From: Minisyncoccota bacterium
GTDB taxonomy: Bacteria > Patescibacteriota > Minisyncoccia > Phycocordibacterales > UBA9973
DNA: 64,000 nt
Direction of reading: 5' to 3'
NCBI GenBank assembly: GCA_031291825.1
Contig: JARLIG010000009.1
Coordinates: 65,281 to 129,280 of the forward strand
In this document: positions 1-64,000 of the stretch, one piece after another
Position numbering within the stretch: position 1 is the stretch's first letter
How the letters are laid out: every line of letters begins with the position of its first letter
Program-made: the position numbers and the translations under genes
The notes under the pieces: generated by a model
Databases searched by the model: none
What the model was told of the DNA's origin: nothing
What the model saw: the letters and a program-made list of their open reading frames with translations, nothing else

Positions 1-9
1 GAAAATATA

Positions 10-480
10 ATGACTTCACCAGAAATATTTTTAAACGAAGGAACGATGGGAAAAATAACGCGACCAATTTTTTGGTTAATCACCCAAATCGTATCAATAC
101 TACCCTGGAACCCAAAACCACGTGGTCATGTGGATTATTCAAAATATATAAATGTATCTGAATGGGACATCAGACGAAACTGGGCAGATATGAGCAACAC
201 CGGACTCCGAGCACATATGTACACCTTACGACATTCCTTTAAAAAGGAACAAGAATATGCTTTACAAAATATTTCTGTACCGACCTTAATCATTCATGGA
301 GAAAAGGATGGGATGGTGCCGGTTAAAAATATTCTCAGCCTAAAAGAAAAAATTCCAAACGCAGAAATGATAATTATTCCAAACGCCACTCATGATTCCG
401 CCCGCAATAACTCAAAAGAAATATCAGAAGCCATCGAGTCCTTCATTGATAAAAATAAGGCAAACTTCAAATTTTCCTAA
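10..480 (+). CDS. alpha/beta-hydrolase fold protein, C-terminal part (probably 5'-truncated by the window edge)
   Basis: ORF-track translation has a hydrolase C-terminal core (LIIHGEKDGMVPV, IPNATHD carrying Asp/His of the triad); no N-terminal nucleophile elbow is visible, so the gene probably starts upstream of the window. Confidence 0.45.
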   Translation: MTSPEIFLNEGTMGKITRPIFWLITQIVSILPWNPKPRGHVDYSKYINVSEWDIRRNWADMSNTGLRAHMYTLRHSFKKEQEYALQNISVPTLIIHGEKDGMVPVKNILSLKEKIPNAEMIIIPNATHDSARNNSKEISEAIESFIDKNKANFKFS

Positions 481-507
481 AAACTACTTATTTGTTATAC
501 TATTCGG

Positions 508-1146
508 ATGCAGTCTTATAAAAAATATTTAACCGATAAAAGTTTTCTTATTTCCCTAGCAAGTGGGGCTGTTCTTTTGGGATTAAGTCTGGTAGCTCAA
601 TTTTTCATAAACGGCTATGTGACAAACGCTTCTAGTTCACCCGTCACGGATATTATCTTGAGTAACACTAGAGTCTATGACGTAGATGGCATATTTGTTT
701 GGGGGGCAGTCCTCTTAGCTTTTATTGCTGTTTTTGTAGGAGTTACTCACATTAAATGCATGCCTTTTGGGTTAAAAAGTGTGGCTGTTTTTGTTTTAAT
801 CAGGTCGGTTTTTGTCAGCCTGACGCATATTGGTCCGTTTCCAACACACGTCCTAATCAGCTCAACATTTTTCAACCGAGAAGCTTTTGATGGTATTTTT
901 ACTGGCAACGACCTTTTCTTTTCAGGACATACCGGACTTCCCTTTCTACTTGCTCTGATGTTTTGGGATGATAAAATGTTACGTTACATTTTTCTTGGAT
1001 TTTCTCTGATTCTTGGAACAGCGGTGTTGCTTGGGCACTTACATTACTCAATCGATGTTCTCTCCGCTTTCTTTATTACCTATGCGATTTTCGATATTTG
1101 TAAATTCTTATTCAAAAAAGATTGGGCCAGATTTAAAACAGAATAA
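508..1146 (+). CDS. PAP2 / sphingomyelin-synthase-like integral membrane phosphatase-transferase
   Basis: Multi-TM ORF with SGHTG and HYSIDV motifs that match PAP2_C C2/C3 signature boxes. Confidence 0.45.
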   Translation: MQSYKKYLTDKSFLISLASGAVLLGLSLVAQFFINGYVTNASSSPVTDIILSNTRVYDVDGIFVWGAVLLAFIAVFVGVTHIKCMPFGLKSVAVFVLIRSVFVSLTHIGPFPTHVLISSTFFNREAFDGIFTGNDLFFSGHTGLPFLLALMFWDDKMLRYIFLGFSLILGTAVLLGHLHYSIDVLSAFFITYAIFDICKFLFKKDWARFKTE

Positions 1147-1170
1147 ATTATAATTAATATATATTAAAGT

Positions 1171-2379
1171 ATGAAATATTGTAAAGATTGTGAACCAGCG
1201 CAAGAAAGTCATTTTATCGCGTATACTTCGGTTGTTTTGGGTTGGATAGATGAACCAATCTTTGATTTAATGGAGAAAATTTTTAATAATCTGGCAGAAA
1301 AAATTGGAGATTTAATAACTTTGCCTTTTTTTAGATTGATGGTTTTCTTGAAACTCGGACATTGGACGGACAAGCCTAACGCTAAAGACACTTGGCGCAC
1401 AAAATGTTTTTGGGATGAAGCAGAAAAACGTGGCATAAAAATGCGCGAATTTCATTTAGGTCCAATTGGAGATGGATTCGTTGCCGAATACAAAAGCCCA
1501 CGCCAAGGCGGGGTAAAAAAAACCATAACCTTTGATGGACTACCTCGTCCAGGATTTCAAGAATCAGCTGCCTTGAAGTGGATGGACAACAAAGGCACCA
1601 TGAAAATAAAATTCTTAAAAGAAGGTTTACCGGTAGCTCCTGGCGGAGTCGCTCTGACTCAAAAGGGTGCTCTTAAAATCTTTAACCGCATCCAAAAACC
1701 AGTTATCACCAAACCAAACTTAGGTTCCCGCAGTCGACATACAATGATTCACATCAACACGGAAGAAGCTTTGATAATCGGATTTAAAAAAGCTAAAAAA
1801 CTTTCTCCACTAGTGATAATAGAAGAAGAACTTCGCGGATATCTTTTTCGTGGAACTTTAATCGGCAAAAAATTGGCTGGAGTAGTCAGACGTGACCAGC
1901 CAGAAGTCACAGGCGACGGAAAACATACCTTGCATGAATTAATGGAAGAAGAAAATAAAAGACCAGAGCGTAATGGTCCAATATTCCACAAGATAACTAT
2001 TGATAAAGAAGCAGAGGAAGAATTAAGGAGGCAAAATATAAAATTGGAAGATGTCCCAGAAACAGGCAAGGTAATCACCTTCTCACAAAAAACTAGCCGT
2101 GGATGCGGAGGCATCACCACAGAGGTTACCGACATCGTCCACAAAGATAACGTAGAAATGTTAGAACATGTGGCAAAATTTTTGGACGACCCATTAATCG
2201 GCGTAGATTTTATAATTGAAGACATTACGAAATCTTGGAAGGAAGAACAGCATTGTGGAATAATCGAGTGCAACAGTTTGCCTTTCATTGATTTGCATCA
2301 CTACCCTCTTTTCGGCAAGCCAAACAACATCGCTGGTAAGCTCTGGGATTTAACATTGCCTGAATCAAAAGTCGCATAA
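1171..2379 (+). CDS. stand-alone ATP-grasp ligase resembling the ATP-grasp module of cyanophycin synthetase (CphA-like/RimK-like)
   Basis: ITKPNLGSRSRHT...VTGDGKHTLHEL...SRGCGGITTEVTDIVHKDN...IIECNSLP pattern typical of CphA-type ATP-grasp; paralog at 60615-61643. Confidence 0.5.
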   Translation: MKYCKDCEPAQESHFIAYTSVVLGWIDEPIFDLMEKIFNNLAEKIGDLITLPFFRLMVFLKLGHWTDKPNAKDTWRTKCFWDEAEKRGIKMREFHLGPIGDGFVAEYKSPRQGGVKKTITFDGLPRPGFQESAALKWMDNKGTMKIKFLKEGLPVAPGGVALTQKGALKIFNRIQKPVITKPNLGSRSRHTMIHINTEEALIIGFKKAKKLSPLVIIEEELRGYLFRGTLIGKKLAGVVRRDQPEVTGDGKHTLHELMEEENKRPERNGPIFHKITIDKEAEEELRRQNIKLEDVPETGKVITFSQKTSRGCGGITTEVTDIVHKDNVEMLEHVAKFLDDPLIGVDFIIEDITKSWKEEQHCGIIECNSLPFIDLHHYPLFGKPNNIAGKLWDLTLPESKVA

Positions 2380-2410
2380 AATTAAAAAAAAACCGAGAAT
2401 TTTTTTAATT

Positions 2411-2908
2411 TTATGCGACTTTCTCTATCGTAATTTCTGATTTCGGATTAAAAGCATCTGGATCCATTTCAAGGTAAGATATTTGTTTTTTTTGTACCAC
2501 AAAATCTCCTAAAAATTTCAAGAAGTCTTTTGTTTTGTCTCCTTCCCCTTTTTCCTCCATATGTTCAAATGGGTGTGCTTCGGGAGTATATTCATAGTGT
2601 CCGCAAATTTCTCCATCTTTGTAAACTCGCAAATGATATTGGTCTTGAAAATCGGTCAACTTTCTCCAGCTCAATACTTGGTCTTCATCTATCCAAGCGA
2701 TAAAATGGTTACCAAAACCCCATTTTTCATTCAGATGATGTTTCAGCTCTTCTAGCGTTTTACCTGGAGCCAACCAGCCAATATGATATCTCTGCCTGCC
2801 TTTTTTATGCCAAATTATTCCTCTCTTTAAAAGGAATTGTCTAACAGGCAAAAAGAAGGTATAGATAACATCCCACGTTTTTTGTTTCACCTTATCGAAA
2901 AAATTCAT
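2411..2908 (-). CDS. hypothetical protein
   Basis: 165-aa ORF with no recognisable motif; flanked by an A/T palindrome (2380-2410). Confidence 0.35.
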   Translation of the reverse strand: MNFFDKVKQKTWDVIYTFFLPVRQFLLKRGIIWHKKGRQRYHIGWLAPGKTLEELKHHLNEKWGFGNHFIAWIDEDQVLSWRKLTDFQDQYHLRVYKDGEICGHYEYTPEAHPFEHMEEKGEGDKTKDFLKFLGDFVVQKKQISYLEMDPDAFNPKSEITIEKVA

Positions 2909-2944
2909 ACCAACAATATAGCACAGATATTAATTTTTTATAAA

Positions 2945-4549
2945 TTATTGAAAACTACAGTTATTATCTAACGGCAAAGCAAGAGTGTTGAAAATATTCT
3001 GACAAATATTTTCAATGTCAGGCGTTTTAGTAAAAGTGTGGTCTTCACCTGCGTATGGAATAAACTGAACATTTTTTCCAGCTGTTTGTAGTGCGTTGTA
3101 AAGTAAGTTTGCCTGCGACGGAGGAACAGTTTTATCTGCTTGTGATTGCATTAAAACAACTTTTTGATTGGTCAAATTAGAGATGCGGGAAAGAATTGAT
3201 GCTTTGGCATAGAGCGCCGCATTACTTTTTCCAGGCAGGCCACCAAAATCAACATTGAAGATGGAGGTTCTTAACAGCTTAAGCATCACCGCCCAATCAG
3301 TGACTCCATTAATTGAAATTGCGCCACTAAATTTTGCAGGGTAAGCCATGAGACTACGTAATGCCAAATAGCCACCATAGCTATTCCCTAGTAAATATGT
3401 GTCAGAGATGGACATGTCTTTTTTTACTACGGAAAGTGCATTGACCACATCTGTCACATCACCCTTACCGACATTTTTTAAAATTTCTTTCGAATAAGCA
3501 ACACCATAGCCATAGCTTCCGCGATAATCCAATTTCAAAACAGCAACGTTATTTTCTGCTAACTGATTTAAAATCAGATCGTAAACTGCGTAACTGGCGT
3601 AATCATGATAGCCCAAGCTTGTTTGCCTGTATGGACCACCGTGTAGCCAAATCACCAGAGTATGCGGTGAATTTTTATCAAAATTAAGTGGAGTCATCAA
3701 AACTCCATGCATTCCTCCACCAAAATATATATCTGCACTATTTACGTCTACCGTAGTATTATCAGGAACAATTCCGGAAAAATTTTGTATTTGATTAGTA
3801 GTAGTATTATAAAATTCTGGGAAAGAAGAAGCTCCCTTGATGACAAAAAATGTTATGCCAGTATTCCAATTTCTTATTTTGAAAGCATAAGAAGCATTTT
3901 CCGTAATTATGGATGTAATCTTGGTTGTAAAATCATATTTATATAAATCCCATTCATAAGGACTCGCTTTGTTGGAAATAAAATATAAATTATTGGCAGT
4001 GGCTAAGTCAAAACCATTGACGGTAGTAGACTTCGAAAAAATTTTAATTCCTTTAAAGGCCTTACCTTTGAGCGTCGTCAAATCAAGCGAATAAAGAACT
4101 GGGTAACCACTCGAATCATCTTGATAAACCATCCGTGTTCCATCTGGAGAAAATGACACAATAGTTCCCTCGTCGCCCAAGGTATCCCAAGAACTGAGTT
4201 TATAACTTCGGGTGTAGGTTTTACCAGTCTGGTTGTCTGTCAGATATAAAGTTCTGAGGTGAACATTATTTTTAAAAACAGAGCTAGTAGTATAACTAAA
4301 ACGAGATGTGCTAGGAGTTCCAGTCGGCAACGTCGGCTCGGTTTTTCCTAAATCATTACAAGAAAGTGTGCTGACAGTGCAATTATAATAATCTGGTGTG
4401 TCGGTATTTCCATATTTAAGGATAAAGGAATCAGTCGTTTGCGAGAGAATATCTCCATAAGTAATTCCTGTGGCAAAAGAAAGCAGCGGAGAAAAAATTA
4501 TCATTCCCAAAATAAGAAGCTTATATTTATATTGTACCAAAAATCCCAT
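2945..4549 (-). CDS. secreted S9-family serine peptidase (prolyl oligopeptidase/acylaminoacyl-peptidase-like, beta-propeller plus alpha/beta hydrolase)
   Basis: N-terminal signal peptide; WLHGGP and GNSYGGYLA (GxSxGG nucleophile elbow); C-terminal Asp/His region. Confidence 0.7.
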   Translation of the reverse strand: MGFLVQYKYKLLILGMIIFSPLLSFATGITYGDILSQTTDSFILKYGNTDTPDYYNCTVSTLSCNDLGKTEPTLPTGTPSTSRFSYTTSSVFKNNVHLRTLYLTDNQTGKTYTRSYKLSSWDTLGDEGTIVSFSPDGTRMVYQDDSSGYPVLYSLDLTTLKGKAFKGIKIFSKSTTVNGFDLATANNLYFISNKASPYEWDLYKYDFTTKITSIITENASYAFKIRNWNTGITFFVIKGASSFPEFYNTTTNQIQNFSGIVPDNTTVDVNSADIYFGGGMHGVLMTPLNFDKNSPHTLVIWLHGGPYRQTSLGYHDYASYAVYDLILNQLAENNVAVLKLDYRGSYGYGVAYSKEILKNVGKGDVTDVVNALSVVKKDMSISDTYLLGNSYGGYLALRSLMAYPAKFSGAISINGVTDWAVMLKLLRTSIFNVDFGGLPGKSNAALYAKASILSRISNLTNQKVVLMQSQADKTVPPSQANLLYNALQTAGKNVQFIPYAGEDHTFTKTPDIENICQNIFNTLALPLDNNCSFQ

Positions 4550-4599
4550 TTACAAAGTATAACACAGTGAGAAAAATGACTTCTGGAAGTGGTGAATAT

Positions 4600-5709
4600 T
4601 TATGGACACAATGCACCGCTTAGAAAAACTGACGTAGTGTGGCCTGGACTAACTGAATCCACACACCAATTTTCTGAATTCGGGTTTGAAAAATTTACTC
4701 CGACAGCAAAAGTTTTTTCACTATCTTTGCAAACAAGATTTGTTCCACCTATTTCTTTTAGTTGATTAAGTCCAACCTCACCTTGCTTTGATAGACAAAA
4801 TCCGGAATATGAGGGTGTACTTTGAGGAAGCTGAAAACTAGCTGCTTCCGCACGAATATTGTTTAAATTCGCCTGTATTGATACTTCTTGTTGAGTAAAG
4901 TCTTGGAGCTTGTTAGCAATCATCGTAAATGCGGTTGTGTTTGCAATACCTGATACGCCAAGTTGGTCACCAACTAGAATCCTATACCTGACTGGATTTT
5001 TTCCAATTTGTGGAATAAATGTAGCATTAGTAATATCAACGTACCAATTATTACCAGAGTTTGAAACAACTATTGTATTTCCTGAAACAGAAACTAGTGT
5101 ACCCACTAATTGCGTAATGCCATTATTGCTAGTAATAGTTGAAATAGGTGTATTCGGTGTCGGTGTTACAGAAGTTGTGGGAGTTGGAATAGGAGTTGTT
5201 TGTGTTGGTGGTTGAGTCGTAATTGGAGACGTAGTTGGAGTTGGGATAGTTATTGGATTTGTAGTGACTACTGCTTGTGGTTCCGTAGGTGTTATTACTT
5301 TACTCGGAAAAAACTTTTTTATAATCGGCAAATTTACTAACTTATCTTTATAATAATAAGCAGAGACTCCTCCACCCGCTAATAAAAACAATACTAGTAC
5401 AAGAAAAAACATCTTACCACCAGAATGTTTTTTTATTTGAACTGGAGAAGAAGTTATAGGTTGATTTATGTTTTTATAGGAAGGTGGAATAAATGTATTT
5501 GGAGTTGTTGAAGGAAGAACAGAAACTGGGGCGACAACTACGCTCGGTGTTATGGGAGGGATAGCAGCTGGAATTACAATTGCGCTAAATCCTTCTTGGA
5601 TATCTTGCGCCGTCCAGCCGTTAGCTAGAAGGTCGCTAGTAATTTTTTCTTTAGGTAAACCTTTTGATAATTGCTGCCTAATAAAGTCTAACAATTGTTG
5701 GTTGGTCAT
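4600..5709 (-). CDS. hypothetical membrane-anchored protein with Thr/Pro-rich linkers
   Basis: Small N-terminal domain, one TM helix (FFLVLVLFLLAGG), long T/P-rich low-complexity segments, C-terminal Cys-containing domain. Confidence 0.4.
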   Translation of the reverse strand: MTNQQLLDFIRQQLSKGLPKEKITSDLLANGWTAQDIQEGFSAIVIPAAIPPITPSVVVAPVSVLPSTTPNTFIPPSYKNINQPITSSPVQIKKHSGGKMFFLVLVLFLLAGGGVSAYYYKDKLVNLPIIKKFFPSKVITPTEPQAVVTTNPITIPTPTTSPITTQPPTQTTPIPTPTTSVTPTPNTPISTITSNNGITQLVGTLVSVSGNTIVVSNSGNNWYVDITNATFIPQIGKNPVRYRILVGDQLGVSGIANTTAFTMIANKLQDFTQQEVSIQANLNNIRAEAASFQLPQSTPSYSGFCLSKQGEVGLNQLKEIGGTNLVCKDSEKTFAVGVNFSNPNSENWCVDSVSPGHTTSVFLSGALCP

Positions 5710-5744
5710 GGCTTTATTGTATCAAAAATTTTTAGTCAATGCAT

Positions 5745-5834
5745 TGGCGGAGAGAGAGGGATTCGAACCCTCGGTCCTTTTAAGGGGACGACAGTTTAGT
5801 AAACTGTTGGTTTAAACCACTCACCCATCTCTCC
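5745..5834 (-). tRNA. type II (long variable arm) tRNA, Ser-like, apparent anticodon ACU (unusual)
   Basis: Reverse complement folds as GGAGAGA/TCTCTCC acceptor, GGGTTCGAATCCC T-arm, 3-bp D-stem, long variable arm, G73, encoded CCA; anticodon stem ACAGT/ACTGT with loop TTACTAA. Confidence 0.65.
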
Positions 5835-5914
5835 AACATAAAAGGAGTATATCACATAAAAAATGGAAAAATAGTCTAAATATGCTAGAGTAATTAAGTT
5901 ATTAAAAGTCAAAA

Positions 5915-6005
5915 GGAGCCGTGTCAGAGCGGTCTAACGTACCTCTTTGCTAAAGAGGCAGGGGCTTCAAAACCCCTCGACGGTTCGAATCCGTCCGGCT
6001 CCGCC
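5915..6005 (+). tRNA. tRNA-Ser (GCU)
   Basis: GGAGCCG acceptor, anticodon stem CCTCT/AGAGG with loop TTGCTAA, long variable arm CAGGGGCTTCAAAACCCCTCG, GGTTCGAATCC T-loop, G73. Confidence 0.85.
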
Positions 6006-6040
6006 CTAAATACAAAAGCACCCCGTAGGGTGCTTTTAGT

Positions 6041-6448
6041 TTATTTTGCTTTTTTCTTTTTAGCCCCGCCCGTACGGCTATGGCCGAGGGAAACTTTAGC
6101 TGGCTTTTTTACTGGCTTTTTAGCAGCACCTTTCCATTCTCCTTTTAATTTTTTTGCAAAAGCTTTAATTTCTTTTTCGTGGGCTACATATTCTTTGGCA
6201 TAGTTTTCTGAAACAATATCAACGGTCTTGTGATATATAGGCGTACCAACTTCTTTCGCCTTCTTAACTTCAACCTCTACTTCTTTCTTAATCTTTGTGA
6301 ATAAAGCTGAAGCCTTCTTTTGATGAGCTTTAGCTTTTGGTCCTAATAAATAATATGCTCCAGCGCCAGCTGCGCCAAGCGCGGCCACTCCAACTAAAAC
6401 CTTGCCACCAGATATTCCACCCTTTTTATGCTTTATTACTTTTTTCAT
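6041..6448 (-). CDS. YtxH-like (DUF948-type) lysine-rich protein with one hydrophobic segment
   Basis: GGKVLVGVAALGAAGAGAYYLLGPKAKAHQKK motif, Lys-rich coiled-coil/H1-like tail (AAKKPVKKPAK...KKKKAK). Start taken at the MKKVIKHKK Met because the longer ORF (to 6553) would run through a conserved intergenic motif. Confidence 0.4.
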   Translation of the reverse strand: MKKVIKHKKGGISGGKVLVGVAALGAAGAGAYYLLGPKAKAHQKKASALFTKIKKEVEVEVKKAKEVGTPIYHKTVDIVSENYAKEYVAHEKEIKAFAKKLKGEWKGAAKKPVKKPAKVSLGHSRTGGAKKKKAK

Positions 6449-6461
6449 ATTTATATTGATT

Positions 6462-6506
6462 TGATTTTGCGAAATCATGTCGCGCAACCGTCCATTTAGC
6501 GCGACC
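6462..6506 (+). repeat. conserved intergenic motif (copy 1): TGATTTTGCGAAATCATGTCGCGC-loop-GCGCGAC
   Basis: Near-identical copies at 18990-19031 and, in inverted orientation, at 60064-60108. Contains the palindrome TGATTT-TGCG-AAATCA plus a GTCGCG...CGCGAC hairpin with a variable loop. Confidence 0.7.
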
Positions 6507-6521
6507 TTATTAATAATAATG

Positions 6522-6773
6522 TTAACTTTTTCGACTTTTCTTTTTTTTGCCAAAAAGAAATTTAAAGAAAATATTTTCTCTCATTTCACTCAACAACTCT
6601 TTGGTTGTGTCTCCGATGTTGTTTATATCTTTCTCAAACTTTTCCATAATTCTGGAAAAAGCTCCGGCCGCGCGAATTAAATAAATCAACAGGACCGCTG
6701 TTAAAAACCACAAAACTAGAAATCCAACCGAAGAGATGAAAAAGAAAACTTGTGATTGTAGAAGTGTATCCAT
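6522..6773 (-). CDS. small membrane protein (possible YtxH/DUF948-like)
   Basis: 83-aa ORF with one TM then a charged helical tail (MEKFEKDINNIGDTTKELLSEMREN). Confidence 0.3.
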   Translation of the reverse strand: MDTLLQSQVFFFISSVGFLVLWFLTAVLLIYLIRAAGAFSRIMEKFEKDINNIGDTTKELLSEMRENIFFKFLFGKKKKSRKS

Positions 6774-6810
6774 GGGTGTATTGTACTCTGTTTAGTTATA
6801 TAATTCAAAC

Positions 6811-9006
6811 ATGGAACTCGCCGATAAATTAGAAACAAAATTTCGTTTGGACATAAACCAGAAAAAAGCCTTGCAACGGCTGAAGATTTTTTCAGTGGCA
6901 GATTTACTATTTCACTTTCCTACCCGCTATAGTGACATGAGCGAGATAAAGAACATTGCCGAGCTAACGTCAGGAGATATGGCAACGGTTTATGGAAAAA
7001 TTTCAAAATTAAAAACCAAAAAGGCTTTTCGTTCAGGTCGGCCAATGGGTGAAGGCGAGATTGAAGACTTGTCAGGAAAAATAAAAATAACTTGGTTTAA
7101 CCAACCATACCTAGCCAAGATGATTCATGACGGTGAAAGTGTAAAATTAACAGGCAAAGTCACGCAAGGCAAAAATGGTATTTATTTAGCAAACCCAGAA
7201 TCTGAAAAATTACCTTACATGCCGATTGATTCACATGATACTCTTTTTACCAAAGATAGTATTTCAAATGAGGGATTTTCTTATCCAATTTATGTAGAAA
7301 CTCGCGGGATTACCTCAAAATGGTTCTATCACGCGCTAGACAAAGTCTTTAAGGAAAAAACATTAGATACTATTGAAGACTACATTCCATCTGAAATTTT
7401 AAATAAATATCATCTGCCTACATTAAAAACCGCGCTCATTTGGATTCATAAACCAAAAAATAAAAACGACGCCGAGTCAGCTAGAAAAAGATTCGCCTTT
7501 GAAGAAGTATTTTGTATTCAGTTGGAACGTCAGCACGACAAGATGGAATTCCGAAAGAATAAATCTTTTCAAATTAAACCAACCGAAGAAGATGTTAAAG
7601 AATTTTTACAAAGATTTCCCTTTGAACCAACTAATTCGCAAAAAAAATCCATTGAAACAATTTTGGCAGACATGGCAAGAAACTTTCCAATGTCTCGCCT
7701 CTTGGAAGGAGACGTTGGCTCCGGCAAAACTGCAGTGGCTGCGACCGCGGCTTACGTGGCAGTGCAACAACGACCGGAAGATAAGAATGGTAAAATACAA
7801 ACTTTTGGCAATTTACAAGTGGGCTATATGGCGCCGACAGAAATATTGGCCACCCAACACTTTGAATCTTTCATCCAATATTTTAGACATCTACCAATCA
7901 ACATCGGGCTCATTACTGGCAGTGGTTGCCGTAAATTCCCAGCAAAAACAATCGGCCCCGCCAAGGACGGGGTAAATTGGACCACTATTTCCCGTGCGCA
8001 ACTTTTAAAATGGGTCGCAAGTGGTGAAATTCCAATTTTAATCGGCACTCATGCTCTGATTCAAAAAACTGTTAAATTTAAAAATTTAGCTTTAGTGGTA
8101 ATAGATGAACAACACCGTTTCGGCACTGCTCAAAGAAGAAAACTGGTCCGCAAGGATAATATTGCCCCACACCTCCTTTCGATGACAGCTACACCCATTC
8201 CCCGCACACTCGCGCTAACCATCTATGGCGATTTGGATTTGTCTCTATTAAGTGAAATGCCTAAGGGAAGAAAAGAAATTATTACCGAAATAATTACTCA
8301 GAATAAAAGGCTGGAGACTTATGAGAAAATTCGCGCCGAGCTTCAAAATGGCCGACAGCTTTATGTCATCTGTCCGAGAATTTTTGAAGCTGATGAAGAA
8401 GCAACATCTACTCAACTTGAACTGAAATCTGTCACCTCTGAAGCTAAACGTTTAAAGAAAGAAGTTTTTCCAGAATATGAAATTGGAATTTTGCACAGCA
8501 AAATGAGCAAGGAGAAGAAAGAGCGTGTGATGGAAGATTTTACTTCAGGAAAAATAAATATTTTATGCGCCACGTCAGTGGTGGAAGTCGGAGTGAATGT
8601 ACCAAACGCCACCATCATCATCATCGAAGGTGCAGAACGTTTTGGACTCGCTCAACTGCATCAACTGCGCGGACGAGTCATCCGTAGTTCACACCAAGCT
8701 TATTGTTATATTTTTGCCGATGCCAAAAGTGAAAAGACGATTGCCAGATTAAAAGCTCTAAAGACTGCCAAGAATGGTTTTGAGTTAGCGGAGTTAGATT
8801 TGACCCTACGTGGCGCCGGAGAGCTCGGAGGCACGAAGCAATGGGGCATCACCGACCTCGGAATGGAAGCAATTAAAAATATAAAAATGGTGGAAGCCGC
8901 TCGCACTGAAGCAGTCGCTTTGATAGAAAAAGACCCAGAGCTTTTAAAATACCCTTTGCTAAAAGCTAAGGTAAAACAAAAGACATCTGAATTCCATTTC
9001 GAATAA
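6811..9006 (+). CDS. recG: ATP-dependent DNA helicase RecG
   Basis: Wedge domain followed by DEAH helicase motifs (GDVGSGKT, DEQHRFG, SMTATPIPRT, HQLRGRV); -10 TATAAT sits 6 nt before the ATG. Confidence 0.9.
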   Translation: MELADKLETKFRLDINQKKALQRLKIFSVADLLFHFPTRYSDMSEIKNIAELTSGDMATVYGKISKLKTKKAFRSGRPMGEGEIEDLSGKIKITWFNQPYLAKMIHDGESVKLTGKVTQGKNGIYLANPESEKLPYMPIDSHDTLFTKDSISNEGFSYPIYVETRGITSKWFYHALDKVFKEKTLDTIEDYIPSEILNKYHLPTLKTALIWIHKPKNKNDAESARKRFAFEEVFCIQLERQHDKMEFRKNKSFQIKPTEEDVKEFLQRFPFEPTNSQKKSIETILADMARNFPMSRLLEGDVGSGKTAVAATAAYVAVQQRPEDKNGKIQTFGNLQVGYMAPTEILATQHFESFIQYFRHLPINIGLITGSGCRKFPAKTIGPAKDGVNWTTISRAQLLKWVASGEIPILIGTHALIQKTVKFKNLALVVIDEQHRFGTAQRRKLVRKDNIAPHLLSMTATPIPRTLALTIYGDLDLSLLSEMPKGRKEIITEIITQNKRLETYEKIRAELQNGRQLYVICPRIFEADEEATSTQLELKSVTSEAKRLKKEVFPEYEIGILHSKMSKEKKERVMEDFTSGKINILCATSVVEVGVNVPNATIIIIEGAERFGLAQLHQLRGRVIRSSHQAYCYIFADAKSEKTIARLKALKTAKNGFELAELDLTLRGAGELGGTKQWGITDLGMEAIKNIKMVEAARTEAVALIEKDPELLKYPLLKAKVKQKTSEFHFE

Positions 9007-9007
9007 T

Positions 9008-9565
9008 CTATTTATAGTTAGGTTTAATTTCTTCTGCACCTTCAATATGGCTAGAAATTCTAGCTAGGGCATACAGCAAACTGGAAAGACGATTTAGATA
9101 AGTCATGGTCTCTGCACTGACAACAACTTTGCCTTCTTCTTTCACCGCCACCACTCGTCTTTCTGCGCGGCGGGAGAGTGTACGAGCGACATCAAAAAGT
9201 GCTCCCTCTTCCGTCGCTCCGCTTAGAAAAAAACTTTTGATTGGCGGCAAAACTTTTTCAATTTCATCAACAATACTTTCAGCTTTGGTTATTTTATCTG
9301 CAGTAATGCTTAGCGTAGAGCCAGCCACTTCCGCTTGCACGATAAATAAATTCTGTTGAATATCTAAAACAACGTCTGAAAAACTATTTGCTCCGAGAGC
9401 TGTTTTAAAAATCATTCCTGCTGTTTTCGCGCGGACTAAACCCAAAAAAGAATTGGTTTCATCGAGGGAACCAAGCGCTTCCGCCACAGAAGAACTCTTG
9501 GAAATGCGTTGGTCGCACCCAAAAGTCTTCGTTGTACCACCATCCCCTTTTCGTGTGTAAAGCAT
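9008..9565 (-). CDS. pduO: ATP:cob(I)alamin adenosyltransferase, PduO-type
   Basis: MLYTRKGDGGTTKTFG...LGSLDETNSFLGL PduO/MMAB N-terminal signature; directly downstream of nrdJ. Confidence 0.8.
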   Translation of the reverse strand: MLYTRKGDGGTTKTFGCDQRISKSSSVAEALGSLDETNSFLGLVRAKTAGMIFKTALGANSFSDVVLDIQQNLFIVQAEVAGSTLSITADKITKAESIVDEIEKVLPPIKSFFLSGATEEGALFDVARTLSRRAERRVVAVKEEGKVVVSAETMTYLNRLSSLLYALARISSHIEGAEEIKPNYK

Positions 9566-9572
9566 CGTTTAA

Positions 9573-11873
9573 CTATATTTCGCAAACCCCAGAAACACAA
9601 GCAAGTTCCTTGGCTCCGACAGTATTGTCGGTAGCTTCGTATTGAGAAAGCTTAGAAAAATCAATCTTACCAATGGCCTTTTTGCGCTTTTCGTATTCTT
9701 CTTTACTGATAGTTTCATATGGAGCCAATTTATAAACATGGTCAGATCGAGGCAAGAAAGACATACCGCCGACGTAATCCCAGTTTTCATAAACAAAGTT
9801 TCCAACGGCCAACCATTCATCTGGACCAACATAAATAGTCGCGGATGGATTGTGTTCCACAAAGTGTTGTTTTAATCTCTTCCATTCTTTCATCAAATCC
9901 AAGGCAGAGACTTCGTCTTTGAAGATTGCTCCCTCTGGAGCTTTAACTGGAAATTCTAAAACAAAAGTAGTTGCAGTTTCTGGAGACTGTCCAACTTCCG
10001 GCACGCAAGGCACTCCTTGATCTCGAGCCATCTGAAGCAATGTGTCAGTGTGTGAAATGCGAACACGACGAATAAAGTATGGAGCATACCAAGGATGCAT
10101 ACCACTTCCTACTCCGAGAAGCTGTCCCGAATTTCCGTGCGGCTTTACGCAAGTGATAGCGGTCGATTGATTGATACCAAAACGCTTAGCATATTTTTTA
10201 TTTGTTTCAATTGCATCAAGTCTCAAAGTATCCAAAACTTTATCATCTCGGATAATTGGATTGTCATAGTATCCGGTCAAAGAAACACCGAGCAATCTTT
10301 CTGCGTCACAATTTTCTTTCCATTTCTTAGAAAGATAACCAAAGTTCGTCAAAGTTGATTGATAAGTTCCGAGCAAGGTCGCTAATTCCATTTTTTTCTT
10401 TAAGGTAGCAACCGTATCTTTCGGACGAATCACAATACTGGTCAAATTACAAAATTGTTTGGAGCGTAGGTAAATTTCTCCGCAAGGATTCAAACCAATT
10501 TGTTTTTCGTCTTTGATAGCTGCCCATCTTCGCGCAGGTAACTGTTTCTCTAATCCCCCACGATTGAAAATTCCTCTCTCTCCAGAACGAGACTTCACTA
10601 AAGCTGTCCATTCACTTAGAAATTCTTCCGCTGATGGTTTAGTGTCATAAACTGCAGAATTGTTTGCCATCGCTCTTTGTCCTTCAGTTAGATAAAATTG
10701 TCCTTTCTTCGCATCACGCATTTCGGTGTCTTCCAATTCAGAAAGAGAAATGAGTGCACTGCGTCGTACTCCACCAGCCACGACAATCATACCAATCTGG
10801 CAGATCAAGTCATGCATATCAAGATTTGAAAGACGACGACCTTGCTTAGATAAAATTTTTCTTTTCGCAAACTCCACTAAATCAATGAGCGGTTGCGGAC
10901 CTGAGGCTTTTCCGCCAGCTGTCTCTAATCTTGCTCCAGCTGGCCTAATCATAGAGTAATCAAACTTTACGTCCTTTCCATCAAACCAAGCGTTTAATCC
11001 CAACACAAAAGCATCTGCCCAACCTTCTTTACTGTCTTTGACTACGTGTACGGCAGGCTTTTCATGACCTTGCTTCTTTATCTGAGGAAATTGTTGAACA
11101 TTTTCCGATTCAACGGCGAAACCAAGCCCTGCGCCACACATTGAAACATACATTATTTCTCCCAAGTCTTGCGTGCAGGTAGGAGCGATGTAGGAACAAT
11201 TGTAAGCCCAGACATTTGAATTGCGACAAGCCTTACCGGAAGACCACAAGAGGCGCATCGATGGACAGATATCCTGATTTAAAATTGCTTCGCGAACTTC
11301 GGCATATTCTTTGGCCGTCAATTTGTCTCCAAGATTTTCTTTCATATAAGCCATGTAGCGGTCAACAGTTTCTATCCAAGTCTCGCGACGACCCAACTCT
11401 GGAATCCATCGTGAATAAAATTGATAGAAAATATATTCGGAGTAAGGACTAGAAAAATATTTACTCGACTCTTCAACAGCTAAACGCACCGCTTCTGACA
11501 CCGGACCAAATTCTTTACGGAGTTCTGAACGCTTGTTTCGGTAAAGAATATATTTTTTTGCTGTCTCGGAAAAACCACCTTTCATTAATTCTTTTTCCAC
11601 TAAGTCTTGAACAACTTCCACGGTTGGCAAAAATTTTGCTCCTTTCACCTCACTGACTAATTTACTTTGCAAATCGTGCAAACTTTTCAAAACACCATTA
11701 GCAACAATTTGAGCTTCCTTCTCTCCTCCTTCACTCGAAGCTTCGAAGGCTTTGAAGGATGCGCGAATGATTCTCTCTAAATCAAAAGGAACTACTTCTC
11801 CAGTGCGGCGACGAATTGATTTTATTTTTGATGATGCACTTTTTGAAATTTTTTCAGTTGTTTTTGTTTTCAT
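9573..11873 (-). CDS. nrdJ: adenosylcobalamin-dependent (class II) ribonucleotide reductase
   Basis: 766 aa with N-terminal ATP-cone (VVPFDLERIIRA) and the NrdJ catalytic core (NPCGEI active-site Cys loop). Confidence 0.85.
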   Translation of the reverse strand: MKTKTTEKISKSASSKIKSIRRRTGEVVPFDLERIIRASFKAFEASSEGGEKEAQIVANGVLKSLHDLQSKLVSEVKGAKFLPTVEVVQDLVEKELMKGGFSETAKKYILYRNKRSELRKEFGPVSEAVRLAVEESSKYFSSPYSEYIFYQFYSRWIPELGRRETWIETVDRYMAYMKENLGDKLTAKEYAEVREAILNQDICPSMRLLWSSGKACRNSNVWAYNCSYIAPTCTQDLGEIMYVSMCGAGLGFAVESENVQQFPQIKKQGHEKPAVHVVKDSKEGWADAFVLGLNAWFDGKDVKFDYSMIRPAGARLETAGGKASGPQPLIDLVEFAKRKILSKQGRRLSNLDMHDLICQIGMIVVAGGVRRSALISLSELEDTEMRDAKKGQFYLTEGQRAMANNSAVYDTKPSAEEFLSEWTALVKSRSGERGIFNRGGLEKQLPARRWAAIKDEKQIGLNPCGEIYLRSKQFCNLTSIVIRPKDTVATLKKKMELATLLGTYQSTLTNFGYLSKKWKENCDAERLLGVSLTGYYDNPIIRDDKVLDTLRLDAIETNKKYAKRFGINQSTAITCVKPHGNSGQLLGVGSGMHPWYAPYFIRRVRISHTDTLLQMARDQGVPCVPEVGQSPETATTFVLEFPVKAPEGAIFKDEVSALDLMKEWKRLKQHFVEHNPSATIYVGPDEWLAVGNFVYENWDYVGGMSFLPRSDHVYKLAPYETISKEEYEKRKKAIGKIDFSKLSQYEATDNTVGAKELACVSGVCEI

Positions 11874-11878
11874 ATAAT

Positions 11879-12472
11879 TTAAATTGTTTTAGGATTAAAG
11901 GTGTTAATAATTAGCTCGGGCTCTTTTTCCCGACTGGGCAGTGAAATCTTTTTCCTTACTAAAAAATTATATACAGCTGGAGATAACACGATGGCAAAAG
12001 CGACATTACCAATCAAGTGCAACGCAGTAAATGGAATTTGTCCAATCAAAGCATTCATAAATGGCTGATGAAACATCATCGGACCAACCATCAATCCAGT
12101 TACTGCGTCAAAAAATAAAGTTCCGAAGATTGCAAAACGCACATAACCCCACCTATTCCCCTTATCTTTCGCAAAATAAAGAGCAGAACAAAGTCCAATG
12201 ATGCCATAAGCTCCTGCTGTAAAAAATGTTTGTAATCCAAGTGTGTGTGTCACTAAATCAAAAAGTAAAATACTCAATACTGCAAAAGAAAAACCACCCA
12301 TCGCTCCATAGACACGGCCCATAGGCATCGTAGTCGCCATGATTGGCTCTATGTTCGGAGCACGAAATGGAATTAATCTGACTAAAAGACATAAGACTAA
12401 GGAGATGACGAACTTGAAATAACTTTTCTTAATTGTTTGTTTGCTCGTTTGCATTGGACAGTCATTATACAC
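11879..12472 (-). CDS. ECF-transporter substrate-specific (S) component, possibly the cobalamin-specific CbrT type
   Basis: ~190 aa, 5-6 TM helices typical of ECF S components; 5 nt upstream of nrdJ in the same orientation, so probably one operon with nrdJ-pduO. Confidence 0.5.
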   Translation of the reverse strand: MYNDCPMQTSKQTIKKSYFKFVISLVLCLLVRLIPFRAPNIEPIMATTMPMGRVYGAMGGFSFAVLSILLFDLVTHTLGLQTFFTAGAYGIIGLCSALYFAKDKGNRWGYVRFAIFGTLFFDAVTGLMVGPMMFHQPFMNALIGQIPFTALHLIGNVAFAIVLSPAVYNFLVRKKISLPSREKEPELIINTFNPKTI

Positions 12473-12721
12473 GAAAACACTCCCCTTGTGTAAAGTGGAT
12501 AACCACCCTTTTTTGACAATTTCCCACCAAAAAATTTTTAAGCAATAGAAAAAAAATAAAACAAGACGTCTCTAACACATCGCTCTTTTTGAGTTTTAAA
12601 ATTGGTCTTTTTTGAGAAAATTTTTTCCCACTTCTAAGATTTTTAAAAAAATATTACCCTTGACAAAACAAAAAATATGATTTTTAGTATAAAAACTGAA
12701 GATTCTTTCAACTTTGGTTCG

Positions 12722-13213
12722 TCAATTTATATATTCTTTCTTTTTTGTCTTTTTATCTTTTATAATTTCTTGTATCCTTCCGATAAGTTGATCAACACTT
12801 GACTTGATTTCTTTTTCTTCTATCTCATCCAAGGTTTCGTCAGGTAAAGCAGGATGATTTTTTTTGTCTGAATTCTTTTCAGACGTCATTGTCTCCAACT
12901 CTTCTCCCTTAGTAACTAATAACTCAAAACGTTTTAAGCTTATTTCTAGTGGTATGTTTAAATCTCTCTGTTTTTCAAGGTCTAGTAGAATATCTTCTTG
13001 AATTTTTTCTGATAAAACTTTAAATCTGCCAAGAGATTTTTCAATATCTGTAGCGTGGTTCAATAAAAAGTCTTCTGCTGAATTTATGGGAACCATTAGA
13101 GGCTCATCAATGACCCCTAAGCCATTATCATTTAAAATTTTCTCCCAATCTAATTCAGGGTCAATCTCTGACTCTGGTTTGATATTTTTTTGTTGTTCAG
13201 GTTTTCCTTCCAT
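12722..13213 (-). CDS. hypothetical acidic protein
   Basis: 163-aa Glu/Asp/Lys-rich ORF, no motif recognised. Confidence 0.35.
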   Translation of the reverse strand: MEGKPEQQKNIKPESEIDPELDWEKILNDNGLGVIDEPLMVPINSAEDFLLNHATDIEKSLGRFKVLSEKIQEDILLDLEKQRDLNIPLEISLKRFELLVTKGEELETMTSEKNSDKKNHPALPDETLDEIEEKEIKSSVDQLIGRIQEIIKDKKTKKKEYIN

Positions 13214-13244
13214 GTTTTTATATTAAATTGATAATGATTAAAAT

Positions 13245-13532
13245 TTATTTAGATTCTTTAGCTAAAATATTTTTTACCGCTTCTAAAAGGTGTTCAATAT
13301 ATTTTTTTCTTTCTTCCAAGACCAGATTGAGCTTGGCTATCGTTTTTGTAAATATTTCATTCCTGCCTGAACTATCTATTAGCAAAGTACCGTCTGGTTC
13401 TCTTTCTAAACTTTCTGGAGATTTTTCTCTCATCAAAGCAATATAATCACCGGCGTCAAAAAAAGCTGTCGCCTTGATTAATGCATCTCTTTTATTTTCT
13501 ATAGGATTTTTTGAAGAAAATTTTTCTGCCAT
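13245..13532 (-). CDS. hypothetical protein
   Basis: 95-aa ORF immediately downstream of a tRNA. Confidence 0.3.
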   Translation of the reverse strand: MAEKFSSKNPIENKRDALIKATAFFDAGDYIALMREKSPESLEREPDGTLLIDSSGRNEIFTKTIAKLNLVLEERKKYIEHLLEAVKNILAKESK

Positions 13533-13548
13533 ATTTTTATTCTTCTTG

Positions 13549-13622
13549 TCCGTCCTCTTGGACTCGAACCAAGGACCCTCGAGGTATAAGCTCGATGCTC
13601 TAACCAGCTGAGCTAAGGACGG
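13549..13622 (-). tRNA. tRNA-Ile (UAU anticodon)
   Basis: Reverse complement CCGTCCTTAGCTCAGCTGGTTAGAGCATCGAGCTTATACCTCGAGGGTCCTTGGTTCGAGTCCAAGAGGACGGA has anticodon stem TCGAG/CTCGA with loop CTTATAC, A73 and C1:G72. Confidence 0.7.
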
Positions 13623-13668
13623 AGTTTCATCTCATAGAACATTATCTCATTTTTAAAAGAAAAACAAA

Positions 13669-15588
13669 CTACACTTCAGTTGTAGTAATAACTTCTTTTT
13701 TCTTTAAAAGAATTCCATGCGCAGTAAGAATCTTTTCATATTCCTCTTGTTCGAGAGTTTCCACCTCGATTAGTTTGTGCGCTATAGCGGTGAAAGCTTT
13801 TTTATATTCGGTCAAAACTTTTTCGGCAGTTTGCAACCCGTCATTGATGATTCTGGAAACTTCCGCATCCACTTTTGTAGAAACAGTTTCAGAAAATTCT
13901 CTTTCAGCTACTTCGCCATATTGTGGCTTGCCACCAGAATCAACCAATGCGATTGGGCCGATGAGTGGAGACATTCCCCAGCGTGTCACCATCGCGCGCG
14001 CCAAACTAGTTGAAACTTGTAAATCACTCGATGGACCAGTCGTCACATCGCCGAAAATCATTTGCTCCGCCACGTAGCCACCAAGTGACATTGCAATATC
14101 ATCAATGAATTCCTTCTTGGATTGCAAACGTCTTTCTTCTAAAGGCAATTTTAAGGTGTATCCACCCGCATTACCACGCGCAATAATAGACACCTTATGT
14201 ACTGGATCAGCGTGCGGAAGCACCGAAGCCACGATGGCATGCCCTGCTTCATGATAAGCGGTGATTTCTTTTTCTTTCTTAGAAAGTAAATGACTCTTAC
14301 GTTCAGGGCCAAGCATTACTTTTTCAATCGCACGGATAAGGTCGAACTGGAAAACTTTTTTACGATTCTCTCGAGCTGCCAAGATAGCACCTTCGTTCAT
14401 CAGTGAATATAAATCAGCTCCAGAAAAACCAGGAGTGCGTTCAGCAATCAATGTAAGATTGATGTCTTCGGCAAGAGGTTTTTTAAGCGCGTGAATTTTT
14501 AAGATTTCTTCGCGGTCAGCGCGGTCTGGTAAGTCAAGAATAACTTTTCTATCAAAACGTCCTGGACGAACAAGCGCTGGGTCTAACACATCTGGTCGAT
14601 TTGTCGCCGCCATGACAATAACTTTATCATTTGGTTCGAAGCCATCCATCTCGACGAGAATTTGATTGAGAGTTTGTTCACGTTCATCGTTGCCTCCGCC
14701 GAATCCTCCGCCACGTGTACGTCCAATCGCATCGATTTCATCCACGAAGATAATCGCTGGTGCCGCGCGCTTGGCCATTTTGAAAAGGTCCCGTACTCTT
14801 GAAGCTCCGACACCGACAAACATTTCTACGAATTCACTTCCGGAAAGATGGAAAAAAGGGACACCTGCCTCCCCTGCGACTGCTCGCGCGAGCAAAGTTT
14901 TTCCTGTTCCTGGAGCACCGGTAAGTATTACTCCTTTCGGAATTCTCGCGCCGATGTCTAAAAACTTTTTCGGACTTTTCAAAAAGTCTACAATTTCTTT
15001 CAGTTCTTCTTTCGCTTCTTTACAACCAGCCACATCTTTAAAGGTCACTCGATTGTTTTTATCATTCGGGTCAGTTACGCGCGCCTTGGATTGTCCAAAA
15101 GAAAATGCCTGCATCCCCGCGCCTTTAACCTGACGAGATAAATACCAGAAGAAAATCAAAATAAACAGCAACGATAAAATTATTGGCGAAAAATTCAAAA
15201 ACCAATACATAAATCCAGTTTCATCTTTTATTTGAATATCTGTCTTCGCAAGCGCTGTCGCCGGCACACCGTAATCAAAAAGTGTCTGTGAAAGTGGCGC
15301 ATCAACTTCTTTTTTGGAATCCTTCACATCGCCGTTTTGATAAGTGATAGTGAGCTGGTCGCCTTCGACGACAATCGTTTTCACATTTCCAGCAATCACG
15401 CTGTTTGCTAAATCCGAAATAGAAACCTGTGGAGTCGCTTTACCACTACCGGTCACTACTAGATAGAGAGCAGTCATCAGCATAAAGAAAAACACTGCGC
15501 CAGCCAAGCTCCCGCCCCATTTCGTGTTCTTTTTCTTCTTTTTACCCTTATCTTGCGGGTCTTTTTGATTAAGGAAATTAAAATCCAT
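13669..15588 (-). CDS. ftsH: ATP-dependent zinc metalloprotease FtsH
   Basis: N-terminal TM helices, AAA Walker A/B ([13 protein letters not shown]), second region of homology, HEAGHA zinc motif. Confidence 0.9.
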
Positions 15589-15647
15589 TCCAGTATATTA
15601 GCACAAAAAAACCGAAAGGTGAAATTCAGTTTATCTATAAATATCTG

Positions 15648-16036
15648 TGGAGATGGGGGAAATCGAATCCCCGTGCAGAAGGTAGTTGTAAAGAAGTCTA
15701 CATGCTTAGCGCGCTTTTTGGTTTAAATTAAAAAATTCTTAAACGTGCCAAATATTTTTTAATCGAGCTCTAAATTTTCGAGCGTATGTTCGAGCGGGCA
15801 ACGCCTTATCCCGATAATATTATGCCTCGTCTTATATATCGGAAGTCTATAAGAGAGACACCACCCTAGGCTTACGCGAAAGATGGAGCAAGAGCTAACG
15901 AGTTACCGAAGTAAGGCGAAAGCATTGCCGTGAAAGCTGATTTTGCAATTAGCTATTGAACGAATTTTTACGAGATTACGTTCATACTCGACATGCATCA
16001 ATGACAAATGGCCAACTGTCTATGCCTTGCATCCCC
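15648..16036 (-). ncRNA. ssrA: tmRNA (ssrA), one-piece
   Basis: Immediately downstream of smpB on the same strand; 5' GGGGATG pairs with 3' CATCTCC acceptor; T-arm GGGGATTCGATTTCCCC; internal tag-like reading frame ending ...LAPSFA-TAA. Confidence 0.65.
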
Positions 16037-16047
16037 ATATTTGTATT

Positions 16048-16494
16048 TCAACGTTCTTTGAAATCCCTGCGAATCTCGCGATCTGTGTCGCGCTTCTTGA
16101 TAGTTTCGCGTTTATCAAATTTTTTCTTGCCTTTGACCAGCGCGATTTCTACCTTGATTTTTCTATTTTTATTATACACTGAAATTGGCACTATTGTCAA
16201 ACTCTTGTTTTTCTCGCTTCCGGCGAGTTCGGCAATTTCTTTTTTGGTCAGTAAAAGTTTTCTGTTTTTAAGCGGGTCGTAATCTTTTGGAGAATTTTTG
16301 GGCTGATATGGAGGGATATTCGCGTTGATGAGAAATGCTTCACCACCACGTATAATGACAAAAGCTCCTTCGAGTGACATCTGCCCCGCACGCACGGACT
16401 TTACTTCCGTACCCAAAAGCTCAATACCTGTTTCGTATTTTTCTAAGATTTCGTAATTGAACCGCGCTTTGCGGTTTTCAGTATAATTTGCCAT
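16048..16494 (-). CDS. smpB: SsrA-binding protein SmpB
   Basis: NRKARFNYEILEKYEAGIEL...GAFVIIRGGEAFL canonical SmpB. Confidence 0.9.
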   Translation of the reverse strand: MANYTENRKARFNYEILEKYETGIELLGTEVKSVRAGQMSLEGAFVIIRGGEAFLINANIPPYQPKNSPKDYDPLKNRKLLLTKKEIAELAGSEKNKSLTIVPISVYNKNRKIKVEIALVKGKKKFDKRETIKKRDTDREIRRDFKER

Positions 16495-16616
16495 AGATAC
16501 ATATTATCACACAATATCTCCTAGCCTATTCTGTGGTTGACTTTAGCCCAGAATTAGGCTATTATCCCCTAGTAGTTAAAGCTCGCTTGGTTCAATCGCG
16601 AGCTACTTAATATCAA

Positions 16617-17120
16617 TTGCGAGAAAGAATAAACAACCAAATACGGGCGCGAGAAGTTCGAGTCTTAGACAGCGAAAACAAAAATCTTGGGGTTTTAAGC
16701 ATTAAAGATGCTCTTGAGATGGCAGAGAGCAAAGGTTTGGATTTAATAGAAATATCTCCAAATGGCAATCCGCCCATCGCCAAGATAATGGATTTCGGCA
16801 AGTATCAGTATGAGGCTAGTAAAAAGTTAAAGAAAGCCAAAGCTGGAGCCAACAAGACCGAAACCAAGTCCATTCAGATAAAAATAGGCACAGGAGACCA
16901 CGATTTAGAGCTCAAAGCGAAAACCGCTTCCAAATGGCTCAAAGAAGGTCATCGCATCAAAGTTGAACTTTTCTTAGCCGGACGTGCAAAGTATATGGAT
17001 GAGAAATTTTTAAGAGAACGTTTAGATAGAGTATTACATTTGATTACCGAAGAATATAAAGTATCAGATTCATACAAAAAAGGTCCAAAAGGTTTAACCA
17101 TAACAATCGAGAAGAAGTAG
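16617..17120 (+). CDS. infC: translation initiation factor IF-3
   Basis: INNQIRAREVRVLD...LDLIEISPNGNPPIAKIMDFGKYQYE; the true start may be a non-ATG codon, as is usual for infC. Confidence 0.85.
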   Translation: MRERINNQIRAREVRVLDSENKNLGVLSIKDALEMAESKGLDLIEISPNGNPPIAKIMDFGKYQYEASKKLKKAKAGANKTETKSIQIKIGTGDHDLELKAKTASKWLKEGHRIKVELFLAGRAKYMDEKFLRERLDRVLHLITEEYKVSDSYKKGPKGLTITIEKK

Positions 17121-17166
17121 TTATAAAGTTTATAAAGTGAAAAGTTATAAAGTATAATACAAATTT

Positions 17167-17361
17167 ATGAAAGGAATGAAAACAAACAAGTCATACAGTA
17201 AGAGATTAAAGCTCACGAAAAATGGGAAAGTTCTTTCCCGCAAGCCTGGCTTTAACCATTTCAATGCCAAACAATCACGCGTCACCGAGCTCGCTGGCAA
17301 GAAACGCCAAAATTTTGTTATTAAAAACAAGCCAAAAAGTCACTTGTTGCCTTTTTCCTAA
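17167..17361 (+). CDS. rpmI: 50S ribosomal protein L35
   Basis: MKGMKTNKSYSKRLKLTKNGKV... L35 pattern; infC-rpmI-rplT order. Confidence 0.85.
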   Translation: MKGMKTNKSYSKRLKLTKNGKVLSRKPGFNHFNAKQSRVTELAGKKRQNFVIKNKPKSHLLPFS

Positions 17362-17380
17362 TTAGTAATTTAAAAAATAT

Positions 17381-17725
17381 ATGACAAGAGTAAAAAAGGG
17401 AGTACATGCATTAAAACGAAGGAGAAGTGTCTTGAAGCAGACCAAAGGAATGCGTCATGGACGTAGCACAAAAGAACGTCAAGCAAAAGACGCACTTTTG
17501 CACTCTGGAAGTTATTCTTTTGCGCACCGCAAAGACAAGAAGTCGCACAATCGCAAGCTTTGGAATATTAAAATCAATGCTGGTGCACGTGAACTCGGTA
17601 TGTCTTATTCAAAACTGATGGGCGCTTTACACAAGAAAAATATTCTGCTTGACCGCAAGATTCTCTCAGGCTTAGCCGAACACAATCCTGAAACTTTTGC
17701 CAAAGTACTTGCAGCTGTAAAATAA
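17381..17725 (+). CDS. rplT: 50S ribosomal protein L20
   Basis: MTRVKKGVHALKRRRSVLKQTKG...FAHRKDKK canonical L20. Confidence 0.9.
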   Translation: MTRVKKGVHALKRRRSVLKQTKGMRHGRSTKERQAKDALLHSGSYSFAHRKDKKSHNRKLWNIKINAGARELGMSYSKLMGALHKKNILLDRKILSGLAEHNPETFAKVLAAVK

Positions 17726-17737
17726 AAATACACAAAT

Positions 17738-17762
17738 AAAAATCCCCTTCTCGGGGATTTTT
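17738..17762. terminator. bidirectional intrinsic terminator AAAATCCCCTTCTCGGGGATTTT
   Basis: GC hairpin flanked by A and T runs after rplT; same architecture at 21277-21298 and 47805-47826. Confidence 0.6.
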
Positions 17763-17778
17763 ATTATTATTTAAATAA

Positions 17779-18282
17779 TTAATCTGAAGAAAAATCAATC
17801 TTTTTAAAAACATCACTCCAAGATGGACCAAATTGCTTACCTAACCTCTTTATTAAAACCCGATCAGAAGGATCACCTTCTTCTTTCAAGAAATTATAGT
17901 CACTTATCGTAAACCTCACCTTTCTCTTTTCTTCTTCACTTAAAATATCTTTTCCGAGTTCTTTGGCCCTCTCTCGACATTTTTTATTAAAAGCTCTATT
18001 GATTGCATCCAGTAGATCTTTTTCAGAAAATTTGTTTTCGATTTTACCTTTTTGTATACCATACTTATCCAAAAAAACACCAACATCAAGATGGTCGAAT
18101 AAATCTGTTGGCACTTCCGACACCGCTCCATCCTTCACAGCACTTTCTAGTTGTGCTGCGGTGGTATTGTGTAATTCCACATAACATCTTAGCCGTTCTG
18201 CATAAGAATCCTTTAAAGGATCATTCCTGTATTTGTTAACGTTAGATTCTTTTTTGGAAAAGTTAACTTCTGGAGTCTTCAT
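17779..18282 (-). CDS. hypothetical protein
   Basis: 167-aa ORF, no motif recognised. Confidence 0.3.
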   Translation of the reverse strand: MKTPEVNFSKKESNVNKYRNDPLKDSYAERLRCYVELHNTTAAQLESAVKDGAVSEVPTDLFDHLDVGVFLDKYGIQKGKIENKFSEKDLLDAINRAFNKKCRERAKELGKDILSEEEKRKVRFTISDYNFLKEEGDPSDRVLIKRLGKQFGPSWSDVFKKIDFSSD

Positions 18283-18302
18283 AAAGAAATTTATTTAACT
18301 TT

Positions 18303-18908
18303 CTAAGCAGATGTTTTTGTAACTTTATACTCAACCTTATCTTTTTTTACCATAACAATGATTTCTTCTAATAGTTTTTTGGGGTCCTTGCCTTTGACAA
18401 TCTTTGAATTAGGACGGTGGCCTTTGGCAAGAATTTCTTCCAGCTCTGCCCCCATATCCCATGGGCCTTCAAATATACCTAGAGGTTTTGCATCTTCAAA
18501 AGCGACAGTGAACTCGTGAATCGTACCGATACGTCCACAGCCACAGATGACTGCATCTGCACTACGAGTGAGAAGTAGGTCACGTCCAGGATAGCCAAAG
18601 CCAGTGTAAATAATCAAATCCATATAATCAAGCGGAAGCTTGTAGACTTCCACATGTTCTCGTTCAGATGCGGCTGGAGATATGCCAATAGAAATTCCAC
18701 CGGCTTCTTTCGCTCCCATCGCTGTCCAAAAAGGAAAACCCGTCGTAGCGCCAGTTACCAACACTGCTCCTTGGCGGGCAATTTCTCGTCCGAGTTCTTT
18801 TGCTAGATCGAGTGCACCGAGACCGCAAGCACTAGTCTCTGCCGCACCAGAAACACAAATTTTTATTTGATTGTGTCCATGTTTATCGTTTAGTTCTTTT
18901 AAATCCAT
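18303..18908 (-). CDS. LOG/TIGR00725-like Rossmann-fold nucleotide-binding protein
   Basis: ICVSGAAETSACGLG...VTGATTGFPFW...ICGCGRIGTIHE resembles LOG-family GGGxGxMG/PGGxGTxxE; TATAAT lies 6 nt before the ATG. Confidence 0.45.
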   Translation of the reverse strand: MDLKELNDKHGHNQIKICVSGAAETSACGLGALDLAKELGREIARQGAVLVTGATTGFPFWTAMGAKEAGGISIGISPAASEREHVEVYKLPLDYMDLIIYTGFGYPGRDLLLTRSADAVICGCGRIGTIHEFTVAFEDAKPLGIFEGPWDMGAELEEILAKGHRPNSKIVKGKDPKKLLEEIIVMVKKDKVEYKVTKTSA

Positions 18909-18942
18909 TCGAGCATTATAGCACCAAAAAAGAAGATTCCAA

Positions 18943-19054
18943 AATTTTAGAGACTTGCGCAGTGCGACGGCACGAGCAGGAAGAATTTTTGATTTTGCGA
19001 AATCATGTCGCGTAAGTCCTACTAACGCGACTAAAATATCTGTGCTCTAAAATT
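18943..19054 (+). repeat. composite intergenic repeat: ~75-nt element X with 10-nt terminal inverted repeats (AATTTTAGAG...CTCTAAAATT) that contains a copy of the 45-nt GCGAAATCATGTCGCG motif
   Basis: Second copy of X at 25262-25338 lacks the inner motif and has compensatory changes in both arms (AATTTTGGAG...CTCCAAAATT); shared core CTTGCGCAG...CGAGCAGGAAGAATTTTT...ATATCTGTGCTC. Confidence 0.65.
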
Positions 19055-19075
19055 TGGGAATCTTCTTTTAATTTT

Positions 19076-20452
19076 TTAGAAATCCAACACCACACTGCTC
19101 CCTTGTTCTGGCGCGGAAGCATTGAGTCCTAGATTGTCACGAATTTTTTGTACTAAAAACATTTCCGATTTTGGTTCTCCCATTACGACGAAAATTCTTT
19201 TGACTGTATCTTGCATATATGACACAAATTCGAGCAAATGGTCAGAATCTTTATGCCCAGAATATCCAGAAATTATTACGATATGTGCTCGAACAATAAC
19301 CTCTTCACCAGAAATACGTACTGTTTTCATTCCCTCTTCAATCAAACGCCCAGGTGTGCCGACAGACTGATAACCAGTCAAAAGCAATGTATTGTTCGCA
19401 TTCGGTAGATAATGTCTCTCATGATGCACTACTCGTCCGCCAGTAGACATGCCACTCCCAGCAATCACTATCTTTGGGTCTGGCACGGTGCCAATCAGCT
19501 TGGATTCTTCGGAACGAAGCGTACTATGTAATCCAGGGAAATCAAATAAATATTTTCCAGGAGAAATCATTGCTTGTGCGGCATCATTAAAATATTCTTT
19601 ATATTGCTTGAAAACTTCTGTCAGACGGATAGCCAACGGAGAATCAAAAAATATCGGCATCACTGGAATACGGTCATTTGTCACCATACCATCCAATTCA
19701 AAAAGAAGTTCTTGTGAACGTTCCAAAGAAAAAGTCGGAATAACTAGTGTTCCTTTTCTCTTGTAATTATCTTGAATCGTTTCTGCTAAAAACTTTTGAC
19801 GGTCATTTCTGTCTTCGTGGTTGCGGTCGCCATAGACACTTTCCATTATCAAATAGTCCGCATCAGTAATCTTTTCCGTATCGGGCAAAATTGGCGAAGG
19901 ACTATTACCTAAATCTCCTGTGAAAACAATTTTTTTGCCGTTATAAATAAATTCCACCATCGCGGACCCTAAAATATGTCCGGCATTTAAAAAATTAACC
20001 GTCACGTTTGGAGTGATTTTTATATCTTCATGATATTTAAAGCCTTGCCAGAGTGAAAGTGAAAGTTTGATATTCTCTGCAGAATAAATTTTATCTAAAC
20101 CTAGTTCCGTATTTTTGCTTAAAATTCCAGCGGTATCTTCGAGCATCGGCAAAGCTAATCCATGCGTCGGCTCAGTGGAATAAATTTTACCGCGGAAGCC
20201 TTCTTCTATTAATTTTGGCACTCGGCCTAGATGGTCTACGTGCGCATGCGTTACAAAAAGTATATCTATTTCTTTTGGATTATAAGTAAATGGGTCCCAG
20301 TTTATGTCATCTGCCACTTTGGCGCCTTGGGTTAATCCGCAATCAACTAAAACTCTTAGGCCATCAATTTCCAATAGAAAATTTGCGCCAGTAACTGAAC
20401 CTGTTCCTCCGTAAAATGTCACCTTGGCTGTTTTGCCTGTTGTATTTTCCAT
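19076..20452 (-). CDS. MBL-fold beta-CASP ribonuclease/hydrolase (CPSF73/RNase-J-like, short form)
   Basis: HAHVDHLGRVP (HxHxDH), beta-CASP region, ~460 aa; probable start at MENTTGKT. Confidence 0.6.
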   Translation of the reverse strand: MENTTGKTAKVTFYGGTGSVTGANFLLEIDGLRVLVDCGLTQGAKVADDINWDPFTYNPKEIDILFVTHAHVDHLGRVPKLIEEGFRGKIYSTEPTHGLALPMLEDTAGILSKNTELGLDKIYSAENIKLSLSLWQGFKYHEDIKITPNVTVNFLNAGHILGSAMVEFIYNGKKIVFTGDLGNSPSPILPDTEKITDADYLIMESVYGDRNHEDRNDRQKFLAETIQDNYKRKGTLVIPTFSLERSQELLFELDGMVTNDRIPVMPIFFDSPLAIRLTEVFKQYKEYFNDAAQAMISPGKYLFDFPGLHSTLRSEESKLIGTVPDPKIVIAGSGMSTGGRVVHHERHYLPNANNTLLLTGYQSVGTPGRLIEEGMKTVRISGEEVIVRAHIVIISGYSGHKDSDHLLEFVSYMQDTVKRIFVVMGEPKSEMFLVQKIRDNLGLNASAPEQGSSVVLDF

Positions 20453-20484
20453 TATTTGTATATTGTACCCCATTTGTAAAAAAA

Positions 20485-20517
20485 AATCCGCAATTATGCG
20501 GAATTCTTTTTAGGACT
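20485..20517. terminator. hairpin TCCGCAATTATGCGGA flanked by A-run/T-run (bidirectional terminator-like)
   Basis: Perfect 6-bp stem with AAAAAAAAA upstream and ATTCTTTTT downstream. Confidence 0.4.
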
Positions 20518-20720
20518 ATCTCGGATGTATTACCATAGCTTAAAGCTAAGTGGGTGTTAGACGTTTGAAACCAAGGCTTCACTCGATCGAAACTCCCATA
20601 AATTAGTGTTCTAGGTAATAATCAGAAATAACCCTACCTAAACTATACACTCCGTAAAATTTTCTGCAACCTAGACGAACTATTTTTTTTGTTTTCGAAT
20701 GAATTCAAGAAAAAATTTAA

Positions 20721-21260
20721 TTAAAAATGCATATCAAACCAATTCAAACCGTAATTTTTTGTAATTACATCTCTCTCGCCGAGAGGAGTTGCTATTTTAC
20801 TTTCAAAACCAAATAATTTAATTGCTTCTTGAATGCTTTCTTCGCTGTTCCCTTCTATTTCTAAATAAGCAGGCATTTTAGGATATTGATCTAAGTCAAA
20901 TCTCCAATCCTTGTACTTCCATGAAATACGATCTTTTTCTTGGTGACCATAAATTTCTAAACCTATCTCCAAAAACAACTCTTCACACGACTTAAGGTCC
21001 GTAATTTTTAAATTTATTTCTTTTTTTGTACTAGAGGCGCCTAAGTGTTCTCTTTTGCCTTTCCAGGTAATTTCACTATTCCCTTCGCTGTCTGTTCTAA
21101 TGCGCAGAAACCAAGGATATTTACCTTCTTCGTGGTTTGGTGCTTTAAACCAATCAACTGAAAGCCGTGTATCAAGAATTTTCTCTGCATTCAATTCAAG
21201 CATTTTTTCTCTAAATTTATTTACATCCACCTCTAAAATTTTTGTTTCTATTTCTTGCAT
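20721..21260 (-). CDS. CYTH-domain protein (triphosphate tunnel metalloenzyme; class IV adenylate cyclase/thiamine-triphosphatase-like)
   Basis: N-terminal EIETKILEVD (ExExK CYTH signature) and size ~180 aa. Confidence 0.55.
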   Translation of the reverse strand: MQEIETKILEVDVNKFREKMLELNAEKILDTRLSVDWFKAPNHEEGKYPWFLRIRTDSEGNSEITWKGKREHLGASSTKKEINLKITDLKSCEELFLEIGLEIYGHQEKDRISWKYKDWRFDLDQYPKMPAYLEIEGNSEESIQEAIKLFGFESKIATPLGERDVITKNYGLNWFDMHF

Positions 21261-21276
21261 AAAATTATCTTAACAT

Positions 21277-21298
21277 AAAATCCCCTTTCGGGGATTTT
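21277..21298. terminator. intrinsic terminator AAAATCCCCTTTCGGGGATTTTAT downstream of ndk
   Basis: GC hairpin plus T-run. Confidence 0.55.
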
Positions 21299-21310
21299 AT
21301 CAATTATTAT

Positions 21311-21895
21311 TTACTCGTCTATTCCATAACGCTTGTAATCATACGTCTCACCATCTCCAAACCAATGTTTAATCTCATGCTCTGCCTCTTCTGGAGTCTC
21401 AGAACAGTGTATGATGTTTGCCACAGCTCGCTTTTCTTTGTTTGCAAGAGCAGGACTGTCTACAGAAAAATCTCCGCGAATAGTGCCCACAGCCGCGAGA
21501 TACGGCATAGTTTCCCCTGCAACCTTACGGACTACGTCTACTGCGTGAGTACCTTGCACTACTATCTTTACAAGTGGTGCGGACTTCATAAAATCAAGAA
21601 GCCACTTGCGAATTTCCGGACCAATTTTTTCCGGTTCAATGGTGCCAAAGTCTAGCATCGCATCATAGCCATATTTCTGATAAGTAGAGAGGGTCTTTTG
21701 TCCCAATCTGGTTATCCAAGCTTCATCTTTTGGGTAGTGATTGTGTAGCTGGTCATGAGTAGGCTGAAACATTTCAAGCGCCACGATCTTTAAATCTCGC
21801 TGTTCAAAACGACTAATAATTTCGCCAATAAGGCCCTTTCGAACTCCGTCTGGCTTTATCATCACATATGTTCTCTCTTTTTTTGGATCTGTCAT
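21311..21895 (-). CDS. ndk: nucleoside diphosphate kinase (long form)
   Basis: ERTYVMIKPDGVRKGLIGEIISRFE ... NIIHCSETPEEAEHEIKHWF (NIIHGSD motif). Confidence 0.85.
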   Translation of the reverse strand: MTDPKKERTYVMIKPDGVRKGLIGEIISRFEQRDLKIVALEMFQPTHDQLHNHYPKDEAWITRLGQKTLSTYQKYGYDAMLDFGTIEPEKIGPEIRKWLLDFMKSAPLVKIVVQGTHAVDVVRKVAGETMPYLAAVGTIRGDFSVDSPALANKEKRAVANIIHCSETPEEAEHEIKHWFGDGETYDYKRYGIDE

Positions 21896-21938
21896 AAATT
21901 CTATCTTAGCAGAAAAAAGTTTTTTTGTAAAATTTTAT

Positions 21939-22454
21939 TTATTTAAAAACACTAGTCGTGTCATAGCCCAATTCTTTCGCCCGAGCGATAGATTTTTTGA
22001 AAAAATAAATCCAATGGTCATAATCTTTTTCCTGATTTCTAGAATTCCAATTCTCTAAAATTTCCTGCGCCGTTACCCATTCCAGAGTAAATTTTTCATG
22101 CGCCTCAAGTTGAGTTGACATCAATTTGGTACTTTTTAAGATTACCAGAAAACATGTCGCGTGTGCCACGCGGTCGACATTTTTTAATGTATTGTGGAAA
22201 TGACACAAAGCTTCGGCAATTTTTTCAACATAAAGAAAATCAGACAATCCACTTTCTTCTCTAACCTCTCGAAGAACGCCATCTTTAATATCTTCGCCTA
22301 CGTTAACACCTCCAGAAAAAAGCCGGTACAAACCACTTTCCTGTTTACCAACTGCGTACTTCTGACTTTGCGGGTCAAAAACAACTCCGCATCCACCATC
22401 TCGACGTTCTTCCTTTTCTCTCTTTATTCCAAATTCAGGAATATCAGTTTCCAT
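21939..22454 (-). CDS. NUDIX hydrolase
   Basis: Nudix box GGVNVGEDIKDGVLREVREESGL; 5 nt from the start of the next gene, so operonic. Confidence 0.75.
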   Translation of the reverse strand: METDIPEFGIKREKEERRDGGCGVVFDPQSQKYAVGKQESGLYRLFSGGVNVGEDIKDGVLREVREESGLSDFLYVEKIAEALCHFHNTLKNVDRVAHATCFLVILKSTKLMSTQLEAHEKFTLEWVTAQEILENWNSRNQEKDYDHWIYFFKKSIARAKELGYDTTSVFK

Positions 22455-22459
22455 AAATT

Positions 22460-25228
22460 TTATTCCATTGAACTAAATCTTGCCATAATCTCAGCCTCGA
22501 CTTCTTCCCTGTCTCGACCATATTTTTCGTAAGAAAGTTGCTTTAAGCTGTCCACCACATCCATACTACTGCCTTTTTCTGGCGGAAGAGTTTTTATATT
22601 AAAAGGTTTAGTTGGCTGACCATTAACAAGCATATTCACATACGCATTGTAGTTATCTAGTTTCGTTATGTCAGATGCGCTAAATTGAGGTTTAAATCTT
22701 GGTTCCAAAAATGTCGCGTCTTCGGTGCCGACACGGAAGACAGCCATCGAGCCTACGTTTCCAAATACGGCATTTTTAATATTGTCTTCCAACTGAGCAA
22801 TGTATTGATGAGCGATATTCAAGGAAAGTCTATACTTGCGCGCTTCGGACAAAATAGAAGCTATGGAATCCGTTGTGACATTTTGGAACTCGTCAATGTA
22901 AAGATAAAAATCATTCATCGGTTTACCGAACATATCTACTCGTGAGAGTGCCGCCATTTGAATCTTTCCAACCAACACAAGACCAATAAGATTTGCGTTA
23001 ATATCGCCGAGTCTGCCCTTGGAAAGATTCACAAGAAGAATTTTTTTCTCGTCCATAATTTTTCGGAAATTGAAAACTGAATTTTGTTGCAACACGACTG
23101 GACGCATGATATCGTTCGAAATAAAATTATCAAATTTGGAAGAAATATAAGGAACGAAGTTTGCCAAGGATTGGTCTCCAGTCGTCTGTTCGGCGGAAAT
23201 CCAAAACTGTTTGATGATTGGATTCTTGCAACGAGAAAGTTTCAAGTCACGGAATTCTTTGTCTGCCAAAACACGTGTAATTTCCAGTAAAGTTGAACCC
23301 GACTCTGGGTCTTCCATCACCAAAAATGCACTATTTCTAAAATATTGTTCAAACATCGCTCCGCCGCCGACTTTCATATCAAAGAGTTTATTAAAAATTC
23401 CCATCATTTCGTTCACCACAAAAGTTTTCTGTTCGGGATATTTCGGGTCATATTCAAGCATGTTAAGTCCCATCGGTCGAGCTGTGTAAGCTGGGTCAAA
23501 ATAAATCACATCGTCAATACGTTCAGGCGGAATACGAGACAAAATAGTTTGAATGTCTGTGCCGTGCGGGTCAATATAGCAACAACCGTCTCCATTTCGG
23601 ATGTCCTGCGTAATCATATTGAGCATGATATTTGTCTTTCCAGTACCAGTCTGACCGATAACATAAAAATGTCGCATACGGTCTTCACGTGCCAAATGAA
23701 TTTCTGTGTCTCGTCCCCGATAACTGTTTACCCCTATGACTATTCCCTGCTGTCCCATCTCAATTGGTGCTGGCGCAATACCCGCTTTCGCTTCCTTGAG
23801 CTGTGGCTGTCCGCCGATACCAACTGGGAAATGAAACACCGAAGATAATTCTTGTAAATTCAAAGGCAAAGTATGTTCGGCAGAAAATGTGCGGTAAGAA
23901 AAATCATGGAAAAGTTGTTTTAGTTCGCTGCCATTCGCCTGCTCAAAAACAAAAGAATTACTAGCCGCTTCAGAAAACTGATTGAAGGATGACTCTATCT
24001 CTTTCAAAACAGCTTCTGCTCGTTCTCTGGTAGTACCTGAAGCCACCACACGAATATTTGCTTTCATGATGGTGCTTTTTATTTTGTTGCCTATCTTTTC
24101 AGCTGCGCCTTCATCTATTGCTCTCCTGCCTTTAATGGATTTTTCTTTAACTTCTTCTTTTTTTTCTTTATATCCAAACAAAAGGCCCTTGCCTGCTTTC
24201 AAAAAAGCATGGTTGATTTTATAAAAATTATCAGCCGCATTTTTTACCGAATAACCATCCTTAACATCGTCCAAAATTTTATGAAACTCATTAATAAATT
24301 TTTCTCCAGCCGGCATAATCACAACCTGAATCGCTGCGCCCTCTCCCGCAGTTTTTAATTGAGAAAAAACATTTAAGATTGGATTCATCGGGTCATGTTC
24401 TATCTTGTCATAAGTTTTAATCGGCATTACGTCACGCTGTGTAAAGCTAGCATAGGCGCCAACTGAAAAGCCACCATCGTTGAACACATTGTAGTCATCT
24501 GTCACTTCACGAATCTTAGCATTATGATAGAAGGCTAAAATTTGTTTTTCAAAAAGAGAGATGTGTTTGTTTGGTATCGCAGCAAAAACAACAACTTCGT
24601 CGGTGTTAATACCCAGCCCTACTTCCAAAACAAAATAATTTTCTTTTTCATTATACTTACCTTCACCGATGGACTGCATCCCAGCATAAAATTGTTCCAT
24701 CGCGCCGATGAACTCTTTGAAACCTTTTGATTTATCTGCTTCATCGACTGACGGCGGAAGCGTAATTTCAAAAAGTGTCATATTGAGAGCTTTGTATTGA
24801 GGAGAACTTTCTTTAAAATCAAGCTTAGCATATCCATTCTTTATGTATTGAATAAGAATTCGATGAAAATCAGCATCAATATGTGGATTATTCATAGCCT
24901 CCACCACACTAAGTGCGTTCCTAACACCTTTAGTGATGACAATCCCCAAAAGTTCTTCCATCACATTATCGTGCGGCTCAGGACGCAAAGCTAAAACGAT
25001 ACTCTCCACTTCTTTTTCTTTTAAGATATTGCTCTTGTGAACAAATTCTTCAGCTGGTATTTCTTTGTATAGGCCAATGACATCTTTCGCAGCATCATCT
25101 CCCGCGTTTTCTATGTGTCCGATATTAATCAATTCCTTCTCACGCATTTCTACATGCGCACGCAAATAATTGAGCTCGTCTTCAGGAGTTTTAAACTTCG
25201 GCATTTCTCTGAAAAAGGATGGTTCCAT
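22460..25228 (-). CDS. large cytoplasmic P-loop ATPase with C-terminal VirD4/TraG (type IV coupling protein)/HerA-FtsK-like domain and ~500-aa unknown N-terminal region
   Basis: Walker A GQTGTGKT, CCYIDPHGT (xxDPKGE-like), Walker B LYIDEF, IAHQYIAQL...FGNVGSMAVFRVG (T4CP Q/AQL motif); no N-terminal TM helices. Confidence 0.5.
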   Translation of the reverse strand: MEPSFFREMPKFKTPEDELNYLRAHVEMREKELINIGHIENAGDDAAKDVIGLYKEIPAEEFVHKSNILKEKEVESIVLALRPEPHDNVMEELLGIVITKGVRNALSVVEAMNNPHIDADFHRILIQYIKNGYAKLDFKESSPQYKALNMTLFEITLPPSVDEADKSKGFKEFIGAMEQFYAGMQSIGEGKYNEKENYFVLEVGLGINTDEVVVFAAIPNKHISLFEKQILAFYHNAKIREVTDDYNVFNDGGFSVGAYASFTQRDVMPIKTYDKIEHDPMNPILNVFSQLKTAGEGAAIQVVIMPAGEKFINEFHKILDDVKDGYSVKNAADNFYKINHAFLKAGKGLLFGYKEKKEEVKEKSIKGRRAIDEGAAEKIGNKIKSTIMKANIRVVASGTTRERAEAVLKEIESSFNQFSEAASNSFVFEQANGSELKQLFHDFSYRTFSAEHTLPLNLQELSSVFHFPVGIGGQPQLKEAKAGIAPAPIEMGQQGIVIGVNSYRGRDTEIHLAREDRMRHFYVIGQTGTGKTNIMLNMITQDIRNGDGCCYIDPHGTDIQTILSRIPPERIDDVIYFDPAYTARPMGLNMLEYDPKYPEQKTFVVNEMMGIFNKLFDMKVGGGAMFEQYFRNSAFLVMEDPESGSTLLEITRVLADKEFRDLKLSRCKNPIIKQFWISAEQTTGDQSLANFVPYISSKFDNFISNDIMRPVVLQQNSVFNFRKIMDEKKILLVNLSKGRLGDINANLIGLVLVGKIQMAALSRVDMFGKPMNDFYLYIDEFQNVTTDSIASILSEARKYRLSLNIAHQYIAQLEDNIKNAVFGNVGSMAVFRVGTEDATFLEPRFKPQFSASDITKLDNYNAYVNMLVNGQPTKPFNIKTLPPEKGSSMDVVDSLKQLSYEKYGRDREEVEAEIMARFSSME

Positions 25229-25261
25229 TAGAAATATTATATCATAAAGGGTGAATTTTTG

Positions 25262-25338
25262 AATTTTGGAGACTTGCGCAGGCTGGCGAGCCGAGCAGGA
25301 AGAATTTTTTAGTAAAAAAATATCTGTGCTCCAAAATT
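25262..25338 (+). repeat. element X copy 2 (AATTTTGGAG...CTCCAAAATT terminal inverted repeats)
   Basis: See 18943-19054; lies between map and the ATPase gene, ~30 nt upstream of a TTCAAA-N16-TATAAT-N7-ATG promoter. Confidence 0.6.
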
Positions 25339-25351
25339 TAAAATATACCCT

Positions 25352-26131
25352 TTAAACTTTCGTTAAAATTTCCGGATCGCCTTCGGTAATCAAAATAGTT
25401 TTTTCAAAATGCGCGCTGGGCTTTCTATCCGCCGTACGAAAAGTCCAATCATCGTCATCAATCGTTACATTCTTTGTTCCCAGATTTAACATCGGTTCAA
25501 TAGCTATGATCATTCCAGGCACCAGCTTTGCACCTGTTCCCTTTTTACCAAAGTTTGGTACAAAAGGATCTTCGTGGATAGCCTTGCCGACACCATGCCC
25601 CGCCAAAACCTCCACAATGCCATATTTCTGCCCTTTTTCCTGTGATCGTACAAACTTCTCGATGGCATAGCCGATATCTCCAACTCTATTACCTGCCACG
25701 GCGGCATCAATTCCAACCTGTAAAGATTTCTCAGTAACTTCCAAAAGTTTTAAATTTTTTTCACTTGTTTTTCCCACGGGCACAGTTATCGCCATGTCGG
25801 TAAACATTCCGTGATGTTTAGTGCCTAAATCAAGCGAAATAATATCACCTTCTTTTAGAATTCTTGTTTTGCTGGGAATTCCATGCACCACTTCATCGTT
25901 GACCGAAACGCACAAAGTTGCCGGAAAAGGAGTCGAGGCGCCTTCTGGACGATAATTCAAAAAAGCAGGAACGTCACCCATCTCACGAATTATTTTTTCC
26001 GCATAAATATCTAAATCTTTTGTGGAGACCCCTACCGCTACTTTTTCTTTAACCTTATAAAGAACAGTCGCTAGGTTTTTACAACCCTCGCGCATTATTT
26101 CAATTTCTTCTGGTGTTTTAATTATTATCAT
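25352..26131 (-). CDS. map: methionine aminopeptidase type I
   Basis: Canonical MAP-1 fold residues (DIISLD, HGVG, metal-binding D/H/E pattern). Confidence 0.9.
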   Translation of the reverse strand: MIIIKTPEEIEIMREGCKNLATVLYKVKEKVAVGVSTKDLDIYAEKIIREMGDVPAFLNYRPEGASTPFPATLCVSVNDEVVHGIPSKTRILKEGDIISLDLGTKHHGMFTDMAITVPVGKTSEKNLKLLEVTEKSLQVGIDAAVAGNRVGDIGYAIEKFVRSQEKGQKYGIVEVLAGHGVGKAIHEDPFVPNFGKKGTGAKLVPGMIIAIEPMLNLGTKNVTIDDDDWTFRTADRKPSAHFEKTILITEGDPEILTKV

Positions 26132-26718
26132 TAAAATTCTAGCGCTTTCACAATATCTTTATGGACATCTTCGACACTTTGTTCACCATTAATTGTGTAT
26201 ATTGTATAACCTTTTTTTCCTTTAAAATAATTCATAGATGGAACAACGCTTTTTACGTATTCATCAAATCTTTTAGTGATTCCTTCATCTGTATCATCGT
26301 GTCTCCCCCTCTTTTTCAACCTTCTCACAGCCTCTTCTTTAGATATTTCAATATAAATAATATTTACATTTTCACGTTCAAAAAACTCAATCATTTTTTC
26401 AAATGAAACAGATTGATCCACCGCGCGAGGATATCCGTCAGCTATTAAATTCTTTTCTGGAGTTAGGAAAGAAATAAAAATATTAGCCATAATTGCATCA
26501 GTCAAGAATCCAGGAAGAAGTTCACCTCTAGAAAGAGGACCTTTGACTAAAGAACCGATGTAATCGTCGGATTGTGTTATTCTCCTATATTCATTACCCG
26601 GAGAAGCATAGACAGTATCTAATCCAGTTTTATTTTTAAGTAGTTCTGTTAAAAGCTTAATTTGAGTCCCCTTTCCAGCACCCGCTATTCCATAAAATAC
26701 GAAGGTTTGTGATTGCAT
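26131..26718 (-). CDS. adk: adenylate kinase
   Basis: P-loop GIAGAGKGTQ, LID and NMP-binding regions; follows secY as in the spc operon. Confidence 0.9.
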   Translation of the reverse strand: MQSQTFVFYGIAGAGKGTQIKLLTELLKNKTGLDTVYASPGNEYRRITQSDDYIGSLVKGPLSRGELLPGFLTDAIMANIFISFLTPEKNLIADGYPRAVDQSVSFEKMIEFFERENVNIIYIEISKEEAVRRLKKRGRHDDTDEGITKRFDEYVKSVVPSMNYFKGKKGYTIYTINGEQSVEDVHKDIVKALEF

Positions 26719-26791
26719 AAACTAACAATACAAAATTTGGCTTGAATAATCAAGGTTATCTTTTTACCGTAAAATATGTTTTAATAATGCT

Positions 26792-27364
26792 ATGAACAAG
26801 AAAGAAATTATTACTATTTGTGGAAGTTTGGGCAGTGGAAAGTCCAGCACCGCCAAAAAAGTGGCTCAAATTTTAGGATTTAAACATTTCTCTTCTGGAG
26901 ATTTTTTCCGCCAAGTCGGACTGGAATTAGGTTTGTCTGTCACCGAAACCAACAAAAGAGCCGAAACCGACCCGAAGATAGATGAAATGACCGACCAGAA
27001 ATTGAGAGACATGCGAGATGCCGACAGGGTTGTCATTGATTCTCGCACCGCCTATCACTGGATTCCAGAATCTTTTAAGGTTTATTTGGACCTTTCCCCT
27101 GATATTGCCAAGGAAAGAATTTTAAGCAGTATGAAAAATGACGCGCTGCGCAAACAAAGCGAGCAAGCCGAAAATAGTGAAGAAGTTTTGAAAAAGATGA
27201 CGGAACGCTTTGAAAGTGAGCAGAAAAGATATTGGGAACTTTACAAAATAGACAATACGGACAAAAATCAATTTGATCTCGTAATCGATACAAACAAAAA
27301 CAACCTTGAACAGGTTGTTAATATTATCGTAGAGGAATATAAAAAGTGGGCAGAGAATAATTAG
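26792..27364 (+). CDS. cytidylate-kinase-like P-loop NMP kinase
   Basis: ICGSLGSGKSSTAKKVAQILGFKHFSSGDFFR matches the CMP-kinase N-terminus. Confidence 0.55.
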   Translation: MNKKEIITICGSLGSGKSSTAKKVAQILGFKHFSSGDFFRQVGLELGLSVTETNKRAETDPKIDEMTDQKLRDMRDADRVVIDSRTAYHWIPESFKVYLDLSPDIAKERILSSMKNDALRKQSEQAENSEEVLKKMTERFESEQKRYWELYKIDNTDKNQFDLVIDTNKNNLEQVVNIIVEEYKKWAENN

Positions 27365-28632
27365 TATTCCCTCATTGAAACCTGAGCATCAACTTTCTTG
27401 ATGAGGTCAAGAACGACAGAGACCACGATGAGCACAGAGGTGCCGCCTAAGGCAAACGATGTATTCCCGGTTATAAATTGCATTATGAGAGGCAAGATTG
27501 CCACAACTCCTAAGAAGGATGCACCGAGCAATGTGATACGATTTAGAACATTGGAAATATAAAGAGAAGTCGATGCGCCTGGACGAATACCTGGGATGAA
27601 TGCTCCGTTCTTTTGTAAATTTTCCGATAGAGCTTCTGGGTCAAAAGTGACTGCGGTATAAAAGTATGTAAATAGGAAGACAAAGATAAAATATAGCACT
27701 GCATATAGTACCGATGTCTGGGTAAAGCCAATCAAGACATGAGAAATCTTTGAGACAATAGCATTGGAATATCTAGAAAGAAAAGCTCCGATCATTTGCG
27801 GAAAGAGCAAAATAGAAAGCGCAAAGATGATTGGGATAACTCCCGCTTGGTTCACCCGAAGTGGAAGATAAGTTGAACCACCGCTCGTCATCTTTGTCCC
27901 ACGGACACGCTTCGCATAGGTGACAGGAATTGGACGCTCCGCTTCCGTAACGAGAACAATCCCCGCCAAGATGAGTATACCCACAACTATAAAGACAAGA
28001 TATAAAGGGAGCTGAGAGATATCAAAAGTGAAAATGTGTTGGCTAACCCAAGCAGGCAGACGAGCAACGATTCCGGCAAAAATGATAAGTGACACGCCAT
28101 TACCAATACCAAATTCAGAGACGAGCTCACCAACCCACATCAAAAGAACTGAACCCGCGATAACAATGATAACGTTGGTAATACGGTCAAAAGTTGTTAG
28201 ATTAACCAAAATATTTTGTTTTTCTAAAATATACAAAAGACTGAAACCTTGGATACCCGCCAGAGGAACTGTGAGAAGTCTACTGTATTGAGCAAATTTC
28301 TTGCGGCCTGCTTCTCCTTCTTCGTGATAAATTTTCTTCAGAGCTGGCACCATGATAGTCAAAAGCTGCATGATGATAGAGCCAGTGATATAAGGACCGA
28401 CACCAAGCATGATGATAGAAAGATTGGAAAGTCCACCACCAGAGAAAATATTTAAGATACCAAAAAATTGGTTGTTATTTAAAAACTGATTCAGTTGAAC
28501 TGTATCCACTCCTGGAATCGGAATAGCTGCCAGTAATCGAAAAATTATCAACGCAAAAAACACAAACAAGACTCTCATGCGTAAAGTTTTGTCGGTCCAA
28601 ATCAACTTTATTTTATTCCAAAAATTTTGCAT
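27361..28632 (-). CDS. secY: preprotein translocase subunit SecY
   Basis: 10-TM protein with SecY signature regions; position after rplO. Confidence 0.9.
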   Translation of the reverse strand: MQNFWNKIKLIWTDKTLRMRVLFVFFALIIFRLLAAIPIPGVDTVQLNQFLNNNQFFGILNIFSGGGLSNLSIIMLGVGPYITGSIIMQLLTIMVPALKKIYHEEGEAGRKKFAQYSRLLTVPLAGIQGFSLLYILEKQNILVNLTTFDRITNVIIVIAGSVLLMWVGELVSEFGIGNGVSLIIFAGIVARLPAWVSQHIFTFDISQLPLYLVFIVVGILILAGIVLVTEAERPIPVTYAKRVRGTKMTSGGSTYLPLRVNQAGVIPIIFALSILLFPQMIGAFLSRYSNAIVSKISHVLIGFTQTSVLYAVLYFIFVFLFTYFYTAVTFDPEALSENLQKNGAFIPGIRPGASTSLYISNVLNRITLLGASFLGVVAILPLIMQFITGNTSFALGGTSVLIVVSVVLDLIKKVDAQVSMREY

Positions 28633-28644
28633 CTTACTTTTTAA

Positions 28645-28956
28645 CTATTTAATCTTGATTTTACCCCCTTTGATTCCGAGATTTTTCCTGATTGCAGAAT
28701 ATGATTCTATCTTTCCATCTTTCCCAGTCGCTTTAGCGATAGTTACGATATAAGGCTTGCGTACAGACTTGAATTGGTAACCGCGATTCTTCGGCAATTT
28801 CTTAATGATATCACGAAGTTCTGGACGACGCTTGTTACCAGCGCGAGCGGTCTGACCCTTGCCTCCGCGACCAGAAGTCTTGGCATGCTTGCCTCCACGG
28901 CCAACGATGCGGTCTTTCTTATTCTTATGAACTCTTTTTAAATTATGTATTTGCAT
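28645..28956 (-). CDS. rplO: 50S ribosomal protein L15
   Basis: Gly/Arg-rich GRGGKHAKTSGRGGKGQTARAG L15 pattern. Confidence 0.85.
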   Translation of the reverse strand: MQIHNLKRVHKNKKDRIVGRGGKHAKTSGRGGKGQTARAGNKRRPELRDIIKKLPKNRGYQFKSVRKPYIVTIAKATGKDGKIESYSAIRKNLGIKGGKIKIK

Positions 28957-29032
28957 TTAATTTAATTACGAATTATTAATTACGGATTACGAATTGAATT
29001 TTAATTTGAAATTCTTAATTCGTAATTTCTAA
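28957..29032. repeat. AT-rich intergenic palindrome built from AATTACGAATT / AATTCGTAATT units (rpsE|rplO spacer)
   Basis: The same AATTCGTAATT(CGTAATT) unit recurs in the rplR|rpsE spacer 29616-29646 and the rpmC|rpsQ spacer 34323-34355. Confidence 0.6.
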
Positions 29033-29614
29033 TTGCTCTCTTGGCACTTCTTTGTTATCAACCACCACAACTGGACTTTCAGCTGCAATCTTTGTGTATT
29101 TGGAAGAAATTTGGGAAAGTGCGGACATGACTGCCTTGGCATTGTTTAATTTATTTTTACTATTAGACAAGATCTTTCCAGTAATGTCTTTCATACCGGA
29201 AATCTTCACGATGTCACGGATAACCGAACCGGCGACAAGTCCACGTCCTTTGTTTGGTCGTAGTGAGATATGCGAACTAGAGAATTTTGCGGAAAGTTCG
29301 TGAGGAATAGACATCGTTTTGGTCAAATTTAGTCTAATCATATTTTTCTTGGCATTGCGAAGAGCTTTGTTGATAGCGAGCGCGGTGTCTCCAGCTTTTC
29401 CTAAACCTAAACCAACAGCCCCCTTTTTATCACCCGCGATAAGAGCAACACTGAAGGAAAATCTTCGTCCTCCAGCAACTACTCTAGTCACTCGGCGAAT
29501 GTTTAAAATCTTTTGGTCAAACTCTGGCTTGGAGCGTGGAAAAGATGAACCGCCTCTGCGATTATTGTTCTTTCTTCCACTGCCACTGTTTGAATTTTCT
29601 TTTGGTTTTTCCAT
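29015..29614 (-). CDS. rpsE: 30S ribosomal protein S5
   Basis: IRRVTRVVAGGRRFSFSVALIAGDKKGAVGLGLGKA canonical S5. Confidence 0.9.
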   Translation of the reverse strand: MEKPKENSNSGSGRKNNNRRGGSSFPRSKPEFDQKILNIRRVTRVVAGGRRFSFSVALIAGDKKGAVGLGLGKAGDTALAINKALRNAKKNMIRLNLTKTMSIPHELSAKFSSSHISLRPNKGRGLVAGSVIRDIVKISGMKDITGKILSNSKNKLNNAKAVMSALSQISSKYTKIAAESPVVVVDNKEVPREQLEITN

Positions 29615-29643
29615 GTTCTTAATTCGTAATTCGTAATTTTTAA

Positions 29644-29985
29644 TTAGAACTCCAATCCCCCAGCTCGCGCTTCATCAGCCACTAATTTTACACGGCCAGT
29701 ATATTTAAAACCATTTCGGTCAAAGACAACTTTCTTGATTTTGGCTTTCGTGGCATTTAGAGCAATCGCACGACCAACTTCTTTAGCTCTTTCAGTCTTA
29801 GTGCCTTTGGTTGTCTTCACATCACTGGCTTCAGCTAAAGTTTTACCCACCATGTCATTGATCAATTGCGCATAGATAAATTTATTAGAACGAAAAACCG
29901 TGAGTCTTGGACGTTCTGCAGTTCCCACAATCTTGGCTCGGATTTTTCTCTTTAGTCTTATTCTTTTGTCTTGTTTATTTTGCAT
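29644..29985 (-). CDS. rplR: 50S ribosomal protein L18
   Basis: [29 protein letters not shown]18 pattern; no L30 gene between rpsE and rplO. Confidence 0.85.
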
Positions 29986-29998
29986 AATATTTTTTGTT

Positions 29999-30036
29999 TG
30001 AGACGTTGTACATCTTTTAGAGATGTCCAGCGTCTG
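29999..30036. repeat. REP-like palindrome of the GACGTTGGACATC family (rplF|rplR spacer)
   Basis: AGACGTTGTACATCT...AGATGTCCAGCGTCT. Related hairpins at 30594-30632, 33623-33668, 38634-38674 and 47841-47884. Confidence 0.55.
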
Positions 30037-30044
30037 GAAAATTT

Positions 30045-30578
30045 TTAGACAGTCTTCTTGCCTTGCTTACGTCTAATAACTTCGTCCTCATAACGCATAC
30101 CCTTTCCTTTATAAGGTTCTGGCTTTTTCAAAGCGCGGATGGCAGCTGTAAAACTTCCAACTAATTCTTTATCAATTCCGGAAATTGTGATGTTGTTTTT
30201 TTCAGCGGTAGCGGTGATGCCTTCTGGTATCTTTACGATGACTGGATGAGAAAATCCTAGAGCAAAATTAAAAACATTACCTTTGACTTCAGATTTAAAT
30301 CCGACACCTTCTAAAATTAATTTTTTCTGATAAGGCGTCTCAACTCCTTTAATCATATTTTTGATATGGGAAGCATAAGTACCCCAAAGAGACTTGGAAA
30401 ATTTATCGTTTCTCTTTATGTTTAAAGTAATCATCTTGTCAGCCACAGTGATAGCGATATCGTCTCGGAAAACTCTAGTGAGAGTTCCTTTTGGACCAAC
30501 CACTGTTAAAGAATTGCCACTTTGGGTGACCTTCACTCCTCCCGGTATTAAAATTTCTTGTTTTCCTATTCTTGACAT
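30045..30578 (-). CDS. rplF: 50S ribosomal protein L6
   Basis: [17 protein letters not shown]... two-domain L6. Confidence 0.9.
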
Positions 30579-30593
30579 AAATTTTTATTATTC

Positions 30594-30632
30594 CAGACGT
30601 TGGACACCCGTTCTGCGGATGTCCAACGTCTA
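30594..30632. repeat. REP-like perfect palindrome CAGACGTTGGACA-loop-TGTCCAACGTCT (rpsH|rplF spacer)
   Basis: 12-13-bp perfect stem. Confidence 0.6.
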
Positions 30633-30637
30633 TTGTT

Positions 30638-31024
30638 CTACCATACCCTAAACAACGCCTCGCCCCCAACTTGTTCTTTGCGAGCCACCTTACCTGATAA
30701 AATTCCTTTTGGTGTTGAAAGTACAAGTAAACCAGTGCCATTGCGGACAGAGTGAATATCTTTCATACCATAATAAACTCGGCGTGATTGCTTGGAGATT
30801 CTTTCAACTTCAGTTATTTTTGGCTTTTTGTCTGCATAAACCAATTTTACTTCCAAAACAGGAATACCCTTTTTTACTTTCTTGGTAACTTCAGAAAGGT
30901 AGCCTTCCTTTTTCAAACATTCACCAATAGCCAGCTTCATTTTTGAATATGGAAAACTCACAGACTCAAGACCTGCGAGACTACCGTTCTTCATTATTAT
31001 TATCATGTTTGAAATTGAATCCAT
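30638..31024 (-). CDS. rpsH: 30S ribosomal protein S8
   Basis: ISNMIIIMKNG...GECLKKEGYL S8 pattern. Confidence 0.85.
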   Translation of the reverse strand: MDSISNMIIIMKNGSLAGLESVSFPYSKMKLAIGECLKKEGYLSEVTKKVKKGIPVLEVKLVYADKKPKITEVERISKQSRRVYYGMKDIHSVRNGTGLLVLSTPKGILSGKVARKEQVGGEALFRVW

Positions 31025-31029
31025 AAAAT

Positions 31030-31215
31030 TTACCAGCTTGATTTACGAACACCCGGAAGCATTCCTTCATTTGCTAATTCTCGAAAACAAATACGGCAAA
31101 TACCAAAGTCACGCATAAAAGCGTTGCCTCTTCCGCAACGAAAACATCGATTTTTCTGTCGAGTAGAAAATTTTGGTGTCTTTAAAGCTCTTGCTTTGAC
31201 TGATGTTTTTGCCAT
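31030..31215 (-). CDS. rpsZ: 30S ribosomal protein S14 type Z (zinc-binding)
   Basis: 61 aa with [23 protein letters not shown] zinc ribbon. Confidence 0.85.
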
Positions 31216-31437
31216 CCCATTAAAAAAATTAAAATAATAAACTTACTGCTTCTTACAAGTCCACTGATTTTCTAACGGGACAAGTAAATAATTACTGGGA
31301 TTGCTTCGTTAATATCTCACTTTTTTTCTTTAAGTCTTTAAAAGTAAAGATTCAAAGGAGAAAAATGGATTAATCAAAGCCCTATTCCCTTGCGTAGAAT
31401 ACTAGCAGATTAAAAACAATTAGTCAAACATATGTAC

Positions 31438-31989
31438 TTATTTACATATATAAGCTGGAGTAGAAATTTTCCATGCCCAACTAGAGAAAGATGTACCACA
31501 CTGAGTAACGGCACCACCCTCCCTGGCGGGGTCAATAAAAGTAGGATATTGGGCATACATGGAATTAGTCCAGCCAACATCCGAGATGGCGAGATCTAGA
31601 AGAGCATAATCGGTGCCATTAGATTTATAGAGATAACAACTAGTACTATTAGTTGCGTTCATAGTAGGGTCAGCGGGAAAAGTAGGCATATACGTAGAAA
31701 CAAGACCTGGAATAACTGCATTAGCAGCAAAACTACCCCAAGAAGCACATTGACTTTGCGAAGCCCCCCCAGTTGTTGGATATACTCCATAGTCATCATA
31801 GTAATTTTCTAACGCTGTTTGAATTTCTCTCATATCAGACAATCTTCTTGCGATGTTGGCCTTGAGACGTGCAGCATTGACACTAGATAAAACAATCGTG
31901 GAAAGTAGCCCAATAATGGCAACCACCACCAAAAGTTCAATTAAAGTGAAACCTCGATGAGTATTTTTATATGCTTTTAATAACTTCAT
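31438..31989 (-). CDS. type IV pilin (prepilin with class III signal peptide)
   Basis: MKLLKAYKNTHRG|FTLIELLVVVAIIGLLSTIV: leader ending in Gly, Phe+1, Glu+5, hydrophobic N-terminal helix; start chosen at the internal Met of the longer ORF. Confidence 0.7.
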   Translation of the reverse strand: MKLLKAYKNTHRGFTLIELLVVVAIIGLLSTIVLSSVNAARLKANIARRLSDMREIQTALENYYDDYGVYPTTGGASQSQCASWGSFAANAVIPGLVSTYMPTFPADPTMNATNSTSCYLYKSNGTDYALLDLAISDVGWTNSMYAQYPTFIDPAREGGAVTQCGTSFSSWAWKISTPAYICK

Positions 31990-31990
31990 C

Positions 31991-32251
31991 TTAATGAGGA
32001 TAGGTTGGGTTATTTTGATTAGTCGACTGTACGTTATTTGACACATCAAAGTGAATAAATAAAACAATAGAAACGACGACAATTAATATTATAAGTCCAA
32101 ATAAAATCCATTCTGCTTTTCGTGGGTCTTTTACTAATCCACCTGAATTTTTCATAATAAATAATATCACTGCAGGGGCAGCTGTCTCATCGTACAGTTT
32201 AATGGCTTTATATTTTTTAGTATTATTGGGAATTGGTGGTTGGTCACTCAT
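31991..32251 (-). CDS. small C-terminally membrane-anchored protein, MSDQPPIPNN family (paralog 2)
   Basis: 86 aa; identical N-terminus MSDQPPIPNN and homologous C-terminal TM region (AEWILFGLIILIVVVSIVLFIHF) to 32313-32726; stop is 1 nt from the pilin ATG. Confidence 0.5.
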   Translation of the reverse strand: MSDQPPIPNNTKKYKAIKLYDETAAPAVILFIMKNSGGLVKDPRKAEWILFGLIILIVVVSIVLFIHFDVSNNVQSTNQNNPTYPH

Positions 32252-32312
32252 GGTTATATTATATCTAAAATTATTTTAATGACAAGCACTAGAAGTATAA
32301 AATTTGCAATTA

Positions 32313-32726
32313 TTACGGAAAGGTTGAGTCAATTTTACTAGTTGGTGGTACAGGATTTGGGAGATTGAAGTGAATAAATAAAAACACAGAAAAAGCAACC
32401 ATTAATATTACAAACCCTAAGAGTATCGATTCTGCTTGTCTTTGAGTTTTAACTGCGCCTCTGGATAATTTCATAACCATTTTAACCATTCCTGGAGTAG
32501 CTTTTTCTTGATAAGCTGAGATAGCAGCTTGAGCGGATGTCGCCGTTAAAATATCAGTGTCAAAGCTGACTCCATCTATATCATTTTTTCTTGGAATTTC
32601 TGGAATTTTTGTAGTTGAAGCAGAAACTGCTTGTAAAGATTGTCCAGTGTGATATTTACTAGCTTCAAATTCTTTAAGAGCTGCGTCTATTTCAGCGTTA
32701 TTAGGAATAGGTGGTTGATCACTCAT
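32313..32726 (-). CDS. small C-terminally membrane-anchored protein, MSDQPPIPNN family (paralog 1)
   Basis: 137 aa; AESILLGFVILMVAFSVFLFIHF C-terminal TM; upstream region duplicated with paralog 2 (TGCTTGTCATTA...TATAAT-N6-ATG). Confidence 0.5.
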   Translation of the reverse strand: MSDQPPIPNNAEIDAALKEFEASKYHTGQSLQAVSASTTKIPEIPRKNDIDGVSFDTDILTATSAQAAISAYQEKATPGMVKMVMKLSRGAVKTQRQAESILLGFVILMVAFSVFLFIHFNLPNPVPPTSKIDSTFP

Positions 32727-32775
32727 GATTCTATTATAAAGAAAATATATATAATGACAAGCAAAAATACCCCCA
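32727..32775 (-). promoter_or_regulatory. sigma70-like promoter TTGTCA-N16-TATAAT with the -10 ending 6 nt before the ATG (leaderless-type); duplicated at 32252-32300
   Basis: Gene-sense TGCTTGTCATTATATATATTTTCTTTATAATAGAATCATG and, for paralog 2, TGCTTGTCATTAAAATAATTTTAGATATAATATAACCATG. Confidence 0.5.
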
Positions 32776-32815
32776 AAGTAGGGAGTATTTTGAGTTTTAA
32801 TTATTTATTTAAGGC

Positions 32816-33385
32816 TTATTTTTTCTTTTCTTCTCCTTTTTTAAAAGGAACTCCGAGAATTTCAAAAAATGTTGTACCTTCTTTTTTGTTTTTAGCAGTT
32901 GAAACTAAGGTAATAGACATACCGAAAACATCGCGGATGTCCTCATCAGCTGTTTCTGGAAAAATTGTATGCTCTTTTATGCCAATAGTCAGATTGCCGA
33001 TATTATCGACAGCTGTGCGATTAATGCCTCGGAAGTCTTTGGTTCGAGGTAAGGCAACATTTACTAATTTTTCAATAAAAGCGTACATTCTCTTGCCACG
33101 CAATGTGACAACAATACCGACAGGGTCCCCTTGGCGAATCTTGAAGGATGAAATGGATTGCTTGGCACCTCGCAAAGCACCTTTTTGTCCAGTAATTTTT
33201 GCCAAACGGTCTGCAATAGCGTCATTCTTGTTTTTGTCTTTCTTCATCTGTGTGCCAGTGCCACTGTTAACCACTACTTTTTTTAGTCGTGGAGCTGCCA
33301 TCGCATTTTTGAAATGAAAAACTTCTTTCATCTTTGGAAATGCTTCTGTTTCTTTTTCTTTAATTGTTTTATGTGTTGTTGCCAT
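32816..33385 (-). CDS. rplE: 50S ribosomal protein L5
   Basis: Canonical L5 length and motifs (RLKKVVVNSGTG...). Confidence 0.9.
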   Translation of the reverse strand: MATTHKTIKEKETEAFPKMKEVFHFKNAMAAPRLKKVVVNSGTGTQMKKDKNKNDAIADRLAKITGQKGALRGAKQSISSFKIRQGDPVGIVVTLRGKRMYAFIEKLVNVALPRTKDFRGINRTAVDNIGNLTIGIKEHTIFPETADEDIRDVFGMSITLVSTAKNKKEGTTFFEILGVPFKKGEEKKK

Positions 33386-33390
33386 AATAT

Positions 33391-33609
33391 TTAATCTACC
33401 TTTTTAACATTGGAAACGTTGATTGGCATAGCTACACTCACCATTGTTCCCTTTTCTCCAGACTTTCTAGGGCGCTGATGTTTCTTCATCATGTTTAAAC
33501 CATCAATGATAACTTTGTTTTCTTTTACCAAAGCACGAACAACCTTGCCAGACTTTCCTTTGTCCTTACCGGTAATAACTTTTACATTGTCTCCTTTTTT
33601 TATTTTCAT
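33391..33609 (-). CDS. rplX: 50S ribosomal protein L24
   Basis: MKIKKGDNVKVITGKDKGKSGKV KOW motif. Confidence 0.8.
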   Translation of the reverse strand: MKIKKGDNVKVITGKDKGKSGKVVRALVKENKVIIDGLNMMKKHQRPRKSGEKGTMVSVAMPINVSNVKKVD

Positions 33610-33622
33610 ATACTTTGTTTTA

Positions 33623-33668
33623 TTCCAGATGTCGGTATTCTGCTTTAGCAGAAGCCTGACATCTGGAA
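33623..33668. repeat. REP-like long palindrome TTCCAGATGTCGG...CCTGACATCTGGAA (rplN|rplX spacer)
   Basis: ~14-bp outer stem plus inner palindrome TTCTGCTTTAGCAGAA. Confidence 0.55.
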
Positions 33669-33676
33669 TTAATTTT

Positions 33677-34048
33677 TTAAATCACTTCCTGCGCCAAAGA
33701 AATTATCTTTTGGAAACCCTTCTCCGCCAACTCTCTTGGTATTGGTCCGAAAACACGACCTGCCTTAGGGTCTTTCTTGCCTTTTTCTAAAATAACTACT
33801 GCGTTGTCATCAAAGCGGATATAGGAACCATCCTTTCGGCGATAAGCACCACGTGTGCGGACGACGACAGCTTGATGCACGTCTTTCTTTTTAACTGCTT
33901 TTCTGGGACTAGCTACTTTGACAGAAATGATGACCAACTCACCGAGTGTAGCATATCTCTTTTTAGAAGAGCCCAAAATCTTGAACACCTTTCCTACGGT
34001 GCCTCCGGCATTGTCTGTTATTTTTACTAAGGTTTCATTTTGAATCAT
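33677..34048 (-). CDS. rplN: 50S ribosomal protein L14
   Basis: MIQNETLVKITDNAG...canonical L14. Confidence 0.9.
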   Translation of the reverse strand: MIQNETLVKITDNAGGTVGKVFKILGSSKKRYATLGELVIISVKVASPRKAVKKKDVHQAVVVRTRGAYRRKDGSYIRFDDNAVVILEKGKKDPKAGRVFGPIPRELAEKGFQKIISLAQEVI

Positions 34049-34052
34049 AAAT

Positions 34053-34322
34053 TTATTCTTTGGAAATTACTTTAAATCTCTTATCTTTAGAAATTGGTTT
34101 GGTTTCGACAATTTCTACGGTATCCCCTATTTTATAAACATTCCCTTCGTCATGCGCCTTGTATTTCTTGCTGACTTTATAAAACTTTCCATAAAGTGGG
34201 TGCTTCACAAACCTGGAAACCGACACGACGACAGTCTTGTCCATCTTGTCTGAAGTGACTACCCCCTTTAAGGTTTTTCCTTTGACCTCTTCGGTATTCT
34301 CTTTTTTTATTTTTGTTTTCAT
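34053..34322 (-). CDS. rpsQ: 30S ribosomal protein S17
   Basis: [18 protein letters not shown]...[16 protein letters not shown]17 OB fold. Confidence 0.85.
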
Positions 34323-34353
34323 AAATTCGTAATTCGTAATTTTTAATCCGTAA

Positions 34354-34548
34354 TTATTTTTTATTTAATTCGGTCATTGCTCTGGCAATTTGTTTTTTTA
34401 AAATGGTGGACTCTTTTACATTCTTTGATCTTGAACCTTCCGCTTTAAAATGAATCACACGCAAAGCTTCCCTTAAGGACACTAATTCCTTTTTGAGTTC
34501 TGCCTCTTTCATCTCTTTAAAATTTACTTTGGTATTTTTCTTTGCCAT
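34354..34548 (-). CDS. rpmC: 50S ribosomal protein L29
   Basis: 64 aa, [18 protein letters not shown]29 pattern. Confidence 0.8.
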
Positions 34549-34559
34549 ATATTTAAATA

Positions 34560-34988
34560 TTATTGCTTATGCGCTCGGGAAATAATTCTGGTCTTAAGTG
34601 GAAGCTTGGTTCCAGCTTTGCGTAATGCCTCACGAGCAACTTTTTCTTCCGCTCCATCAACTTCAAAAATAATTCTACCTGGTAAAACATCAAAACAATA
34701 TCCTTGTGGGTCACCCTTACCCTTTCCCATGCCTACCTCAGCCGCTTTAGCTGTATAAGGACGGTCTGGAAAAACACGAATCCAATATTTTCCAGTTTTA
34801 GTTAAGGTTCGAGAAATAACTTTTCGAGCAGCTTCAAGTTGGTTTGATTTTACGCGTGATTGAGATTCAGACTTCAAGCCGAAAGAACCGAAGGCAAGCT
34901 TGGTGCCACGAGTATCTGGATTTCGAGACTTGGGATTATTGCGTCCAGTCTGCCACTTTCTAAATTTTACTTTTTTCGGTACTAACAT
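34560..34988 (-). CDS. rplP: 50S ribosomal protein L16
   Basis: MLVPKKVKFRKWQTGR...canonical L16. Confidence 0.9.
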   Translation of the reverse strand: MLVPKKVKFRKWQTGRNNPKSRNPDTRGTKLAFGSFGLKSESQSRVKSNQLEAARKVISRTLTKTGKYWIRVFPDRPYTAKAAEVGMGKGKGDPQGYCFDVLPGRIIFEVDGAEEKVAREALRKAGTKLPLKTRIISRAHKQ

Positions 34989-34991
34989 AAA

Positions 34992-35717
34992 TTAATCCGT
35001 CTTTTGTTTACTTTCTAATGAATTTTTTTCTCCGCCCTCTAAAGAAGCACGAGTTGGTTTTTTATCAGCAAAAATTTTACCACGATAAATCCAGACTTTG
35101 ATACCGACGACTCCATAAGAAAGGGTTGCTCGTTCACGCTTGAAATCGATGTCCGCGCGGAAAGACTGAAGTGGAACACTTCCTCGCTTAAGTTCTTCCG
35201 TACGAGCAATTTCAGCTCCACCTAAACGTCCACCCAATACGATTCTCGCACCCTCTACGCCATGCGCTTGCATAACTTTTTCGATGATTTGTTTAATGAC
35301 TCGACGATAAGGCATTCTTTTCTCTAATCCTTCAGCGATCATGTAAGCGACAATCGCAGCATCAGCTTCAGGGTTGGTGATTTCTACGATTTCTAGCTTA
35401 AAATCTTCAGGCTTTGGAAGTCCAAGCTTGTCCATCTTTTTTAAGATATCTTCTTTAAGTTTGGTTGCGCCTTCGCCGTTTCTACCGATAATCAAACCTG
35501 GACGAGAAGTCTTAATAATGAAACGAGTAGCTTTTCGGCTTCTCTCAATTTCAATTGTAGACACATACATCCCGCGTAATTTTTTAGTTAAATATTCACG
35601 AATCAAAACATCACCTTTTAAGTAAGCGACATATTTTTTAGGGTCGGCAAACCAACGAGACTTCCAGTCTCTTAATATAATCAATCTATGCGCATATGGG
35701 TGAACTATTTTTGACAT
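34992..35717 (-). CDS. rpsC: 30S ribosomal protein S3
   Basis: KH domain and S3-C domain (GRLGGAEIARTE). Confidence 0.9.
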   Translation of the reverse strand: MSKIVHPYAHRLIILRDWKSRWFADPKKYVAYLKGDVLIREYLTKKLRGMYVSTIEIERSRKATRFIIKTSRPGLIIGRNGEGATKLKEDILKKMDKLGLPKPEDFKLEIVEITNPEADAAIVAYMIAEGLEKRMPYRRVIKQIIEKVMQAHGVEGARIVLGGRLGGAEIARTEELKRGSVPLQSFRADIDFKRERATLSYGVVGIKVWIYRGKIFADKKPTRASLEGGEKNSLESKQKTD

Positions 35718-35718
35718 T

Positions 35719-36120
35719 TTATTTTTTTGCTACTTTTTTAACTACTACTTTTGCCTTTTTAACATCTTTAACTTCTTTGGTCTTTTTCACAGCAACAACT
35801 TTCTCCGCCAAGAGAAGGTTGATGTGACTGGTGCGTTTATTAATACGGTGCCCAGTTCCCATGGCAGCCGGCATCATTCTCTTCATTACAATACCTTTAT
35901 CTACTCGCAATTCTTTGATAAATAAATTTTCACTTTCAATTCCCATTTGTTTAGCATTGGCAACAGCAGAAAGTAAAAGTTTCTTGATCGGTAATCCAGC
36001 ACGCTTCGCCAAAAAATCTAGCTCCGCCACAGCTTGAGCTACACCTTTTCCCTTAATGAGTCCCGCCACAAGGCGAACCTTTCTAGGTGATTGTCTGTAA
36101 TTTTTTAAAAATGCTTTCAT
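35719..36120 (-). CDS. rplV: 50S ribosomal protein L22
   Basis: AFLKNYRQSPRKVRLVAGLIKGK L22 pattern. Confidence 0.85.
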   Translation of the reverse strand: MKAFLKNYRQSPRKVRLVAGLIKGKGVAQAVAELDFLAKRAGLPIKKLLLSAVANAKQMGIESENLFIKELRVDKGIVMKRMMPAAMGTGHRINKRTSHINLLLAEKVVAVKKTKEVKDVKKAKVVVKKVAKK

Positions 36121-36152
36121 GATAATTAATTATTTATAGTGAGTATATAGAA

Positions 36153-36500
36153 CTATTTTTTCTTAGCATCGTCAGCGGCTGCAGTCGCACCTTTGGCGGC
36201 GGTTATTTCTGCTTCCTTTTTCTTCTGTTCGAGTTCTTTCTGCATCTTTCCTCCGTGCTTGATAAATTTCTTAGTTGGAGAAAATTCACCCAATCGGTGG
36301 CCCACCATATCTTCGGTGACTAAAACTTCGATGTGAACCTTGCCGTTATAAACGCCAAAAGTAAAACCGAGCATTTCTGGAGAAATAACAGCAGCTCTTT
36401 TCCAAGTCTTTACCATAGGAGTATTGAGCGGGTTTTTACCAGCAATCTTTGATAAGAGCCTCTCGTCAACGTTTAATCCTTTTTTAATACTTCGTGTCAT
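36153..36500 (-). CDS. rpsS: 30S ribosomal protein S19 (with Lys/Ala-rich C-terminal extension)
   Basis: MTRSIKKGLNVDERLLSKI...GHRLGEFSPTKKF canonical S19 core. Confidence 0.85.
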   Translation of the reverse strand: MTRSIKKGLNVDERLLSKIAGKNPLNTPMVKTWKRAAVISPEMLGFTFGVYNGKVHIEVLVTEDMVGHRLGEFSPTKKFIKHGGKMQKELEQKKKEAEITAAKGATAAADDAKKK

Positions 36501-36525
36501 AATAAAAAGCTCCTAACGAGCTTGG

Positions 36526-36557
36526 ATTTATACTAACAAATAAGGAAAAATTGTCAA
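36526..36557 (-). promoter_or_regulatory. strong sigma70-type promoter (TTGACA...TATAAAT) plus SD AGGAG driving rpsS immediately downstream of the island
   Basis: Gene-sense GTTGACAATTTTTCCTTATTTGTTAGTATAAATCCAAGCTCGTTAGGAGCTTTTTATTATG. Confidence 0.5.
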
Positions 36558-36629
36558 CTAGATTTTTAAAAACCATTATGTTAAAAAGCTCAAATCAAAA
36601 AACTACTTTTTTGGTTTAAATAAAAATAC

Positions 36630-36657
36630 GGGACTAGCAAAATTAGCTGCTAGTCCC
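36630..36657 (-). terminator. intrinsic terminator GGGACTAGCAGCTAATTTTGCTAGTCCC plus U-run (minus strand)
   Basis: Perfect 8-bp stem followed by GTATTTTTATTT in gene sense; preceded by a second GC-rich hairpin at ~36790-36830. Confidence 0.55.
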
Positions 36658-36844
36658 GTTGCTTTGGATGTGTAGAAGGATTCTCAGTTCTTCTACCGCA
36701 TGAGATAGCTCTACGGTGGAGACCAATCCAAAAGAACTATCCTGCTCGAAATATAGTATACAGAAAAAAATAAAGCAAATAAAAATCGCCCAGAAATACT
36801 GATGGCCGGCTCCGCGTGTTACGCGAAACCGGCCGTGTTGATGG

Positions 36845-37093
36845 TTACTTTTTGGTTCCTGCGATAACGCACAGGACCCCGAATCCAATCCCTATTGTCG
36901 CGATAATTCCGCGCGAAAGTAAGAGTTGCGTGCCAACGTGATGGTCAGGTCCCATCTGAATGAATACGTCGGCGAAGTGTGTGCCGGCGATGAGCGAGAC
37001 GATTCCAACGTACGGGCAAACTTTGTCCCAAACCCTATCCCAAAAATCGGTCTGGTTCTCGTTGGCGTTTTCGTCCAAAAATTCAAGAGGCAT
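36845..37093 (-). CDS. island sORF g6: small two-TM membrane protein (82 aa)
   Basis: SD GGAG 8 nt before ATG (ACGGAGAACAAGATG); MPLEFLDENANENQTDFWDRVWDKVCPYVGIVSLIAGTHF...GIIATIGIGFGVLCVIAGTKK. Confidence 0.35.
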   Translation of the reverse strand: MPLEFLDENANENQTDFWDRVWDKVCPYVGIVSLIAGTHFADVFIQMGPDHHVGTQLLLSRGIIATIGIGFGVLCVIAGTKK

Positions 37094-37142
37094 CTTGTTC
37101 TCCGTGTTTCTCGCGCACATCTGTACGCGTGTTGATTGCCGG

Positions 37143-37331
37143 TTAGTCGTGGCGATGACGTGATAAATACCATACACCAAAGGGAAGAACGATCGCAGAA
37201 ATCACTCGTAACCACATCTCGGAGCTAGGTCCAAAAACCAGAATTAACCCGGCAACGATGACTAACGTGAAAACGATCCCCGCTTGCGCTCCCTCATTCG
37301 TAGTATCTACATCTTGCCGCTGAGTTTGCAT
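37143..37331 (-). CDS. island sORF g5: small membrane protein (62 aa)
   Basis: SD AAGGAG 8 nt before ATG; own promoter TTGACT-N17-TATGTT (plus 37353-37381); two hydrophobic helices. Confidence 0.4.
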   Translation of the reverse strand: MQTQRQDVDTTNEGAQAGIVFTLVIVAGLILVFGPSSEMWLRVISAIVLPFGVWYLSRHRHD

Positions 37332-37393
37332 GGAATGTACTCCTTCCCCTATAACATATCACATAATATCCTAAAAGTCAAGTAAAAATTGGG

Positions 37394-37432
37394 CAAAAAA
37401 AACGGGCTTCCGGTGTGAACACAGAAGCCCGT
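37394..37432 (-). terminator. canonical intrinsic terminator ACGGGCTTCTGTGTTCACACCGGAAGCCCGUUUUUUUU (minus strand)
   Basis: 9-bp GC stem followed by eight T in gene sense. Confidence 0.6.
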
Positions 37433-37439
37433 TGGGAGA

Positions 37440-37560
37440 ATGGTGCAAATGGCGCAATCCATCCCCTGATAGGTGGTATCAAGGGAGCCAATGGGGCTAC
37501 AACCATCAAGGCATAGTCATTGAAGGGAGCCACCTCCTCAATACCACCGTCCGATAATAT
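37440..37560 (-). ncRNA. candidate small structured RNA (~160 nt transcript ending at the 37394-37432 terminator)
   Basis: No SD-led ORF. Long-range pairing GGUGGUAU...AUACCACC enclosing repeated GGGAGCCA boxes; between a promoter-like box (TTGTAT-N16-TATATT) and a canonical terminator. Confidence 0.25.
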
Positions 37561-37617
37561 AACATACTTATAAAAAAATACAAGTCCAGATAATAAAATT
37601 TGGGTAAACAAGGTAAT

Positions 37618-37646
37618 GGGGTTCGCCGACAGAATCGACGAACCCC
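37618..37646. repeat. GC-rich hairpin GGGGTTCGCCGACAGAATCGACGAACCCC (copy A); identical copy B at 37992-38020
   Basis: 29-nt direct repeat, 12-bp stem; each directly follows the stop codon of a minus-strand sORF. Confidence 0.7.
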
Positions 37647-37657
37647 ATTTTGAAGCC

Positions 37658-37837
37658 TTAGTAGCAGCCTCGATTGTCGTAGCGTATGAGCGCAGGACGC
37701 TCACGCGGAGCACGCACTGCAAGTTTGACGGCTTCGTACCCATCATCTGAGGAGTGAGCAACGAATGGCTCACCGCGACGGTAAGTAGAAGCGGAAACAA
37801 CGGTAAGTGTTTGCGGTACTTTTGTGTTCTTCTTCAT
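37658..37837 (-). CDS. island sORF g3 (59 aa, hydrophilic)
   Basis: SD AGGA 7 nt before ATG (CAGAGGACTTGAGATG); MKKNTKVPQTLTVVSASTYRRGEPFVAHSSDDGYEAVKLAVRAPRERPALIRYDNRGCY; stop abuts hairpin A. Confidence 0.35.
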   Translation of the reverse strand: MKKNTKVPQTLTVVSASTYRRGEPFVAHSSDDGYEAVKLAVRAPRERPALIRYDNRGCY

Positions 37838-37942
37838 CTCAAGTCCTCTGTGTGGATAGGTTGGCTTCCCATCCTCTGCTGTGAACATTGACATTGTGCT
37901 CTGCTTACATTGGACAAACAAAGCAGGAACTTCTTATCTTTA

Positions 37943-37970
37943 TTTATACCACTTAAAATAATTAACACAA
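37943..37970 (-). promoter_or_regulatory. island promoter box B: TTGTGTTAATTATTTTAAGTGGTATAAAT (minus strand)
   Basis: TTGTGT-N16-TATAAA; same box at 38311-38336 (TTGTGTTATTTTAATTAAGTGTTATAAC) and 38586-38612 (TTGTGTTATTTTGAAAAAGTGGTATAAA). Confidence 0.5.
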
Positions 37971-38034
37971 GGGGAAAGTAAACATGAAGATGGGGTTCGC
38001 CGACAGAATCGACGAACCCCAAATTTGATATCTG

Positions 38035-38244
38035 CTACACCCGATACATCAATCTGTCTCCCCTCTCTGCTGACAGAGGAGACGCGACCACCTTCGGCTC
38101 AACACCACGCCGTGCGTCGTCGAATGCCTTCGACAAACCTCCAGGCTGTTCTCCTTCTTGCCGAGATTGGTTGTATTTCAAAAGAGACTGCTTTGAAGAC
38201 TGGTTGCTCTGATGTCTTGATCCTGAAGCGCTTGATTTGCTCAT
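38035..38244 (-). CDS. island sORF g2 (69 aa, Ser/Gln-rich hydrophilic)
   Basis: SD AAGGAG 6 nt before ATG; MSKSSASGSRHQSNQSSKQSLLKYNQSRQEGEQPGG...; stop abuts hairpin B. Confidence 0.4.
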   Translation of the reverse strand: MSKSSASGSRHQSNQSSKQSLLKYNQSRQEGEQPGGLSKAFDDARRGVEPKVVASPLSAERGDRLMYRV

Positions 38245-38310
38245 CGTTTCTCCTTGAGGGGTTGTGTTTGTTAAACAACTTAAACTAAAAAGGTGCATAT
38301 CTTTTTTAGT

Positions 38311-38336
38311 TATAACACTTAATTAAAATAACACAA
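38311..38336 (-). promoter_or_regulatory. island promoter box C
   Basis: TTGTGTTATTTTAATTAAGTGTTATAAC ~60 nt upstream of the g2 SD. Confidence 0.45.
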
Positions 38337-38367
38337 GGTAAAATTTTTAAATTGAGTAGACATAGCG

Positions 38368-38393
38368 AGGGCGCCGAGTTGGTCTCGGCGCCC
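38368..38393. repeat. GC-rich perfect hairpin GGGCGCCGAG-TTGGTC-CTCGGCGCCC
   Basis: 10-bp perfect stem directly after the g1 stop. Confidence 0.6.
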
Positions 38394-38407
38394 TTGAATC
38401 TTAAATC

Positions 38408-38545
38408 TCATTCTTTGTCGTCGAAACGCCGACGGCGGCGCGGCTGACGGTTGCGAGGACGGTTTGGCAACTGCTGCGCGTTACGGGTAACCGCTCTGGT
38501 AACCCACTTCGGAGCTGATAGCTCCGCACGACGAGTTCTCGTCAT
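38408..38545 (-). CDS. island sORF g1 (45 aa, extremely Arg-rich)
   Basis: Hand-translated: SD GGAG 7 nt before ATG; MTRTRRAELSAPKWVTRAVTRNAQQLPNRPRNRQPRRRRRFDDKE-TGA. Not in the ORF track (shorter than 60 aa). Confidence 0.35.
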   Translation of the reverse strand: MTRTRRAELSAPKWVTRAVTRNAQQLPNRPRNRQPRRRRRFDDKE

Positions 38546-38585
38546 CTTTTTTCTCCAAATGGAAAAATGAACATCTATGGAGATA

Positions 38586-38612
38586 TTTATACCACTTTTT
38601 CAAAATAACACA
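38586..38612 (-). promoter_or_regulatory. island promoter box D
   Basis: TTGTGTTATTTTGAAAAAGTGGTATAAA ~40 nt upstream of the g1 ATG. Confidence 0.45.
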
Positions 38613-38633
38613 ATAGCAAAAGTGTATAAAGCA

Positions 38634-38674
38634 AAAGACGTCGGACATCTGTTGCTACAGGTGTCCGACGTCTT
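38634..38674. repeat. REP-like perfect palindrome AAGACGTCGGACA-loop-TGTCCGACGTCTT immediately after the rplB stop
   Basis: 13-bp perfect stem; member of the GACGTyGGACA family. Confidence 0.6.
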
Positions 38675-38695
38675 TTGCTTAAGTATTTTTATTTT

Positions 38696-39535
38696 TTATT
38701 TATTCTTCCCAGTCTTACGGCGAGAAACGATAAACACATTAGAGTATTTCTTTGGACCACGAGTTTTGCGTCCACCAGTAACCTTACCCCACATGGTCTT
38801 AGGACGTTTGGTTCCGCGACCTTGGCGGCCCTCACCTCCTCCGTATGGATGGTCAACTGGATTCATCGCCGTGCCTCGAACAGTTGGACGAATTCCTTTC
38901 CAACGACTGCGTCCAGCTTTACCATAATTTTCCAAATGATGTTCTTCATTAGAAACAGTACCGACACACGCCCAACATTTTTCATTTATTTTTCTGATTT
39001 CCGTTGAAGGCATTTTCAAGTTTGTATATCCATCAGCATTTGCGACAACTTGTGCAAAGATTCCTGCAGAACGTCCAATCTTCGCACCACCCATTGGCTT
39101 AATTTCAACATTATAAACAAATGTTCCAACTGGAATAAACTGCAAAGGTAAACGATTGCCTGGCTTCAATTCTGCTTTCTCGGAAACGATAAATGAATCA
39201 CCAGGCTTTACAGACTTTGGCAAAACCACATATCTTTTTTCTCCGTCCTTGTAAACAGCAAGTCCAATGAAGGCTGAACGATTTGGGTCATATTCAACAG
39301 ATGTAATTTTTGCAGGAATATCTTTTTTGTTGTAAATAAAATCAACTTCGCGGAAAAGACGCTTATGACCAGAACCTTTGTGTCGCATCGTGATACGACC
39401 TTGACTGTTGCGGCCGACAGCGCGCTTGAAACCATAAGTGAGCGACTTGGTTGGTGTCGTCTTCGTCAAGACACCACGGTAAGTCACGTTGGTCATCTGT
39501 CTTCTTGATTTACTTGTTGGTTTGTATGTTTTCAT
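38696..39535 (-). CDS. rplB: 50S ribosomal protein L2
   Basis: 279 aa, canonical L2 (GRNSQGRITMRHKGSGHKR, MNPVDHPYGGGEG). Confidence 0.9.
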   Translation of the reverse strand: MKTYKPTSKSRRQMTNVTYRGVLTKTTPTKSLTYGFKRAVGRNSQGRITMRHKGSGHKRLFREVDFIYNKKDIPAKITSVEYDPNRSAFIGLAVYKDGEKRYVVLPKSVKPGDSFIVSEKAELKPGNRLPLQFIPVGTFVYNVEIKPMGGAKIGRSAGIFAQVVANADGYTNLKMPSTEIRKINEKCWACVGTVSNEEHHLENYGKAGRSRWKGIRPTVRGTAMNPVDHPYGGGEGRQGRGTKRPKTMWGKVTGGRKTRGPKKYSNVFIVSRRKTGKNK

Positions 39536-39538
39536 ATA

Positions 39539-39808
39539 CTAAATTAATTCTATCTTGTCTCCTTTTTTTAAATAAACAAAAGCCTTTCTGCCACCCCCAC
39601 GTGCTCCTTTTATTCCTTTAGACATTGTCTTTTTCTTTGGAATAGAAAGAACATTTACTTTAATTGGGTGAACCTTATAGAGAGCAAAAACTGCTTTTTT
39701 TATTTCTGTCTTATTAGCAGAAGCGGAAATATCAAAAGTGTAAACATTTTGCTCTGCTGCAAAAGATGCTTTCTCGGTAACTCTTGGATTTTTGATTATT
39801 GTTGTCAT
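39539..39808 (-). CDS. rplW: 50S ribosomal protein L23
   Basis: Size and position between rplD and rplB; ...YTFDISASANKTEIKKAV. Confidence 0.8.
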   Translation of the reverse strand: MTTIIKNPRVTEKASFAAEQNVYTFDISASANKTEIKKAVFALYKVHPIKVNVLSIPKKKTMSKGIKGARGGGRKAFVYLKKGDKIELI

Positions 39809-39813
39809 AAAAT

Positions 39814-40485
39814 TTATCCGCGAGCTTCTAAGAATTTAACACTTTCGACCGGATTTTCTATTAAAAGATATTTATATTGAAGCACGTCCATTGGATTTAA
39901 ATTTTTCAAGAAAACTATTTCAAGCGAGGGAATATTTCGGAAACTCTTTTCAGCTTTTTCATCTCGTCCGAATAAAGCTGTCAACACTCTAGGCTTTTTA
40001 GAACTAGCTAGTGTCTTCCATCCGGAAGCTTTGGCTAAATTCTTAACAACCTCCACAGCATTTTTAGTTTTGATATCAGACAAAGACAAACTATCAACAA
40101 AAAGAATTTCATTGTCCTTTAATTTTTTAGAAAGTACAGAAAACAGAGCTTGTGCACGCATTTTCTTGGAAACCTTTCGCTTATAGTTCTTCTCAGCAAG
40201 TGGACCATGGGTGACACCTCCACCAACCCAGATAGGACTACGAGAAGAACCGTGTCGAGCGCGTCCAGTTCCCTTTTGTTTCCAAGGCTTCTTTCCACCC
40301 CCCCGTACTTCTCCACGGTCTTTGGTGTCAGCAGTACCAGAACGCTTGTTGCTGCGCATTCCTTCTACCACTTGGTGCACTAAATCTGCGCGCCACTTTG
40401 CGGCAAAAACTTTTTCCGGCAAACTTATGCTTCCCGCGTCAGTTCCTTTTTGATCATATATTTTTGCTTGTATTTTTGCTTCCAT
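39814..40485 (-). CDS. rplD: 50S ribosomal protein L4
   Basis: Canonical L4 (KPWKQKGTGRARHGS). Confidence 0.85.
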   Translation of the reverse strand: MEAKIQAKIYDQKGTDAGSISLPEKVFAAKWRADLVHQVVEGMRSNKRSGTADTKDRGEVRGGGKKPWKQKGTGRARHGSSRSPIWVGGGVTHGPLAEKNYKRKVSKKMRAQALFSVLSKKLKDNEILFVDSLSLSDIKTKNAVEVVKNLAKASGWKTLASSKKPRVLTALFGRDEKAEKSFRNIPSLEIVFLKNLNPMDVLQYKYLLIENPVESVKFLEARG

Positions 40486-40486
40486 A

Positions 40487-41101
40487 TTATCTTTGTACTA
40501 TTTCTACTAAGGTTCCTTTTCGGCCAGCAATCGCTCCTTTAATAAACATTAAACTATTTTCTTTATCAACAAAAACTACTTCCAAATTTTTCTGGAAAAT
40601 TCTGTCTGAGCCCATTCTGCCTGCCATTCTCATTCCTTTTGGAACGTGAGTACGCAATCCTCCGCCGATACTTCCAGGTTCACGCTCGGAATGCTTTTGA
40701 CCGTGAGTACGTGGACCACCATGGAAACCATGACGCTTCACAACACCCTGAAAACCTTTACCCTTAGAAATACTGGCAACAGAAACTTTGTCTCCTCCTG
40801 CAAAAACAGTTGCATCAATAACATCCCCTTCTTTAGCGGTGTGCTTATCGCTAGGTTTTAGTCTGAATTCTTTTAAGTTTTTATAGAAAGCGCCTTTCAT
40901 TGCACCAGCACTACCCTTAGAAACTCTTTCTTTTTTTTGTGTCCCAACACCAACTTGTACGGAATCATATCCATCTTTGGCTTTCTCAAAAACTCTAGTC
41001 ACCGTAATTGGTGGAACAGAAACAATAGTCACAGGAACAACTGTCCCATCTTCTCGGAAATACTCAGACATATTTTCTTTTGTTCCTAGGATAAATTTCA
41101 T
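40487..41101 (-). CDS. rplC: 50S ribosomal protein L3
   Basis: Canonical L3 (FKGAMQ-like, GKGFQGVVKRHGF). Confidence 0.9.
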   Translation of the reverse strand: MKFILGTKENMSEYFREDGTVVPVTIVSVPPITVTRVFEKAKDGYDSVQVGVGTQKKERVSKGSAGAMKGAFYKNLKEFRLKPSDKHTAKEGDVIDATVFAGGDKVSVASISKGKGFQGVVKRHGFHGGPRTHGQKHSEREPGSIGGGLRTHVPKGMRMAGRMGSDRIFQKNLEVVFVDKENSLMFIKGAIAGRKGTLVEIVQR

Positions 41102-41105
41102 AAAA

Positions 41106-41537
41106 TTACATCATCTTAACGTCAATATCGACTCCGGAAGGCAAAGTTAAATTAGTCAGAGCCTCCACGGTCTTTGCATTTGGATTTATTATGTCAATCA
41201 ATCGCTTGTGCACTCTTATCTCAAATTGTTCTCGTGTGTTTTTGTAAATAAAAGCGGAACGATTAACGGTATATTTTTTTATTTCAGTCGGTAATGGAAC
41301 CGGACCGACAATATTTGCATCGTAACGGGTAGCAGTATCCATGATTTGTTTAACAGAAGCATCCAAAATCTTACTCTCGTAAGCACGAACTCGGATACGA
41401 AGCACAATTTTTCCATCTGTTGCAGTCTTCTCTTTTTTAAGAGAGGCCTTGGTAGTTTTAGCTACCTTTGCAACCTTTGGTGTAGTAGCTTTCACCGTCT
41501 TTGGCTTTTTTATTTTTGTTTCTGTTTCTGTTGTCAT
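41106..41537 (-). CDS. rpsJ: 30S ribosomal protein S10 (with Lys/Thr-rich N-terminal extension)
   Basis: C-terminal ~100 aa is canonical S10 (IRIRVRAYESKILD...HKRLIDI). Confidence 0.85.
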   Translation of the reverse strand: MTTETETKIKKPKTVKATTPKVAKVAKTTKASLKKEKTATDGKIVLRIRVRAYESKILDASVKQIMDTATRYDANIVGPVPLPTEIKKYTVNRSAFIYKNTREQFEIRVHKRLIDIINPNAKTVEALTNLTLPSGVDIDVKMM

Positions 41538-41571
41538 GAATTTATTTTAAAGTACAAATCTACCCTATAAA

Positions 41572-42765
41572 CTATCCCAGAATCTTTGTAACCACTCCTG
41601 CGCCGACTGTCTTGCCTCCCTCACGAATCGCAAATCTTTGTGATTCTTCTAGGGCGACTGGAGTAACTAATTTAACAGTAATTTTAACGGTGTCGCCTGG
41701 CATAACCATTTCAGTTCCTTCAGCCAAGGTAACATCTCCAGTCACATCCGTAGTTCGGATATAAAACTGAGGCTTGTAACCCTTGAAGAAAGGAGTGTGG
41801 CGTCCACCTTCTTCCTTTTTCAAAACGTAAATTTCGCAAGTAAAGTGATCGTGTGGAGTAGTTGTACCTGGCTTGCAGAGAACTTGTCCACGGGTAATGT
41901 CTTCTTTCTTCAAACCACGGAGAAGAACTCCAGCGTTGTCGCCAGCCATACCTTCTTGAAGATTCTTGTTAAACATTTCAATTCCAGTAACAGTGGTCTT
42001 TTGAGTTGGCTTGATTCCGACGATTTCAACTTCTTCACCAACTTTAACGATTCCTCTTTCGATTTTACCGGTCACAACTGTTCCACGGCCTTCAATTGAG
42101 AAAATATCTTCGACTGGCATCAAGAAAGGTTTCTTAATATCTCGTTCTGGGATTGGAATATAAGTATCAAGAGCATTTACGAGTTCAAGAACTTTCGCTG
42201 CCCAAGGGTCACTGATGTCTTTTGCTTCGAGAGCCTTAAGAGCAGAACCACGGATAACTGGAGCGCCTGCGCCATCAAAGCCTTGCTTGGTAAGAAGTTC
42301 ACGAATTTCCTCTTCAACGAGGTCAATCATGTCTTTATCATCAACCATATCGCACTTGTTCAAGAAAACAATAATCTTTGGAACACCAACTTGTTTTGCA
42401 AGCAAAACGTGTTCACGAGTTTGAGGCATCGCTCCATCGGTTGCAGCTACCACCAAGATAGCACCGTCCATTTGAGCGGCACCAGTAATCATGTTCTTGA
42501 TATAGTCAGCGTGTCCAGGAGCATCGATGTGCGCATAGTGACGAGCGTCCGTAGCATACTCGTTGTGTGAAATATTGATGGTTATTCCTCGAGCTTTTTC
42601 TTCAGGAGCGTTGTCGATTTGGTCAACTCCACGAAGACGAACAGTCTTTCCTGCCATGTTTAAAACATGCAAGATTGCAGCTGTTAATGTTGTCTTTCCA
42701 TGGTCAACGTGACCAATGGTGCCGACATTGATGTGCGGCTTATCTCTTTTAAATTCTTCTGCCAT
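41572..42765 (-). CDS. tuf: elongation factor Tu
   Basis: [23 protein letters not shown]-motifs; 397 aa. Confidence 0.95.
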
Positions 42766-42949
42766 AATTTTATTGATTACTAACCAAAACTCAGTGTACG
42801 AGAACCAGTCACTAAGGCTTAGTTACTAATGATAATTAATAAACTTTAATAATAAAAAACCAATATAAAAACTGCAGAAAGTGCAGTTATCAAGATAATA
42901 GCAGATTAGAAAATATTGTCAAACTACCTTGTTGTGATAAACTAAACAG

Positions 42950-43621
42950 ATGAATATGGAATCTAAAGAACCTAAAAATACACCAGAAAAACCGAAAGTC
43001 ACAGACGAGAGAAGTGAGCTCCTCGCAGAAGTATTTAAAAGGTATCATAAAGATTTGATTAAATGGTGTATCGCTAGACTAAACAAGCTAACAATAAAAG
43101 GTAGTCGTATCTCTAATAATCTAAAAAGTGATGCGGAAGAAATCGTCGCGGATGTCTATAAAGTATTATTGACTGATAAAAATCCCATAGACCTAAATCG
43201 TACTGATGCTGAAATAGGAAAATTTTTAAATATTGTCTTAGATCAAGCAGTTATTCATTATGTTAGAAAAATCACAGCTCAGAAAAGATTTCCTAGGGGT
43301 GGTTTCGTGTCGACCGAAGAAATAACTGAGGAAAATGACGAGGAAGAATTGCTTGAAAAACTTAAAGAGTATTTTACTCAAAAGACAGACGACACAATAG
43401 AAGATGGGCGGTGGCCTATGATAAAAGATGCTTTGGTGGAATTAGAAAAACAAGATAAACAACAAGTGGACATGATTAGAGCTTTGTATCAAGAAGGACA
43501 TACCTTGGAAGAAATAGGAAAAAGTTATGGTTTTTCAAGAGAAAATGCAAGACAAAGAATTAAAAGGGGTCTTAATAAGATAAAATATCATATTATTCAA
43601 TACAAAAAACCGCTCAGTTGA
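42950..43621 (+). CDS. sigma-70 family (ECF-like) RNA polymerase sigma factor, between tuf and fusA on the opposite strand
   Basis: Region-2-like LAEVFKRYHKDLIKWC and region-4 HTH LEEIGKSYGFSRENARQRIKRGLNKI; promoter-like TTGTCA-N16-TAAACT upstream. Confidence 0.5.
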   Translation: MNMESKEPKNTPEKPKVTDERSELLAEVFKRYHKDLIKWCIARLNKLTIKGSRISNNLKSDAEEIVADVYKVLLTDKNPIDLNRTDAEIGKFLNIVLDQAVIHYVRKITAQKRFPRGGFVSTEEITEENDEEELLEKLKEYFTQKTDDTIEDGRWPMIKDALVELEKQDKQQVDMIRALYQEGHTLEEIGKSYGFSRENARQRIKRGLNKIKYHIIQYKKPLS

Positions 43622-43626
43622 GCGGT
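43609..43626. terminator. bidirectional terminator AAAAAACCGCTCAGTTGAGCGGTTTTTT shared by the sigma gene and fusA
   Basis: 7-bp GC stem with A-run and T-run. Confidence 0.6.
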
Positions 43627-43646
43627 TTTTTGTATTTAGTCTATTT

Positions 43647-45797
43647 TTATTTTCTAGCAGCGATGATGGTTTCAGCCACGTTGTTTGGCACGATATCGTA
43701 ACGGAAGAATTCCATTGTGAAACCTGCGCGGCCTTCAGTCATCGAACGTAGGCCGGTCATGTAACCGAACATTTCTGAAAGAGGAACCACAGCTTTGATA
43801 ACTTTGTTCATTCCACGGTCTTCCATGCCTTCAATCAGTCCACGCTTAGAGGAAAGATTTCCAGTAACGTCTCCCATGAATTTATCTGGAGTAACAACTT
43901 CCACTTTCATCATCGGCTCAAGAATCACAGGGCCAGCTCGACGACAAGCGTCTTGGATAGCCATGCTAGCGGCGATTTTGAAAGCCATTTCGTTCGAGTC
44001 AACTTCGTGATAACTTCCATCCCATAAATCTACAGAAACATTGACGATTTTGAATCCAGCTAAAATTCCTCGGTCCAAACCTTCTTTGAATCCTTTTTCA
44101 CAAGGAGCAATATATTCTTGTGGAATAACACCTCCTTTGATACTATTCACAAATTCGAAACCTTCCGAACGCTTGGTATTCTTTGGTAAATCTTCTACTT
44201 CTTCCTTGGTCAGCATTTCCATCGGCTTAACTTTAATCTTTACGTGTCCATAGTTTCCACGTCCGCCAGATTGCTTGATATATTTTCCTTCAGCATCAGA
44301 AGTGCCGGTAATTGTTTCGCGATAAGCCACTTGTGGTTTACCAACATTTGCCTCAACGGTAAATTCTCGTTTCATACGGTCCACAATAATTTCCAAATGT
44401 AATTCTCCCATTCCGGCGATAATCGTCTCCCCTGTTTCTTGGTCGGTCGAAACTCGGAAAGTCGGGTCTTCTTGCGCCAAACGATTGAGCGCCATTCCCA
44501 TTTTTTCTTGGTCTGCTTTTGTCTTTGGTTCGATGCGAAGTTGAATAACTGGCTCTGGAAAAACAATACGGTTTAATTCAATAGGATTTTCTTCGTCACA
44601 AATAGTGTCAGAAGTAATCGTATCTTTTAATCCGACAGCGGCGGCGATTTCTCCAGCAAAAACTTCTTTCACTTCTTCTCTATCATTCGCATGCATGCGC
44701 AAGATACGTCCAATACGTTCCTTGTTGCGAGTACGAGGATTATAAACATAACTTCCAGCTGATAAAGTTCCAGAGTAAACGCGGAAGAAGATAATTTGTC
44801 CGACGAATGGATCTGTTGCGACCTTGAAAGCTAGCGCGGCAAATGGTTCAGAGTCGGAAGCATGACGAACCATCGGCTCATCAGTATCTGGATTAATTCC
44901 TGGAATTGGTGGAATATCTAAGGGTGATGGCAAATAATCGACAACACCATCAAGTACTAACTGAACGCCTTTGTTCTTTAATGCACTACCAGCATAAACT
45001 GGAAAAATTTCATTATTAATAACTGCCTTACGAAGAGTCTTTTTCAAAACATCTAGATTTGGAACAATGCCTTCTAAGTATTCAGTCATCATGGTATCAT
45101 CGGTTTCAACTATTTTTTCAATAAGTTCTCCGTGGTATTTTTCCGCTTCTGCTTTTAAGTTTTCAGGAATTTCTTTTTCTACAACCTTATTACCCATTTC
45201 ACCTTCAAAGTAATATGCCTTCATGCGAAGCAAGTCAATCACACCTTCGTGCTGTTCTTCTTGCCCAATTGGGATTTGCATTCTGACCGCTTTTTTTGTC
45301 AGACGATCTAATATCGTAGCAAAAGAATGTTCAAAGGATGCACCAGTGCGGTCTAATTTATTTATAAAACAAATACGAGGAACTTTCGCTTCGTCCGCAT
45401 AGCGCCAGTTGGTTTCGGATTGCGGTTCTACGCCAGCAACTCCGTCAAAAACAACCACGGCACCATCGAGCACGCGAAGAGAACGCTTCACTTCTACAGT
45501 AAAGTCAATGTGTCCAGGTGTATCGATGATATTAAAACGGTGTTTTTTAGATTTATCTTTTATGTCTGCATACGTCGGAGTCCAGAAACAAGTCACTGCC
45601 GCAGAAGTAATGGTGATACCTCGCTCTCGTTCTTGCTCCATCCAATCGGTCGTCGTCTCTCCATCATGCACTTCTCCGATTTTGTGTGATACGCCAGTGT
45701 AAAAAAGCACACGTTCGGTCGTAGTTGTCTTGCCGGCATCAATGTGCGCAATAATTCCAATGTTTCTGACTTTTTCTAACGGATAATCTCGTTCCAT
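43647..45797 (-). CDS. fusA: elongation factor G
   Basis: 716 aa with [21 protein letters not shown] motifs. Confidence 0.95.
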
Positions 45798-45898
45798 AAA
45801 TTAAATCTAACTAATTAAATATTAAAAAAGCGCAGGGTGCGCTTACCGACAATATATAACATAAAACTATTTTTTGCAAATACGTTTTTTCTAAAAAA

Positions 45899-47209
45899 TT
45901 ATTTATTTAATACCGCGCGAGTCATTGCTCCAGCCACTCCATCACCCTTTAATCCATTGGCAATTTGAAACTTACTGAGAGCGATTTGAGTCTTTAATCC
46001 AAACTTACCATCAGCTGTTCCAACACTATAACCAGCATTATTTAAAAATGTTTGTAACTCCACAACTTCATTTCCCGAAGAACCTCTCTTGAGTAATTGA
46101 GTAAATTGAAAAGACGTTGTTGTGGTGGATGTTGGAGTAGTGGTATTACTGTTGCAAGGCAAGCCAGTGGTAACACTAAAACTATTTGTTCCAAGACAAC
46201 CAGGGAGTGGAGCTGTGGGAGTTCCAGTTGGAGTCGTTGCGGGTGTGGTAGTTGGAGTAGTGGTAGGAGTAACGACTGGAGCTGGCATAGTCATCGCACC
46301 AGCGCTGGTAGATTGAGGTGATGTATCCCCCGTAGCATCATAGGATGCTACAGTGAAAGAATATATTGTTCCAGGGGTAAGTGAAGTTACTGTGTAATAA
46401 GTATTTGCGGTAGTTCCAATTTGAGCTCCAGCTTGATAAACATCATAGCCCGTAATTCCAAAACTATCAGTGGGAGCAGTCCAAGTTAAATCAATTTGAG
46501 AAGATGATACTGGAGTCGCTTGCAAGGATGCTGGAGATAGCGGAATTGTTGTGGCTAATGTGGTAGAACCTGGAGTAGTTACACTGACTGGAGTTGATTG
46601 TCCTGAATTATTTCCGAGTGTATCGCGAGCATCAACAGTAAAATAATAAGTCGTAGAAGCCAGCAAGCCATTTATATTGTAATAAGTATTTGTCGTTGTG
46701 CCTATCTGCACTCCGTTTTGAAAAATATCATAACCAGCTATGGCGATACTACTAGTTGACGCCGTCCAAGATAAACTATATTGAGATGGTGAAATGGTGT
46801 TGATGGTTAAAGTAGGTACAGTGGGAGGTAAAAGAACTGTAGTGGTTGCACTAGCGCTTGTTGATTGTCCTGATGTGTTTCCAGCTGCATCATAAGCTGA
46901 AACAGTAAAAGAATAAGTAGTTGACGCACTTAAACCAGAAACATAATAGGAATTGTTTGTGGTCGTTGTAATCTCATTTCCATTTTCATATACATTGTAT
47001 CCAGCAACTCCCGTGTCATCCGTCGAAGCCATCCAAGACAGATTTACTTGCGAAGAAGAAACTGGAATCGCAATAAGTTGTGTTGGAGTTGTTGGAGGAG
47101 TCGTGTCGGCTCCAGCGAAAACATTACGGTTTCCAAGTATACTAAAAGAAACAATTAGCATTAAAGCAAAAAGCTTTTGCAAATTTATTTTTGATATCAT
47201 ATTAAACAT
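45899..47209 (-). CDS. secreted protein with three fibronectin-III-like repeats, Thr/Pro linker and C-terminal peptidoglycan-binding (PG_binding_1-like) domain
   Basis: Signal peptide; thrice-repeated ~90-aa unit (PVSSSQ..L.W.A.TD..G..GY.VY..G..IGTT.N..Y...L...T.Y.F.V.A.D..GN.S.QS); C-terminus GSSGNEVVELQTFLNNAGY...GKFGLKTQIALSKFQ. Confidence 0.6.
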   Translation of the reverse strand: MFNMISKINLQKLFALMLIVSFSILGNRNVFAGADTTPPTTPTQLIAIPVSSSQVNLSWMASTDDTGVAGYNVYENGNEITTTTNNSYYVSGLSASTTYSFTVSAYDAAGNTSGQSTSASATTTVLLPPTVPTLTINTISPSQYSLSWTASTSSIAIAGYDIFQNGVQIGTTTNTYYNINGLLASTTYYFTVDARDTLGNNSGQSTPVSVTTPGSTTLATTIPLSPASLQATPVSSSQIDLTWTAPTDSFGITGYDVYQAGAQIGTTANTYYTVTSLTPGTIYSFTVASYDATGDTSPQSTSAGAMTMPAPVVTPTTTPTTTPATTPTGTPTAPLPGCLGTNSFSVTTGLPCNSNTTTPTSTTTTSFQFTQLLKRGSSGNEVVELQTFLNNAGYSVGTADGKFGLKTQIALSKFQIANGLKGDGVAGAMTRAVLNK

Positions 47210-47245
47210 ATTTTACCATTAGCGATGTATTTTTAGCAAACAAAA

Positions 47246-47506
47246 CTATTTATAAATTTCATGACCTCCAATGTCGGCAAACAAGACTTCATTTTTAGAA
47301 ATGAAGCGAAAAGCTATCCTAAATTTATAGTTTACTGAAAAACCAAAATATTCCTTGAATTTACCATGGAGCTTATGAACTTCTAAAGTTTCATGATTTG
47401 TTCTATCTTTAAATAAATCAATTTTGTCTAAAACATCCTTCTGTAGACCATTCTCCAGTTTTTTAAATTTGCGGACAAAAAATGGAGAATAAATAATTTC
47501 AATCAT
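47246..47506 (-). CDS. type II toxin, RelE/ParE superfamily
   Basis: 86 aa; C-terminus YKFRIAFRFISKNEVLFADIGGHEIYK matches the RelE/ParE core; directly downstream of the RHH antitoxin. Confidence 0.6.
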   Translation of the reverse strand: MIEIIYSPFFVRKFKKLENGLQKDVLDKIDLFKDRTNHETLEVHKLHGKFKEYFGFSVNYKFRIAFRFISKNEVLFADIGGHEIYK

Positions 47507-47510
47507 TTTA

Positions 47511-47729
47511 TTAGAATTTTTTTGCTAATTCTCTCAGGTCTCCTCTTAGGCCTTTCCCTTCTGCAATTTCTCTTTCTGATTGAAGAATATTCTGAACTGC
47601 TTCGTTTTCTTGATATTCTCTTAAGGCACGTCGAACAACATCAGCTTTGTTCGCGCCTTTTCCGTCCTTAATCATTCTTTCTATGAATTTTTCCAAGTCC
47701 CCCGAAATGGGTACAGATAATGTGGTCAT
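47511..47729 (-). CDS. ribbon-helix-helix antitoxin (ParD-like)
   Basis: 72 aa; MTTLSVPISGDLEKFIERMIKDGKGANKADVVRRALREY matches ParD/RHH. Confidence 0.55.
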   Translation of the reverse strand: MTTLSVPISGDLEKFIERMIKDGKGANKADVVRRALREYQENEAVQNILQSEREIAEGKGLRGDLRELAKKF

Positions 47730-47804
47730 GTTTTTTATAAATTATATGATAATGTAATATTATAATATCATATAGTGAAGAAAAAGTGAAGTCAAGATAA
47801 ACAA

Positions 47805-47826
47805 AAAATCCCTTTGGGGATTTTTA
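47805..47826. terminator. intrinsic terminator AAAAATCCCTTTGGGGATTTTT downstream of rpsG
   Basis: GC hairpin plus T-run; followed by REP-like palindrome 47841-47884. Confidence 0.55.
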
Positions 47827-47886
47827 AAATAAAAAGTTTATTCTAGATGTTGGACATCTGCAAAGCAGGTGTACAACATCAGAAAA

Positions 47887-48357
47887 CTACCAAGCAAAGT
47901 GAGCAAAAGCTTTATTGGCTTCGGCCATTTTGTGAGTGTCTTCTTTCTTTTTAATGGCGGCGCCTTCGTTTTTCGAAGCAGCAATCAATTCATCAGCAAG
48001 TTTTAAGTGCATTGGTCGTCCTTTTCCACCACGAGCTGCATCACGAATCCAGCGCATAGCTAAGGCAAGTCGGCGTTCAGCACGAACTTCGACAGGCACT
48101 TGATAGTTTGCACCTCCGATTCTTTTCGAACGAACTTCGGTCATTGGTCCAGCGTTTCTGAGAGCTAAGTCAAAAATTTCCAAAGGATTAGGATTGCCTG
48201 TCTTTTCTTTTATAACATCAAGGGCAGCGTACATAACCTTGCGAGCGGTCTCTTTTTTTCCAGACCACATGACATAGTTAATGAACTTCTCCAATTTTTG
48301 AGAGTTGTAAATAAAATCTGGGGCTACGATATTTCGGTTGTTTACTTTTCTTCGCAT
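47887..48357 (-). CDS. rpsG: 30S ribosomal protein S7
   Basis: MRRKVNNRNIVAPDFIYNSQKLEKFINYVMWSGKKETA canonical S7. Confidence 0.9.
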   Translation of the reverse strand: MRRKVNNRNIVAPDFIYNSQKLEKFINYVMWSGKKETARKVMYAALDVIKEKTGNPNPLEIFDLALRNAGPMTEVRSKRIGGANYQVPVEVRAERRLALAMRWIRDAARGGKGRPMHLKLADELIAASKNEGAAIKKKEDTHKMAEANKAFAHFAW

Positions 48358-48385
48358 AATTTTAATAGGCTCTAGGCATTAGGCA

Positions 48386-48814
48386 CTAGGCTTTAGCTTT
48401 TCCCTCTCGGGGCTTTTTGTTACCATATAAAGATCTACCTTGTCGGCGCTTCTCGACTCCTTGAGTATCAAGTACTCCGCGTACGATGTGATATCTTACT
48501 CCAATCAAGTCTTTCACACGTCCTCCGCGTAGCATGACCACTGAGTGTTCTTGCAAGTTGTGTCCTTCCCCTGGGATATAAGCAGTGACTTCCATGCCGT
48601 TCGTCAAACGTACGCGAGCGATTTTTCGGAGAGCAGAGTTTGGCTTTTTAGGAGTGGTTGTAGAAACTTTCACGCAAACACCTCGTTTGAAAGGAGCTGG
48701 AAAAAAGACTGGTCTGTTTTTCAGAACATTAAATCCACGAGCCAAGGCGACAGTTTTCGTCTTGGAATGGACCTTCACTCTATTTTTCTTTATTAATTGG
48801 TTTATTGTTGGCAT
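48386..48814 (-). CDS. rpsL: 30S ribosomal protein S12
   Basis: [14 protein letters not shown]...[10 protein letters not shown] canonical S12. Confidence 0.9.
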
Positions 48815-48896
48815 AATCTAAAACAGGCGTTAGGCTCTAGGCATTAGCTAAAGCCTAAAACCCTAAAGCCTAGCGCCTAGCTTACTATAAAAAATA

Positions 48897-49517
48897 TTAA
48901 ATTGCAAGACCTGTCAAAAGATGGAAGAGAAAGGCTAAGATTGGATATAAATAACCAGAGAAGAAAACAATAAATACAAGTAACAAAAGTAGGGAGTATT
49001 GTTCGTGACGAAATATTTTTAAGGAAATAGAATCAGGGAAAAAAGAAAAAAGTATTTTAGAACCATCGAGAGGTGGGATAGGAACCAAGTTAAAAATCCC
49101 CAAAGCTAAATTCACGATAACAATTGCCGAAGTTATAGTATAAAAACCAGGCTGTAAATTAAGTGGAGCAGTTAGGCGAAGAATAATTCCAAAGATAATC
49201 GCAATGACAAAATTTGCGCAGACTCCAGCCGCCGCGACTGCAATGGTCCCCCATTTCCTATTACTTAAATTATTTGGATTATAAGGAACTGGTTTAGCCC
49301 AGCCAAACAAAAATGGAGCATGAGTCAAAACCAAAACCGCAGGCAAAAGAATTGAACCAAAAATGTCTAGGTGTGAAATTGGATTTAAAGTCAGACGCCC
49401 AGCATCTCGCGCCGTATCATCACCAAAAGATTCCGCCATGAAACCGTGCGAGACTTCGTGAATCACAATCGACATGATAAGTATCGCGATATAAAAAATT
49501 GCATTGGTTGCGTCCAT
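48897..49517 (-). CDS. M50-family site-2 protease (small SpoIVFB-like zinc metalloprotease)
   Basis: HEVSHGFMA (HExxH in a TM helix), LNPISHLD, multiple TM helices; start taken at MDATNAIFY to avoid overlap with rpmB. Confidence 0.6.
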   Translation of the reverse strand: MDATNAIFYIAILIMSIVIHEVSHGFMAESFGDDTARDAGRLTLNPISHLDIFGSILLPAVLVLTHAPFLFGWAKPVPYNPNNLSNRKWGTIAVAAAGVCANFVIAIIFGIILRLTAPLNLQPGFYTITSAIVIVNLALGIFNLVPIPPLDGSKILFSFFPDSISLKIFRHEQYSLLLLLVFIVFFSGYLYPILAFLFHLLTGLAI

Positions 49518-49546
49518 ACAAATTCTATGATAGCATGAATTCCGCA

Positions 49547-49798
49547 ATGAAAAAAACGTGTGCGATAACTAAAAAGGGCTCAATCGTCGGAGGCGGATAC
49601 TCTAATCGTACTCGTGCAACCAAATTCAACCCAACCGGCAAAATCCGAAAATATCCAAATCTTCAAAAGAAGAGAATTTTTGTGCCTGAATTAAATAAAA
49701 CTGTAAATATTGAAGTTTCTACTCGCGGCATGCGCACCATGAAGAAAAACGGCGTTCACGCTACCCTCCTTAAGGCTGGATTGATAAAAGCAAGATAG
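49547..49798 (+). CDS. rpmB: 50S ribosomal protein L28
   Basis: MKKTCAITKKGSIVGGGYSNRTRATKFNPTGK...TRGMRTMKKNG matches the L28 pattern; start at the internal Met of the longer ORF. Confidence 0.7.
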   Translation: MKKTCAITKKGSIVGGGYSNRTRATKFNPTGKIRKYPNLQKKRIFVPELNKTVNIEVSTRGMRTMKKNGVHATLLKAGLIKAR

Positions 49799-49807
49799 TC
49801 TAAACAA

Positions 49808-49882
49808 AAAAACATAAAGAAAAATCCCCGCGAAAGGTTCCAGCAAAGCTGGAGTAAGCGGGGATTTTTCTTTATGTTTTTT
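49808..49882. terminator. long bidirectional terminator hairpin (AAAAAACATAAAGAAAAATCCCCGC...GCGGGGATTTTTCTTTATGTTTTTT)
   Basis: Extended palindrome between rpmB (+) and the DEAD-box helicase gene (-). Confidence 0.55.
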
Positions 49883-49892
49883 GTTTTTATTT

Positions 49893-51257
49893 TTACGCTG
49901 GCACGAAGGTCAAGGCTGTACCTTTTTTGCCACTGCGGCCGGTTCGGCCGATGCGGTGTACATATGTATCATATGTCTGAGGCACGTCGTAGTTGATGAC
50001 ATGCGTAACGTCTGGAATATCTAGACCTCTGGCGGCCACATCTGTTGCAATTAAAATATTTATTTTGTCTTGTTTAAATAAATCCAAGGTTCGAATGCGG
50101 TCACGACTTCTCTTGTCGCCATGAATGCAACCAACCTTAAAGCCCATGCGAGCTAAATCTTTTGTAAGCTCATCTACATGGTGTTTTCTTTCTCGGAAAA
50201 TCAAAACTTTGTCAGAGCCTTCTTTTTTTAATATTTCATTTAATTTTTCTAGTTTCTCTTCTGTTCCTCTTGCACGCACTACGTCCTGATCAATATTTTT
50301 TGCTGTTTCACCAGAAATAACTGAAATAAAAACAGGATTCACTAAATATTGTTCCGTTAATTTCTTAATATCTGGAGAAAGCGTGGCAGAAAAGAAAAGT
50401 GTCTGTCTTCCCTCTTTGGGAGTCTTGCCGATGATGTAAACCATATCATCTCGAAAACCCATATCGAGCATGCGATCTGCTTCATCTAGCACTACAGAGT
50501 GACACGTAGATAAATCTAAAACTTTTTTATCAATCAAGTCTTTGATACGTCCGGGTGTGCCGATGACAAATGAAACTCCCATTTTGATTTCACGAATTTG
50601 TTTCATGATTGGAAGTCCACCTACGCAAGCAACAGAAAACATTCCAAATCCGAAAGCAAGATTTTTAAAATCTGATTCGATTTGCAAAGCAAGCTCCCGA
50701 GTCGGCGCCATTATCAAAACGGTTTCTTTTTTGTTTAGTCCTTTGGTCTTGGCAATTTTTTCAATCAAGGGTAGAAGGAAGGCTGCTGTCTTGCCTGTGC
50801 CAGTATTTGCCATACCAAAGACATCCATGCCTTTCATGATAGAAGGAATGGCTTGGTCTTGAATTGGTCTTGGACTAGTAAATCCAGCTCGTTCAATATT
50901 TTTGTGGAGCTGTGGATTAAAAGGAAAGTCAGCAAAAGTGTGTTTAGAAACATATGGTTTTTCTTCCACCATTTGTCCTTTTTTAATGAAGCGAGAAAAA
51001 TCAATTCGGTCACCGAATCTTTTTTTACCTCCTCCACCACTTCTTTTAAAAGTAGGTCGAGAATTATAATTTCCTCGGCTATTGCTGCGGATGCTTCGAA
51101 CAGGGCCACTACTTGGTCGACTGCTCGTATTAAAACTCTTTCTAAATGGACCACCAGAAGTGGAACCTAAAGGCGATCTAGCCGAAGCTGGACGCGCAAA
51201 ACTGCGTTTATTCATCATACTTTTCTTTGTGTCATGGACATCAATCACAGGACACAA
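49893..51257 (-). CDS. DEAD-box ATP-dependent RNA helicase with N-terminal Arg/Ser/Gly-rich disordered region
   Basis: Q motif, AxTGTGKT, DEAD, SAT, HRIGRTGR motifs; N-terminal ~90 aa RS/RGG-like low complexity. Confidence 0.85.
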   Translation of the reverse strand: MCPVIDVHDTKKSMMNKRSFARPASARSPLGSTSGGPFRKSFNTSSRPSSGPVRSIRSNSRGNYNSRPTFKRSGGGGKKRFGDRIDFSRFIKKGQMVEEKPYVSKHTFADFPFNPQLHKNIERAGFTSPRPIQDQAIPSIMKGMDVFGMANTGTGKTAAFLLPLIEKIAKTKGLNKKETVLIMAPTRELALQIESDFKNLAFGFGMFSVACVGGLPIMKQIREIKMGVSFVIGTPGRIKDLIDKKVLDLSTCHSVVLDEADRMLDMGFRDDMVYIIGKTPKEGRQTLFFSATLSPDIKKLTEQYLVNPVFISVISGETAKNIDQDVVRARGTEEKLEKLNEILKKEGSDKVLIFRERKHHVDELTKDLARMGFKVGCIHGDKRSRDRIRTLDLFKQDKINILIATDVAARGLDIPDVTHVINYDVPQTYDTYVHRIGRTGRSGKKGTALTFVPA

Positions 51258-51381
51258 AAAGTCTAGATGATTTCCATAAGCGTCAGTCTCGTTAAATAAT
51301 TAGGTGAGAATGATTATTTAAAGAGTAGCACTATAGTTATGGTTTGTCAATGTTTGAAACTGTGCTAGTATAAAGAAATAA

Positions 51382-52080
51382 ATGAAAATAAAGATTTTAT
51401 ACGAAGATTCTAACATCCTAGCCATCGATAAACCTTCTGGCATCGCAGTACATGGCGACCTACGCAGCAAAGAAAAGACTATCGTTGATTGGGTTTTAAA
51501 AAATTACCCAAAAATGAAAGGAGTCGGCGAGCCAATGGGAGAAATTTCGCGGCCAGGTATCGTACACCGCTTAGACAAAGATACTTCTGGGGTTTTACTC
51601 TTGGCAAAAAATCAAAAAACTCATGCACTTTTAAAAAGTCAGTTTCAAAATCACGAAATAAAAAAAACTTATATCGCAATTGTTTCTGGCTGGGTGAAAG
51701 ACGAGCACGGAGTTATCAATAAACCAATCGGCCGAAGTCCGACTGATTTTAGACGTTGGCTTTGCGGACGCGGTGCCCGTGGAACATTACGTGAAGCAAT
51801 AACTGAATATAAAGTTTTAAAAAGATTTGAGGCTCCAGAGAAGTTTTCGCTTCTAGAAATAAAACCAAAAACTGGCCGAACACATCAGATTCGTGTACAT
51901 ATGAAATTTTTAAATCACCCAGTAGTTTGCGATTCGCTTTATAATCCTGACCAACCGCATCCTAAAGAAATTTCTCGCATGGCACTCCACGCCAAATCTA
52001 TAGAATTTAAAGACCTAAAAGGTAAAACAATAAAAGTTGAATCCCCTATTCCTTCCGAGTTCAAAAAAATGATAAAATAA
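51382..52080 (+). CDS. RluA-family pseudouridine synthase
   Basis: HRLDKDTSGVLLLAKN catalytic Asp motif. Confidence 0.85.
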   Translation: MKIKILYEDSNILAIDKPSGIAVHGDLRSKEKTIVDWVLKNYPKMKGVGEPMGEISRPGIVHRLDKDTSGVLLLAKNQKTHALLKSQFQNHEIKKTYIAIVSGWVKDEHGVINKPIGRSPTDFRRWLCGRGARGTLREAITEYKVLKRFEAPEKFSLLEIKPKTGRTHQIRVHMKFLNHPVVCDSLYNPDQPHPKEISRMALHAKSIEFKDLKGKTIKVESPIPSEFKKMIK

Positions 52081-52083
52081 AGT

Positions 52084-53844
52084 ATGCAAAGCGAAACTAA
52101 AAATTGTCAGAATTGCAAAAAAAATTTCGTGATCGATACGGAGGATTTTAATTTCTACAAAAAGATGCAGGTTCCTCCACCAACTTTCTGCCCCTTGTGC
52201 AGAGCGCAGAGAAGACTCGCCTGGAGAAACGAGAGAAAATTATTTAAAGTAAAAAATTTCTTAACTGGCCAAGATATTTTTTCTTCTTATCCAACAGAAA
52301 GCGGTAGAAAAATCATGACCCGAGAAGAATGGTTCAGTGATGACTATAATGATATGGAGTATTCTCTAGATATTGATTTTACTAAGCCATTTTTTGAACA
52401 AATTGAAGAATTAAATAAAATTGTGCCAGTGTATAACTTCAACAACATTGGTACGGTTAATAGCCCGTATGTCTTTAATGTTTCTTATGTGAAAAATTGT
52501 TATCTAATCGTCAACTCAAATTTTTCCGAGGACTGTATGTATGGCAACGGCGTAGATTCGTGTAAAGATTCCAATGACAATTCGCACGTAAGTCAATCCG
52601 AGAGATGTTATGAGTGTTTTTGGATCAGACATTGTTATCAGTGTTATTTTACAACAATGTCTTGGGACTCAAACAATCTTTATTTTTGTAGAGATTGCGG
52701 AGATTGTAATAATTGTTTTGGTTGTGCCAACCTACGTGGTTCATCTTATTGTATTTTCAACGAAAAATATTCAAAAGAGGATTATCAAAACGAAATTAAA
52801 AAAATGCGTTTAGATACAGTTGCTGGATTAGAAGAAGCGAGAGTAAAAACTAGAGCATTTTGGAAAAATCAGCCAACTCGACATCAACAAGGCGTAAGGA
52901 ATTTAAATTCAAGCGGTTCTTATGTGACAGATTGCAAAAATGTAAATGATAGCTATCTGATCAGAGAAAGCGAAAACATGCGTTACTGCCAGTACATGCA
53001 AGTACCAGGGAATAAAGATAATTATGATTCCTGCAACTGGGGAGAACATACGGAAATGAATTACGAAACGTTAGAATGCGGGGAAAATTCTTATAATAAT
53101 AAATTCTCCCGCAGCTGTTGGCCCTCTTCTAGAAACAACGAGTACTCTACTCACCTTTTCAGTTGCTCCGATTGTTTTGGATGCGTCGGCTTAAAAAAAA
53201 GACAGTACTGCATTTTAAATAAACAATGTACAAAAGAAGAATACGAAACTCTTGTGCCAAAAATAAAAAAACACATGGATGAAATGCCTTACGTTGATTC
53301 AGAAGGGATAGTTTATAAATACGGAGAATTTTTCCCAACAGAATTTTCACCACTCGGATATAACAACACCGTTGCCATACAACATTTTCCGATGACTAAA
53401 GAAGAAGCGCTGGCCAAGGGATATGAATGGATAGAAGTACCCCGTGGTGAATATAAAATTACCAAGAAAGCCTCGGACTTGCCAGAATCGATTGCTGAAG
53501 TCGATGAAAATATTATAAAAGAGGTCCTTGAATGTGAAAATTGTAAAAATCCATATAAAATCCTAGAGAATGAATTTCTGTTTTATAAAAAAGAAAAACT
53601 TCCCCTGCCCCGCATCTGCAGTGAGTGCCGACACGAAAGAAGAATTAGCGATCGATTAAAGATCCAATTACATGAAAGGTCTTGCATGTGTAAGGGTGAC
53701 ACCGACCAGAGTGGTTTATATAAAAATACCGCGGTTCACAATCATAAAGATTCTCCTTGCGGCGAACAATTTAAAACTGGTTACTCCCCTGATCGCCCAG
53801 AAATAGTTTACTGCGAGCATTGTTACCAGCAGGAAGTGTACTGA
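52084..53844 (+). CDS. large cysteine-rich protein with duplicated terminal zinc-ribbon motifs (unknown function)
   Basis: ~45 Cys; N-terminal CQNCKKNF...FYKKMQVPPPTFCPLCRAQRR and C-terminal CENCKNPY...FYKKEKLPLPRICSECRHERR share CxNCK-x-FYKK-x-P-x-CxxCR-x-RR; central CxxC/CxDCxxC repeats. Confidence 0.4.
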   Translation: MQSETKNCQNCKKNFVIDTEDFNFYKKMQVPPPTFCPLCRAQRRLAWRNERKLFKVKNFLTGQDIFSSYPTESGRKIMTREEWFSDDYNDMEYSLDIDFTKPFFEQIEELNKIVPVYNFNNIGTVNSPYVFNVSYVKNCYLIVNSNFSEDCMYGNGVDSCKDSNDNSHVSQSERCYECFWIRHCYQCYFTTMSWDSNNLYFCRDCGDCNNCFGCANLRGSSYCIFNEKYSKEDYQNEIKKMRLDTVAGLEEARVKTRAFWKNQPTRHQQGVRNLNSSGSYVTDCKNVNDSYLIRESENMRYCQYMQVPGNKDNYDSCNWGEHTEMNYETLECGENSYNNKFSRSCWPSSRNNEYSTHLFSCSDCFGCVGLKKRQYCILNKQCTKEEYETLVPKIKKHMDEMPYVDSEGIVYKYGEFFPTEFSPLGYNNTVAIQHFPMTKEEALAKGYEWIEVPRGEYKITKKASDLPESIAEVDENIIKEVLECENCKNPYKILENEFLFYKKEKLPLPRICSECRHERRISDRLKIQLHERSCMCKGDTDQSGLYKNTAVHNHKDSPCGEQFKTGYSPDRPEIVYCEHCYQQEVY

Positions 53845-53896
53845 CCCCAGACGTGAGTTTGCCTAAAAAAATATTTTATGTTAGATTAAGTCCACT

Positions 53897-54331
53897 ATGG
53901 CAGGAAATAAAATCAACAAAATAAAGTTCACACCAGTAGACATAGAAGAGCGGAAGTCGCTTGATTTCAAAGCTGGCGACACTATCAACGTCTGGTCTAA
54001 AATTCCCGAAGAAAAAAATGCTAAAAAAGGAGGAGAAGTGAAGTTTCGTTTGCAGGCTTTTGAAGGAATTGTGTTAGCTCGCAAACACGGCAAAGAAGCT
54101 GGTGCTACTTTTACTGTTCGTAAGATTGCTTCTGGTGTGGGTGTTGAAAGAATCTTCCCTCTTTACTCTCCAATGATTGGTAAAATTGAGATTACCAAGA
54201 AAGCTCATGCTCGCCGATCAAAACTATACTATATTCGTACGAAGGCGGTAAAAGATGTTCGCAAAAAAATGCGTTCTGTCACTAGCGTCGAAGACGAAGC
54301 TGAAGCAGTCGCTCCTGCCAGCAATGCTTAA
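53897..54331 (+). CDS. rplS: 50S ribosomal protein L19
   Basis: canonical L19 ([10 protein letters not shown]...FEGIVLARK). Confidence 0.9.
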
Positions 54332-54407
54332 AGCACAGCTTTTGCAGGCTGGGAAAAAGCTGAATAAAAAAATTCAGTTTGATATACTAACTAAAGCAGT
54401 TTGATTT

Positions 54408-54491
54408 GCTCGGGTGGCGAAACTGGTAGACGTACTACCTTGAGGTGGTAGCGCCCGCAAGGGCATGGGAGTTCAAATCTCCCCCCGAGCA
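54408..54491 (+). tRNA. tRNA-Leu (GAG)
   Basis: GCTCGGG acceptor, anticodon stem CTACC/GGTAG with loop TTGAGGT, long variable arm, A73. Confidence 0.85.
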
Positions 54492-54534
54492 CAAATTTTC
54501 TATTTTTAGAAAATTAAAGTTTTGTTTTCTACAT

Positions 54535-54606
54535 GGTGGCTATGGTGTAGCGGTAGCACAGAGGCTTGTGGAGCCTTTAGCTCGGGTTCGATCCCCGATA
54601 GCCACC
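54535..54606 (+). tRNA. tRNA-His (GUG) with encoded G-1
   Basis: GGTGGCTA 5' end (G-1:C73), anticodon loop TTGTGGA, GGTTCGATCC T-loop. Confidence 0.85.
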
Positions 54607-54616
54607 CAATACAATT

Positions 54617-54922
54617 TTATTTCTGTGATCCAAAAACATCCTCCCAAAGATCTTTTTCTTTCTCAGCAGGTTCAAGGTACATTTCCCGACCCGCTTTATA
54701 TTCTCCCATTATTTCTTTTCCTTGTAGTTCCTTGATTGCCTTCGCCACTTCTTCTTTGCTACCCATTTTTACAAAAGCATAACCCATAAATCGCCCAGAC
54801 CCAGAATCAATTGCAAGCTTCACCTCCTTTACATTTCCCGCTGCAGCAAATGTTTCTTTGAGCAACTTCTCAGTCGCATCAAAAGGCATATCCCCTGCAT
54901 AAATCCACATATTTATATCCAT
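54617..54922 (-). CDS. RRM-type RNA-binding protein
   Basis: RNP-1-like RFMGYAFVKM and RNP-2-like IYAGDMP, ~100 aa. Confidence 0.7.
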   Translation of the reverse strand: MDINMWIYAGDMPFDATEKLLKETFAAAGNVKEVKLAIDSGSGRFMGYAFVKMGSKEEVAKAIKELQGKEIMGEYKAGREMYLEPAEKEKDLWEDVFGSQK

Positions 54923-54943
54923 TAGTATAGTATAATTGTTTTT

Positions 54944-55498
54944 ATGAAATGGAGCAATATGGAGTTAATAGAAATACTTAAAAAGGGCGGTGTTGCCGTC
55001 ATGCCAACCGACACCATTTACGGTATTGTGGGGCTTGCGCAAAATGTCGCCACCGTGCACCGTATTTATAATCTTAAAAAAAGGAATCCAGAAAAACCTT
55101 GCATAATATTACTTGGCGACATAAAACAGTTGGAAGAATTTTCTATTACTTTATCCGAAAGGCAAAAAACCGTGCTCGAAGAATATTGGCCGGGTCCAGT
55201 GAGTGTTATCTTTGATTGTGTAGACGAAGCGTTGAGTTACCTACATCGTGGCACAAATACTTTAGCCTTTCGCCTTCCCTCTTCGGAATCTTTAAAAGAT
55301 TTACTTAACAAAGTCGGACCACTCATTGCGCCCTCTGCCAACCCAGAAGGATTGCCACCAGCGCAAAACACAACAGAAGCAAAAAAATATTTCGGTGATT
55401 CAGTAGATTTTTATTTAGATGGAGGCACAATTACAGGCAAAGCATCGAAGCTCATTAAATTGCATAAAGATGGAACTGTCTCTATACTTAGAGCGTGA
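54944..55498 (+). CDS. tsaC: L-threonylcarbamoyladenylate synthase (TsaC/YrdC family)
   Basis: MPTDTIYGIVGLAQN YrdC signature, ~184 aa. Confidence 0.8.
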   Translation: MKWSNMELIEILKKGGVAVMPTDTIYGIVGLAQNVATVHRIYNLKKRNPEKPCIILLGDIKQLEEFSITLSERQKTVLEEYWPGPVSVIFDCVDEALSYLHRGTNTLAFRLPSSESLKDLLNKVGPLIAPSANPEGLPPAQNTTEAKKYFGDSVDFYLDGGTITGKASKLIKLHKDGTVSILRA

Positions 55499-56769
55499 AG
55501 AAGAAACTGAAAAAACTTTTTAAGATACTAGGTCCTGGACTGATTACAGGCGCAGCTGATGATGACCCATCAGGCATTGCCACTTACTCTCAAACAGGCT
55601 CGCAGTTTGGCTACGGACAACTCTGGACAGCACTATTATTATTACCATTCATGACAGCAATTCAGGAAGCCTGCGCCAGAATCGGCGCAGTCACTGGTAA
55701 GGGAATCGCCGCAGTTATAAAAGAAAACTATAGCAAGAAAATTCTTTATGGAGCTGTGGTTTTAGTGGTCATCGCCAACACTATTAATATTGGAGCTGAT
55801 TTAGGAGCAATGGCTGCAGCTACTCATTTAGTGATACCAATCAATCTTGCACTTTTAACACTTTTTTTTACCGCCTTAATTTTATTACTAGAAATATTTG
55901 TCTCTTATAAGGAGTATGCAAAAATTTTGAAATGGTTGGCACTTTCATTGTTGGCATACCCGCTTACTTTGTTTTTAGTGAAGGAACCTTGGCTCACAAT
56001 ACTAAAGGCCAGTTTAATTCCCCACATACAATTAAGCTTTGCATTTTTGTTTATCATCACTGGAGTGTTTGGAACAACAATCTCTCCCTATATGTTTTTC
56101 TGGGAAGCTTCAGAAGAAGTGGAAGAAGAACGAGAGAGGCATCTCATAAAGCACGGCGAAACTCATATCACAAAATCTTTTCTGAAGGCTTTAAGAATCG
56201 ATAATTTTGCAGGCATGCTGTCGTCGGAAATTGCCACCTGGTGTATCATCGTCGTAGCAGCGACCGTTTTGAATGCAAACGGAGTAACTAATATTGCTAC
56301 AGCCGCGGATGCTGCTAGGGCCATAGAGCCATTGGTTCATACTTTCCCGTATGCAGGATTTTTGGCCAAACTTATTTTTGCCGTCGGAATTGTCGGGCTT
56401 GGGCTGTTAGCTGTACCGGTACTTTCTGCTTCTGCCTCTTATGCGGTGGCGGAAACACTCAACTGGAAAGAAAGTTTAAATTTAAAATTAAAAAAAGCTC
56501 ATGGTTTTTATGGAGTTATCACGATTGCCACGATTGTTGGCTTAATGATTAATTTTATAGGCATTGACCCTATAAAAGCGTTAGTTTACACTGCGGTGTT
56601 TAATGGGGTAGCTGCTGTTCCTCTTATATTCATTATTAGCAAAATTGCTAGAAATGAAAAAATTATGGGCGAACACAAGAGCGGCAACCTTTCCAATGTG
56701 TTGGTATGGGGAACATTTATTATTATGGGAACAGCTGCAATTGCTATGTTTTTTACTCTTATACACTAA
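55495..56769 (+). CDS. NRAMP-family divalent metal cation transporter
   Basis: GPGLITGAADDDPSGIATYSQTG N-terminal NRAMP signature, ~11 TM. Confidence 0.7.
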   Translation: MKKKLKKLFKILGPGLITGAADDDPSGIATYSQTGSQFGYGQLWTALLLLPFMTAIQEACARIGAVTGKGIAAVIKENYSKKILYGAVVLVVIANTINIGADLGAMAAATHLVIPINLALLTLFFTALILLLEIFVSYKEYAKILKWLALSLLAYPLTLFLVKEPWLTILKASLIPHIQLSFAFLFIITGVFGTTISPYMFFWEASEEVEEERERHLIKHGETHITKSFLKALRIDNFAGMLSSEIATWCIIVVAATVLNANGVTNIATAADAARAIEPLVHTFPYAGFLAKLIFAVGIVGLGLLAVPVLSASASYAVAETLNWKESLNLKLKKAHGFYGVITIATIVGLMINFIGIDPIKALVYTAVFNGVAAVPLIFIISKIARNEKIMGEHKSGNLSNVLVWGTFIIMGTAAIAMFFTLIH

Positions 56770-56771
56770 AA

Positions 56772-57785
56772 ATGGAAATCAAGAAAAATTACAATTTGTC
56801 TAAACTAAATACTTTTGGCATAGACGTAAATACTGACTTTTTTGCGGAAATAAAATCCGAAAATGACATTGAGGAGCTTTTTAGTTCACCAGAATTTAAG
56901 CACTATGAAAAAATCTTTCTGGGTGGTGGAAGTAATATTTTGTTTACGAAAGATTTTCACGGCATTGTCATCTTAAATAAACTAAAAGGTATAGAAATCA
57001 CTGAAGAGAGCAACGAGAGTGTTTCTGTACGAGCGATGGGCGGAGAGATCTGGAATGACCTTGTGCTATTTGCCGTAAATCATGGCTATTGGGGTATCGA
57101 AAATTTGTCTCTAGTTCCTGGCACCGTCGGCGCGGCACCAATGCAAAACATTGGGGCTTACGGTTCAGAAATAAAAGAAACACTTTTAAATGTAGAAACT
57201 TTTGAAGTAGCAACTGGAAAGAAGAAAATTTTTAACAATGAAGAGTGTGAACTTGGGTATCGCGATAGTATTTTTAAAAATAAAGTAAAAGGTAAATATT
57301 TTATTTCCGCAATAACTTTAAAATTGAGTAAGAAAGAAAATAAAAATGTAACTTATCGCGCGCTAAAGGAATATTTGGAAAATAATAAAATTGAAATACA
57401 TAATTCAAAAGATATTAGTGAAGCAGTAGCCTCTATTCGCAATAGTAAACTCCCCGACCCAAAAATCTTAGGCAATGCTGGAAGTTTTTTCAAAAATGTT
57501 TTTATAAAAAAAGATGAACTGCAAAAATTATTACTGGAATATCCAGATATTCCATCCTTCGAGGAGAAAGGTTTAATGAAAATTCCAGCTGGCTGGCTCA
57601 TCGAGCAGTGTGGATGGAAAGGACGTAAGCTTGGAAATGTCGGTGTCCACGAAAAGCAGGCTTTAGTTTTAGTAAATTACGGAAATGCAACTGGTTCTGA
57701 AGTTTTCAATCTAGCAAATCAAATAATTAAATCAGTTAGGAATAAATTTGGACTTGAACTTATACCAGAAGTAAATTTGATTTAG
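56772..57785 (+). CDS. murB: UDP-N-acetylenolpyruvoylglucosamine reductase
   Basis: FAD-binding GGGSNILF, MurB C-terminal domain; start at MEIKKNY to avoid overlap with the NRAMP gene. Confidence 0.8.
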   Translation: MEIKKNYNLSKLNTFGIDVNTDFFAEIKSENDIEELFSSPEFKHYEKIFLGGGSNILFTKDFHGIVILNKLKGIEITEESNESVSVRAMGGEIWNDLVLFAVNHGYWGIENLSLVPGTVGAAPMQNIGAYGSEIKETLLNVETFEVATGKKKIFNNEECELGYRDSIFKNKVKGKYFISAITLKLSKKENKNVTYRALKEYLENNKIEIHNSKDISEAVASIRNSKLPDPKILGNAGSFFKNVFIKKDELQKLLLEYPDIPSFEEKGLMKIPAGWLIEQCGWKGRKLGNVGVHEKQALVLVNYGNATGSEVFNLANQIIKSVRNKFGLELIPEVNLI

Positions 57786-57835
57786 TGCTTTTTTAGCAGT
57801 ATACTTTCCTTATTAATATTAAGTTATAAATAACT

Positions 57836-58357
57836 ATGGACAAGGAAAATAATAAAAATATGAATATTGTTTTGGCAGTGATAATCTGTTTAGCAGTAGT
57901 GGGGATTCTGGTTTTTATCAGCATAAAAAATAAAGTAAATATGGCTTCAAACAATAATGTCACAAATAATCAACCTAGTGGCACCGATAATACTATTAAC
58001 ATTCCAACCACCCCATCAACTCCAACCCCTGCTCCCACCGAAAACACCACAGCCGGCGACGTAGCAAAGACTGGAGATACTGTTTCGATGAACTACACCG
58101 GAAAATTAGCAGACGGAACTGTTTTTGACTCAAACATAGACCCAAAATTTGGTCACGTGCAGCCATTTGTTTTTACTCTTGGCGCGGGGCAAGTCATTCC
58201 TGGATGGGATACTGGAATCGTCGGAATGAAAATTGGAGAAACAAAGACTCTAGTAATACCTCCAGCGGATGCCTATGGAGCAAATGGCTATCCTCCAACA
58301 ATTCCCCCAAATGCTACTTTGACTTTCGAAGTAACGCTTTTAGCAATTAAGAAGTAA
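57836..58357 (+). CDS. membrane-anchored FKBP-type peptidyl-prolyl isomerase
   Basis: N-terminal TM, FKBP domain YTGKLADGTVFDSN...PGWDTGIVGMKIGE. Confidence 0.8.
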   Translation: MDKENNKNMNIVLAVIICLAVVGILVFISIKNKVNMASNNNVTNNQPSGTDNTINIPTTPSTPTPAPTENTTAGDVAKTGDTVSMNYTGKLADGTVFDSNIDPKFGHVQPFVFTLGAGQVIPGWDTGIVGMKIGETKTLVIPPADAYGANGYPPTIPPNATLTFEVTLLAIKK

Positions 58358-58387
58358 CTTTTCACGCGAATAGCGTGAACAAAACAT

Positions 58388-59218
58388 ATGGATCTATTAA
58401 AATGCGAGAAATCTAGTCTCTTGAAAGCTCTTTTTGTCTTAGCTCTAATTTTGTGTCTGTATTTTGCTATCCAAACAATTTCTGAAATTAAAAATTATAA
58501 CGATGTTCCAGCCGACGTAACAGTAAACACCATGAGCTTTGACGGAGAAGGAGATGTTTCGGCTGTACCAAATTTGGCAACCATTAGCTTTACGCTCGTA
58601 GGAGATGCTGCAAACATGCAAGATGCGCAGACCAAAGTCACAGCCAAGGAAACAGCTGTATTAAATTTTTTAAACACTGACGGTATAGCTAAAGGTGACA
58701 TACAAACACAAGACTATAGTTCATATCCTCAATATCAAAATCAGAATGCTGTTTGTCCACCTACGCCAATACCTATGTCTGGAGGAATTGTTTCTAATAT
58801 TGCTGTGTATTGTCCTCCTTCAAAACAAATTTTAACTGGATATGAAACTTCTGAGAATATTTCAGTAAAAGTTCGCGACCTCACAAAGGTTGGAGCTGTT
58901 GTTGCGGGTATTGGTACAATTGGTGTCTCAAATATAAGTGGTCCAAATTATTCCATTGAGAATCAAGACGCACTACAAGAACAAGCTCGTAAAATTGCGA
59001 TAACTAACGCTGAAGCAAAAGCGCAAACTCTTGCAAAAGACCTAGGTATCAATCTTGTCCGTATTGTAAATTTCTCTGAAGACAATGGCTCACCTATCAT
59101 GTACCCTAAGGCTATGGCAATGACTGTATCCAGCACCGCCAACGCTTCCGCACCAGCATTACCTACTGGAGAAAATAAAATTACCTCAAACGTCACAATA
59201 ACTTACGAAATAAGGTAG
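58388..59218 (+). CDS. SIMPL-domain (DUF541) protein
   Basis: N-terminal TM, TMSFDGEGDVSAVPNLATISFTL SIMPL start motif, ~276 aa. Confidence 0.6.
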   Translation: MDLLKCEKSSLLKALFVLALILCLYFAIQTISEIKNYNDVPADVTVNTMSFDGEGDVSAVPNLATISFTLVGDAANMQDAQTKVTAKETAVLNFLNTDGIAKGDIQTQDYSSYPQYQNQNAVCPPTPIPMSGGIVSNIAVYCPPSKQILTGYETSENISVKVRDLTKVGAVVAGIGTIGVSNISGPNYSIENQDALQEQARKIAITNAEAKAQTLAKDLGINLVRIVNFSEDNGSPIMYPKAMAMTVSSTANASAPALPTGENKITSNVTITYEIR

Positions 59219-59304
59219 AGTTGACTATTTAGGGAAAAAGAGTAGTATTAAAGAAGCCCTCCCGAGGGGCTTTTTTAAAAGCCTAAAAATTTTGAAAGAA
59301 ATCA

Positions 59305-59490
59305 ATGTCAAAAATTACTGAATATTTTAAAGAAACCAAAGCGGAATTAAAGCATGTTATCTGGCCATCCAGAAAACAAACCTTTTACTACACCCTAATT
59401 GTTATTATTTTGTCGGTTATCATCGCGTATTACTTGGGTGTTTTTGATTTTATCTTTTCACAAGGATTACAGAAAATAATAACACCTTAA
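59305..59490 (+). CDS. secE: preprotein translocase subunit SecE
   Basis: 61 aa with ELKHVIWPSRKQT...single TM; precedes nusG. Confidence 0.75.
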   Translation: MSKITEYFKETKAELKHVIWPSRKQTFYYTLIVIILSVIIAYYLGVFDFIFSQGLQKIITP

Positions 59491-59494
59491 ATAT

Positions 59495-60040
59495 ATGTCT
59501 AAACAAGAAACAGAAGGAATTAGAAATTGGTATGCCATACACACCTATGCTGGATACGAAAACGTTGTCTTGCGTAATTTGCGTCAGCGTATTGATTCTC
59601 TTGGCATGAATGACAAAATTTTTAATGTTATTGTTCCAGTTGAGAAAAAAATAAAAATAAAAGCTGGCAAGCGCGTAGAAGTGGAAGAAAAGATTTATCC
59701 AGGCTATGTTTTAGTGGATATGGTTGTGACGGATGATTCTTGGTATGTAGTACGTAACACACCGAGAGTCACTGGCTTCGTTGGTGCTGGAGTCAACCCT
59801 GTACCCTTAAAAAAAGAAGAGGTGGACTATCTCTTCAAGAAAATGGACACAGGCACTCTCAAGCACAATATCGATATGGCTATCGGAGAAACAGTTTTGA
59901 TTAACGATGGACCATTTAAGGATTTGGAGGGCAAGATAAATTCAGTAGACCAAGACCGAGGTAAAGTTAAAGTTCTAGTTTCGATGTTCGGTCGCGAAAC
60001 TCCAGTAGAACTAGACTTCTTGCAAGTAAAGAAGATTTAA
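59495..60040 (+). CDS. nusG: transcription antiterminator NusG
   Basis: NGN domain WYAIHTYAGYEN, KOW domain at C-terminus. Confidence 0.9.
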   Translation: MSKQETEGIRNWYAIHTYAGYENVVLRNLRQRIDSLGMNDKIFNVIVPVEKKIKIKAGKRVEVEEKIYPGYVLVDMVVTDDSWYVVRNTPRVTGFVGAGVNPVPLKKEEVDYLFKKMDTGTLKHNIDMAIGETVLINDGPFKDLEGKINSVDQDRGKVKVLVSMFGRETPVELDFLQVKKI

Positions 60041-60063
60041 GGTAGATTAAGAAATATATAAGA

Positions 60064-60108
60064 GTCGCGCTAAAAGGACGATTGCGCGACATAATTTCGC
60101 AAAATTAA
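60064..60108 (-). repeat. conserved intergenic motif (copy 3, inverted) ending 4 nt before the rplK ATG
   Basis: Reverse complement ATTAATTTTGCGAAATTATGTCGCGCAATCGTCCTTTTAGCGCGAC is near-identical to 6462-6506. Confidence 0.7.
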
Positions 60109-60112
60109 TTAT

Positions 60113-60535
60113 ATGGCAAAGAAAATAACCAAAAAAATAAAACTACAAATTCAGGCCGCAAAGGCTACTCCTGCTCCCCCGCTTGGACCCGCACTCGGAC
60201 AGGCTGGTATTAACATTGGGGACTTCGTCACCAAGTTTAACGCAGCTACTGCCAAAATGGCTGGCGATAAAGTTGGCGTATCTATTACCGTCTACGAAGA
60301 CCGCAGCTATGATTTCGTCGTTAAGACTCCTCCAGTCACTGGTCTAATCCTAAAAGCGGCCGGTGTGGAAAAAGGTTCTGGTAAAAATAAAACTACTAAG
60401 GCAGGAAAGATAACTCGCGCTCAAGCTCTCGAAATAGCAAACAAGAAAAGAGTAGACCTAAATGCGAAAGATGATGAAGGTGCTATCGCAATCGTTGCCG
60501 GCTCCGCTCGTTCTATGGGCATCGATGTAGTCTAA
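60113..60535 (+). CDS. rplK: 50S ribosomal protein L11
   Basis: canonical L11 ([19 protein letters not shown]). Confidence 0.9.
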
Positions 60536-60557
60536 ATAAACTTAAAGTTACTAAACA

Positions 60558-60590
60558 AAGCACCCCATAAACAGGGTGCTTTGTTTTTTG
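60558..60590 (+). terminator. intrinsic terminator AAAGCACCC-loop-GGGTGCTTTGTTTTTT after rplK
   Basis: GC hairpin plus T-run; rplA/rplJ/rplL do not follow. Confidence 0.6.
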
Positions 60591-60614
60591 TAGTTTTAGA
60601 GTATATTAGAAGGA

Positions 60615-61643
60615 ATGAAAAATGACATCAACAAAAAACCACTTCCTTACCTGACAGGACTTGTTCAAAAATTTGCATCCAAAATAGGAGCAAGGGTTGT
60701 CGTCGAACCAGAGTGGGGTTTTGTAGCCCAGATAATTTATAAAAATGGAGTAGTCAGATCAATCAGATATCTTTCGTTGGATTTAAATCACATAGCTGCT
60801 TCAGACATAGCCAAAGACAAGGACTATGCTAAATTTTTCATGCAGAAGAGAGGCTATCCTGTAGCAGAAGGAAAAACAGTTTTTAAAGATTCTTGGGCAA
60901 ATTCCATAAAGAGTACTCGCAAGATTGCTTATGGCGTGAGCTACGCAAAAAAACTCGGTTATCCTGTCATCACAAAACCAAACAGCCAAAGCCAAGGTTC
61001 TGGAGTTTCTGTGGTCTGGAATGAAAAAGAATTAATTTCATCTCTAAAAAAGATTTTCAAAATTGATAAAGTAGCCATTGTCGAAAGATATTTACCAGGA
61101 CATGATTACCGCATTGTTGTATTAGATAAAGAAATTATTTCCGCTTACGAGCGCATTCCCCTTTCCGTCACGGGAGATGGGAAAAATTCTGTCTTGTCAC
61201 TTTTAAAAGAAAAACAAAAACAATTTTTAACACAAGGACGAGACACAAAAATAAATTTTGCTGATCTAAGAATGAAATTAAAATTGCAAAGAAAGGGATA
61301 TTCTTTTAGAGATATCATTCCAAAAGGCCGCCAAGTTTTCTTGCTTGATAATGCAAATTTATCTACCGGCGGAGATTCTATAGACGTTACAAAAAATATT
61401 CATCCAAATTTCGCTAAAATTTCCAAAGAACTTACCAAGTCTATGGGTCTGCGTATGGCGGGAGTGGATATTATGGTCACTAAAGGAAACATTACCCAAA
61501 ATCCCAAAGATTGCAGTTATTATATTATTGAAATCAATGCTGCGCCGGGTTTGGACCATTATGTAACAACTGGAAAGGCACAAAAAAGGAAAGTGGAAGC
61601 AATGTATTTGAAAGTCTTAAAAGCACTTGGAAAGAAAGACTAA
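60615..61643 (+). CDS. stand-alone ATP-grasp ligase, cyanophycin-synthetase-like (paralog of 1171-2379)
   Basis: VITKPNSQSQGSGVSVV...VTGDGKNSVLSL...LSTGGDSIDVTKNIHPN...IIEINAAPGLDHY. Confidence 0.5.
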   Translation: MKNDINKKPLPYLTGLVQKFASKIGARVVVEPEWGFVAQIIYKNGVVRSIRYLSLDLNHIAASDIAKDKDYAKFFMQKRGYPVAEGKTVFKDSWANSIKSTRKIAYGVSYAKKLGYPVITKPNSQSQGSGVSVVWNEKELISSLKKIFKIDKVAIVERYLPGHDYRIVVLDKEIISAYERIPLSVTGDGKNSVLSLLKEKQKQFLTQGRDTKINFADLRMKLKLQRKGYSFRDIIPKGRQVFLLDNANLSTGGDSIDVTKNIHPNFAKISKELTKSMGLRMAGVDIMVTKGNITQNPKDCSYYIIEINAAPGLDHYVTTGKAQKRKVEAMYLKVLKALGKKD

Positions 61644-61991
61644 TTGGAGTATATTATAACCATGGTAGACCTTAAAGAACTGCAAAAAGAAGTCATCCGA
61701 AACAAGGTAGAGAAAGGTTTCAACACTACAAATACCGCCCTAGAATTTTGCCGCGCATACGAAGAACTTTCCGAAGCTTTTTCAAAATTTAACAAAGGAC
61801 AAGATGGTGTAGCGGAAGAATTTGCCGATGTAATGATTTTCATCTTGGGAATGTGTGAAAATATGGGTTTTGATTTGGAAAAAGAACTCGTCGCAAAAAT
61901 AGAAAAAAATAAAAAACGTAAATATTTGAAAAGTAAATCTCCAGACGGAACCGATGTTTTTATTCGTGTCAAAACAGACGAAGACCCTTAA
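61644..61991 (+). CDS. MazG-like nucleotide pyrophosphohydrolase
   Basis: EELSEAFSKF...EEFADVMIFILGMCENMG MazG helix pair. Confidence 0.7.
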   Translation: MEYIITMVDLKELQKEVIRNKVEKGFNTTNTALEFCRAYEELSEAFSKFNKGQDGVAEEFADVMIFILGMCENMGFDLEKELVAKIEKNKKRKYLKSKSPDGTDVFIRVKTDEDP

Positions 61992-61999
61992 TTTTTTAT

Positions 62000-62506
62000 A
62001 TGAAAAAAGTTACAAAAAAAATTACCAAGGACACCAGACCTTCATGGGATGAATATTTTATTAATCTAGCCGAAATGGTTGGCTCACGAGGCACTTGCGA
62101 CCGAGGTCGTGCTGGGGCAGTATTAGTAAAAAATAAAAGAATTCTTGCGACTGGTTATGTTGGTGCACCAGTGGGCTTGCCTAGTTGTGATGAAGTTGGA
62201 CACGAAATGCATACAGTCATAAATGAAGATGGAACTAAATCCCAACATTGCATCCGCACTGCCCACGCGGAACAAAATGCCATCAACAATGCAGCTAGGA
62301 TGGGAGTAGCGATAGAAGGTGGAACAATTTATTGCAAAATGACACCTTGTTATAAATGCGCTCAAAGCATTATAAATTCTGGAATCCTTAGAGTGGTAAC
62401 ATTAAAAGATTACCACGGAGCAAAAAGAAGCAAAGAAATTTTCAAACAAGCTAAAATAAAATTAGAGATTATCAACAAAGAAATTGAACTATATAAAAAT
62501 CAATAG
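62000..62506 (+). CDS. dCMP deaminase (ComEB-like cytidine/deoxycytidylate deaminase)
   Basis: HAEQNAI and PCYKCAQSI zinc motifs. Confidence 0.8.
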   Translation: MKKVTKKITKDTRPSWDEYFINLAEMVGSRGTCDRGRAGAVLVKNKRILATGYVGAPVGLPSCDEVGHEMHTVINEDGTKSQHCIRTAHAEQNAINNAARMGVAIEGGTIYCKMTPCYKCAQSIINSGILRVVTLKDYHGAKRSKEIFKQAKIKLEIINKEIELYKNQ

Positions 62507-62511
62507 TATTT

Positions 62512-63003
62512 TTATATAAATTTTTCATAAACAGAAAAAGTATAATCAAAAGGATTTTTTTCATCCTTTTTATGTTCTATGTGTGATATTTCATTCCAAA
62601 CGATTGGAATAATTTCTGGGAAAAAGATATCAGCGTCTTTATCTGCCGCATCTACGTGTGTAATATAAAGCTTTTCTGCAACTGGCATCGTTTGTGCATA
62701 TAATTCTCCGCCACCAATTATAAAAACTTCTTCTTGGTCATTTCCTACAATGTCTAACGCCTCACTTAAAGAATGCACAATCTCAACACCTTCTTTTTTG
62801 TAATTTGCGTCTCTTGTAATAACAATATTTTTTCTGTTTGGTAAGGGTCTTCCGATAGATTCAAAAGTTTTTCGTCCCATAATTACGGTATGGGCTAAGG
62901 TAATTTTTTTAAAATGTTCCATGTCCGCCGGCAACTTCCAAAGCAAGGTATTACTCTTCCCTAATTCGTTGTTTTTCCCGATGGCAGCGATTAATGAAAT
63001 CAT
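62512..63003 (-). CDS. folA: dihydrofolate reductase
   Basis: MISLIAAIGKNNELGK...LPADMEHFKKITL...VIMGRKTFESIG. Confidence 0.85.
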   Translation of the reverse strand: MISLIAAIGKNNELGKSNTLLWKLPADMEHFKKITLAHTVIMGRKTFESIGRPLPNRKNIVITRDANYKKEGVEIVHSLSEALDIVGNDQEEVFIIGGGELYAQTMPVAEKLYITHVDAADKDADIFFPEIIPIVWNEISHIEHKKDEKNPFDYTFSVYEKFI

Positions 63004-63008
63004 AATAT

Positions 63009-63950
63009 TTAAACTGCGATAGGTGCTTTAATCCCCTCGTGCGGATTGTAATCAACCAATTCAAAATCTTCAATTGTAAAATCTTCAATATTTTTTTTAT
63101 CAGGATTTATTTTCATTTTTGGCAATGCTCTAATATCACTACGACGGGAAAGCTGTAGATTGGCCTGCTCTAAGTGATTTAAATATAAGTGCACATCTCC
63201 TCCGGTCCAAACAAATTCTCCGGCTTCAAGTCCACAAATCTGAGCGATAATCATAGTAAACAAAGAGTAGGAAGCGATATTAAAAGGAACACCAAGGAAT
63301 GTATCACAAGACCGTTGATATAATTGGCAAGAAAGTTTTCCGTCCACAACATAAAATTGAAAGAAACAGTGACAAGGAGGAAGGCCTGCCTTCGCCATTT
63401 CATCTATATCAGCCACATTCCAAGCAGACACTATTAGTCTTCGTGAATCAGGTGTTTTTTTAATTTCTTGTATAACTTTGGCAAGTTGGTCTATGTGTCC
63501 CCCATTTGGTGTCGGCCAACTTCTCCATTGATATCCATAAATTGGACCAAGATTTCCATAATCTTTGGCAAACTTTTCATCTGTTTTTATTTTTTCAATA
63601 AATTCCTTAATGCCGGCACTCCATTCTTCCGAACCAGTTTTGGGTACATTAATTTTATTTCTAATCAAGTAAGCCTTGTAAGGCCATTCATCCCATATAT
63701 GAACGTTATTGTCTGCTAAATATTTTAAATTTGTATCGCCACGCATAAACCACAACAGTTCATGAATGATTGATTTAATTGGAACTTTTTTAGTCGTTAA
63801 AAGAGGAAAACCATCAGATAAGTTAAAACGCATCTGATATCCAAGAATGCTTTTCGTACCCGTACCCGTTCGATCAGTCTTTGTTGCGCCATTTTTTATA
63901 ATGTGTTCCAAAAGATCTAAATAAGATTCATCAACATGTTTGCCTTGCAT
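63009..63950 (-). CDS. thyA: thymidylate synthase
   Basis: 313 aa with conserved ThyA motifs ([11 protein letters not shown] active-site Cys region). Confidence 0.95.
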
Positions 63951-64000
63951 GAATAGATTATAACAAATAAAGGAAAAATAAAAAAACCGCCGGACCCCCA

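Follow-up and report, generated by a model that had tools for sequence, protein, structure and literature searches.

The definition of REPIN/RAYT systems comes from work on Pseudomonas fluorescens and on E. coli (PMC3116915, PMC5581495), and REP superfamilies tagged with GTAG or CGTC were described by Di Nocera et al. 2013 (PMC3733652), together with intragenic REPs, occasional copies being translated, including some in uvr and tRNA-modification genes. The described CGTC families carry the tag unpaired and at one end only, have 4-5-nt loops and 8-9-bp stems whose first pair is A-T, and were reported without a dedicated transposase (PMC3733652). The REP/BIME elements of E. coli are mRNA stabilisers and translation modulators. 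Rickettsia palindromic elements (RPE) are ~100-150 bp long and have no linked transposase; the elements described here are REP doublets of 34-46 nt with a RAYT.

We analysed a stretch of 64,000 nt (the window) from an ultra-small CPR/Paceibacteria genome, a host unlike those of the P. fluorescens and E. coli REPINs. It contains five palindromes that are probably dispersed REPIN-like REP doublets, most likely copied by a RAYT encoded in the same MAG, and passengers in r-protein operons. REP/MITE-like selfish repeats had been one of the options named in an earlier reading made from the DNA letters only (the sequence-only reading); it is borne out by the inverted 15-nt REP units and by a RAYT-like Y1 gene of the same MAG that is flanked by the unit. 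REPIN-RAYT is a known kind of system, and one that has apparently not yet been described in Paceibacteria/CPR.

Table 1. Palindromes, flanking r-protein genes and a terminator in the window. Folds refer to the transcribed RNA.
Feature	Position	Strand	Context	Fold (kcal/mol; z)	Basis
Copy 1, REPIN-like REP doublet	29999..30036	-	rplF|rplR spacer; begins ~9 nt past rplF stop, ends 13 nt ahead of rplR start; arms with 2 mismatches	-13.3; -4.1	sequence and RNA fold
Copy 2, REPIN-like REP doublet	30594..30632	-	rpsH|rplF spacer; begins 6 nt past rpsH stop, ends 15 nt ahead of rplF start	-29.4; -8.1	sequence and RNA fold
Copy 3, diverged subfamily hairpin	33619..33672 (core 33623-33668)	-	rplN|rplX spacer	-27.9; -7.9	sequence and RNA fold
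Copy 4, REPIN-like REP doublet	38629..38680 (core 38634-38674)	-	after rplB, 15-21 nt past its stop; 24-bp stem	-37.4; -11.5	sequence and RNA fold
Copy 5, REPIN-like REP doublet	47841..47884	-	after rpsG; begins 2 nt past rpsG stop, upstream of the canonical terminator	-18.9; -5.3	sequence and RNA fold
rpsH-rplF-rplR block	29644..31024	-	both junctions occupied (copies 1 and 2)		
rpsH	30638-31024	-			window ORF; Pfam labels on identical locus L001-L003
rplF	30045-30578	-			window ORF; Pfam labels on identical locus L001-L003
rplR	29644-29985	-			window ORF; Pfam labels on identical locus L001-L003
rplN	33677-34048	-	flanks copy 3 (block 33391..34048)		window ORF; Pfam label
rplX	33391-33609	-	flanks copy 3		window ORF; Pfam label
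rplB	38696..39535	-	upstream of copy 4		L117 orthologue matches Pfam L2
rpsG	47887..48357	-	upstream of copy 5		window ORF
Canonical intrinsic terminator	47804..47825	-	AAAAATCCCCAAAGGGATTTTT and U-tract, just downstream of copy 5; an example of the real terminators in this genome		terminator scan

All five palindromes were found where the sequence-only reading had placed them, and each out-folded its shuffles, with z between -4.1 and -11.5 and 0 of 200 shuffles as stable for every hairpin. The arm that all five had been said to share, exactly or in close variants, is present in four (AGAYGTYGGACAYC). The palindrome at 33623 belongs to a diverged subfamily with the arms AGATGTCGGTATTCTGC...GCAGAAGCCTGACATCT and a conserved, asymmetric 3x3 internal bubble (TAT/AGC), in which nothing but the ends and the CTGC/GCAG inner stem agrees with the other copies. 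The stems had been put at 12-14 bp; they measure 14-24 bp, since the outer AGAC/GTCT and some flanking bases pair too. Allowing up to 2 mismatches, the arm motif GACGTYGGACAYC gave 11 matches in the window versus 1.76 expected, a count reached in 0 of 100 shuffles, and four elements account for 8 of the 11 matches, as their paired arms. The other 46 kb of the window contain neither additional copies nor lone arms nor collapsed units.

The arms, too, are near-palindromes, each of 15 nt (AGACGT-YSR-ACGTCT; general form AGAYGT-YSR-ACRTCT), and each hairpin is therefore an inverted doublet of that REP unit. As in the REPINs of P. fluorescens and E. coli, two inverted REP units and a short spacer make up one hairpin, and doublets far outnumber singlets (88 units in doublets versus 9 singlets). 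Unlike in those REPINs, the unit is a near-perfect 15-nt palindrome, the spacer is only 5-13 nt, the total length is 34-46 nt, and the GTAG tag is absent. CGTC stands at the element end, as in the tagged REPs (PMC3733652), but GACG/CGTC lies here inside the paired stem and at both ends, the stems are at least 14 bp, and a RAYT is present. Exact arms were paired in 93 cases and unpaired in 12, with 9 unpaired expected by chance; arms without a partner are no more frequent than chance predicts, so that what is repeated is always the palindrome. Among 66 distinct copies the arms co-vary, with 0 mismatches: 51 copies have C-G and 15 have T-A at position 6, and 35 have T-A and 31 have C-G at position 9. 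No reading frame of the elements contains a stop codon.

The hairpins are not terminators. The sequence-only reading had noted the lack of U-tracts and had considered termination improbable, and both points held: the terminator scan flagged none of the five, and canonical terminators do exist in this genome. A role as Rho-independent terminators or attenuators, dividing the r-protein operons into sections, might be suspected, as the hairpins are stable, GC-rich and directly behind genes; moreover, behind copy 4 the mRNA strand has UUUUGCUUU and, after it, a promoter-bearing small-ORF island, and copy 5 stands at the end of the str unit. Such a function is nevertheless very improbable, given that a genuine hairpin-plus-U-tract terminator lies 16 nt downstream of copy 5, that three copies separate r-protein genes which are essential and co-transcribed, and that the same element is tolerated in frame within essential ORFs.

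The palindromes had been said to enlarge spacers normally under 15 nt to 50-70 nt, and the comparison with relatives agrees with this. In L134-L136, with 95% identical RplF, the rpsH|rplF spacer is 13 nt and the rplF|rplR spacer 5 nt (TAA AAATT ATG), as against 59 nt in the window; the palindromes are therefore insertions. In L130 the rpsH|rplF spacer is 4 nt, and spacer lengths are bimodal among ~80 relatives. Three junctions of L132 (RplF 95%) are occupied by another subfamily, the rplN|rplX copy being inverted relative to the window; at that junction copy 3 is kept in L134, and L130 has a main-family hairpin instead. As with REPINs, orthologous copies persist between related genomes: CAWHSF01 has a copy orthologous to copy 4 after rplB (L117/L130) and one orthologous to copy 5 after rpsG (L112), the latter with the same T/C mismatch and one compensatory change. 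Both orientations were found among the copies. Neither a clean target sequence nor a target-site duplication was found when empty and filled sites were compared. Across relatives, the same few junctions have been hit repeatedly and by unrelated palindrome families; among the relatives counted, rplR|rpsE was occupied in 0 of 75 and rpsE|rplO in 0 of 64. Purely neutral spread alone does not predict this pattern, and selection or insertion bias may contribute to it.

A Y1/HUH transposase of 221 aa, P0259 (MDR3519412.1), is encoded on another contig of the MAG to which the window belongs, and its accession lies in the same block as those of the window organism's proteins. P0259 passes the Pfam Y1_Tnp cut-off (26.4 bits, cut-off 23 bits), and its AlphaFold model (mean pLDDT 81.9) has two best PDB fold matches, each with probability 1.00: IS608 TnpA (2a6m, E 9e-5) and the hairpin complex of the E. 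coli RAYT with REP (4er8, E 2e-4). The HUH (NPNHFHF) and YVNxN motifs are invariant among the homologues, several of which have a C-terminal ...DVQRL or ...DVGRL, a translated REP. PDB sequence searches with P0259 gave no significant matches, and the score against NCBIfam REP_Tyr_transpos was 30 bits, below the 80-bit equivalog cut-off; judged by its sequence, P0259 is related only distantly to characterised RAYTs, from which it also differs in its size of ~220 aa and its C-terminal helical extension.

The protein encoded in L142, from the same sample series, is identical to P0259 at 220 of 221 positions. Its gene has CAGACGTCCAACGTCTG upstream and CCAGACGTTGGAC with a full doublet directly downstream, and is bracketed on both sides by the family's REP unit in inverted orientation, as are the Y1/HUH transposase genes of REPINs; L091 and L140 show the same arrangement. 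The inner stem of copy 2 (CCG...CGG) is that of the subfamily to which the doublet just downstream of the organism's RAYT gene belongs (L142 770-820). Separate RAYT lineages with separate REP families, likewise a feature of REPINs, were found in L063/L038 (paired with CAGATAGAG..CTCTATCTG), L044 (CCAGAAGCCTTGC) and L138 (GTGAGAGC..GCTCTCAC), and the REPs of L063 and L044 have additional copies elsewhere in the same locus.

The possibility exists that the elements spread independently of a transposase, by replication slippage, template switching or gene conversion, with the Y1 gene as a frequent neighbour or target; the GC-rich hairpin clusters of AT-rich mitochondrial genomes would be the parallel, and hairpin elements without transposases are known from organelles (PMC2800124). 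The arms are nested palindromes, collapsed single units are found where relatives have full doublets (L137 1940-1975 versus L096 6305), the empty and filled sites gave no target-site signature, and intrastrand correction would also produce perfect arm symmetry. We regard this as improbable, because each of four RAYT lineages is flanked on both sides, inverted, by palindromes of the same locus or of relatives' spacers, which is the defining REP-RAYT arrangement, and because subfamily markers (a common T-G mismatch, common loops) have been copied between unlinked sites.

Under the preferred reading, REPIN-like doublets copied by a RAYT, the whole doublet would fold, as RNA or as single-stranded DNA, into a hairpin of 14-24 bp, and a RAYT-type Y1 (HUH) tyrosine transposase would copy the family within the genome. 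RAYTs recognise and cut hairpins of this kind in single-stranded form, and the AGACGTYSRACGTCT hairpins are candidate substrates; that this particular RAYT moves the elements is suggested by their association. Copies would survive only where they do little harm, either in co-directional operons a few bases past a stop codon, where at least ~9-15 unstructured A-rich bases remain ahead of the next start, or in surface linkers of proteins, where they would be translated in frame. Those in the S10, spc and str operons would be passengers that are transcribed as stable stem-loops.

The family is not specific to one genome, as had been supposed, but present in ~30 other Paceibacteria/Nomurabacteria/CPR MAGs. 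GTDB genomes scanned with the exact pattern gave 46 loci, ~33 of them CPR, and at least 10 copies in CAWHSF01, the closest relative. The statement that the family occupies r-protein spacers holds for the window, where all five copies lie in r-protein clusters (post-hoc P ~0.005), but was too broad, since copies occur elsewhere too. Upstream neighbours in relatives include askinase, rpoB, ligA, yidD, map, bipA and yceG, among others, and in-frame copies lie within Pfam-confirmed MurE, UvrC, Dus, ScpA, trigger factor and glycerate 2-kinase. The window organism itself has further copies, at its glycerate-kinase and RAYT genes: L137, whose protein MDR3519292.1 and RplF MDR3519673.1 belong to one accession block, contains a glycerate-kinase gene with two tandem in-frame copies inside it and a collapsed unit behind it. 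By location, 36 copies were co-directional intergenic, 20 within ORFs, 5 convergent and 2 divergent, and 29 of the 36 co-directional ones begin 0-13 nt past the upstream stop. Like REPINs, the copies are thus mainly co-directional or convergent extragenic and near gene 3' ends; as short palindromes near upstream stops, with intragenic translated copies, they also resemble the GTAG/CGTC REPs (PMC3733652). Unlike REPINs, they have entered the S10/spc/str operons, and many are in-frame parts of essential genes. E. coli REPs are not known to occur within S10/spc operons.

A benefit to the host, rather than selfish spread, could account for the retention of the hairpins in r-protein operons, and would be compatible with a REPIN origin. 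The roles proposed are 3'-exonuclease barriers (segmental mRNA stabilisation), RNase III entry, and stop-proximal translation tuning or cistron uncoupling. The elements resemble E. coli REP/BIME in forming stable hairpins transcribed at cistron 3' ends in operons, mostly within 15 nt of the stop. In E. coli, REPs stabilise the mRNA upstream of them, and Liang, Rudd and Deutscher reportedly found in 2015 that REPs up to ~15 nt from the stop codon lower translation of the upstream gene. In line with such roles are the r-protein clustering and stop-codon proximity given above, and in other genomes about one-third of the intergenic copies stand behind genes of translation or transcription (tuf|rpsJ, rpoB, rplL, rpsG, rplB, rplF). 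Unrelated palindrome families occupy the same junctions in different lineages and other junctions are never occupied; the rplB, rpsG and rplN|rplX copies are retained in a relative with 93% identical RplF, their arms conserved or compensatorily changed and their flanks diverged. We nonetheless consider retention for host benefit unlikely. The hot spots are equally explicable by the junctions' tolerance of lost translational coupling, and the same elements occur behind unrelated genes. RNA-level roles cannot explain the elements' existence, because 2 of the 5 copies are missing from 95%-identical relatives, both orientations occur, the G-U-compatible strand shows no sense-strand bias (sense in 12 cases, antisense in 9), and copies are tolerated in coding sequence. 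RNase III/E sites and mRNA stabilisers, both suggested by the sequence-only reading, are possible side effects. On r-protein mRNA, termination-reinitiation coupling has very probably been broken at rpsH|rplF, rplF|rplR and rplN|rplX, and the hairpins may keep 3' exonucleases off the upstream mRNA or delay ribosomes at termination.

In the trigger-factor insert, the core sequence is conserved between species with proteins only 65-70% identical, and CPR bacteria probably depend on taking up DNA. On these grounds the repeats could be double-stranded DNA sites for a protein, such as an uptake signal sequence, an operator, or nucleoid or gyrase binding sites. This is extremely improbable, as single arms do not exceed chance level, the density is far under that of known uptake sequences, and association with a hairpin-binding Y1 transposase would explain the conservation. 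The organism's copy number seems modest, at ~10 or more in the ~67 kb sampled.

The window belongs to a Paceibacteria (CPR) MAG and carries its str, S10, and spc operons on the minus strand. All five palindromes that the sequence-only reading had reported in these operons were present at the positions listed in the table. With up to two mismatches allowed, the arm motif GACGTYGGACAYC matched 11 times in the window vs 1.76 expected, and none of 100 shuffled sequences reached 11. As transcribed RNA, the five hairpins had predicted folding energies of -13.3 to -37.4 kcal/mol (z -4.1 to -11.5), and none of 200 shuffles was as stable. The stems, previously put at 12-14 bp, measured 14-24 bp. The claim that all five share one arm or close variants of it held for four of them but failed for copy 3, which has a 3x3 internal bubble and represents a diverged subfamily. 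The rest of the 64-kb window contained no more copies, single arms, or collapsed units, and the clustering of the five copies in r-protein regions had a post hoc P of about 0.005.

Hairpin palindromes in the ribosomal protein operons of the window
Feature	Window coordinates	Strand of genes	Junction
Copy 1	29999-30036	minus	rplF-rplR
Copy 2	30594-30632	minus	rpsH-rplF
Copy 3	33623-33668	minus	rplN-rplX
Copy 4	38634-38674	minus	after rplB
Copy 5	47841-47884	minus	after rpsG

Stable stem-loops of this kind could be Rho-independent terminators. The observation that they lack U-tracts was borne out in all five, the terminator scan flagged none of them, and the elements are tolerated in essential operons and ORFs; we therefore do not regard them as terminators. 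Canonical terminators in the region were flagged by the same scan, one of them 16 nt downstream of copy 5. The partial UUUUGCUUU of copy 4 is taken up into the extended stem. At gathering score and at E <= 1, no Rfam family matched the hairpins, the matches being tRNA and tmRNA only; sub-threshold matches to generic (miRNA-like) hairpins occurred at copy 4. A conserved r-protein cis-regulator of the type represented by the Rfam leaders was rejected on the lack of a match at gathering score and on the absence of the elements in 95%-identical relatives. ARAGORN found a tRNA-Ile at 13548-13622 (minus strand) with the anticodon UAU, which is uncommon in bacteria.

The arm is a near-palindrome, AGAYGT-YSR-ACRTCT, that forms a 15-nt unit, and two arms stand inverted with a spacer of 5-13 nt between them. 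AGACGTYSRACGTCT is the REP (short palindromic) unit of the window's family, occurring as units and doublets. Exact arms were paired in 93 cases vs 12 unpaired (9 expected by chance), and in 1.2 Mb of Paceibacteria DNA, a sample of loci rather than a whole genome, 88 REP units lay in doublets vs 9 singlets. Since the arms are near-palindromic and single units are rare, each hairpin is an inverted doublet of the 15-nt unit. In the covariation analysis proposed in the sequence-only reading, the arms of 66 copies co-varied without a single mismatch: position 6 was C-G in 51 and T-A in 15, and position 9 was T-A in 35 and C-G in 31. Single arms never rose above chance level, and on this ground the idea that the arms serve as uptake words or operators in the DNA was rejected.

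A REPIN is defined as an inverted REP doublet with a short spacer (PMC3116915), and the window hairpins are REPINs in this sense, with inverted units, one predicted hairpin, and over-represented doublets. The earlier suggestion of REP/MITE-like selfish repeats was supported, as inverted REP doublets and a REP-flanked RAYT-type gene (RAYT, REP-associated tyrosine transposase) occur in the same organism. A MITE derives by deletion from an IS and has terminal inverted repeats that match a DDE-transposase IS, together with target-site duplications; here, a single short hairpin is linked to an enzyme of the Y1 rather than the DDE type, and no target-site duplication could be discerned between empty and filled sites. 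In the known CGTC-tagged superfamily the CGTC tag is unpaired and confined to one end, the first pairs of the 8-9 bp stem are A-T, the loop has 4-5 nt, and there is a CCA tail (PMC3733652), whereas in the window's family GACG/CGTC is base-paired at both ends and the stems have at least 14 bp; arm positions 3-16 are paired in at least 53 of the 66 copies. The paired tag and the long stems set the family apart from both the GTAG and the CGTC superfamilies.

The spacers were compared across 80 metagenomic loci around rplF homologues and several closer relatives, in which the lengths of the operon junctions were bimodal (4-15 nt or 30-80 nt). In three loci whose RplF is 95% identical to that of the window (L134-L136), rplF-rplR reads TAA-AAATT-ATG, the window spacer there being 59 nt, and the rpsH-rplF spacer has 13 nt vs 59 nt in the window. 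The inserts in such empty/filled pairs were 46 and 54 nt; they exceed the length of the hairpin and have an A-rich 3' tail, and comparison of the pairs revealed no clean target-site duplication or target motif. Another locus at 95% RplF identity (L132) carries a different subfamily, AGAYGTCGGTATCCTGCAGGGCAGGAGCCCGACRTCT, at three junctions, and its rplN-rplX element is inverted relative to copy 3. In L130, a locus of the close relative CAWHSF01 (93%), rplN-rplX holds a main-family hairpin, and the rplF-rplR element is nearly identical to the rpsH-rplF copy of the window, i.e. to that of an adjacent but different junction. The copies after rplB and after rpsG are orthologous in the window and CAWHSF01; their arms are kept or compensatorily changed, and their flanks have diverged. 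Mobility is thus evidenced by filled vs empty orthologous spacers at 95% RplF identity and by the occurrence of both orientations, and the elements are insertions rather than conserved operon signals.

The enlarged spacers of other relatives are filled by sequence-unrelated palindrome families or AT-rich repeats. With a detector requiring at least 11 bp and at most one mismatch, which missed two of the window's own copies, GC-rich hairpins were found at rplB-rpsS (9/31), rplN-rplX (6/43), rpsN-rpsH (9/71), rpsH-rplF (11/82), and rplF-rplR (12/82); the same detector found none at rplV-rpsC, rpsC-rplP, rpsQ-rplN, rplX-rplE, rplR-rpsE (0/75), or rpsE-rplO (0/64). The r-protein clustering and the recurrent junction hot spots fit selective permissiveness and modest host benefit alike.

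Several smaller repeats were seen in r-protein spacers. Those of relatives (L004-L083) contain AT-rich GTAGAAAGTTATAAAG-type and TAGGTTCTAG-type repeats (e.g. L037 1232-1269, L028 1464-1504, and L008 9969-10000), and in many of these loci the rpsH-rplF spacer includes TTCGACAAGCTCACTATAAATAAT, a conserved stretch of about 30 nt that is often beside a TAG stop. The rpsE-rplO spacer of the window (28957-29034) has AT-rich inverted and direct repeats of the ATTACGAATT type, which resemble the rpsH-rplF spacer of L070 and represent a separate small spacer-filling repeat.

The family had been described as genome-specific, which was not borne out. When one genome per GTDB species was scanned for the exact pattern, 46 loci matched. 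About 33 of these lie in CPR MAGs (Paceibacterota, Nomurabacteria, or others), with at least 10 exact-pattern copies in CAWHSF01; the non-CPR loci, GC-rich actinobacterial or other, are probably chance matches. The window's organism has further copies, at least five on two other contigs in addition to the five in the window. The doublet pattern had no matches in IMG/VR, and on this ground a link to phages is absent.

The 66 distinct copies comprised 36 that are intergenic between co-directional genes, 20 within ORFs (a class that rests on crude ORF calling), five convergent, and two divergent. Among the co-directional copies, 29 of 36 begin 0-13 nt past the upstream stop. The G-U-compatible strand was sense in 12 and antisense in 9, and the subfamily with the loop CAAGAWTCCCAG occurred in both orientations relative to transcription, 7 to 3. 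The placement in r-protein spacers thus applies to all five window copies but not to the family as a whole, which is also found after unrelated genes and within ORFs. The flanking genes include aspartokinase-asd, tuf-rpsJ, rpoB, rplL, yidD-yidC, ligA, map, bipA, yceG, TGT, an EamA transporter, and others. As the primary explanation, dedicated regulators of r-protein genes or processing sites are contradicted by the polymorphism, the occurrence of both orientations, and the dispersal of copies to ORFs and unrelated genes.

All frames of the element are free of stop codons, and where they are read in frame its arms encode DVGH...MSDV/VSNV or TSDI...MSDV. In-frame copies were found within Pfam-confirmed MurE, UvrC, Dus, ScpA, trigger factor, and glycerate 2-kinase, those of trigger factor in four species at the same site. 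PDB alignments of MurE and Dus showed extra residues at the insert and no clean 12-aa gap; the glycerate-kinase alignment gave clean empty and filled forms. In the latter protein, ‘empty’ 424-aa forms exist alongside forms with DVGHLLKQVSNV (the window's family), with a DVGILQGRSPTS insert (the subfamily of L132, confirmed in the DNA), and with a longer GFSQVLGSPGPYPGQT insert whose origin is unconfirmed, and the inter-domain linker of glycerate kinase is an insertion hot spot. The glycerate kinase of the window's own organism (locus L137, MDR3519292.1) carries two tandem in-frame copies, with a collapsed unit just after the gene. This protein shares its accession block and SRA series with the window's RplF, which is 100% identical to NCBI MDR3519673.1. 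The trigger factors of L095, L118, L126, and L127 are 65-71% identical and keep the exact-pattern palindrome at the same in-frame linker position, and the nucleotides of the element are conserved above the surrounding coding sequence.

A 221-aa Y1_Tnp protein is encoded beside a glycerate-kinase gene; it was found through a precomputed Pfam label, and homologues in several fetched loci were then identified by tblastn. A crude HUH...Y regular expression run over 1.2 Mb had missed the gene (a false negative). Inverted palindromes lie on either side of each homologue and belong to a family seen in the same locus or in relatives' spacers: AGACGT-YSR-ACGTCT, the window's family, in L091 and L140, CAGATAGAG..CTCTATCTG in L063 and L038, CCAGAAGCCTTGC in L044, and GTGAGAGC..GCTCTCAC in L138. 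There was one homologue per locus set, and in several the C-terminal residues, ...DVQRL or ...DVGRL, are translated from the flanking REP. The small ORFs beside the copies and in an island between rplB and rpsS showed no Pfam family and no transposase. Propagation of the palindromes without a transposase is weakened as an explanation by the four independent REP-RAYT pairings.

The transposase of the window's MAG, P0259 (MDR3519412.1), shares an accession block with the window's RplF, and the flanks of its gene were examined on a 99.5%-identical Logan twin (L142; 220/221 residues) from the same sample series. In L142, CAGACGTCCAACGTCTG lies upstream of the gene, an inverted unit CCAGACGTTGGAC and a doublet TGACGTTGTACACCCGCAAGGCGGATGTCCAACGTCGG follow directly after the stop, and a third element lies further beyond the doublet. 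A cognate RAYT-type gene with REP flanks is present in the window's organism. P0259 passes the Pfam Y1_Tnp gathering cut-off (26.4 bits vs 23 bits), and the HUH (NPNHFHF) and Tyr (YVNxN) motifs are invariant in the homologues. Since PDB sequence searches with P0259 or its profile gave no significant match, a fold search was needed; the predicted model (pLDDT 81.9) matched IS608 TnpA (2a6m, E 9e-5) best and the E. coli RAYT-REP hairpin complex (4er8, E 2e-4) second, both with a Foldseek probability of 1.00. The score of P0259 on the RAYT equivalog NF047646 of NCBIfam, 30 bits, is below the 80-bit cut-off, and we therefore place it in a distant clade. JGI and some NCBI records name its homologues ‘REP element-mobilizing transposase RayT’.

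A DnaA-box-like GGTTTATCCACA was seen directly beside REP units upstream of RAYT genes (L142 18-32; L140 3878-3892 and 4725-4735) and beside some dispersed copies (L114, L096, and L137 1940-1953). Near the RAYT genes, GGTTTATCCACA is followed by a CTTCATGAAG palindrome and then by a -10-like box. In the window, the GGTTTATCCACA tail was not above chance.

The hairpins form a dispersed, polymorphic REP-doublet family that is inserted independently of orientation and tolerated in intergenic DNA and protein linkers. By analogy with the behaviour of the IS200/IS605 and RAYT enzymes (PMC5581495; structures 4er8 and 2a6m), on which the idea of mobilization is based, the RAYT would recognize the hairpin on single-stranded DNA and copy or move doublets. 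Selection would leave copies only at harmless sites, i.e. just after stop codons or in surface linkers, and post-stop copies would keep at least about 9-15 A-rich unstructured bases before the next start. In the r-protein operons the copies would be transcribed stem-loops, and at junctions that formerly had 4-13 nt the coupling of termination and reinitiation would very probably be lost. REPs of E. coli have been reported to act as 3'-exonuclease barriers or to slow terminating ribosomes, and the r-protein hairpins may do likewise.

To our knowledge, REP/REPIN-RAYT systems have been studied almost wholly in Proteobacteria, and opinions differ as to whether they act as parasites or as beneficial ‘replicators’ that are inherited vertically. 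CPR genomes below 1 Mb have little room for junk; the presence of the elements in the most conserved operons and in essential proteins therefore bears on this debate. REPIN-RAYT systems may be a pervasive, previously undescribed trait of streamlined CPR/Paceibacteria, present as several co-evolving pairs with a host-level function beyond tolerance, e.g. in r-protein stoichiometry via stop-proximal mRNA hairpins, a proposal that we put forward tentatively and consider rather doubtful. Such a function would follow from the invasion of S10/spc/str, the in-frame translation in essential proteins, the persistence in reduced genomes, and the reuse of the same junctions by unrelated families. REP, REPIN, and RAYT elements and intragenic REPs are already known (PMC3116915, PMC5581495, PMC3733652), and annotation pipelines already label the CPR transposase; none of the papers searched connects REPINs or RAYT with CPR/Patescibacteria.

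The hairpins account for odd long spacers and for length polymorphisms of 12-25 aa in CPR proteins, and they are usable as lineage markers for MAGs. They also account for over-extended ORF calls in CPR MAGs: the public L18 call of L130 (10547-10936, 129 aa) starts at an ATG within a REPIN (AGATGTTGGACATC...), and hairpins therefore cause such annotations.

Other features of the window operons were noted. Between rplB and rpsS lies a 2.2-kb island (36501-38695) with 4-5 small ORFs without a Pfam family. A terminator hairpin occurs there in duplicate (37615-37649 and 37991-38021), together with several promoter-like TTGTGT-N17-TATAAT motifs; this junction measures 66-2823 nt in every relative sampled. 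A 1.6-kb insert between rplE and rpsN (31216-32815) has unknown ORFs and encodes, at 31438-32082, a pilin-like protein whose N-terminus carries a methylation motif, and in relatives the junction is always at least 106 nt and often 1-2.8 kb. The rpsG-fusA link is interrupted at 45899-47729 by a fibronectin-III/peptidoglycan-binding protein (45899-47209) and an RHH/ParD-like plus HigB/RelE-like toxin-antitoxin pair (47246-47729; weak Pfam matches). Between fusA and tuf, a sigma-70 region-4/ECF-like gene lies on the opposite strand (42950-43621, plus) and is bounded by a bidirectional terminator (43582-43653). L15 (28645-28956) is short (103 aa), with no L30 gene between rpsE and rplO, and S10 (41106-41537) has an N-terminal extension of about 40 aa rich in Lys and Thr.

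Follow-up and report, generated by a model that had tools for sequence, protein, structure and literature searches.

By comparison across related genomes, the gap between the ribosomal protein genes rplE and rpsZ is a conserved, fast-turnover slot in Nomurabacteria, Pacebacteria, Zambryskibacteria, and their relatives among the Patescibacteria. In the DNA analyzed here (a stretch of 64 kb, referred to as the window), the slot holds a type IV prepilin gene preceded by two genes for small proteins, of 137 and 86 aa, that belong to an unannotated family to which we give the name FAM. Because FAM genes lie just upstream of pilin genes in most of ~100 loci, FAM is probably a new pilus helper. The rplE-rpsZ region is among the most conserved gene orders of bacteria; in the canonical spc operon, rpsN/rpsZ directly follows rplE within a single transcription unit. 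Here, this order is reproducibly split by a fast-evolving surface-protein cassette that has its own, apparently leaderless, promoter, and the downstream ribosomal unit has gained a promoter and a structured leader RNA of its own.

Layout of the rplE-rpsZ gap

All positions are given within the window, and all cassette and flanking genes lie on the minus strand (Table 1). Read along that strand, the order is rplE, FAM-A, FAM-B, prepilin, 222 nt, and rpsZ; instead of the canonical junction, 1,600 nt separate rplE from rpsZ and contain, besides the three genes, one terminator-like hairpin and three promoter-like sites. The exact locus also occurs in SRR23300977-80. What the original prediction stated about the sequence of this interval (31216-32815), with its rplE, paralogs, pilin, and rpsN, proved accurate throughout, and the NCBI annotation (Candidatus Pacebacteria bacterium, P4L63_02210, P4L63_02205) contains identical products of 137, 86, and 183 aa. 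rplE closes the ribosomal transcription unit on the upstream side; by ORF order, rpsZ opens the downstream unit, rpsZ-rpsH-rplF-rplR-rpsE...secY. With a GC content of 0.36 versus 0.39 for the window, the cassette shows no compositional anomaly, and a foreign origin on grounds of composition was rejected. Profile and prepilin-motif scans detected no additional pilins or FAM copies within the window, and pilB, pilC, or pilD did not turn up among the minority of its ORFs that were compared with a family library.

Table 1. Features of the rplE-rpsZ interval, listed in minus-strand order (positions within the 64-kb window)
Feature	Position	Strand	Basis
rplE (ribosomal protein L5)	32816..33385	-	Pfam Ribosomal_L5 1e-14 and L5_C 2e-29
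Terminator-like hairpin and T-run, just past the rplE stop	32770..32784	-	Consensus scan: TCCCTACTTTGGGGG then TATTTTTG
Putative FAM-A promoter, TTGTCA-16 nt-TATAAT	32733..32760	-	11/12 match to sigma-70 consensus
FAM-A, 137 aa	32313..32726	-	Profile match to FAM family
Putative FAM-B promoter, TTGTCA-16 nt-TATAAT	32258..32285	-	11/12 match to sigma-70 consensus
FAM-B, 86 aa	31991..32251	-	FAM-A paralog; profile match to FAM family
Type IV prepilin, 183 aa	31438..31989	-	N_methyl and TIGR02532 scores over cut-off
Putative rpsZ-unit promoter, TTGACT-17 nt-(TG)cTAGTAT	31399..31427	-	Consensus scan
Structured rpsZ leader RNA, 102 nt	31294..31395	-	RNAalifold and covariance model
Extra hairpin module before the rpsZ ATG	31216..31279	-	MFE fold
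rpsZ (zinc-type S14, 61 aa)	31030..31215	-	Pfam Ribosomal_S14 3e-23

In many related loci, a GC hairpin and T-run similar to the one behind rplE precede the FAM promoter. At both FAM-A and FAM-B, the -10 box ends 6 nt ahead of the ATG, a geometry (TATAAT-N6-ATG) that recurs at other loci, where 26 of the 35 good promoters preceding FAM genes show it, and that further first genes of the window share. Since TATAAT lies so close to the start codon, FAM transcription is predicted to be leaderless, the start being implied by promoter geometry. When promoter and gene are aligned together, FAM-A and FAM-B match in a way that indicates duplication of the promoter along with the gene start. The putative rpsZ promoter is near-invariant across 26 aligned loci and, together with the leader, divides the spc operon here into separate transcription units. 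A single base separates the TAA stop of FAM-B (31993-31991) from the pilin ATG at 31989, and this 1-nt distance keeps the translational coupling that had been proposed plausible but not demonstrable. Shine-Dalgarno sequences are absent before nearly all genes of the clade: only 1 of 70 pilin genes is preceded by one, and the ribosomal genes of those loci also lack them. The absence of such a sequence before the pilin was therefore rejected as evidence of coupling.

Judged by motif, profile, and predicted fold, the 183-aa protein is a type IV prepilin. Its bit scores are 35.5 for Pfam N_methyl (cut-off 21.2) and 35.7 for TIGR02532 (cut-off 16.3), in keeping with the initial prepilin call. The sequence reads MKLLKAYKNTHRG up to the cleavage site and FTLIELLVVVAIIG beyond it (the cleavage region is also given as MKLLKAYKNTHRG followed by FTLIELLVVVAIIGLLSTIVL), and has a class III signal peptide: a short basic leader with Gly as its last residue, F+1, E+5, and a hydrophobic helix. 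The AF2 model (pLDDT 89.3, pTM 0.80) has the lollipop shape, with a 52-residue N-terminal helix (16-67) and a β-sheet head (strands 118-123, 128-133, and 172-176); each of its ten best Foldseek matches in the PDB, although weak (E 0.075-0.77), is a type IV pilin or a pseudopilin. Proteins of the type IVa subclass have leaders shorter than ~10 aa, mature lengths of ~150-175 aa, F+1, and a C-terminal disulfide-bounded region. Set against these features, the cassette protein has a mature length of 170 aa, F+1, and a C-terminal Cys-x18-Cys-Lys, together with a 13-aa leader (the mode among 70 related cassette pilins is 9 aa) and a head whose divergence is too high for a subclass assignment. It shares with type IVa pilins and GspG pseudopilins the class III signal peptide, the long N-terminal helix, the β-sheet head, and the C-terminal Cys...Cys loop, but differs from them in its leader length, in the high divergence of its head, and in the embedding of its gene between ribosomal operons; the NCBIfam GspG model covers residues 12-75 only, at 46.8 bits versus a cut-off of 88.85.

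The FAM family and its linkage to pilins

FAM-A and FAM-B share the N terminus MSDQPPIPNN and are 43% identical in an alignment of the C-terminal 79 aa (E = 9e-15), which bears out the proposal that these proteins of 137 and 86 aa, with a common start and a C-terminal transmembrane (TM) segment, are paralogs. The two small ORFs match the FAM profile at 6e-44 and 4e-25; on these scores, they are true family members, far above chance. The family comprises 1,509 clusters at 50% identity (E <= 1e-3), a word-indexed search returned 198 matches, and every named match is from Patescibacteria. Only scattered chance matches were obtained in Pfam with both paralogs and all 120 aligned FAM members, in NCBIfam and PDB sequence profile searches, and in a Foldseek search with the FAM model. 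By the reach of these searches, FAM is a large, previously undescribed family without a Pfam, NCBIfam, or PDB relative. Our literature search on pilin cassettes within CPR spc operons found nothing relevant; the “novel pilus system in CPR” of a 2026 preprint is unrelated, its pili being of the donor-strand-exchange type.

In FAM-A, an acidic helix at the N terminus (NAEIDAALKEFEA) is joined through a disordered linker to a basic juxtamembrane helix, which is followed by a TM helix (~96-120). The AF2 model of FAM has helices at 11-26, 61-73, and 79-87 and a TM helix at 95-120 with pLDDT >90, in a model of low overall confidence (pLDDT 67.6, pTM 0.33). The nearest relatives of FAM-A are a homolog at locus L002 (59% identical) and the L113/L114 homolog (144 aa), and the gene directly behind it is FAM-B, not the pilin. 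FAM-B begins with the same first 10 residues and then shows a clean in-frame loss of ~57 codons, which takes out the acidic helix and leaves the juxtamembrane helix and TM; short forms of this kind are normal family members at other loci. A conservation map places the conserved core of the family in three elements: the juxtamembrane helix, which is basic and amphipathic, an SGG hinge, and the TM helix. The TM helix has a Glu at the cytoplasmic boundary (96% of members) and one face made up of small residues (G, A, S). In many members, a flexible linker connects this core to the acidic amphipathic helix NxEIDxALKEFE, a motif doubled in the L023 protein; as this helix is missing from many pilin-linked FAMs, the conserved core is the membrane part.

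A single hydrophobic segment is present (FAM-A, residues 96-124; FAM-B, residues 43-74), the stretch of 85-95 residues at the N terminus is hydrophilic, and the tail after the TM has a median length of 24 aa. With one C-terminal TM and no N-terminal signal, FAM is predicted to be a tail-anchored membrane protein with its N terminus in the cytoplasm; the K+R count is 2.95 before the TM versus 1.79 after it (120 members), a positive-inside bias so modest that the topology is predicted, not certain. The possibility that FAM is a degenerate pilin was rejected: HHalign against 70 cassette pilins gives a probability of 0.8% and FAM has no prepilin cleavage motif, in line with the earlier statement that the small proteins are not pilins.

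Our comparison set consisted of 112 related Patescibacteria loci with 97 unique FAM genes, 91 of which could be scored (unique, with at least 300 nt of downstream sequence). In 73 of these 91, the next gene on the same strand encodes a prepilin, at a spacing of -23 to +23 nt; five of the exceptions have only a second small TM gene between FAM and pilin. In a reverse test, all four pilins picked by pilin similarity alone turned out to have a FAM gene directly upstream (hmmsearch E 1e-21 to 1e-51). The pair occupies at least seven unrelated genomic sites (between L5 and S14, between SIMPL and secE-nusG-rplK, at infC-rplT/smpB, gyrA...rpsA, and infB-rbfA, between VanY and RecG, between RNR and MurJ, and between ksgA and a transposase); on the evidence of gene order, FAM and pilin move as a unit. 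The original prediction had proposed a search for FAM genes next to pilins in relatives and had tied FAM functionally to the adjacent pilin; the linkage, co-movement, and reverse test speak for such a tie, and the proposal withstood the refutation it had set for itself (paralogs spread over the genome without pilin linkage, or missing from relatives that keep the pilin). The functional evidence is gene adjacency, and a FAM role in pili or competence is a tentative reading of it.

FAM-pilin pairs are often repeated in tandem (L003, L008, L014, L016, and L017). Some loci have FAM without a pilin (L002, L023/L096, L098, and L025) and others have one FAM before two to three pilins (L015, L026, and L063), so FAM is not a strict one-to-one pilin chaperone. 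A mirror-tree comparison of FAM and pilin carried little information, its distances being saturated: the Spearman coefficient was 0.09, and the distances did not correlate with those of L5. Among the related loci, no cassette lies inside a pilB, pilC, pilM, or pilD operon, and pilM is near a cassette only in L119, 1.5 kb away.

The original prediction described the cassette as inserted; a private event is contradicted by the occupancy of this very slot, with rplE on one side and rpsZ on the other, in at least 43 distinct related loci and by its own promoters. L5 and/or S14 stand beside 53 of the 59 FAM genes with a recognizable flank. Turnover within the slot is evident in three lineages that have an identical S14 protein and three different cassette contents and in the divergence of FAM and pilin (55-59%, versus 21% for L5 and S8). 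Toxin-antitoxin-like genes also occur in the slot (L005, L013, and L017). In Ca. Yanofskyibacterium (Paceibacteria), L5 and S14 are consecutive with nothing between them (supplementary gene table, PMC10936435), and the cassette is absent from the metatranscriptome supplement of the same paper.

A structured leader upstream of rpsZ

The rpsZ leader folds into one long hairpin of irregular shape, in which the segment UUUCUCCUU / AAGAAAAAA and two C.A positions are invariant. RNAalifold finds 19 pairs, 12 of them with compensatory changes; 96.2% of cells are paired versus 27-58% in slid controls, and none of 500 shuffles equaled the observed values. A covariance model scores 96.9 bits at the window and 55-100 bits over the window and 43 loci, with a single match upstream of rpsZ per locus and none in loci without rpsZ. 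The rpsN leader, regarded as new in the original prediction, is in fact a structured RNA conserved upstream of rpsZ in 43 other loci. Between it and the start codon, the window has an extra hairpin module that pairs right up to the last base before the rpsZ ATG; leader-to-ATG spacing is 73-84 nt in 8 other loci versus 0-20 nt in 31. The best Rfam match of the leader, preQ1-II, is on the opposite strand and reaches 20.7 bits versus a gathering threshold of 47, and its assignment to a known RNA family was rejected. No 16S or 23S rRNA was found in the 64-kb window.

Ribosomal-protein leader RNAs have narrow distributions (PMC3616713). The rpsZ leader shows their characteristics, structure with covariation in a 5′ UTR, and is on this basis a candidate for ribosomal-protein autoregulation, a clean and new one: none has been described for the phylum in the literature searched, where we found nothing relevant on a CPR ribosomal-protein leader. 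In Escherichia coli, the spc operon is autoregulated through a leader in which S8 binds near the rplE start. Like that leader, the rpsZ leader is structured and lies upstream of a ribosomal operon that includes rpsH (S8); unlike it, the rpsZ leader is placed before rpsZ instead of rplE, differs in sequence and structure, and has no Rfam family.

Possible roles of FAM and comparison with known systems

We lean toward a model in which the locus is a self-contained pilin cassette in a variable slot and FAM acts as a tail-anchored membrane partner of the prepilin. A strong promoter opens each cassette and would give rise to a leaderless mRNA that starts with the FAM gene and includes the prepilin gene a few bases on. 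From the predicted topology, we infer that the FAM TM and juxtamembrane part would sit beside the near-invariant N-terminal helix of the prepilin in the cytoplasmic leaflet, where FAM could stabilize the prepilin, hand it over, or gate it on its way to processing or assembly, and that the acidic helix might dock a cytoplasmic partner, e.g., PilM, PilB, or the peptidase. An ancestral single FAM-pilin pair, as still found in L113/L114, was expanded here through duplication of promoter and gene start, leaving an orphan FAM-A and an internally deleted FAM-B beside the pilin. A more ambitious version, which we consider rather doubtful, makes FAM an obligatory, lineage-specific T4P adaptor or anchor in a large branch of Patescibacteria, the slot a pilin-variation locus, and the downstream operon subject to an undescribed leader RNA. 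If this version were true, FAM-pilin cassettes would be swapped in the slot to alter surface or host specificity, FAM would either couple the membrane prepilin pool to the cytoplasmic machinery or anchor the filament, and the slot would be insulated from both ribosomal operons yet lie between them.

FAM could instead be a membrane-tethered regulator or sensor that follows the prepilin pool through its TM and feeds back on pilin or pilus genes, its acidic helix sequestering or releasing a cytoplasmic factor; Pseudomonas PilS, which monitors PilA in the membrane, would be the model. The tether-like build (a short acidic amphipathic helix, a disordered linker of 20-50 aa, and one TM), the duplicate acidic motif in L023, the retention of FAM where the pilin is lost or broken (L010, the first cassette of L017, L013, L023, and L002), and the option of several pilins per FAM would suit such a role, which we nevertheless judge improbable: many members, among them FAM-B and the short proteins of L115, L117, and L119, keep their pilin linkage without the acidic helix, DNA-binding, anti-sigma, or kinase domains are not detectable in FAM by Pfam, PDB profile, or NCBIfam searches, and a consistent nearby regulator gene was not found among the related loci. 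Tandem FAM-pilin repeats, the presence of a pilin beside FAM at every non-ribosomal site, and the joint movement of the pair argue against a general protein of the translation/secretion neighborhood, such as a Sec/YidC accessory, with pilins landing in a permissive gap. The FAM architecture (amphipathic helix, hinge, tilted TM, and tail anchor) does recall small translocon subunits, FAM-only loci exist both at rplE-rpsZ and by secE-nusG-rplK (L002, L023, L098, and L025), and the toxin-antitoxin-like genes in the slot mark the gap as permissive. However, a genuine SecE is separately present, FAM diverges 2.5 times as much as the flanking housekeeping genes, and Ca. Yanofskyibacterium keeps L5 and S14 adjacent (PMC10936435), all of which leave this explanation with little probability.

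The same membrane geometry could place FAM at the pilus base, where a pilin-mimicking TM under the last pilin would anchor or terminate the filament because the large cytoplasmic part cannot exit the membrane. The predicted orientation, which is that of the prepilin N-terminal helix, the boundary Glu (cf. pilin E5) and small-residue TM face, and co-expression with the pilin from a single mRNA are consistent with this idea, but the lack of profile similarity to pilins and of a cleavage motif, along with a Glu register relative to the hydrophobic core that on inspection of the consensus is unlike that of pilins, makes it very improbable, and we regard it as purely speculative. A membrane partner of the prepilin remains our preferred description of FAM.

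To our knowledge, almost nothing is known about the pilus biology of the huge Paceibacteria branch, and a pilin-coupled family of >1,500 clusters outside the annotation libraries readily suggests itself as the missing pilus factor and offers an experimental handle. Attachment of ultra-small Patescibacteria to their hosts, and the exploitation of these hosts, are believed to depend centrally on type IV pili (PMC6744442, PMC9894109). Among the known components that FAM calls to mind in its predicted bitopic, N-in orientation and short conserved cytoplasmic peptide is PilN. PilN, encoded in pilMNO operons, has an INLLP-type PilM-binding peptide, an N-proximal TM, and an extracytoplasmic domain of ~150 aa. 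FAM has no INLLP-type motif; many members do without its own peptide, NxEIDxALKEFE, the TM of FAM lies at the C-terminal end, the short tail leaves almost no external domain, and its genes accompany pilins, away from the machinery genes.

The best functional analogy is with the TfpY/TfpX/TfpZ (FimB-like) accessory proteins that Pseudomonas aeruginosa shares with other Pseudomonadota and that are encoded next to the major pilin and co-vary with it (PMC11841053). TfpY-like proteins are small and membrane bound, with an unknown biochemical function; they are needed for optimal pilus assembly and likely contact the major pilin but are absent from the filament (PMC11841053). They have 235-245 aa, a short cytoplasmic N terminus, three TMs, and a periplasmic globular domain, and their genes lie downstream of pilA (PMC11841053). 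FAM likewise is a small membrane protein encoded beside a pilin gene, but it departs from TfpY in TM count, size, and gene position: FAM proteins have 85-150 aa, a single C-terminal TM, and a bulk that is predicted to be cytoplasmic, and FAM, found in Patescibacteria only, is encoded upstream of the pilin as the first gene of the transcript.

Linkage of a small membrane protein family to type IV pilins

FAM-A and FAM-B, the two paralogs encoded between rplE (L5) and rpsZ (S14) in this Candidatus Pacebacteria MAG, represent an unannotated family of small membrane proteins (FAM) whose linkage to type IV prepilin genes is family-wide. The linkage was followed through related Patescibacteria loci (L-numbers), 26 of them taken from genomes representing species and 80 from metagenomes, with a few others added; HMMs of FAM and of the window's ribosomal proteins served for annotation. 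These loci hold 97 unique FAM genes. For 91 of them the contig continues for 300 nt or more downstream, and in 73 of the 91 a GFTLIELL-type prepilin gene follows directly on the same strand, at a spacing of -23 to +23 nt (70 unique pairs measured). Five apparent exceptions (L015, L055, L076, L080 and L101) have FAM2, a distinct family of small single-TM proteins, interposed between FAM and pilin. In the reverse direction, four homologs of the window pilin picked on pilin similarity and contig size alone (P0251, P0256, P0257 and P0260) all have a FAM member immediately upstream (hmmsearch E 1e-21 to 1e-51). The association proposed in the original prediction is thus borne out in relatives. Its description of the locus (order, ORFs, paralogy, prepilin) proved correct throughout on rechecking, and its statement that the small proteins are not pilins is upheld by a profile comparison that found no homology between FAM and pilins. 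FAM2 itself (60-78 aa, motif IYYxxSDxFLG...VVFFxxDYLxH) was found at 15 places, always within a cassette of FAM and prepilin genes, where it either separates the two or directly precedes FAM; this window has no copy.

Single-sequence searches with the window's small proteins found only 2 relatives, a profile of the first four sequences matched 198 proteins, and when 1.8 billion cluster representatives were searched exhaustively with an HMM, 1,509 matched at E <= 1e-3, of which 570 also passed E <= 1e-10; the named ones are all from Patescibacteria (Nomurabacteria, Paceibacterota, Zambryskibacteria, Berkelbacteria, Parcubacteria). No Pfam domain was found in 120 members, no NCBIfam relative of either paralog and no relative of the family profile among PDB sequences. 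Conservation falls into three blocks: an N-terminal NxEIDxALKEFE, predicted to form an acidic amphipathic helix; a middle VEGVxF[DE]T...YxA[VI]K[FY]YxET, present in long forms only; and a core, PKMVKLVMKxSGGx[IV]KxQ[RK]QAE[YW][IV]LLGF...S-L-[YF]-L-F. An AlphaFold2 model from a 120-sequence alignment (overall pLDDT 67.6) has helices at residues 11-26, 61-73 and 79-87, disorder at 27-60 and a confident TM helix at 95-120. The tail-anchored, N-in topology originally proposed is the best prediction because FAM has a single hydrophobic segment, no signal peptide, somewhat more positive charges before the TM than after it (2.95 versus 1.79) and a short external tail (median 24 residues). The acidic helix is missing from the more distant members, which are short (89-97 aa), so that juxtamembrane helix and TM together make up the family core. 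One member carries the acidic motif twice in tandem, which would fit a short linear binding motif open to multiplication.

The paralogs have their first ten residues in common and are 43% identical over the C-terminal 79 (E = 9e-15). In the DNA alignment, FAM-B resembles FAM-A minus ~57 codons, lost cleanly and in frame, and the promoter was duplicated along with the gene; given the short forms elsewhere in the family, FAM-B is an ordinary minimal member and no wreck. The neighboring prepilin scores above the curated cut-offs of both Pfam N_methyl and TIGR02532. Its relatives number more than 2,600, all belong to Patescibacteria and are variously labeled GspG-like or prepilin-type. Its confident AF2 model (pLDDT 89.3, pTM 0.80) combines a 52-residue N-terminal helix with a small beta-sheet head; the best PDB matches, with weak scores, are gonococcal PilE, C. 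difficile PilA1 and PilW, and GspG/PulG/EpsG. The protein is a genuine type IV pilin whose head has diverged, and the "IVa" label is a reasonable but tentative one.

Coordinates of features in the window and in related loci
Feature	Position	Strand	Remarks
rplE	32816-33385	minus	
Terminator-like hairpin and T-run	32784-32770	minus	
FAM-A promoter-like site, TTGTCA-16-TATAAT	32760-32733	minus	11/12 vs sigma-70 consensus
FAM-A ORF	32726-32313	minus	137 aa
FAM-B promoter	32285-32258	minus	Near-identical to FAM-A promoter; 11/12 vs sigma-70 consensus
FAM-B ORF	32251-31991	minus	86 aa
Prepilin ORF	31989-31438	minus	183 aa; 1 base after FAM-B
Non-coding stretch	Prepilin to rpsZ	minus	222 nt
rpsZ promoter, TTTGACT-N17-TGCTAGTAT	31427-31399	minus	
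rpsZ promoter and ~100-nt structured leader	31294-31427	minus	Also upstream of rpsZ in L002-L114
Extra hairpin, leader to rpsZ ATG	31216-31279	minus	Pairs right up to start codon
rpsZ	31215-31030	minus	
TATAAT-like box exactly 6 nt before ATG	6811	plus	
TATAAT-like box exactly 6 nt before ATG	63950, 41537, 18908, 5709, 6773	minus	
tmRNA	15645-16036	minus	Full length; Rfam RF00023, 115 bits
tRNA-Ile(TAT)	13548-13622	minus	
tRNA-Ser(ACT)	5745-5834	minus	Adjoins tRNA-Ser(GCT) on opposite strand
FAM2 (examples; others too)	L013:5740-5976; L025:985-1206; L080:4005-4235 and 4589-4807; L015:6568-6780; L055:573-809; L101:420-656		
FAM member with tandem NxxIDxALKEFE	L023:5965-6345		
FAM-pilin pair, then Y1 (IS200-type) transposase gene	L119:1734-2408 and 3151-4269		Outside ribosomal context
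Toxin-antitoxin-like pairs in rplE|rpsZ gap	L005:5102-5901; L013:7001-7596; L017:6981-7534		
Start of L002	L002:1-500		Only last ~37 codons of rplE ahead of FAM gene

An autonomous unit in a conserved slot

FAM followed by pilin forms an autonomous, probably leaderless, transcription unit, and promoter geometry marks FAM as its first gene. A promoter match of at least 9/12 precedes FAM in 35 of 50 unique upstream regions, and in 26 of the 35 exactly 6 nt separate the -10 hexamer from the ATG; this hexamer is in most cases a perfect TATAAT, often with TG in front. Under standard sigma-70 geometry this spacing places the transcript start at the A of the start codon, so that FAM mRNAs are predicted to be leaderless. 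Several other first genes in the window have the same geometry, which is therefore a habit of the organism and no peculiarity of the cassette. A Shine-Dalgarno sequence precedes 1 of 70 pilins and is essentially absent before ribosomal genes of the related loci too; this lineage seems generally to initiate translation on leaderless mRNAs or without an SD. Since both gene classes lack it alike, the 1-nt spacing of FAM-B and pilin suggests the translational coupling originally proposed but cannot prove it.

The rplE|rpsZ position is a conserved slot with fast-changing contents, with a terminator or promoter at one edge and a promoter plus leader at the other. L5 lies upstream and/or S14 downstream of 53 of the 59 unique FAM genes with a recognizable flank; most of the rest sit between a SIMPL-domain gene and secE-nusG-rplK, and further sites adjoin infC-rplT, gyrA...rpsA, infB-rbfA, recG, murJ or ksgA. 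The slot holds one or two FAM-pilin cassettes, FAM with up to three pilins, FAM alone, broken pilins or toxin-antitoxin-like pairs; in three lineages S14 is 100% identical to the window's, yet the slot contents differ. The arrangement is FAM-A and then FAM-B-pilin in this window, FAM only in L002, and pilin, FAM2, FAM, FAM2, pilin in L080/L112, while L113/L114, with a single 144-aa FAM (MSDQPSIPNN...) and a pilin 69% identical to the window's, probably preserve the ancestral state. Between loci, divergence is 55-59% for FAM and pilin and 21% for L5 and S8. The slot is not universal in the class, because S8, S14 and L5 are consecutive in the gene table of Ca. Yanofskyibacterium (supplement of PMC10936435).

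The DNA of L002, a close relative, aligns with the window from directly past the pilin stop (84.5% identity). Its truncated rplE is preceded by the end of an unrelated gene and by a perfect 10-bp palindrome (CTGTAGAGTA..TACTCTACAG). Either this rearrangement is real, or the metagenome contig is a chimera. The toxin-antitoxin-like pairs, assigned by eye from translations as AbrB/MazE-like plus MazF/PemK-like, suggest that the gap is a permissive landing site. A pilM gene lies within 1.5 kb of a FAM-pilin cassette once only, 1.5 kb downstream of the pair in L119, the sole case seen with a pilus machinery gene nearby.

A structured RNA upstream of rpsZ

In an alignment of 26 loci upstream of rpsZ, the promoter is nearly invariant and is followed by a long irregular hairpin of ~100 nt. 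RNAalifold finds 19 pairs, 12 of them with compensatory double changes; 96.2% of cells pair, against 27-58% with sliding partners, and 0 of 500 column shuffles reach the observed values. In the invariant UUUCUCCUU/AAGAAAAAA segment, U-A pairs are broken by two C.A oppositions. Folding the window's own sequence to minimum energy gives the same structure (-43.1 kcal/mol, z = -3.15). From the trimmed alignment a covariance model was made; right before rpsZ it has a single match of 55-100 bits in the window (31294-31395) and in each of 43 loci, at least 17 of them outside the seed, and none in loci without rpsZ or elsewhere in the 64-kb window. The leader ends 0-20 nt from the ATG in 31 loci and 73-84 nt from it in eight; the window (78 nt) belongs with the latter, in which an extra hairpin reaches the start codon. 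The long leader noted originally for rpsN/rpsZ is not new to this genome. No Rfam family matches it, and no description was found in the literature searched. Comparison with the E. coli spc operon, which S8 controls, makes it a candidate for a new ribosomal-protein autoregulatory leader in Patescibacteria.

Elsewhere, the window encodes a tmRNA and two tRNAs detected by ARAGORN and confirmed as tRNAs by Rfam, whose anticodons, TAT (Ile) and ACT (Ser), are unusual among bacteria.

Possible roles of FAM

The related loci turn a single-genome curiosity into a lineage-wide architecture with two undescribed elements of putative function, a family of tail-anchored proteins coupled to pilins and a structured leader RNA of rpsZ. 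The original interpretation of paralogs and pilin holds and extends across these loci, with the function of FAM a prediction only. We posit that FAM sits N-in in the cytoplasmic membrane, where its conserved juxtamembrane helix, boundary Glu and small-residue TM face would lie at the depth of the prepilin leader, cleavage site and E5, and that it could stabilize, present or gate the prepilin there; the acidic helix, in members having one, may recruit a cytoplasmic partner. A strict one-to-one chaperone is disfavored because some loci have FAM only and others one FAM with several pilins. Less probably, FAM could be a regulator or sensor, a filament-base anchor, or a general membrane protein of the translation-secretion neighborhood. 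In function, FAM would most closely resemble the pilin accessory proteins of the TfpY/FimB class, which likely contact the major pilin and promote assembly but are not part of the filament (PMC11841053); the two share neither sequence, size, topology nor gene order.

Follow-up and report, generated by a model that had tools for sequence, protein, structure and literature searches.

What occupies the interval between rplB and rpsS, two genes of the S10 ribosomal protein operon, in this Nomurabacteria genome? The window (the whole 64-kb stretch of DNA analysed here) carries rplB (uL2) as a 279-aa ORF at 38696..39535 and rpsS (uS19) at 36153..36500 (ORF call, with tblastn to relatives), both on the minus (operon) strand, as are all the features described below. 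A Logan product identical to rplB gave Pfam Ribosomal_L2_N/C matches, and RplB was 53–95% identical to its counterparts in 80 relatives. The rpsS product has an Ala/Lys-rich C-terminal extension, which is typical of Parcubacteria (PMC9297842). Between the two genes lie 2195 nt, in line with the approximately 2.1 kb reported in the first-pass annotation of this DNA; each of the remaining r-protein junctions in the window measures 1–67 nt. Within the gap one promoter box is present in three copies and one 31-nt hairpin in two identical ones; the gap further holds five Shine-Dalgarno (SD)-led small ORFs (sORFs; 45–82 aa) and two promoter-to-terminator units that are structured but lack ORFs.

The island is compositionally foreign. 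Its GC content is 45.2%, as against 38.5% in the rest of the window; no other 2.1-kb stretch of the window is as GC-rich (z 3.6) or as deviant in tetranucleotide composition (z 5.1). The sliding-window check that had been proposed for foreignness thus gave a positive answer, but the earlier estimate of the GC contrast (about one half versus one third) was too large. The GC3 values of the sORFs (0.46–0.59) exceed those of host genes (0.32–0.41), and intergenic regions elsewhere in the window have 27–34% GC. High GC is proof of compositional deviation, not of a donor. Since three independent Logan assemblies (L001–L003) matched the window at 99.96–100% identity, from rplB to hairpin H2 and from the first structured RNA unit to rpsS, the island is not an artefact of a single assembly.

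Analysis of relatives revealed that this junction is commonly filled. When RplB identity was 62% or more (class-level Paceibacteria), the gap was expanded in 48 of 55 relatives, compared with 3 of 18 more distant ones. Where rpsS could be located, gap lengths lay between 72 nt and 5.3 kb; in further loci rpsS was missing within ~6 kb downstream. Measurable rplB|rpsS gaps exceeded 200 nt in 39 of 62 cases, whereas the other r-protein junctions showed 0–2 such gaps each, with the exception of rpsJ|rplC (14 of 69). The occupants differ from genome to genome: most of the gap ORFs (141 of 165) were singletons, and the cargo, with almost no relatedness from one genome to the next, includes DagK, MazF, HicA, Fic, PurE, PurC, PyrD, PyrF and a histidine kinase. 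The uniqueness implied for the filled junction therefore does not hold, as most genomes of the clade carry diverse ordinary accessory genes at this position. In four "empty" sites (L007, L011, L012 and L022; 72–132 nt), most clearly in that of L007, nothing was recognized but an rplB terminator, the promoter conserved ahead of rpsS and the hairpin of its leader. Both the break in the operon and the separate promoter that restarts rpsS are ancestral; the island did not give rise to them.

The right flank of the gap (36501..36602), recognized by its conservation, comprises an AT-rich upstream region, the rpsS promoter (TTGACA at 36557-36552, TGT-TAGTAT at 36535-36530) and a terminator-like leader hairpin followed by a U-run (AAGCTCG-TTAG-GAGCTT, 36507-36523). 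It is the sole gap segment alignable to GTDB relatives. The restart promoter noticed earlier is indeed present, and it is kept, together with the leader hairpin, in 15 relatives irrespective of gap content. In the E. coli S10 leader, located upstream of rpsJ, attenuation is mediated by L4. The rpsS leader resembles it in having a hairpin plus U-run just downstream of an r-protein promoter, but differs in its position (before rpsS, not rpsJ) and in lacking an Rfam match.

Chromosomal hotspots of horizontal gene transfer (HGT) are known between core genes, and some of them lack mobile elements and recombine at the flanking core genes (PMC5635113). The rplB|rpsS junction shares with them a single core-gene interval to which gains and losses of genes are concentrated in genome after genome and which holds many different accessory genes, a diverse, mostly strain-specific cargo, and the lack of a recognizable mobile element; homologous recombination at its flanking core genes is hinted at by one contig, possibly a chimera. 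Unlike those hotspots, the junction lies inside the S10 r-protein operon, normally among the most rigid gene orders, it spans a class-level clade of Patescibacteria and not one species, and in the window genome its cargo consists of tiny genes and RNAs only. Building on the observed anatomy, the hotspot and the orthologous islands described below, we consider it likely (probability roughly 0.7) that the locus is an island that varies between strains and consists of moron-like cassettes of small genes, situated where a terminator meets a promoter in an accessory-gene hotspot common to the clade. The locus thus fits a known kind of locus, contrary to the initial statement that no system explains it.

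According to this reading, the S10 operon of Nomurabacteria and related Paceibacteria would have been split ancestrally after rplB, with a terminator following rplB and with a conserved promoter and leader hairpin dedicated to rpsS. Because the space between the rplB terminator and the rpsS promoter would be transcriptionally insulated, insertions could be tolerated and accumulate there. In the window genome the slot would hold seven short self-contained transcription units, including (i) three moron-like cassettes, each with the common promoter box, a leader, an SD-led sORF (g1, g2 or g3) and a GC-rich 3' hairpin, (ii) two ORF-less structured RNAs, each with a promoter-like site and a canonical terminator, and (iii) one bicistronic unit for two small two-helix membrane proteins, g5 and g6. 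Terminators T0 upstream and T7 downstream would shield the r-protein genes from island transcription, and the island may move between lineages via homologous recombination in its highly conserved flanks.

The island is common to a few close relatives only. An orthologous island whose modules follow the same order (L130/L135) was recovered from 6 assemblies, and a partial one is present in L133. The orthologous island of these close relatives keeps sORFs, promoter boxes and hairpins alike, contrary to the lack of conservation that the first-pass annotation had named as the mark of a random non-coding spacer.

The promoter box, TTGTGTTA-N-GTGKTATAA, occurs three times on the minus strand (38613-38587, 38336-38310 and 37970-37944), as had been noted, although the second copy has GTGTTATAAC in place of GTGGTATAAA. 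No other copy of this pattern was found in the 64 kb, where the chance expectation is 0. These pattern matches correspond to P1 (38586..38613; TTGTGT-N16-TGG-TATAAA, with an extended -10), the variant P2 (38310..38336) and P3 (37944..37970). Comparison with L130 gave 33/35 identical positions for P1 (36-nt box, 38585-38620), 28/32 for P2 and 25/29 for P3. Two further promoter-like sequences are P4 (37556..37583; TTGTAT-N16-TGT-TATATT), with an equivalent site in L130 and L133, and the host-like P5 (37353..37381; TTGACT-17-TATGTT with TG), kept upstream of the g6 homologues in the same two loci. Judging from consensus, P1–P5 are predicted to act as promoters, and the terminators to function and the sORFs to be translated.

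Three of the hairpins close the cassettes. H1 (38368..38394; AGGGCGCCGAG-ACCAA-CTCGGCGCCCT), read from the sequence, starts 13 nt past the g1 stop and has no U-tract; the 29-nt segment at 38365-38393 is identical to L130 in 24 of 27 positions. A repeat search identified H2 (37991..38021; UGGGGUUCGUCGA-UUCUG-UCGGCGAACCCCA), 13 nt past the g2 stop, and its second, identical copy H3 (37617..37647), 10 nt past the g3 stop. They had been described as identical 29-mers placed right on the stop codons; their identity stands, but they are 31-mers (38021-37991 and 37647-37617) and the hairpins start 10–13 nt past the stops. A G-U wobble makes H2 a better hairpin as operon-strand RNA. Together with its 13-nt tail, H2 matches L130 in 43 of 44 positions, whereas L130 has a different hairpin at the position of H3; H3 is therefore the product of duplication or conversion within the lineage of the window. 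Within the 64 kb, copies of the H2/H3 hairpin lie solely inside the island. H6 (36804..36834; GGCCGG...CCGGCC), also read from the sequence, begins 10 nt past the g6 stop, and in L130 and L133 the base of its stem is conserved and its interior variable. H1–H3 and H6 all lack a clean U-tract, and a canonical appearance is limited to T0, T4 and T7. T0 (38629..38680), the putative terminator of the upstream half-operon, directly follows rplB and is an inverted repeat (24-bp arms, 96% complementary) with A-/T-tracts and the core GTCGGACA...TGTCCGAC.

This anatomy of promoter, sORF and hairpin, borne out in the sequence along with the two small membrane proteins, recalls phage morons, which are stand-alone units of promoter, gene and terminator that have inserted into conserved phage operons, between their genes (PMC3594210). 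The common features are a location within a conserved operon, between two of its genes, a promoter and 3' hairpin (both consensus-based here) for each cassette, and a base composition that departs from the flanks, as reflected in the GC and tetranucleotide z-scores. Unlike morons, the cassettes reside in a bacterial chromosome between r-protein genes and have no phage or PHROG similarity, and three of them have one promoter module and two an identical hairpin.

An unbiased six-frame scan (ORFs of at least 25 aa) found ATG with an SD at 4–11 nt in only 6 of 79 start/ORF combinations; all six belong to the operon strand, and g1, g2, g3, g5 and g6 account for five. The g1–g3 cassettes have promoter and hairpin modules in common, but not ORF bodies. 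The strongest coding signals come from g2 and g6. The hydrophilic 69-aa g2 (38035..38244; AAGGAG SD) has the conserved motifs GG(L/V)SK(A/V)FDDARRG and, C-terminally, RGDRLMYRV; its L130 orthologue has 37/69 identical residues (alignment z 18.6), with codon-position mismatches of 18/22/40 and pN 0.28 versus pS 0.75. The product of g6 (36845..37093; GGAG SD) is a two-helix membrane protein of 82 aa, modelled by AF2 as a helical hairpin (pLDDT 72). Its sole matches among 1.84 billion representatives were P0002 (E 4e-13) and P0003 (E 4e-5), each encoded directly upstream of rpsS; mismatches by codon position were 25/23/46, and pN was 0.32 versus pS 0.72. These substitution patterns, of the coding type that the first-pass annotation had proposed to look for, show g2 and g6 to be protein-coding genes under purifying selection, as judged by sequence comparison.

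The remaining sORFs are weakly conserved (pN 0.45–0.54, third-position excess absent) and, on this comparison, could be marginal or non-functional. The Arg-rich 45-aa g1 (38408..38545; GGAG 7 nt upstream) gave no protein-family matches, and its 47-aa positional orthologue in L130 resembles it only at the N-terminus (alignment z 3.8). For g3 (37658..37837; 59 aa, GAGG SD), the counterpart in L130 is a diverged 65-aa ORF (19/53 identical, z 5.3) in which the start and the C-terminal ...APR...DNR motif are kept in frame. The 62-aa g5 (37143..37331; AAGGAG SD), with two hydrophobic helices, has a weakly similar positional orthologue of 70 aa in L130 (18/59, z 5.1) and is absent from L133.

These data bear on the simplest alternative, a non-coding spacer or long regulatory rpsS leader, with the small ORFs as chance frames. 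Lengths of 45–82 codons are unremarkable at 45% GC, other frames hold ORFs as long, and g1, g3 and g5 carry little codon-position signal. Yet SD plus ATG occurs on the operon strand only, essentially just at the g1–g6 ORFs, g2 and g6 show a third-position excess with pN well below pS, the g6 homologues again precede rpsS, and the island is separated from rpsS by T7, a terminator of canonical type, and by a conserved promoter. The SD scan, the g6 homologues and the codon signal already largely refute this explanation, which we regard as extremely improbable.

If the sORFs are genes, they might encode lineage-specific small basic proteins that associate with the ribosome and are placed for work with it. 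The Arg-rich g1 does lie between two r-protein genes, and unrelated basic SD-led sORFs occur in the same slot of L005, L008, L010 and L130. This is nevertheless very unlikely: no island sORF was found in the 80 relatives and there is no homology between species, the predicted terminators would insulate the sORFs from the r-protein transcripts, the promoter type is distinct, Arg-richness is expected from GC-rich DNA, and elsewhere the slot is equally occupied by metabolic enzymes and toxins. Our best guess is that the products are strain-specific accessory small proteins with no ribosomal function, g5 and g6 being embedded in the envelope and g1–g3 basic or hydrophilic.

Folding analysis distinguished two structured units. 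The sRNA1 candidate (37393..37552) corresponds to the ORF-less promoter-to-terminator unit suggested previously (37552-37393); it has ~160 nt, three hairpins and no SD-led ORF (MFE -63.9 kcal/mol, z -3.6 versus shuffles), and its last hairpin is the canonical terminator T4 (37402-37433 plus U-run). Compared with the unit at the same position in L130, its body is unalignable, while P4 and the terminator tail are conserved. The sRNA2 candidate, which with its promoter-like upstream segment spans 36620..36785, is a unit of ~130 nt with three hairpins (36752-36620; MFE -48.4 kcal/mol, z -5.5 versus shuffles). It ends in the canonical terminator T7 (36628-36659), so that what had been read as mere terminators is correct for T7 and too narrow for the rest. 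It is 82% identical to L130, and in this comparison of two sequences 9 compensatory pairs keep the three hairpins. Rfam 15 gave no gathering-score match in the island (only chance-level matches at E up to 10), and no match in the loci of 11 relatives.

The presence of such units beside g5 and g6 in all three versions of the island, the small, hydrophobic, two-helix nature of these proteins, and the occurrence of MazF, HicA and Fic in the same slot of relatives could indicate a type I toxin-antitoxin-like or sRNA-regulated toxin locus, with g5 and g6 as membrane-damaging peptides checked by the neighbouring sRNAs. This reading, raised from the outset, is quite unlikely in view of several observations. 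Both sRNA candidates are on the g5/g6 strand and do not overlap these genes, and their duplex energies with the translation-initiation regions of g1–g6 and rpsS were within those of shuffles (z -1.6 to +1.6). Moreover, g6 is under purifying selection, occurs in L133 without g5 and without sRNA2, and PADLOC and Pfam toxin-family matches are absent. The zero PADLOC matches likewise speak against the suggested defence module.

Exchange of the island is indicated by L132, whose covered island part (~1380 nt, sRNA1 through sRNA2) differs from L130 at 1 position, whereas its rpsS is 15% diverged; the breakpoint falls at the rpsS promoter (in one 1.7-kb metagenomic contig, possibly chimeric). From this comparison, the island has probably been exchanged between lineages by homologous recombination in the conserved flanks. 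Between the window and L130 whole modules have been gained or lost, and the islands are otherwise collinear.

Such gain and loss would also be expected of a recombinase-driven cassette array or a mobile-element remnant (integron-like, REP/RAYT-like or prophage-derived), with the hairpins as recombination sites at cassette ends. Other features agree with this: the small orphan ORFs with a palindrome of conserved sequence behind each, the H2 hairpin, duplicated in the island and identical in the diverged orthologous one, the foreign composition, and the island-specific GTCGGACA palindrome at module boundaries (once in the window, 3 times in L130), which among the fetched loci occurs in the island family, plus one 18-nt match in L006. 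We nevertheless judge it unlikely. Within the island there is no integrase- or transposase-sized ORF, and neither strand has an attC core pair (RYYYAAC...GTTRRRY, 30–130 nt spacing). The individually scanned neighbour genes are not recombinases, and in a bulk scan of the other window ORFs the best 25 of 84 families were all housekeeping. The island had no match in Pfam, PHROG, PADLOC, NCBIfam, Rfam or PDB, and no similarity to a phage DNA collection, viral contigs or PHROGs. The earlier suggestion of a degenerate integrated element thus loses its footing, and collinearity with the orthologue suggests vertical descent plus homologous exchange.

Integron cassettes are generally promoterless and expressed from Pc, with the intI tyrosine recombinase and attI adjacent, and attC sites (R''/L''...L'/R' cores, RYYYAAC ... 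GTTRRRY) at the cassette 3' ends. The island resembles chromosomal integron arrays (Vibrio VCR) in its tandem small, mostly orphan ORFs with a conserved palindrome after each, but no intI/attI or attC core sites were seen in it, its hairpins are short perfect stems of 27–31 nt, and every cassette has a promoter. REP elements are dispersed genome-wide in many copies and associated with a RAYT transposase. The island shares with REP/BIME sequences the conserved GC-rich palindromes just 3' of stops, present in more than one copy; unlike them, within the 64 kb its hairpin and promoter box have copies inside the island only. By analogy with REP/BIME, the 3' hairpins of the proposed moron-like cassettes may possibly stabilize the upstream mRNA.

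Not all elements of the island evolve alike. Compared with L130, T0 and T7 have drifted with compensation, whereas P1, H1 and H2 are conserved, and sequence comparison shows the promoter boxes and H1/H2 to be more conserved than the synonymous sites of rpsS (pS 0.45). For H2 and the promoter boxes this sequence-level conservation exceeds what a simple terminator or promoter role would require, which hints at an extra layer beyond the model of insulated cassettes.

Adjacency of rplB and rpsS is regarded as a nearly universal feature of bacterial ribosomal protein operons. In the window, rplB (38696-39535, minus strand) and rpsS (36153-36500, minus strand) are separated by 2195 nt, and all the remaining r-protein junctions span 1-67 nt. 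The intervening island was confirmed in independent Logan assemblies of this organism (identity 99.96-100%). Read along the minus (operon) strand, on which all its features lie, it begins with a palindromic terminator with 24-bp arms (T0, 38680-38629), followed by three cassettes, each composed of a predicted promoter, a small ORF and a 3' hairpin: P1 (38613-38586), g1 (45 aa, Arg-rich; 38545-38408) and H1 (38394-38368); P2 (38336-38310), g2 (69 aa; 38244-38035) and H2 (38021-37991); and P3 (37970-37944), g3 (59 aa; 37837-37658) and H3 (37647-37617). Promoter P4 (37583-37556) precedes an ORF-less unit of approx. 160 nt (sRNA1, 37552-37393) ending in a canonical terminator. Promoter P5 (37381-37353) is followed by g5 (62 aa; 37331-37143), g6 (82 aa; 37093-36845) and hairpin H6 (36834-36804), then by a second ORF-less unit (sRNA2, approx. 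36785-36620) ending in the canonical terminator T7, the rpsS promoter (36557-36530) and the rpsS leader hairpin (36523-36507).

The promoter-sORF-hairpin anatomy proposed in the first-pass annotation was borne out. The box TTGTGTTA-N-GTGKTATAA occurs three times within the island and nowhere else in the 64 kb (chance expectation 0), and H2 and H3 are identical, although as 31-mers and not 29-mers; the hairpins start 10-13 nt past the stop codons, rather than on them as originally described. A clean U-tract is absent from H1-H3 and H6. Of the 79 start/ORF combinations encoding at least 25 aa in an unbiased six-frame scan, only 6 have an ATG with a Shine-Dalgarno (SD) sequence at 4-11 nt. These all lie on the operon strand and include g1, g2, g3, g5 and g6. 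The first three cassettes have only the promoter and hairpin modules in common and their ORF bodies are unrelated, which speaks against tandem duplication.

The state of this junction in relatives was examined with RplB as a query, which retrieved 80 loci of GTDB species representatives, the nearest being Candidatus Nomurabacteria. Where rpsS was found, the gap ranged from 72 nt to 5.3 kb, and further loci had no rpsS within approx. 6 kb downstream. The rplB|rpsS gap exceeded 200 nt in 39 of 62 measurable cases, as against 0-2 cases for the other r-protein junctions, except rpsJ|rplC (14/69), a second, weaker variable junction within the L004-L083 range of these loci (maximum 2.5 kb; 4 nt in the window). 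Occupation of the junction is therefore not unique to this genome, as had been implied: it is expanded in 48 of 55 loci with RplB identity of at least 62%, and in 3 of 18 among more distant CPR and Firmicutes. No relevant account of a hotspot at rplB|rpsS in CPR emerged from literature searches.

Different genomes carry almost entirely unrelated cargo, and singletons make up 141 of the 165 gap ORFs. Among the recognizable families are prokaryotic diacylglycerol kinase (6 genomes), MazF (2), HicA, Fic, PurE, PurC, PyrD, PyrF, ornithine decarboxylase and a histidine kinase, while matches to defence systems were at candidate level only. Toxin-antitoxin genes recur in the relatives' gaps: a batch Pfam scan of 68 gap proteins gave HicA_toxin once, MazF/PemK twice and Fic/Doc once. 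In L009, judged by eye, one ORF (8067-8300) looks HicA-like and its neighbour (7720-8061) HicB-like. Other Nomurabacteria also have SD-led sORFs of 54-83 aa in GC-enriched gaps; these are unrelated, though similarly basic and hydrophilic, and often lie behind TGGTATAAT-type promoters (L005, 6951-7492; L008, 6914-7078; L010, 6991-7158; L130, 357-527).

Only the last 60-100 nt before rpsS can be aligned between the window's gap and the 80 GTDB relatives. This part carries a conserved rpsS promoter (TTGACw-N14-TGyTAnTAT) and a leader hairpin with a U-run, whatever else fills the gap. In L007, L011, L012 and L022, which have the shortest gaps (72-132 nt), the sequence was interpreted, most clearly for L007, as an rplB terminator followed by the rpsS promoter and the leader, which indicates that the split of the operon and its "restart" promoter are ancestral to the clade. 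Judged from these comparisons, the island apparently occupies a pre-existing, transcriptionally insulated slot. We regard it, with a probability of roughly 0.7, as an island that varies between strains and is made up of self-contained cassettes of small genes; it would sit where the split S10 operon passes from terminator to promoter, in a hotspot of gene turnover shared across the clade. By the definition given in PMC3594210, such cassettes are "moron-like".

The leader hairpin and its U-run (CCAAGCTCG-NNNN-GAGCTTTTT; 36507-36523, minus strand) lie directly downstream of the rpsS promoter and are kept in 15 relatives (equivalents in L004-L025), with a few compensatory changes (e.g. L021, L012, L025). 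The hairpin had no match in Rfam; it looks like an attenuator or a 5' stabilizer of the rpsS-rplV-rpsC... transcript.

Orthologous islands were found only in a few close relatives. An exhaustive HMMER search with g6 against 1.84 billion representatives identified only two other homologues, P0002 (E 4e-13) and P0003 (E 4e-5), both encoded directly upstream of rpsS. P0002 is carried by L130/L135 and the near-identical contigs L131, L132, L136 and L137 (six assemblies), whose island is collinear with that of the window: a T0-like palindrome, P1, g1', H1, P2, g2', H2, P3, g3' and a hairpin, then P4, an sRNA, P5, g5'-g6', H6, sRNA2' and the rpsS promoter. Its additional modules are a basic sORF of 56 aa within a 260-nt segment, two further GTCGGACA palindromes and another sRNA-like unit. 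The P0003 contigs (L133/L134) have merely a P4-like promoter and an sRNA, then P5, g6'' and H6, before rpsS. Exact look-up of the RpsS sequence returned no record.

Comparison of the window with L130 enabled analysis of the coding potential of the sORFs. For g2, 37 of 69 residues are identical and mismatches at the three codon positions number 18/22/40 (pN 0.28, pS 0.75); for g6, the values are 40 of 77 residues and 25/23/46 (pN 0.32, pS 0.72). The flanking rpsS gave pS 0.45 and pN 0.02. Because dS is saturated, the pN/pS ratios of g2 and g6 were not relied on; the substitution patterns indicate that both ORFs are protein-coding and under purifying selection. The other three ORFs can still be recognized as homologues of their positional counterparts (shuffle z 3.8 for g1, 5.3 for g3 and 5.1 for g5, compared with 18.6 for g2 and 18.5 for g6), and evolve close to neutrality. 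With a coding signal in g2 and g6, the view of the whole interval as a non-coding spacer is hardly credible.

None of the five proteins had a significant match in Pfam, PHROGs, PADLOC or NCBIfam. A word-indexed protein search returned only g6 itself for g6 and nothing for g3 and g2, and the island proteins, used as profiles, found no match among all ORFs of the 80 GTDB relatives' loci. The predicted fold of g6 is a two-helix hairpin (moderate confidence). A further reading, that the cassettes encode small basic proteins associated with the ribosome, is very unlikely. Sequence searches of the PDB with g1, g2 and g3 gave no significant match. The island small proteins and the two structured RNAs represent new, unannotated families.

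The islands and their flanks appear to have decoupled histories, as indicated by two opposite contrasts. Over approx. 1380 nt of island L132 and L130 show 1 difference, whereas from the rpsS promoter onward rpsS differs at 15% of positions, a distance equal to that between species with empty gaps or entirely different cargo (L132, a short contig from a metagenome, may be chimeric). Conversely, between the window and L130 rpsS is closer (89%) and the islands are far more diverged. This decoupling would fit exchange by homologous recombination within conserved flanking sequence, a process described for hotspots without mobile elements (PMC5635113).

Some regulatory modules are conserved beyond neutral sites: between the window and L130, identity reaches 33/35 for the P1 box, 24/27 for H1, 43/44 for H2 plus its tail and 55/60 for the rpsS promoter. 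The H2 hairpin is identical at 31/31 positions between genomes whose ordinary terminators in this island have drifted with compensatory changes. Two of these terminators serve as an internal control: T0 shows only 63% identity, and the T7 hairpin is kept via compensatory changes, among 9 compensatory pairs across sRNA2, which argues that H1 and H2 are constrained in sequence and not in structure alone. Palindromes of the GTCGGACA...TGTCCGAC family mark module boundaries (L130, 19-49, 621-651 and 1695-1724; window, 38640-38669); outside this island family, the sole GTCGGACA palindrome match among the fetched loci is a short one (L006, 3972-3989).

The H2 identity despite terminator drift, and cargo bodies differing far more than their flanks, would be accounted for if the hairpin-promoter junctions (H1/H2 plus tail, then a TTGTnT-N16-TGGTATAAA box) formed a sequence-specific scaffold on which small-gene cargo is swapped or processed, a proposal that we consider speculative and rather unlikely. 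Either a dedicated protein or RNase would recognize the conserved terminator-promoter junctions of a small-gene "expression slot" system, or the junctions would act as portable homology arms, allowing sORF or sRNA cargo to be swapped without a recombinase; the Paceibacteria rplB|rpsS gap would then be a dedicated landing pad.

The compositional deviation of the island was real, although its size had been overstated (45.2% versus 38.5% GC, instead of the claimed approx. 50% versus 33%). It is the GC-richest 2.1-kb stretch of the window (z 3.6) and the maximum of tetranucleotide deviation (z 5.1); GC3 of the sORFs is 0.46-0.59 versus 0.32-0.41 for host genes, and other intergenic regions have 27-34% GC. 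A recombinase-driven cassette array or a mobile-element remnant, the latter close to the integrated element suggested earlier, is nevertheless unlikely. The island contains no attC core pairs, and as a whole it had no match in a phage DNA search. Scans of viral contigs revealed nothing related: the hairpin had 0 matches, the g6 and g2 profiles none, and the promoter box three isolated ones. In metagenomes, the box matched 43 contigs once each without further island similarity, and these matches were judged to reflect chance or generic promoter-like sequence.

The ORF-less units fold better than their shuffles (z -3.6 and -5.5). Alignment of four sRNA-like units (window sRNA2, 36618-36756; L130, 1766-1912 and 2543-2692; L133, 30-188) revealed a single common element, a 5' stem motif GATAGTYC...GRACTATC shortly past promoter-like sites. 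This is insufficient for a family model, although it points to a small group of related RNAs in these islands. Rfam searches of the window and 11 relatives, at gathering and permissive thresholds, found nothing in the gap. No complementarity of the sRNAs to any translation-initiation region was found, which speaks against the toxin-antitoxin idea; a type I-like module, pairing such RNAs with the small proteins, is quite improbable. The defence idea found no support either, as the five island proteins had no PADLOC match.

In this class-level group of Patescibacteria, rplB|rpsS is the main variable slot of the r-protein cluster and may serve as a strain-level diversity marker. As a natural catalogue, it also shows which genes are exchanged by episymbionts with tiny genomes: those for toxin-antitoxin systems, enzymes of nucleotide biosynthesis and orphan small proteins. 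To our knowledge, the phylum is uncultivated and lacks genetic tools. The compact, insulated cassettes with their unusually conserved modules provide defined candidate promoters and 3' elements, and a hotspot in the S10 operon across a whole CPR class is, together with these modules, experimentally tractable. Contig breaks at the junction can split the block of syntenic r-protein genes on which binning checks and concatenated r-protein trees draw. Among the 80 relatives, contigs end at the end of rplB or within approx. 4 nt of it in L017, L018, L030 and L073, and inside the junction in at least four more (L028, L037, L041, L064); two Logan contigs of this organism (L001, L002) end inside the island. 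This suggests that variable or repeated junction sequence fragments assemblies of the block.

Several other loci of the window are worth mentioning. An ECF-like sigma factor (223 aa; Sigma70_r4, Sigma70_ECF) is encoded on the opposite strand between fusA and tuf (42950-43618, plus strand), approx. 4 kb from the island, whose promoters (TTGTnT / TGGTATAAA) are distinct in type. The str operon is interrupted too, between rpsG and fusA (45902-47886, minus strand), by the gene of a 436-aa protein that combines fibronectin-III repeats with a peptidoglycan-binding domain, and by a 677-nt AT-rich spacer (30% GC). In the spc part, the rplE-rpsH interval (31441-32480, minus strand) holds a 214-aa pilin-like protein, whose N-terminus has a methylation motif, and an SD-led hydrophobic sORF of 55 aa (32313-32480). 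Protein uS10 (41106-41537, minus strand) has a Lys/Thr/Ala-rich N-terminal extension of approx. 40 aa and uS19 (36153-36500, minus strand) an Ala/Lys-rich C-terminal one, consistent with CPR-specific r-protein extensions (PMC9297842). The tmRNA gene (15645-16494, minus strand; Rfam 115 bits) adjoins smpB, an ordinary arrangement.
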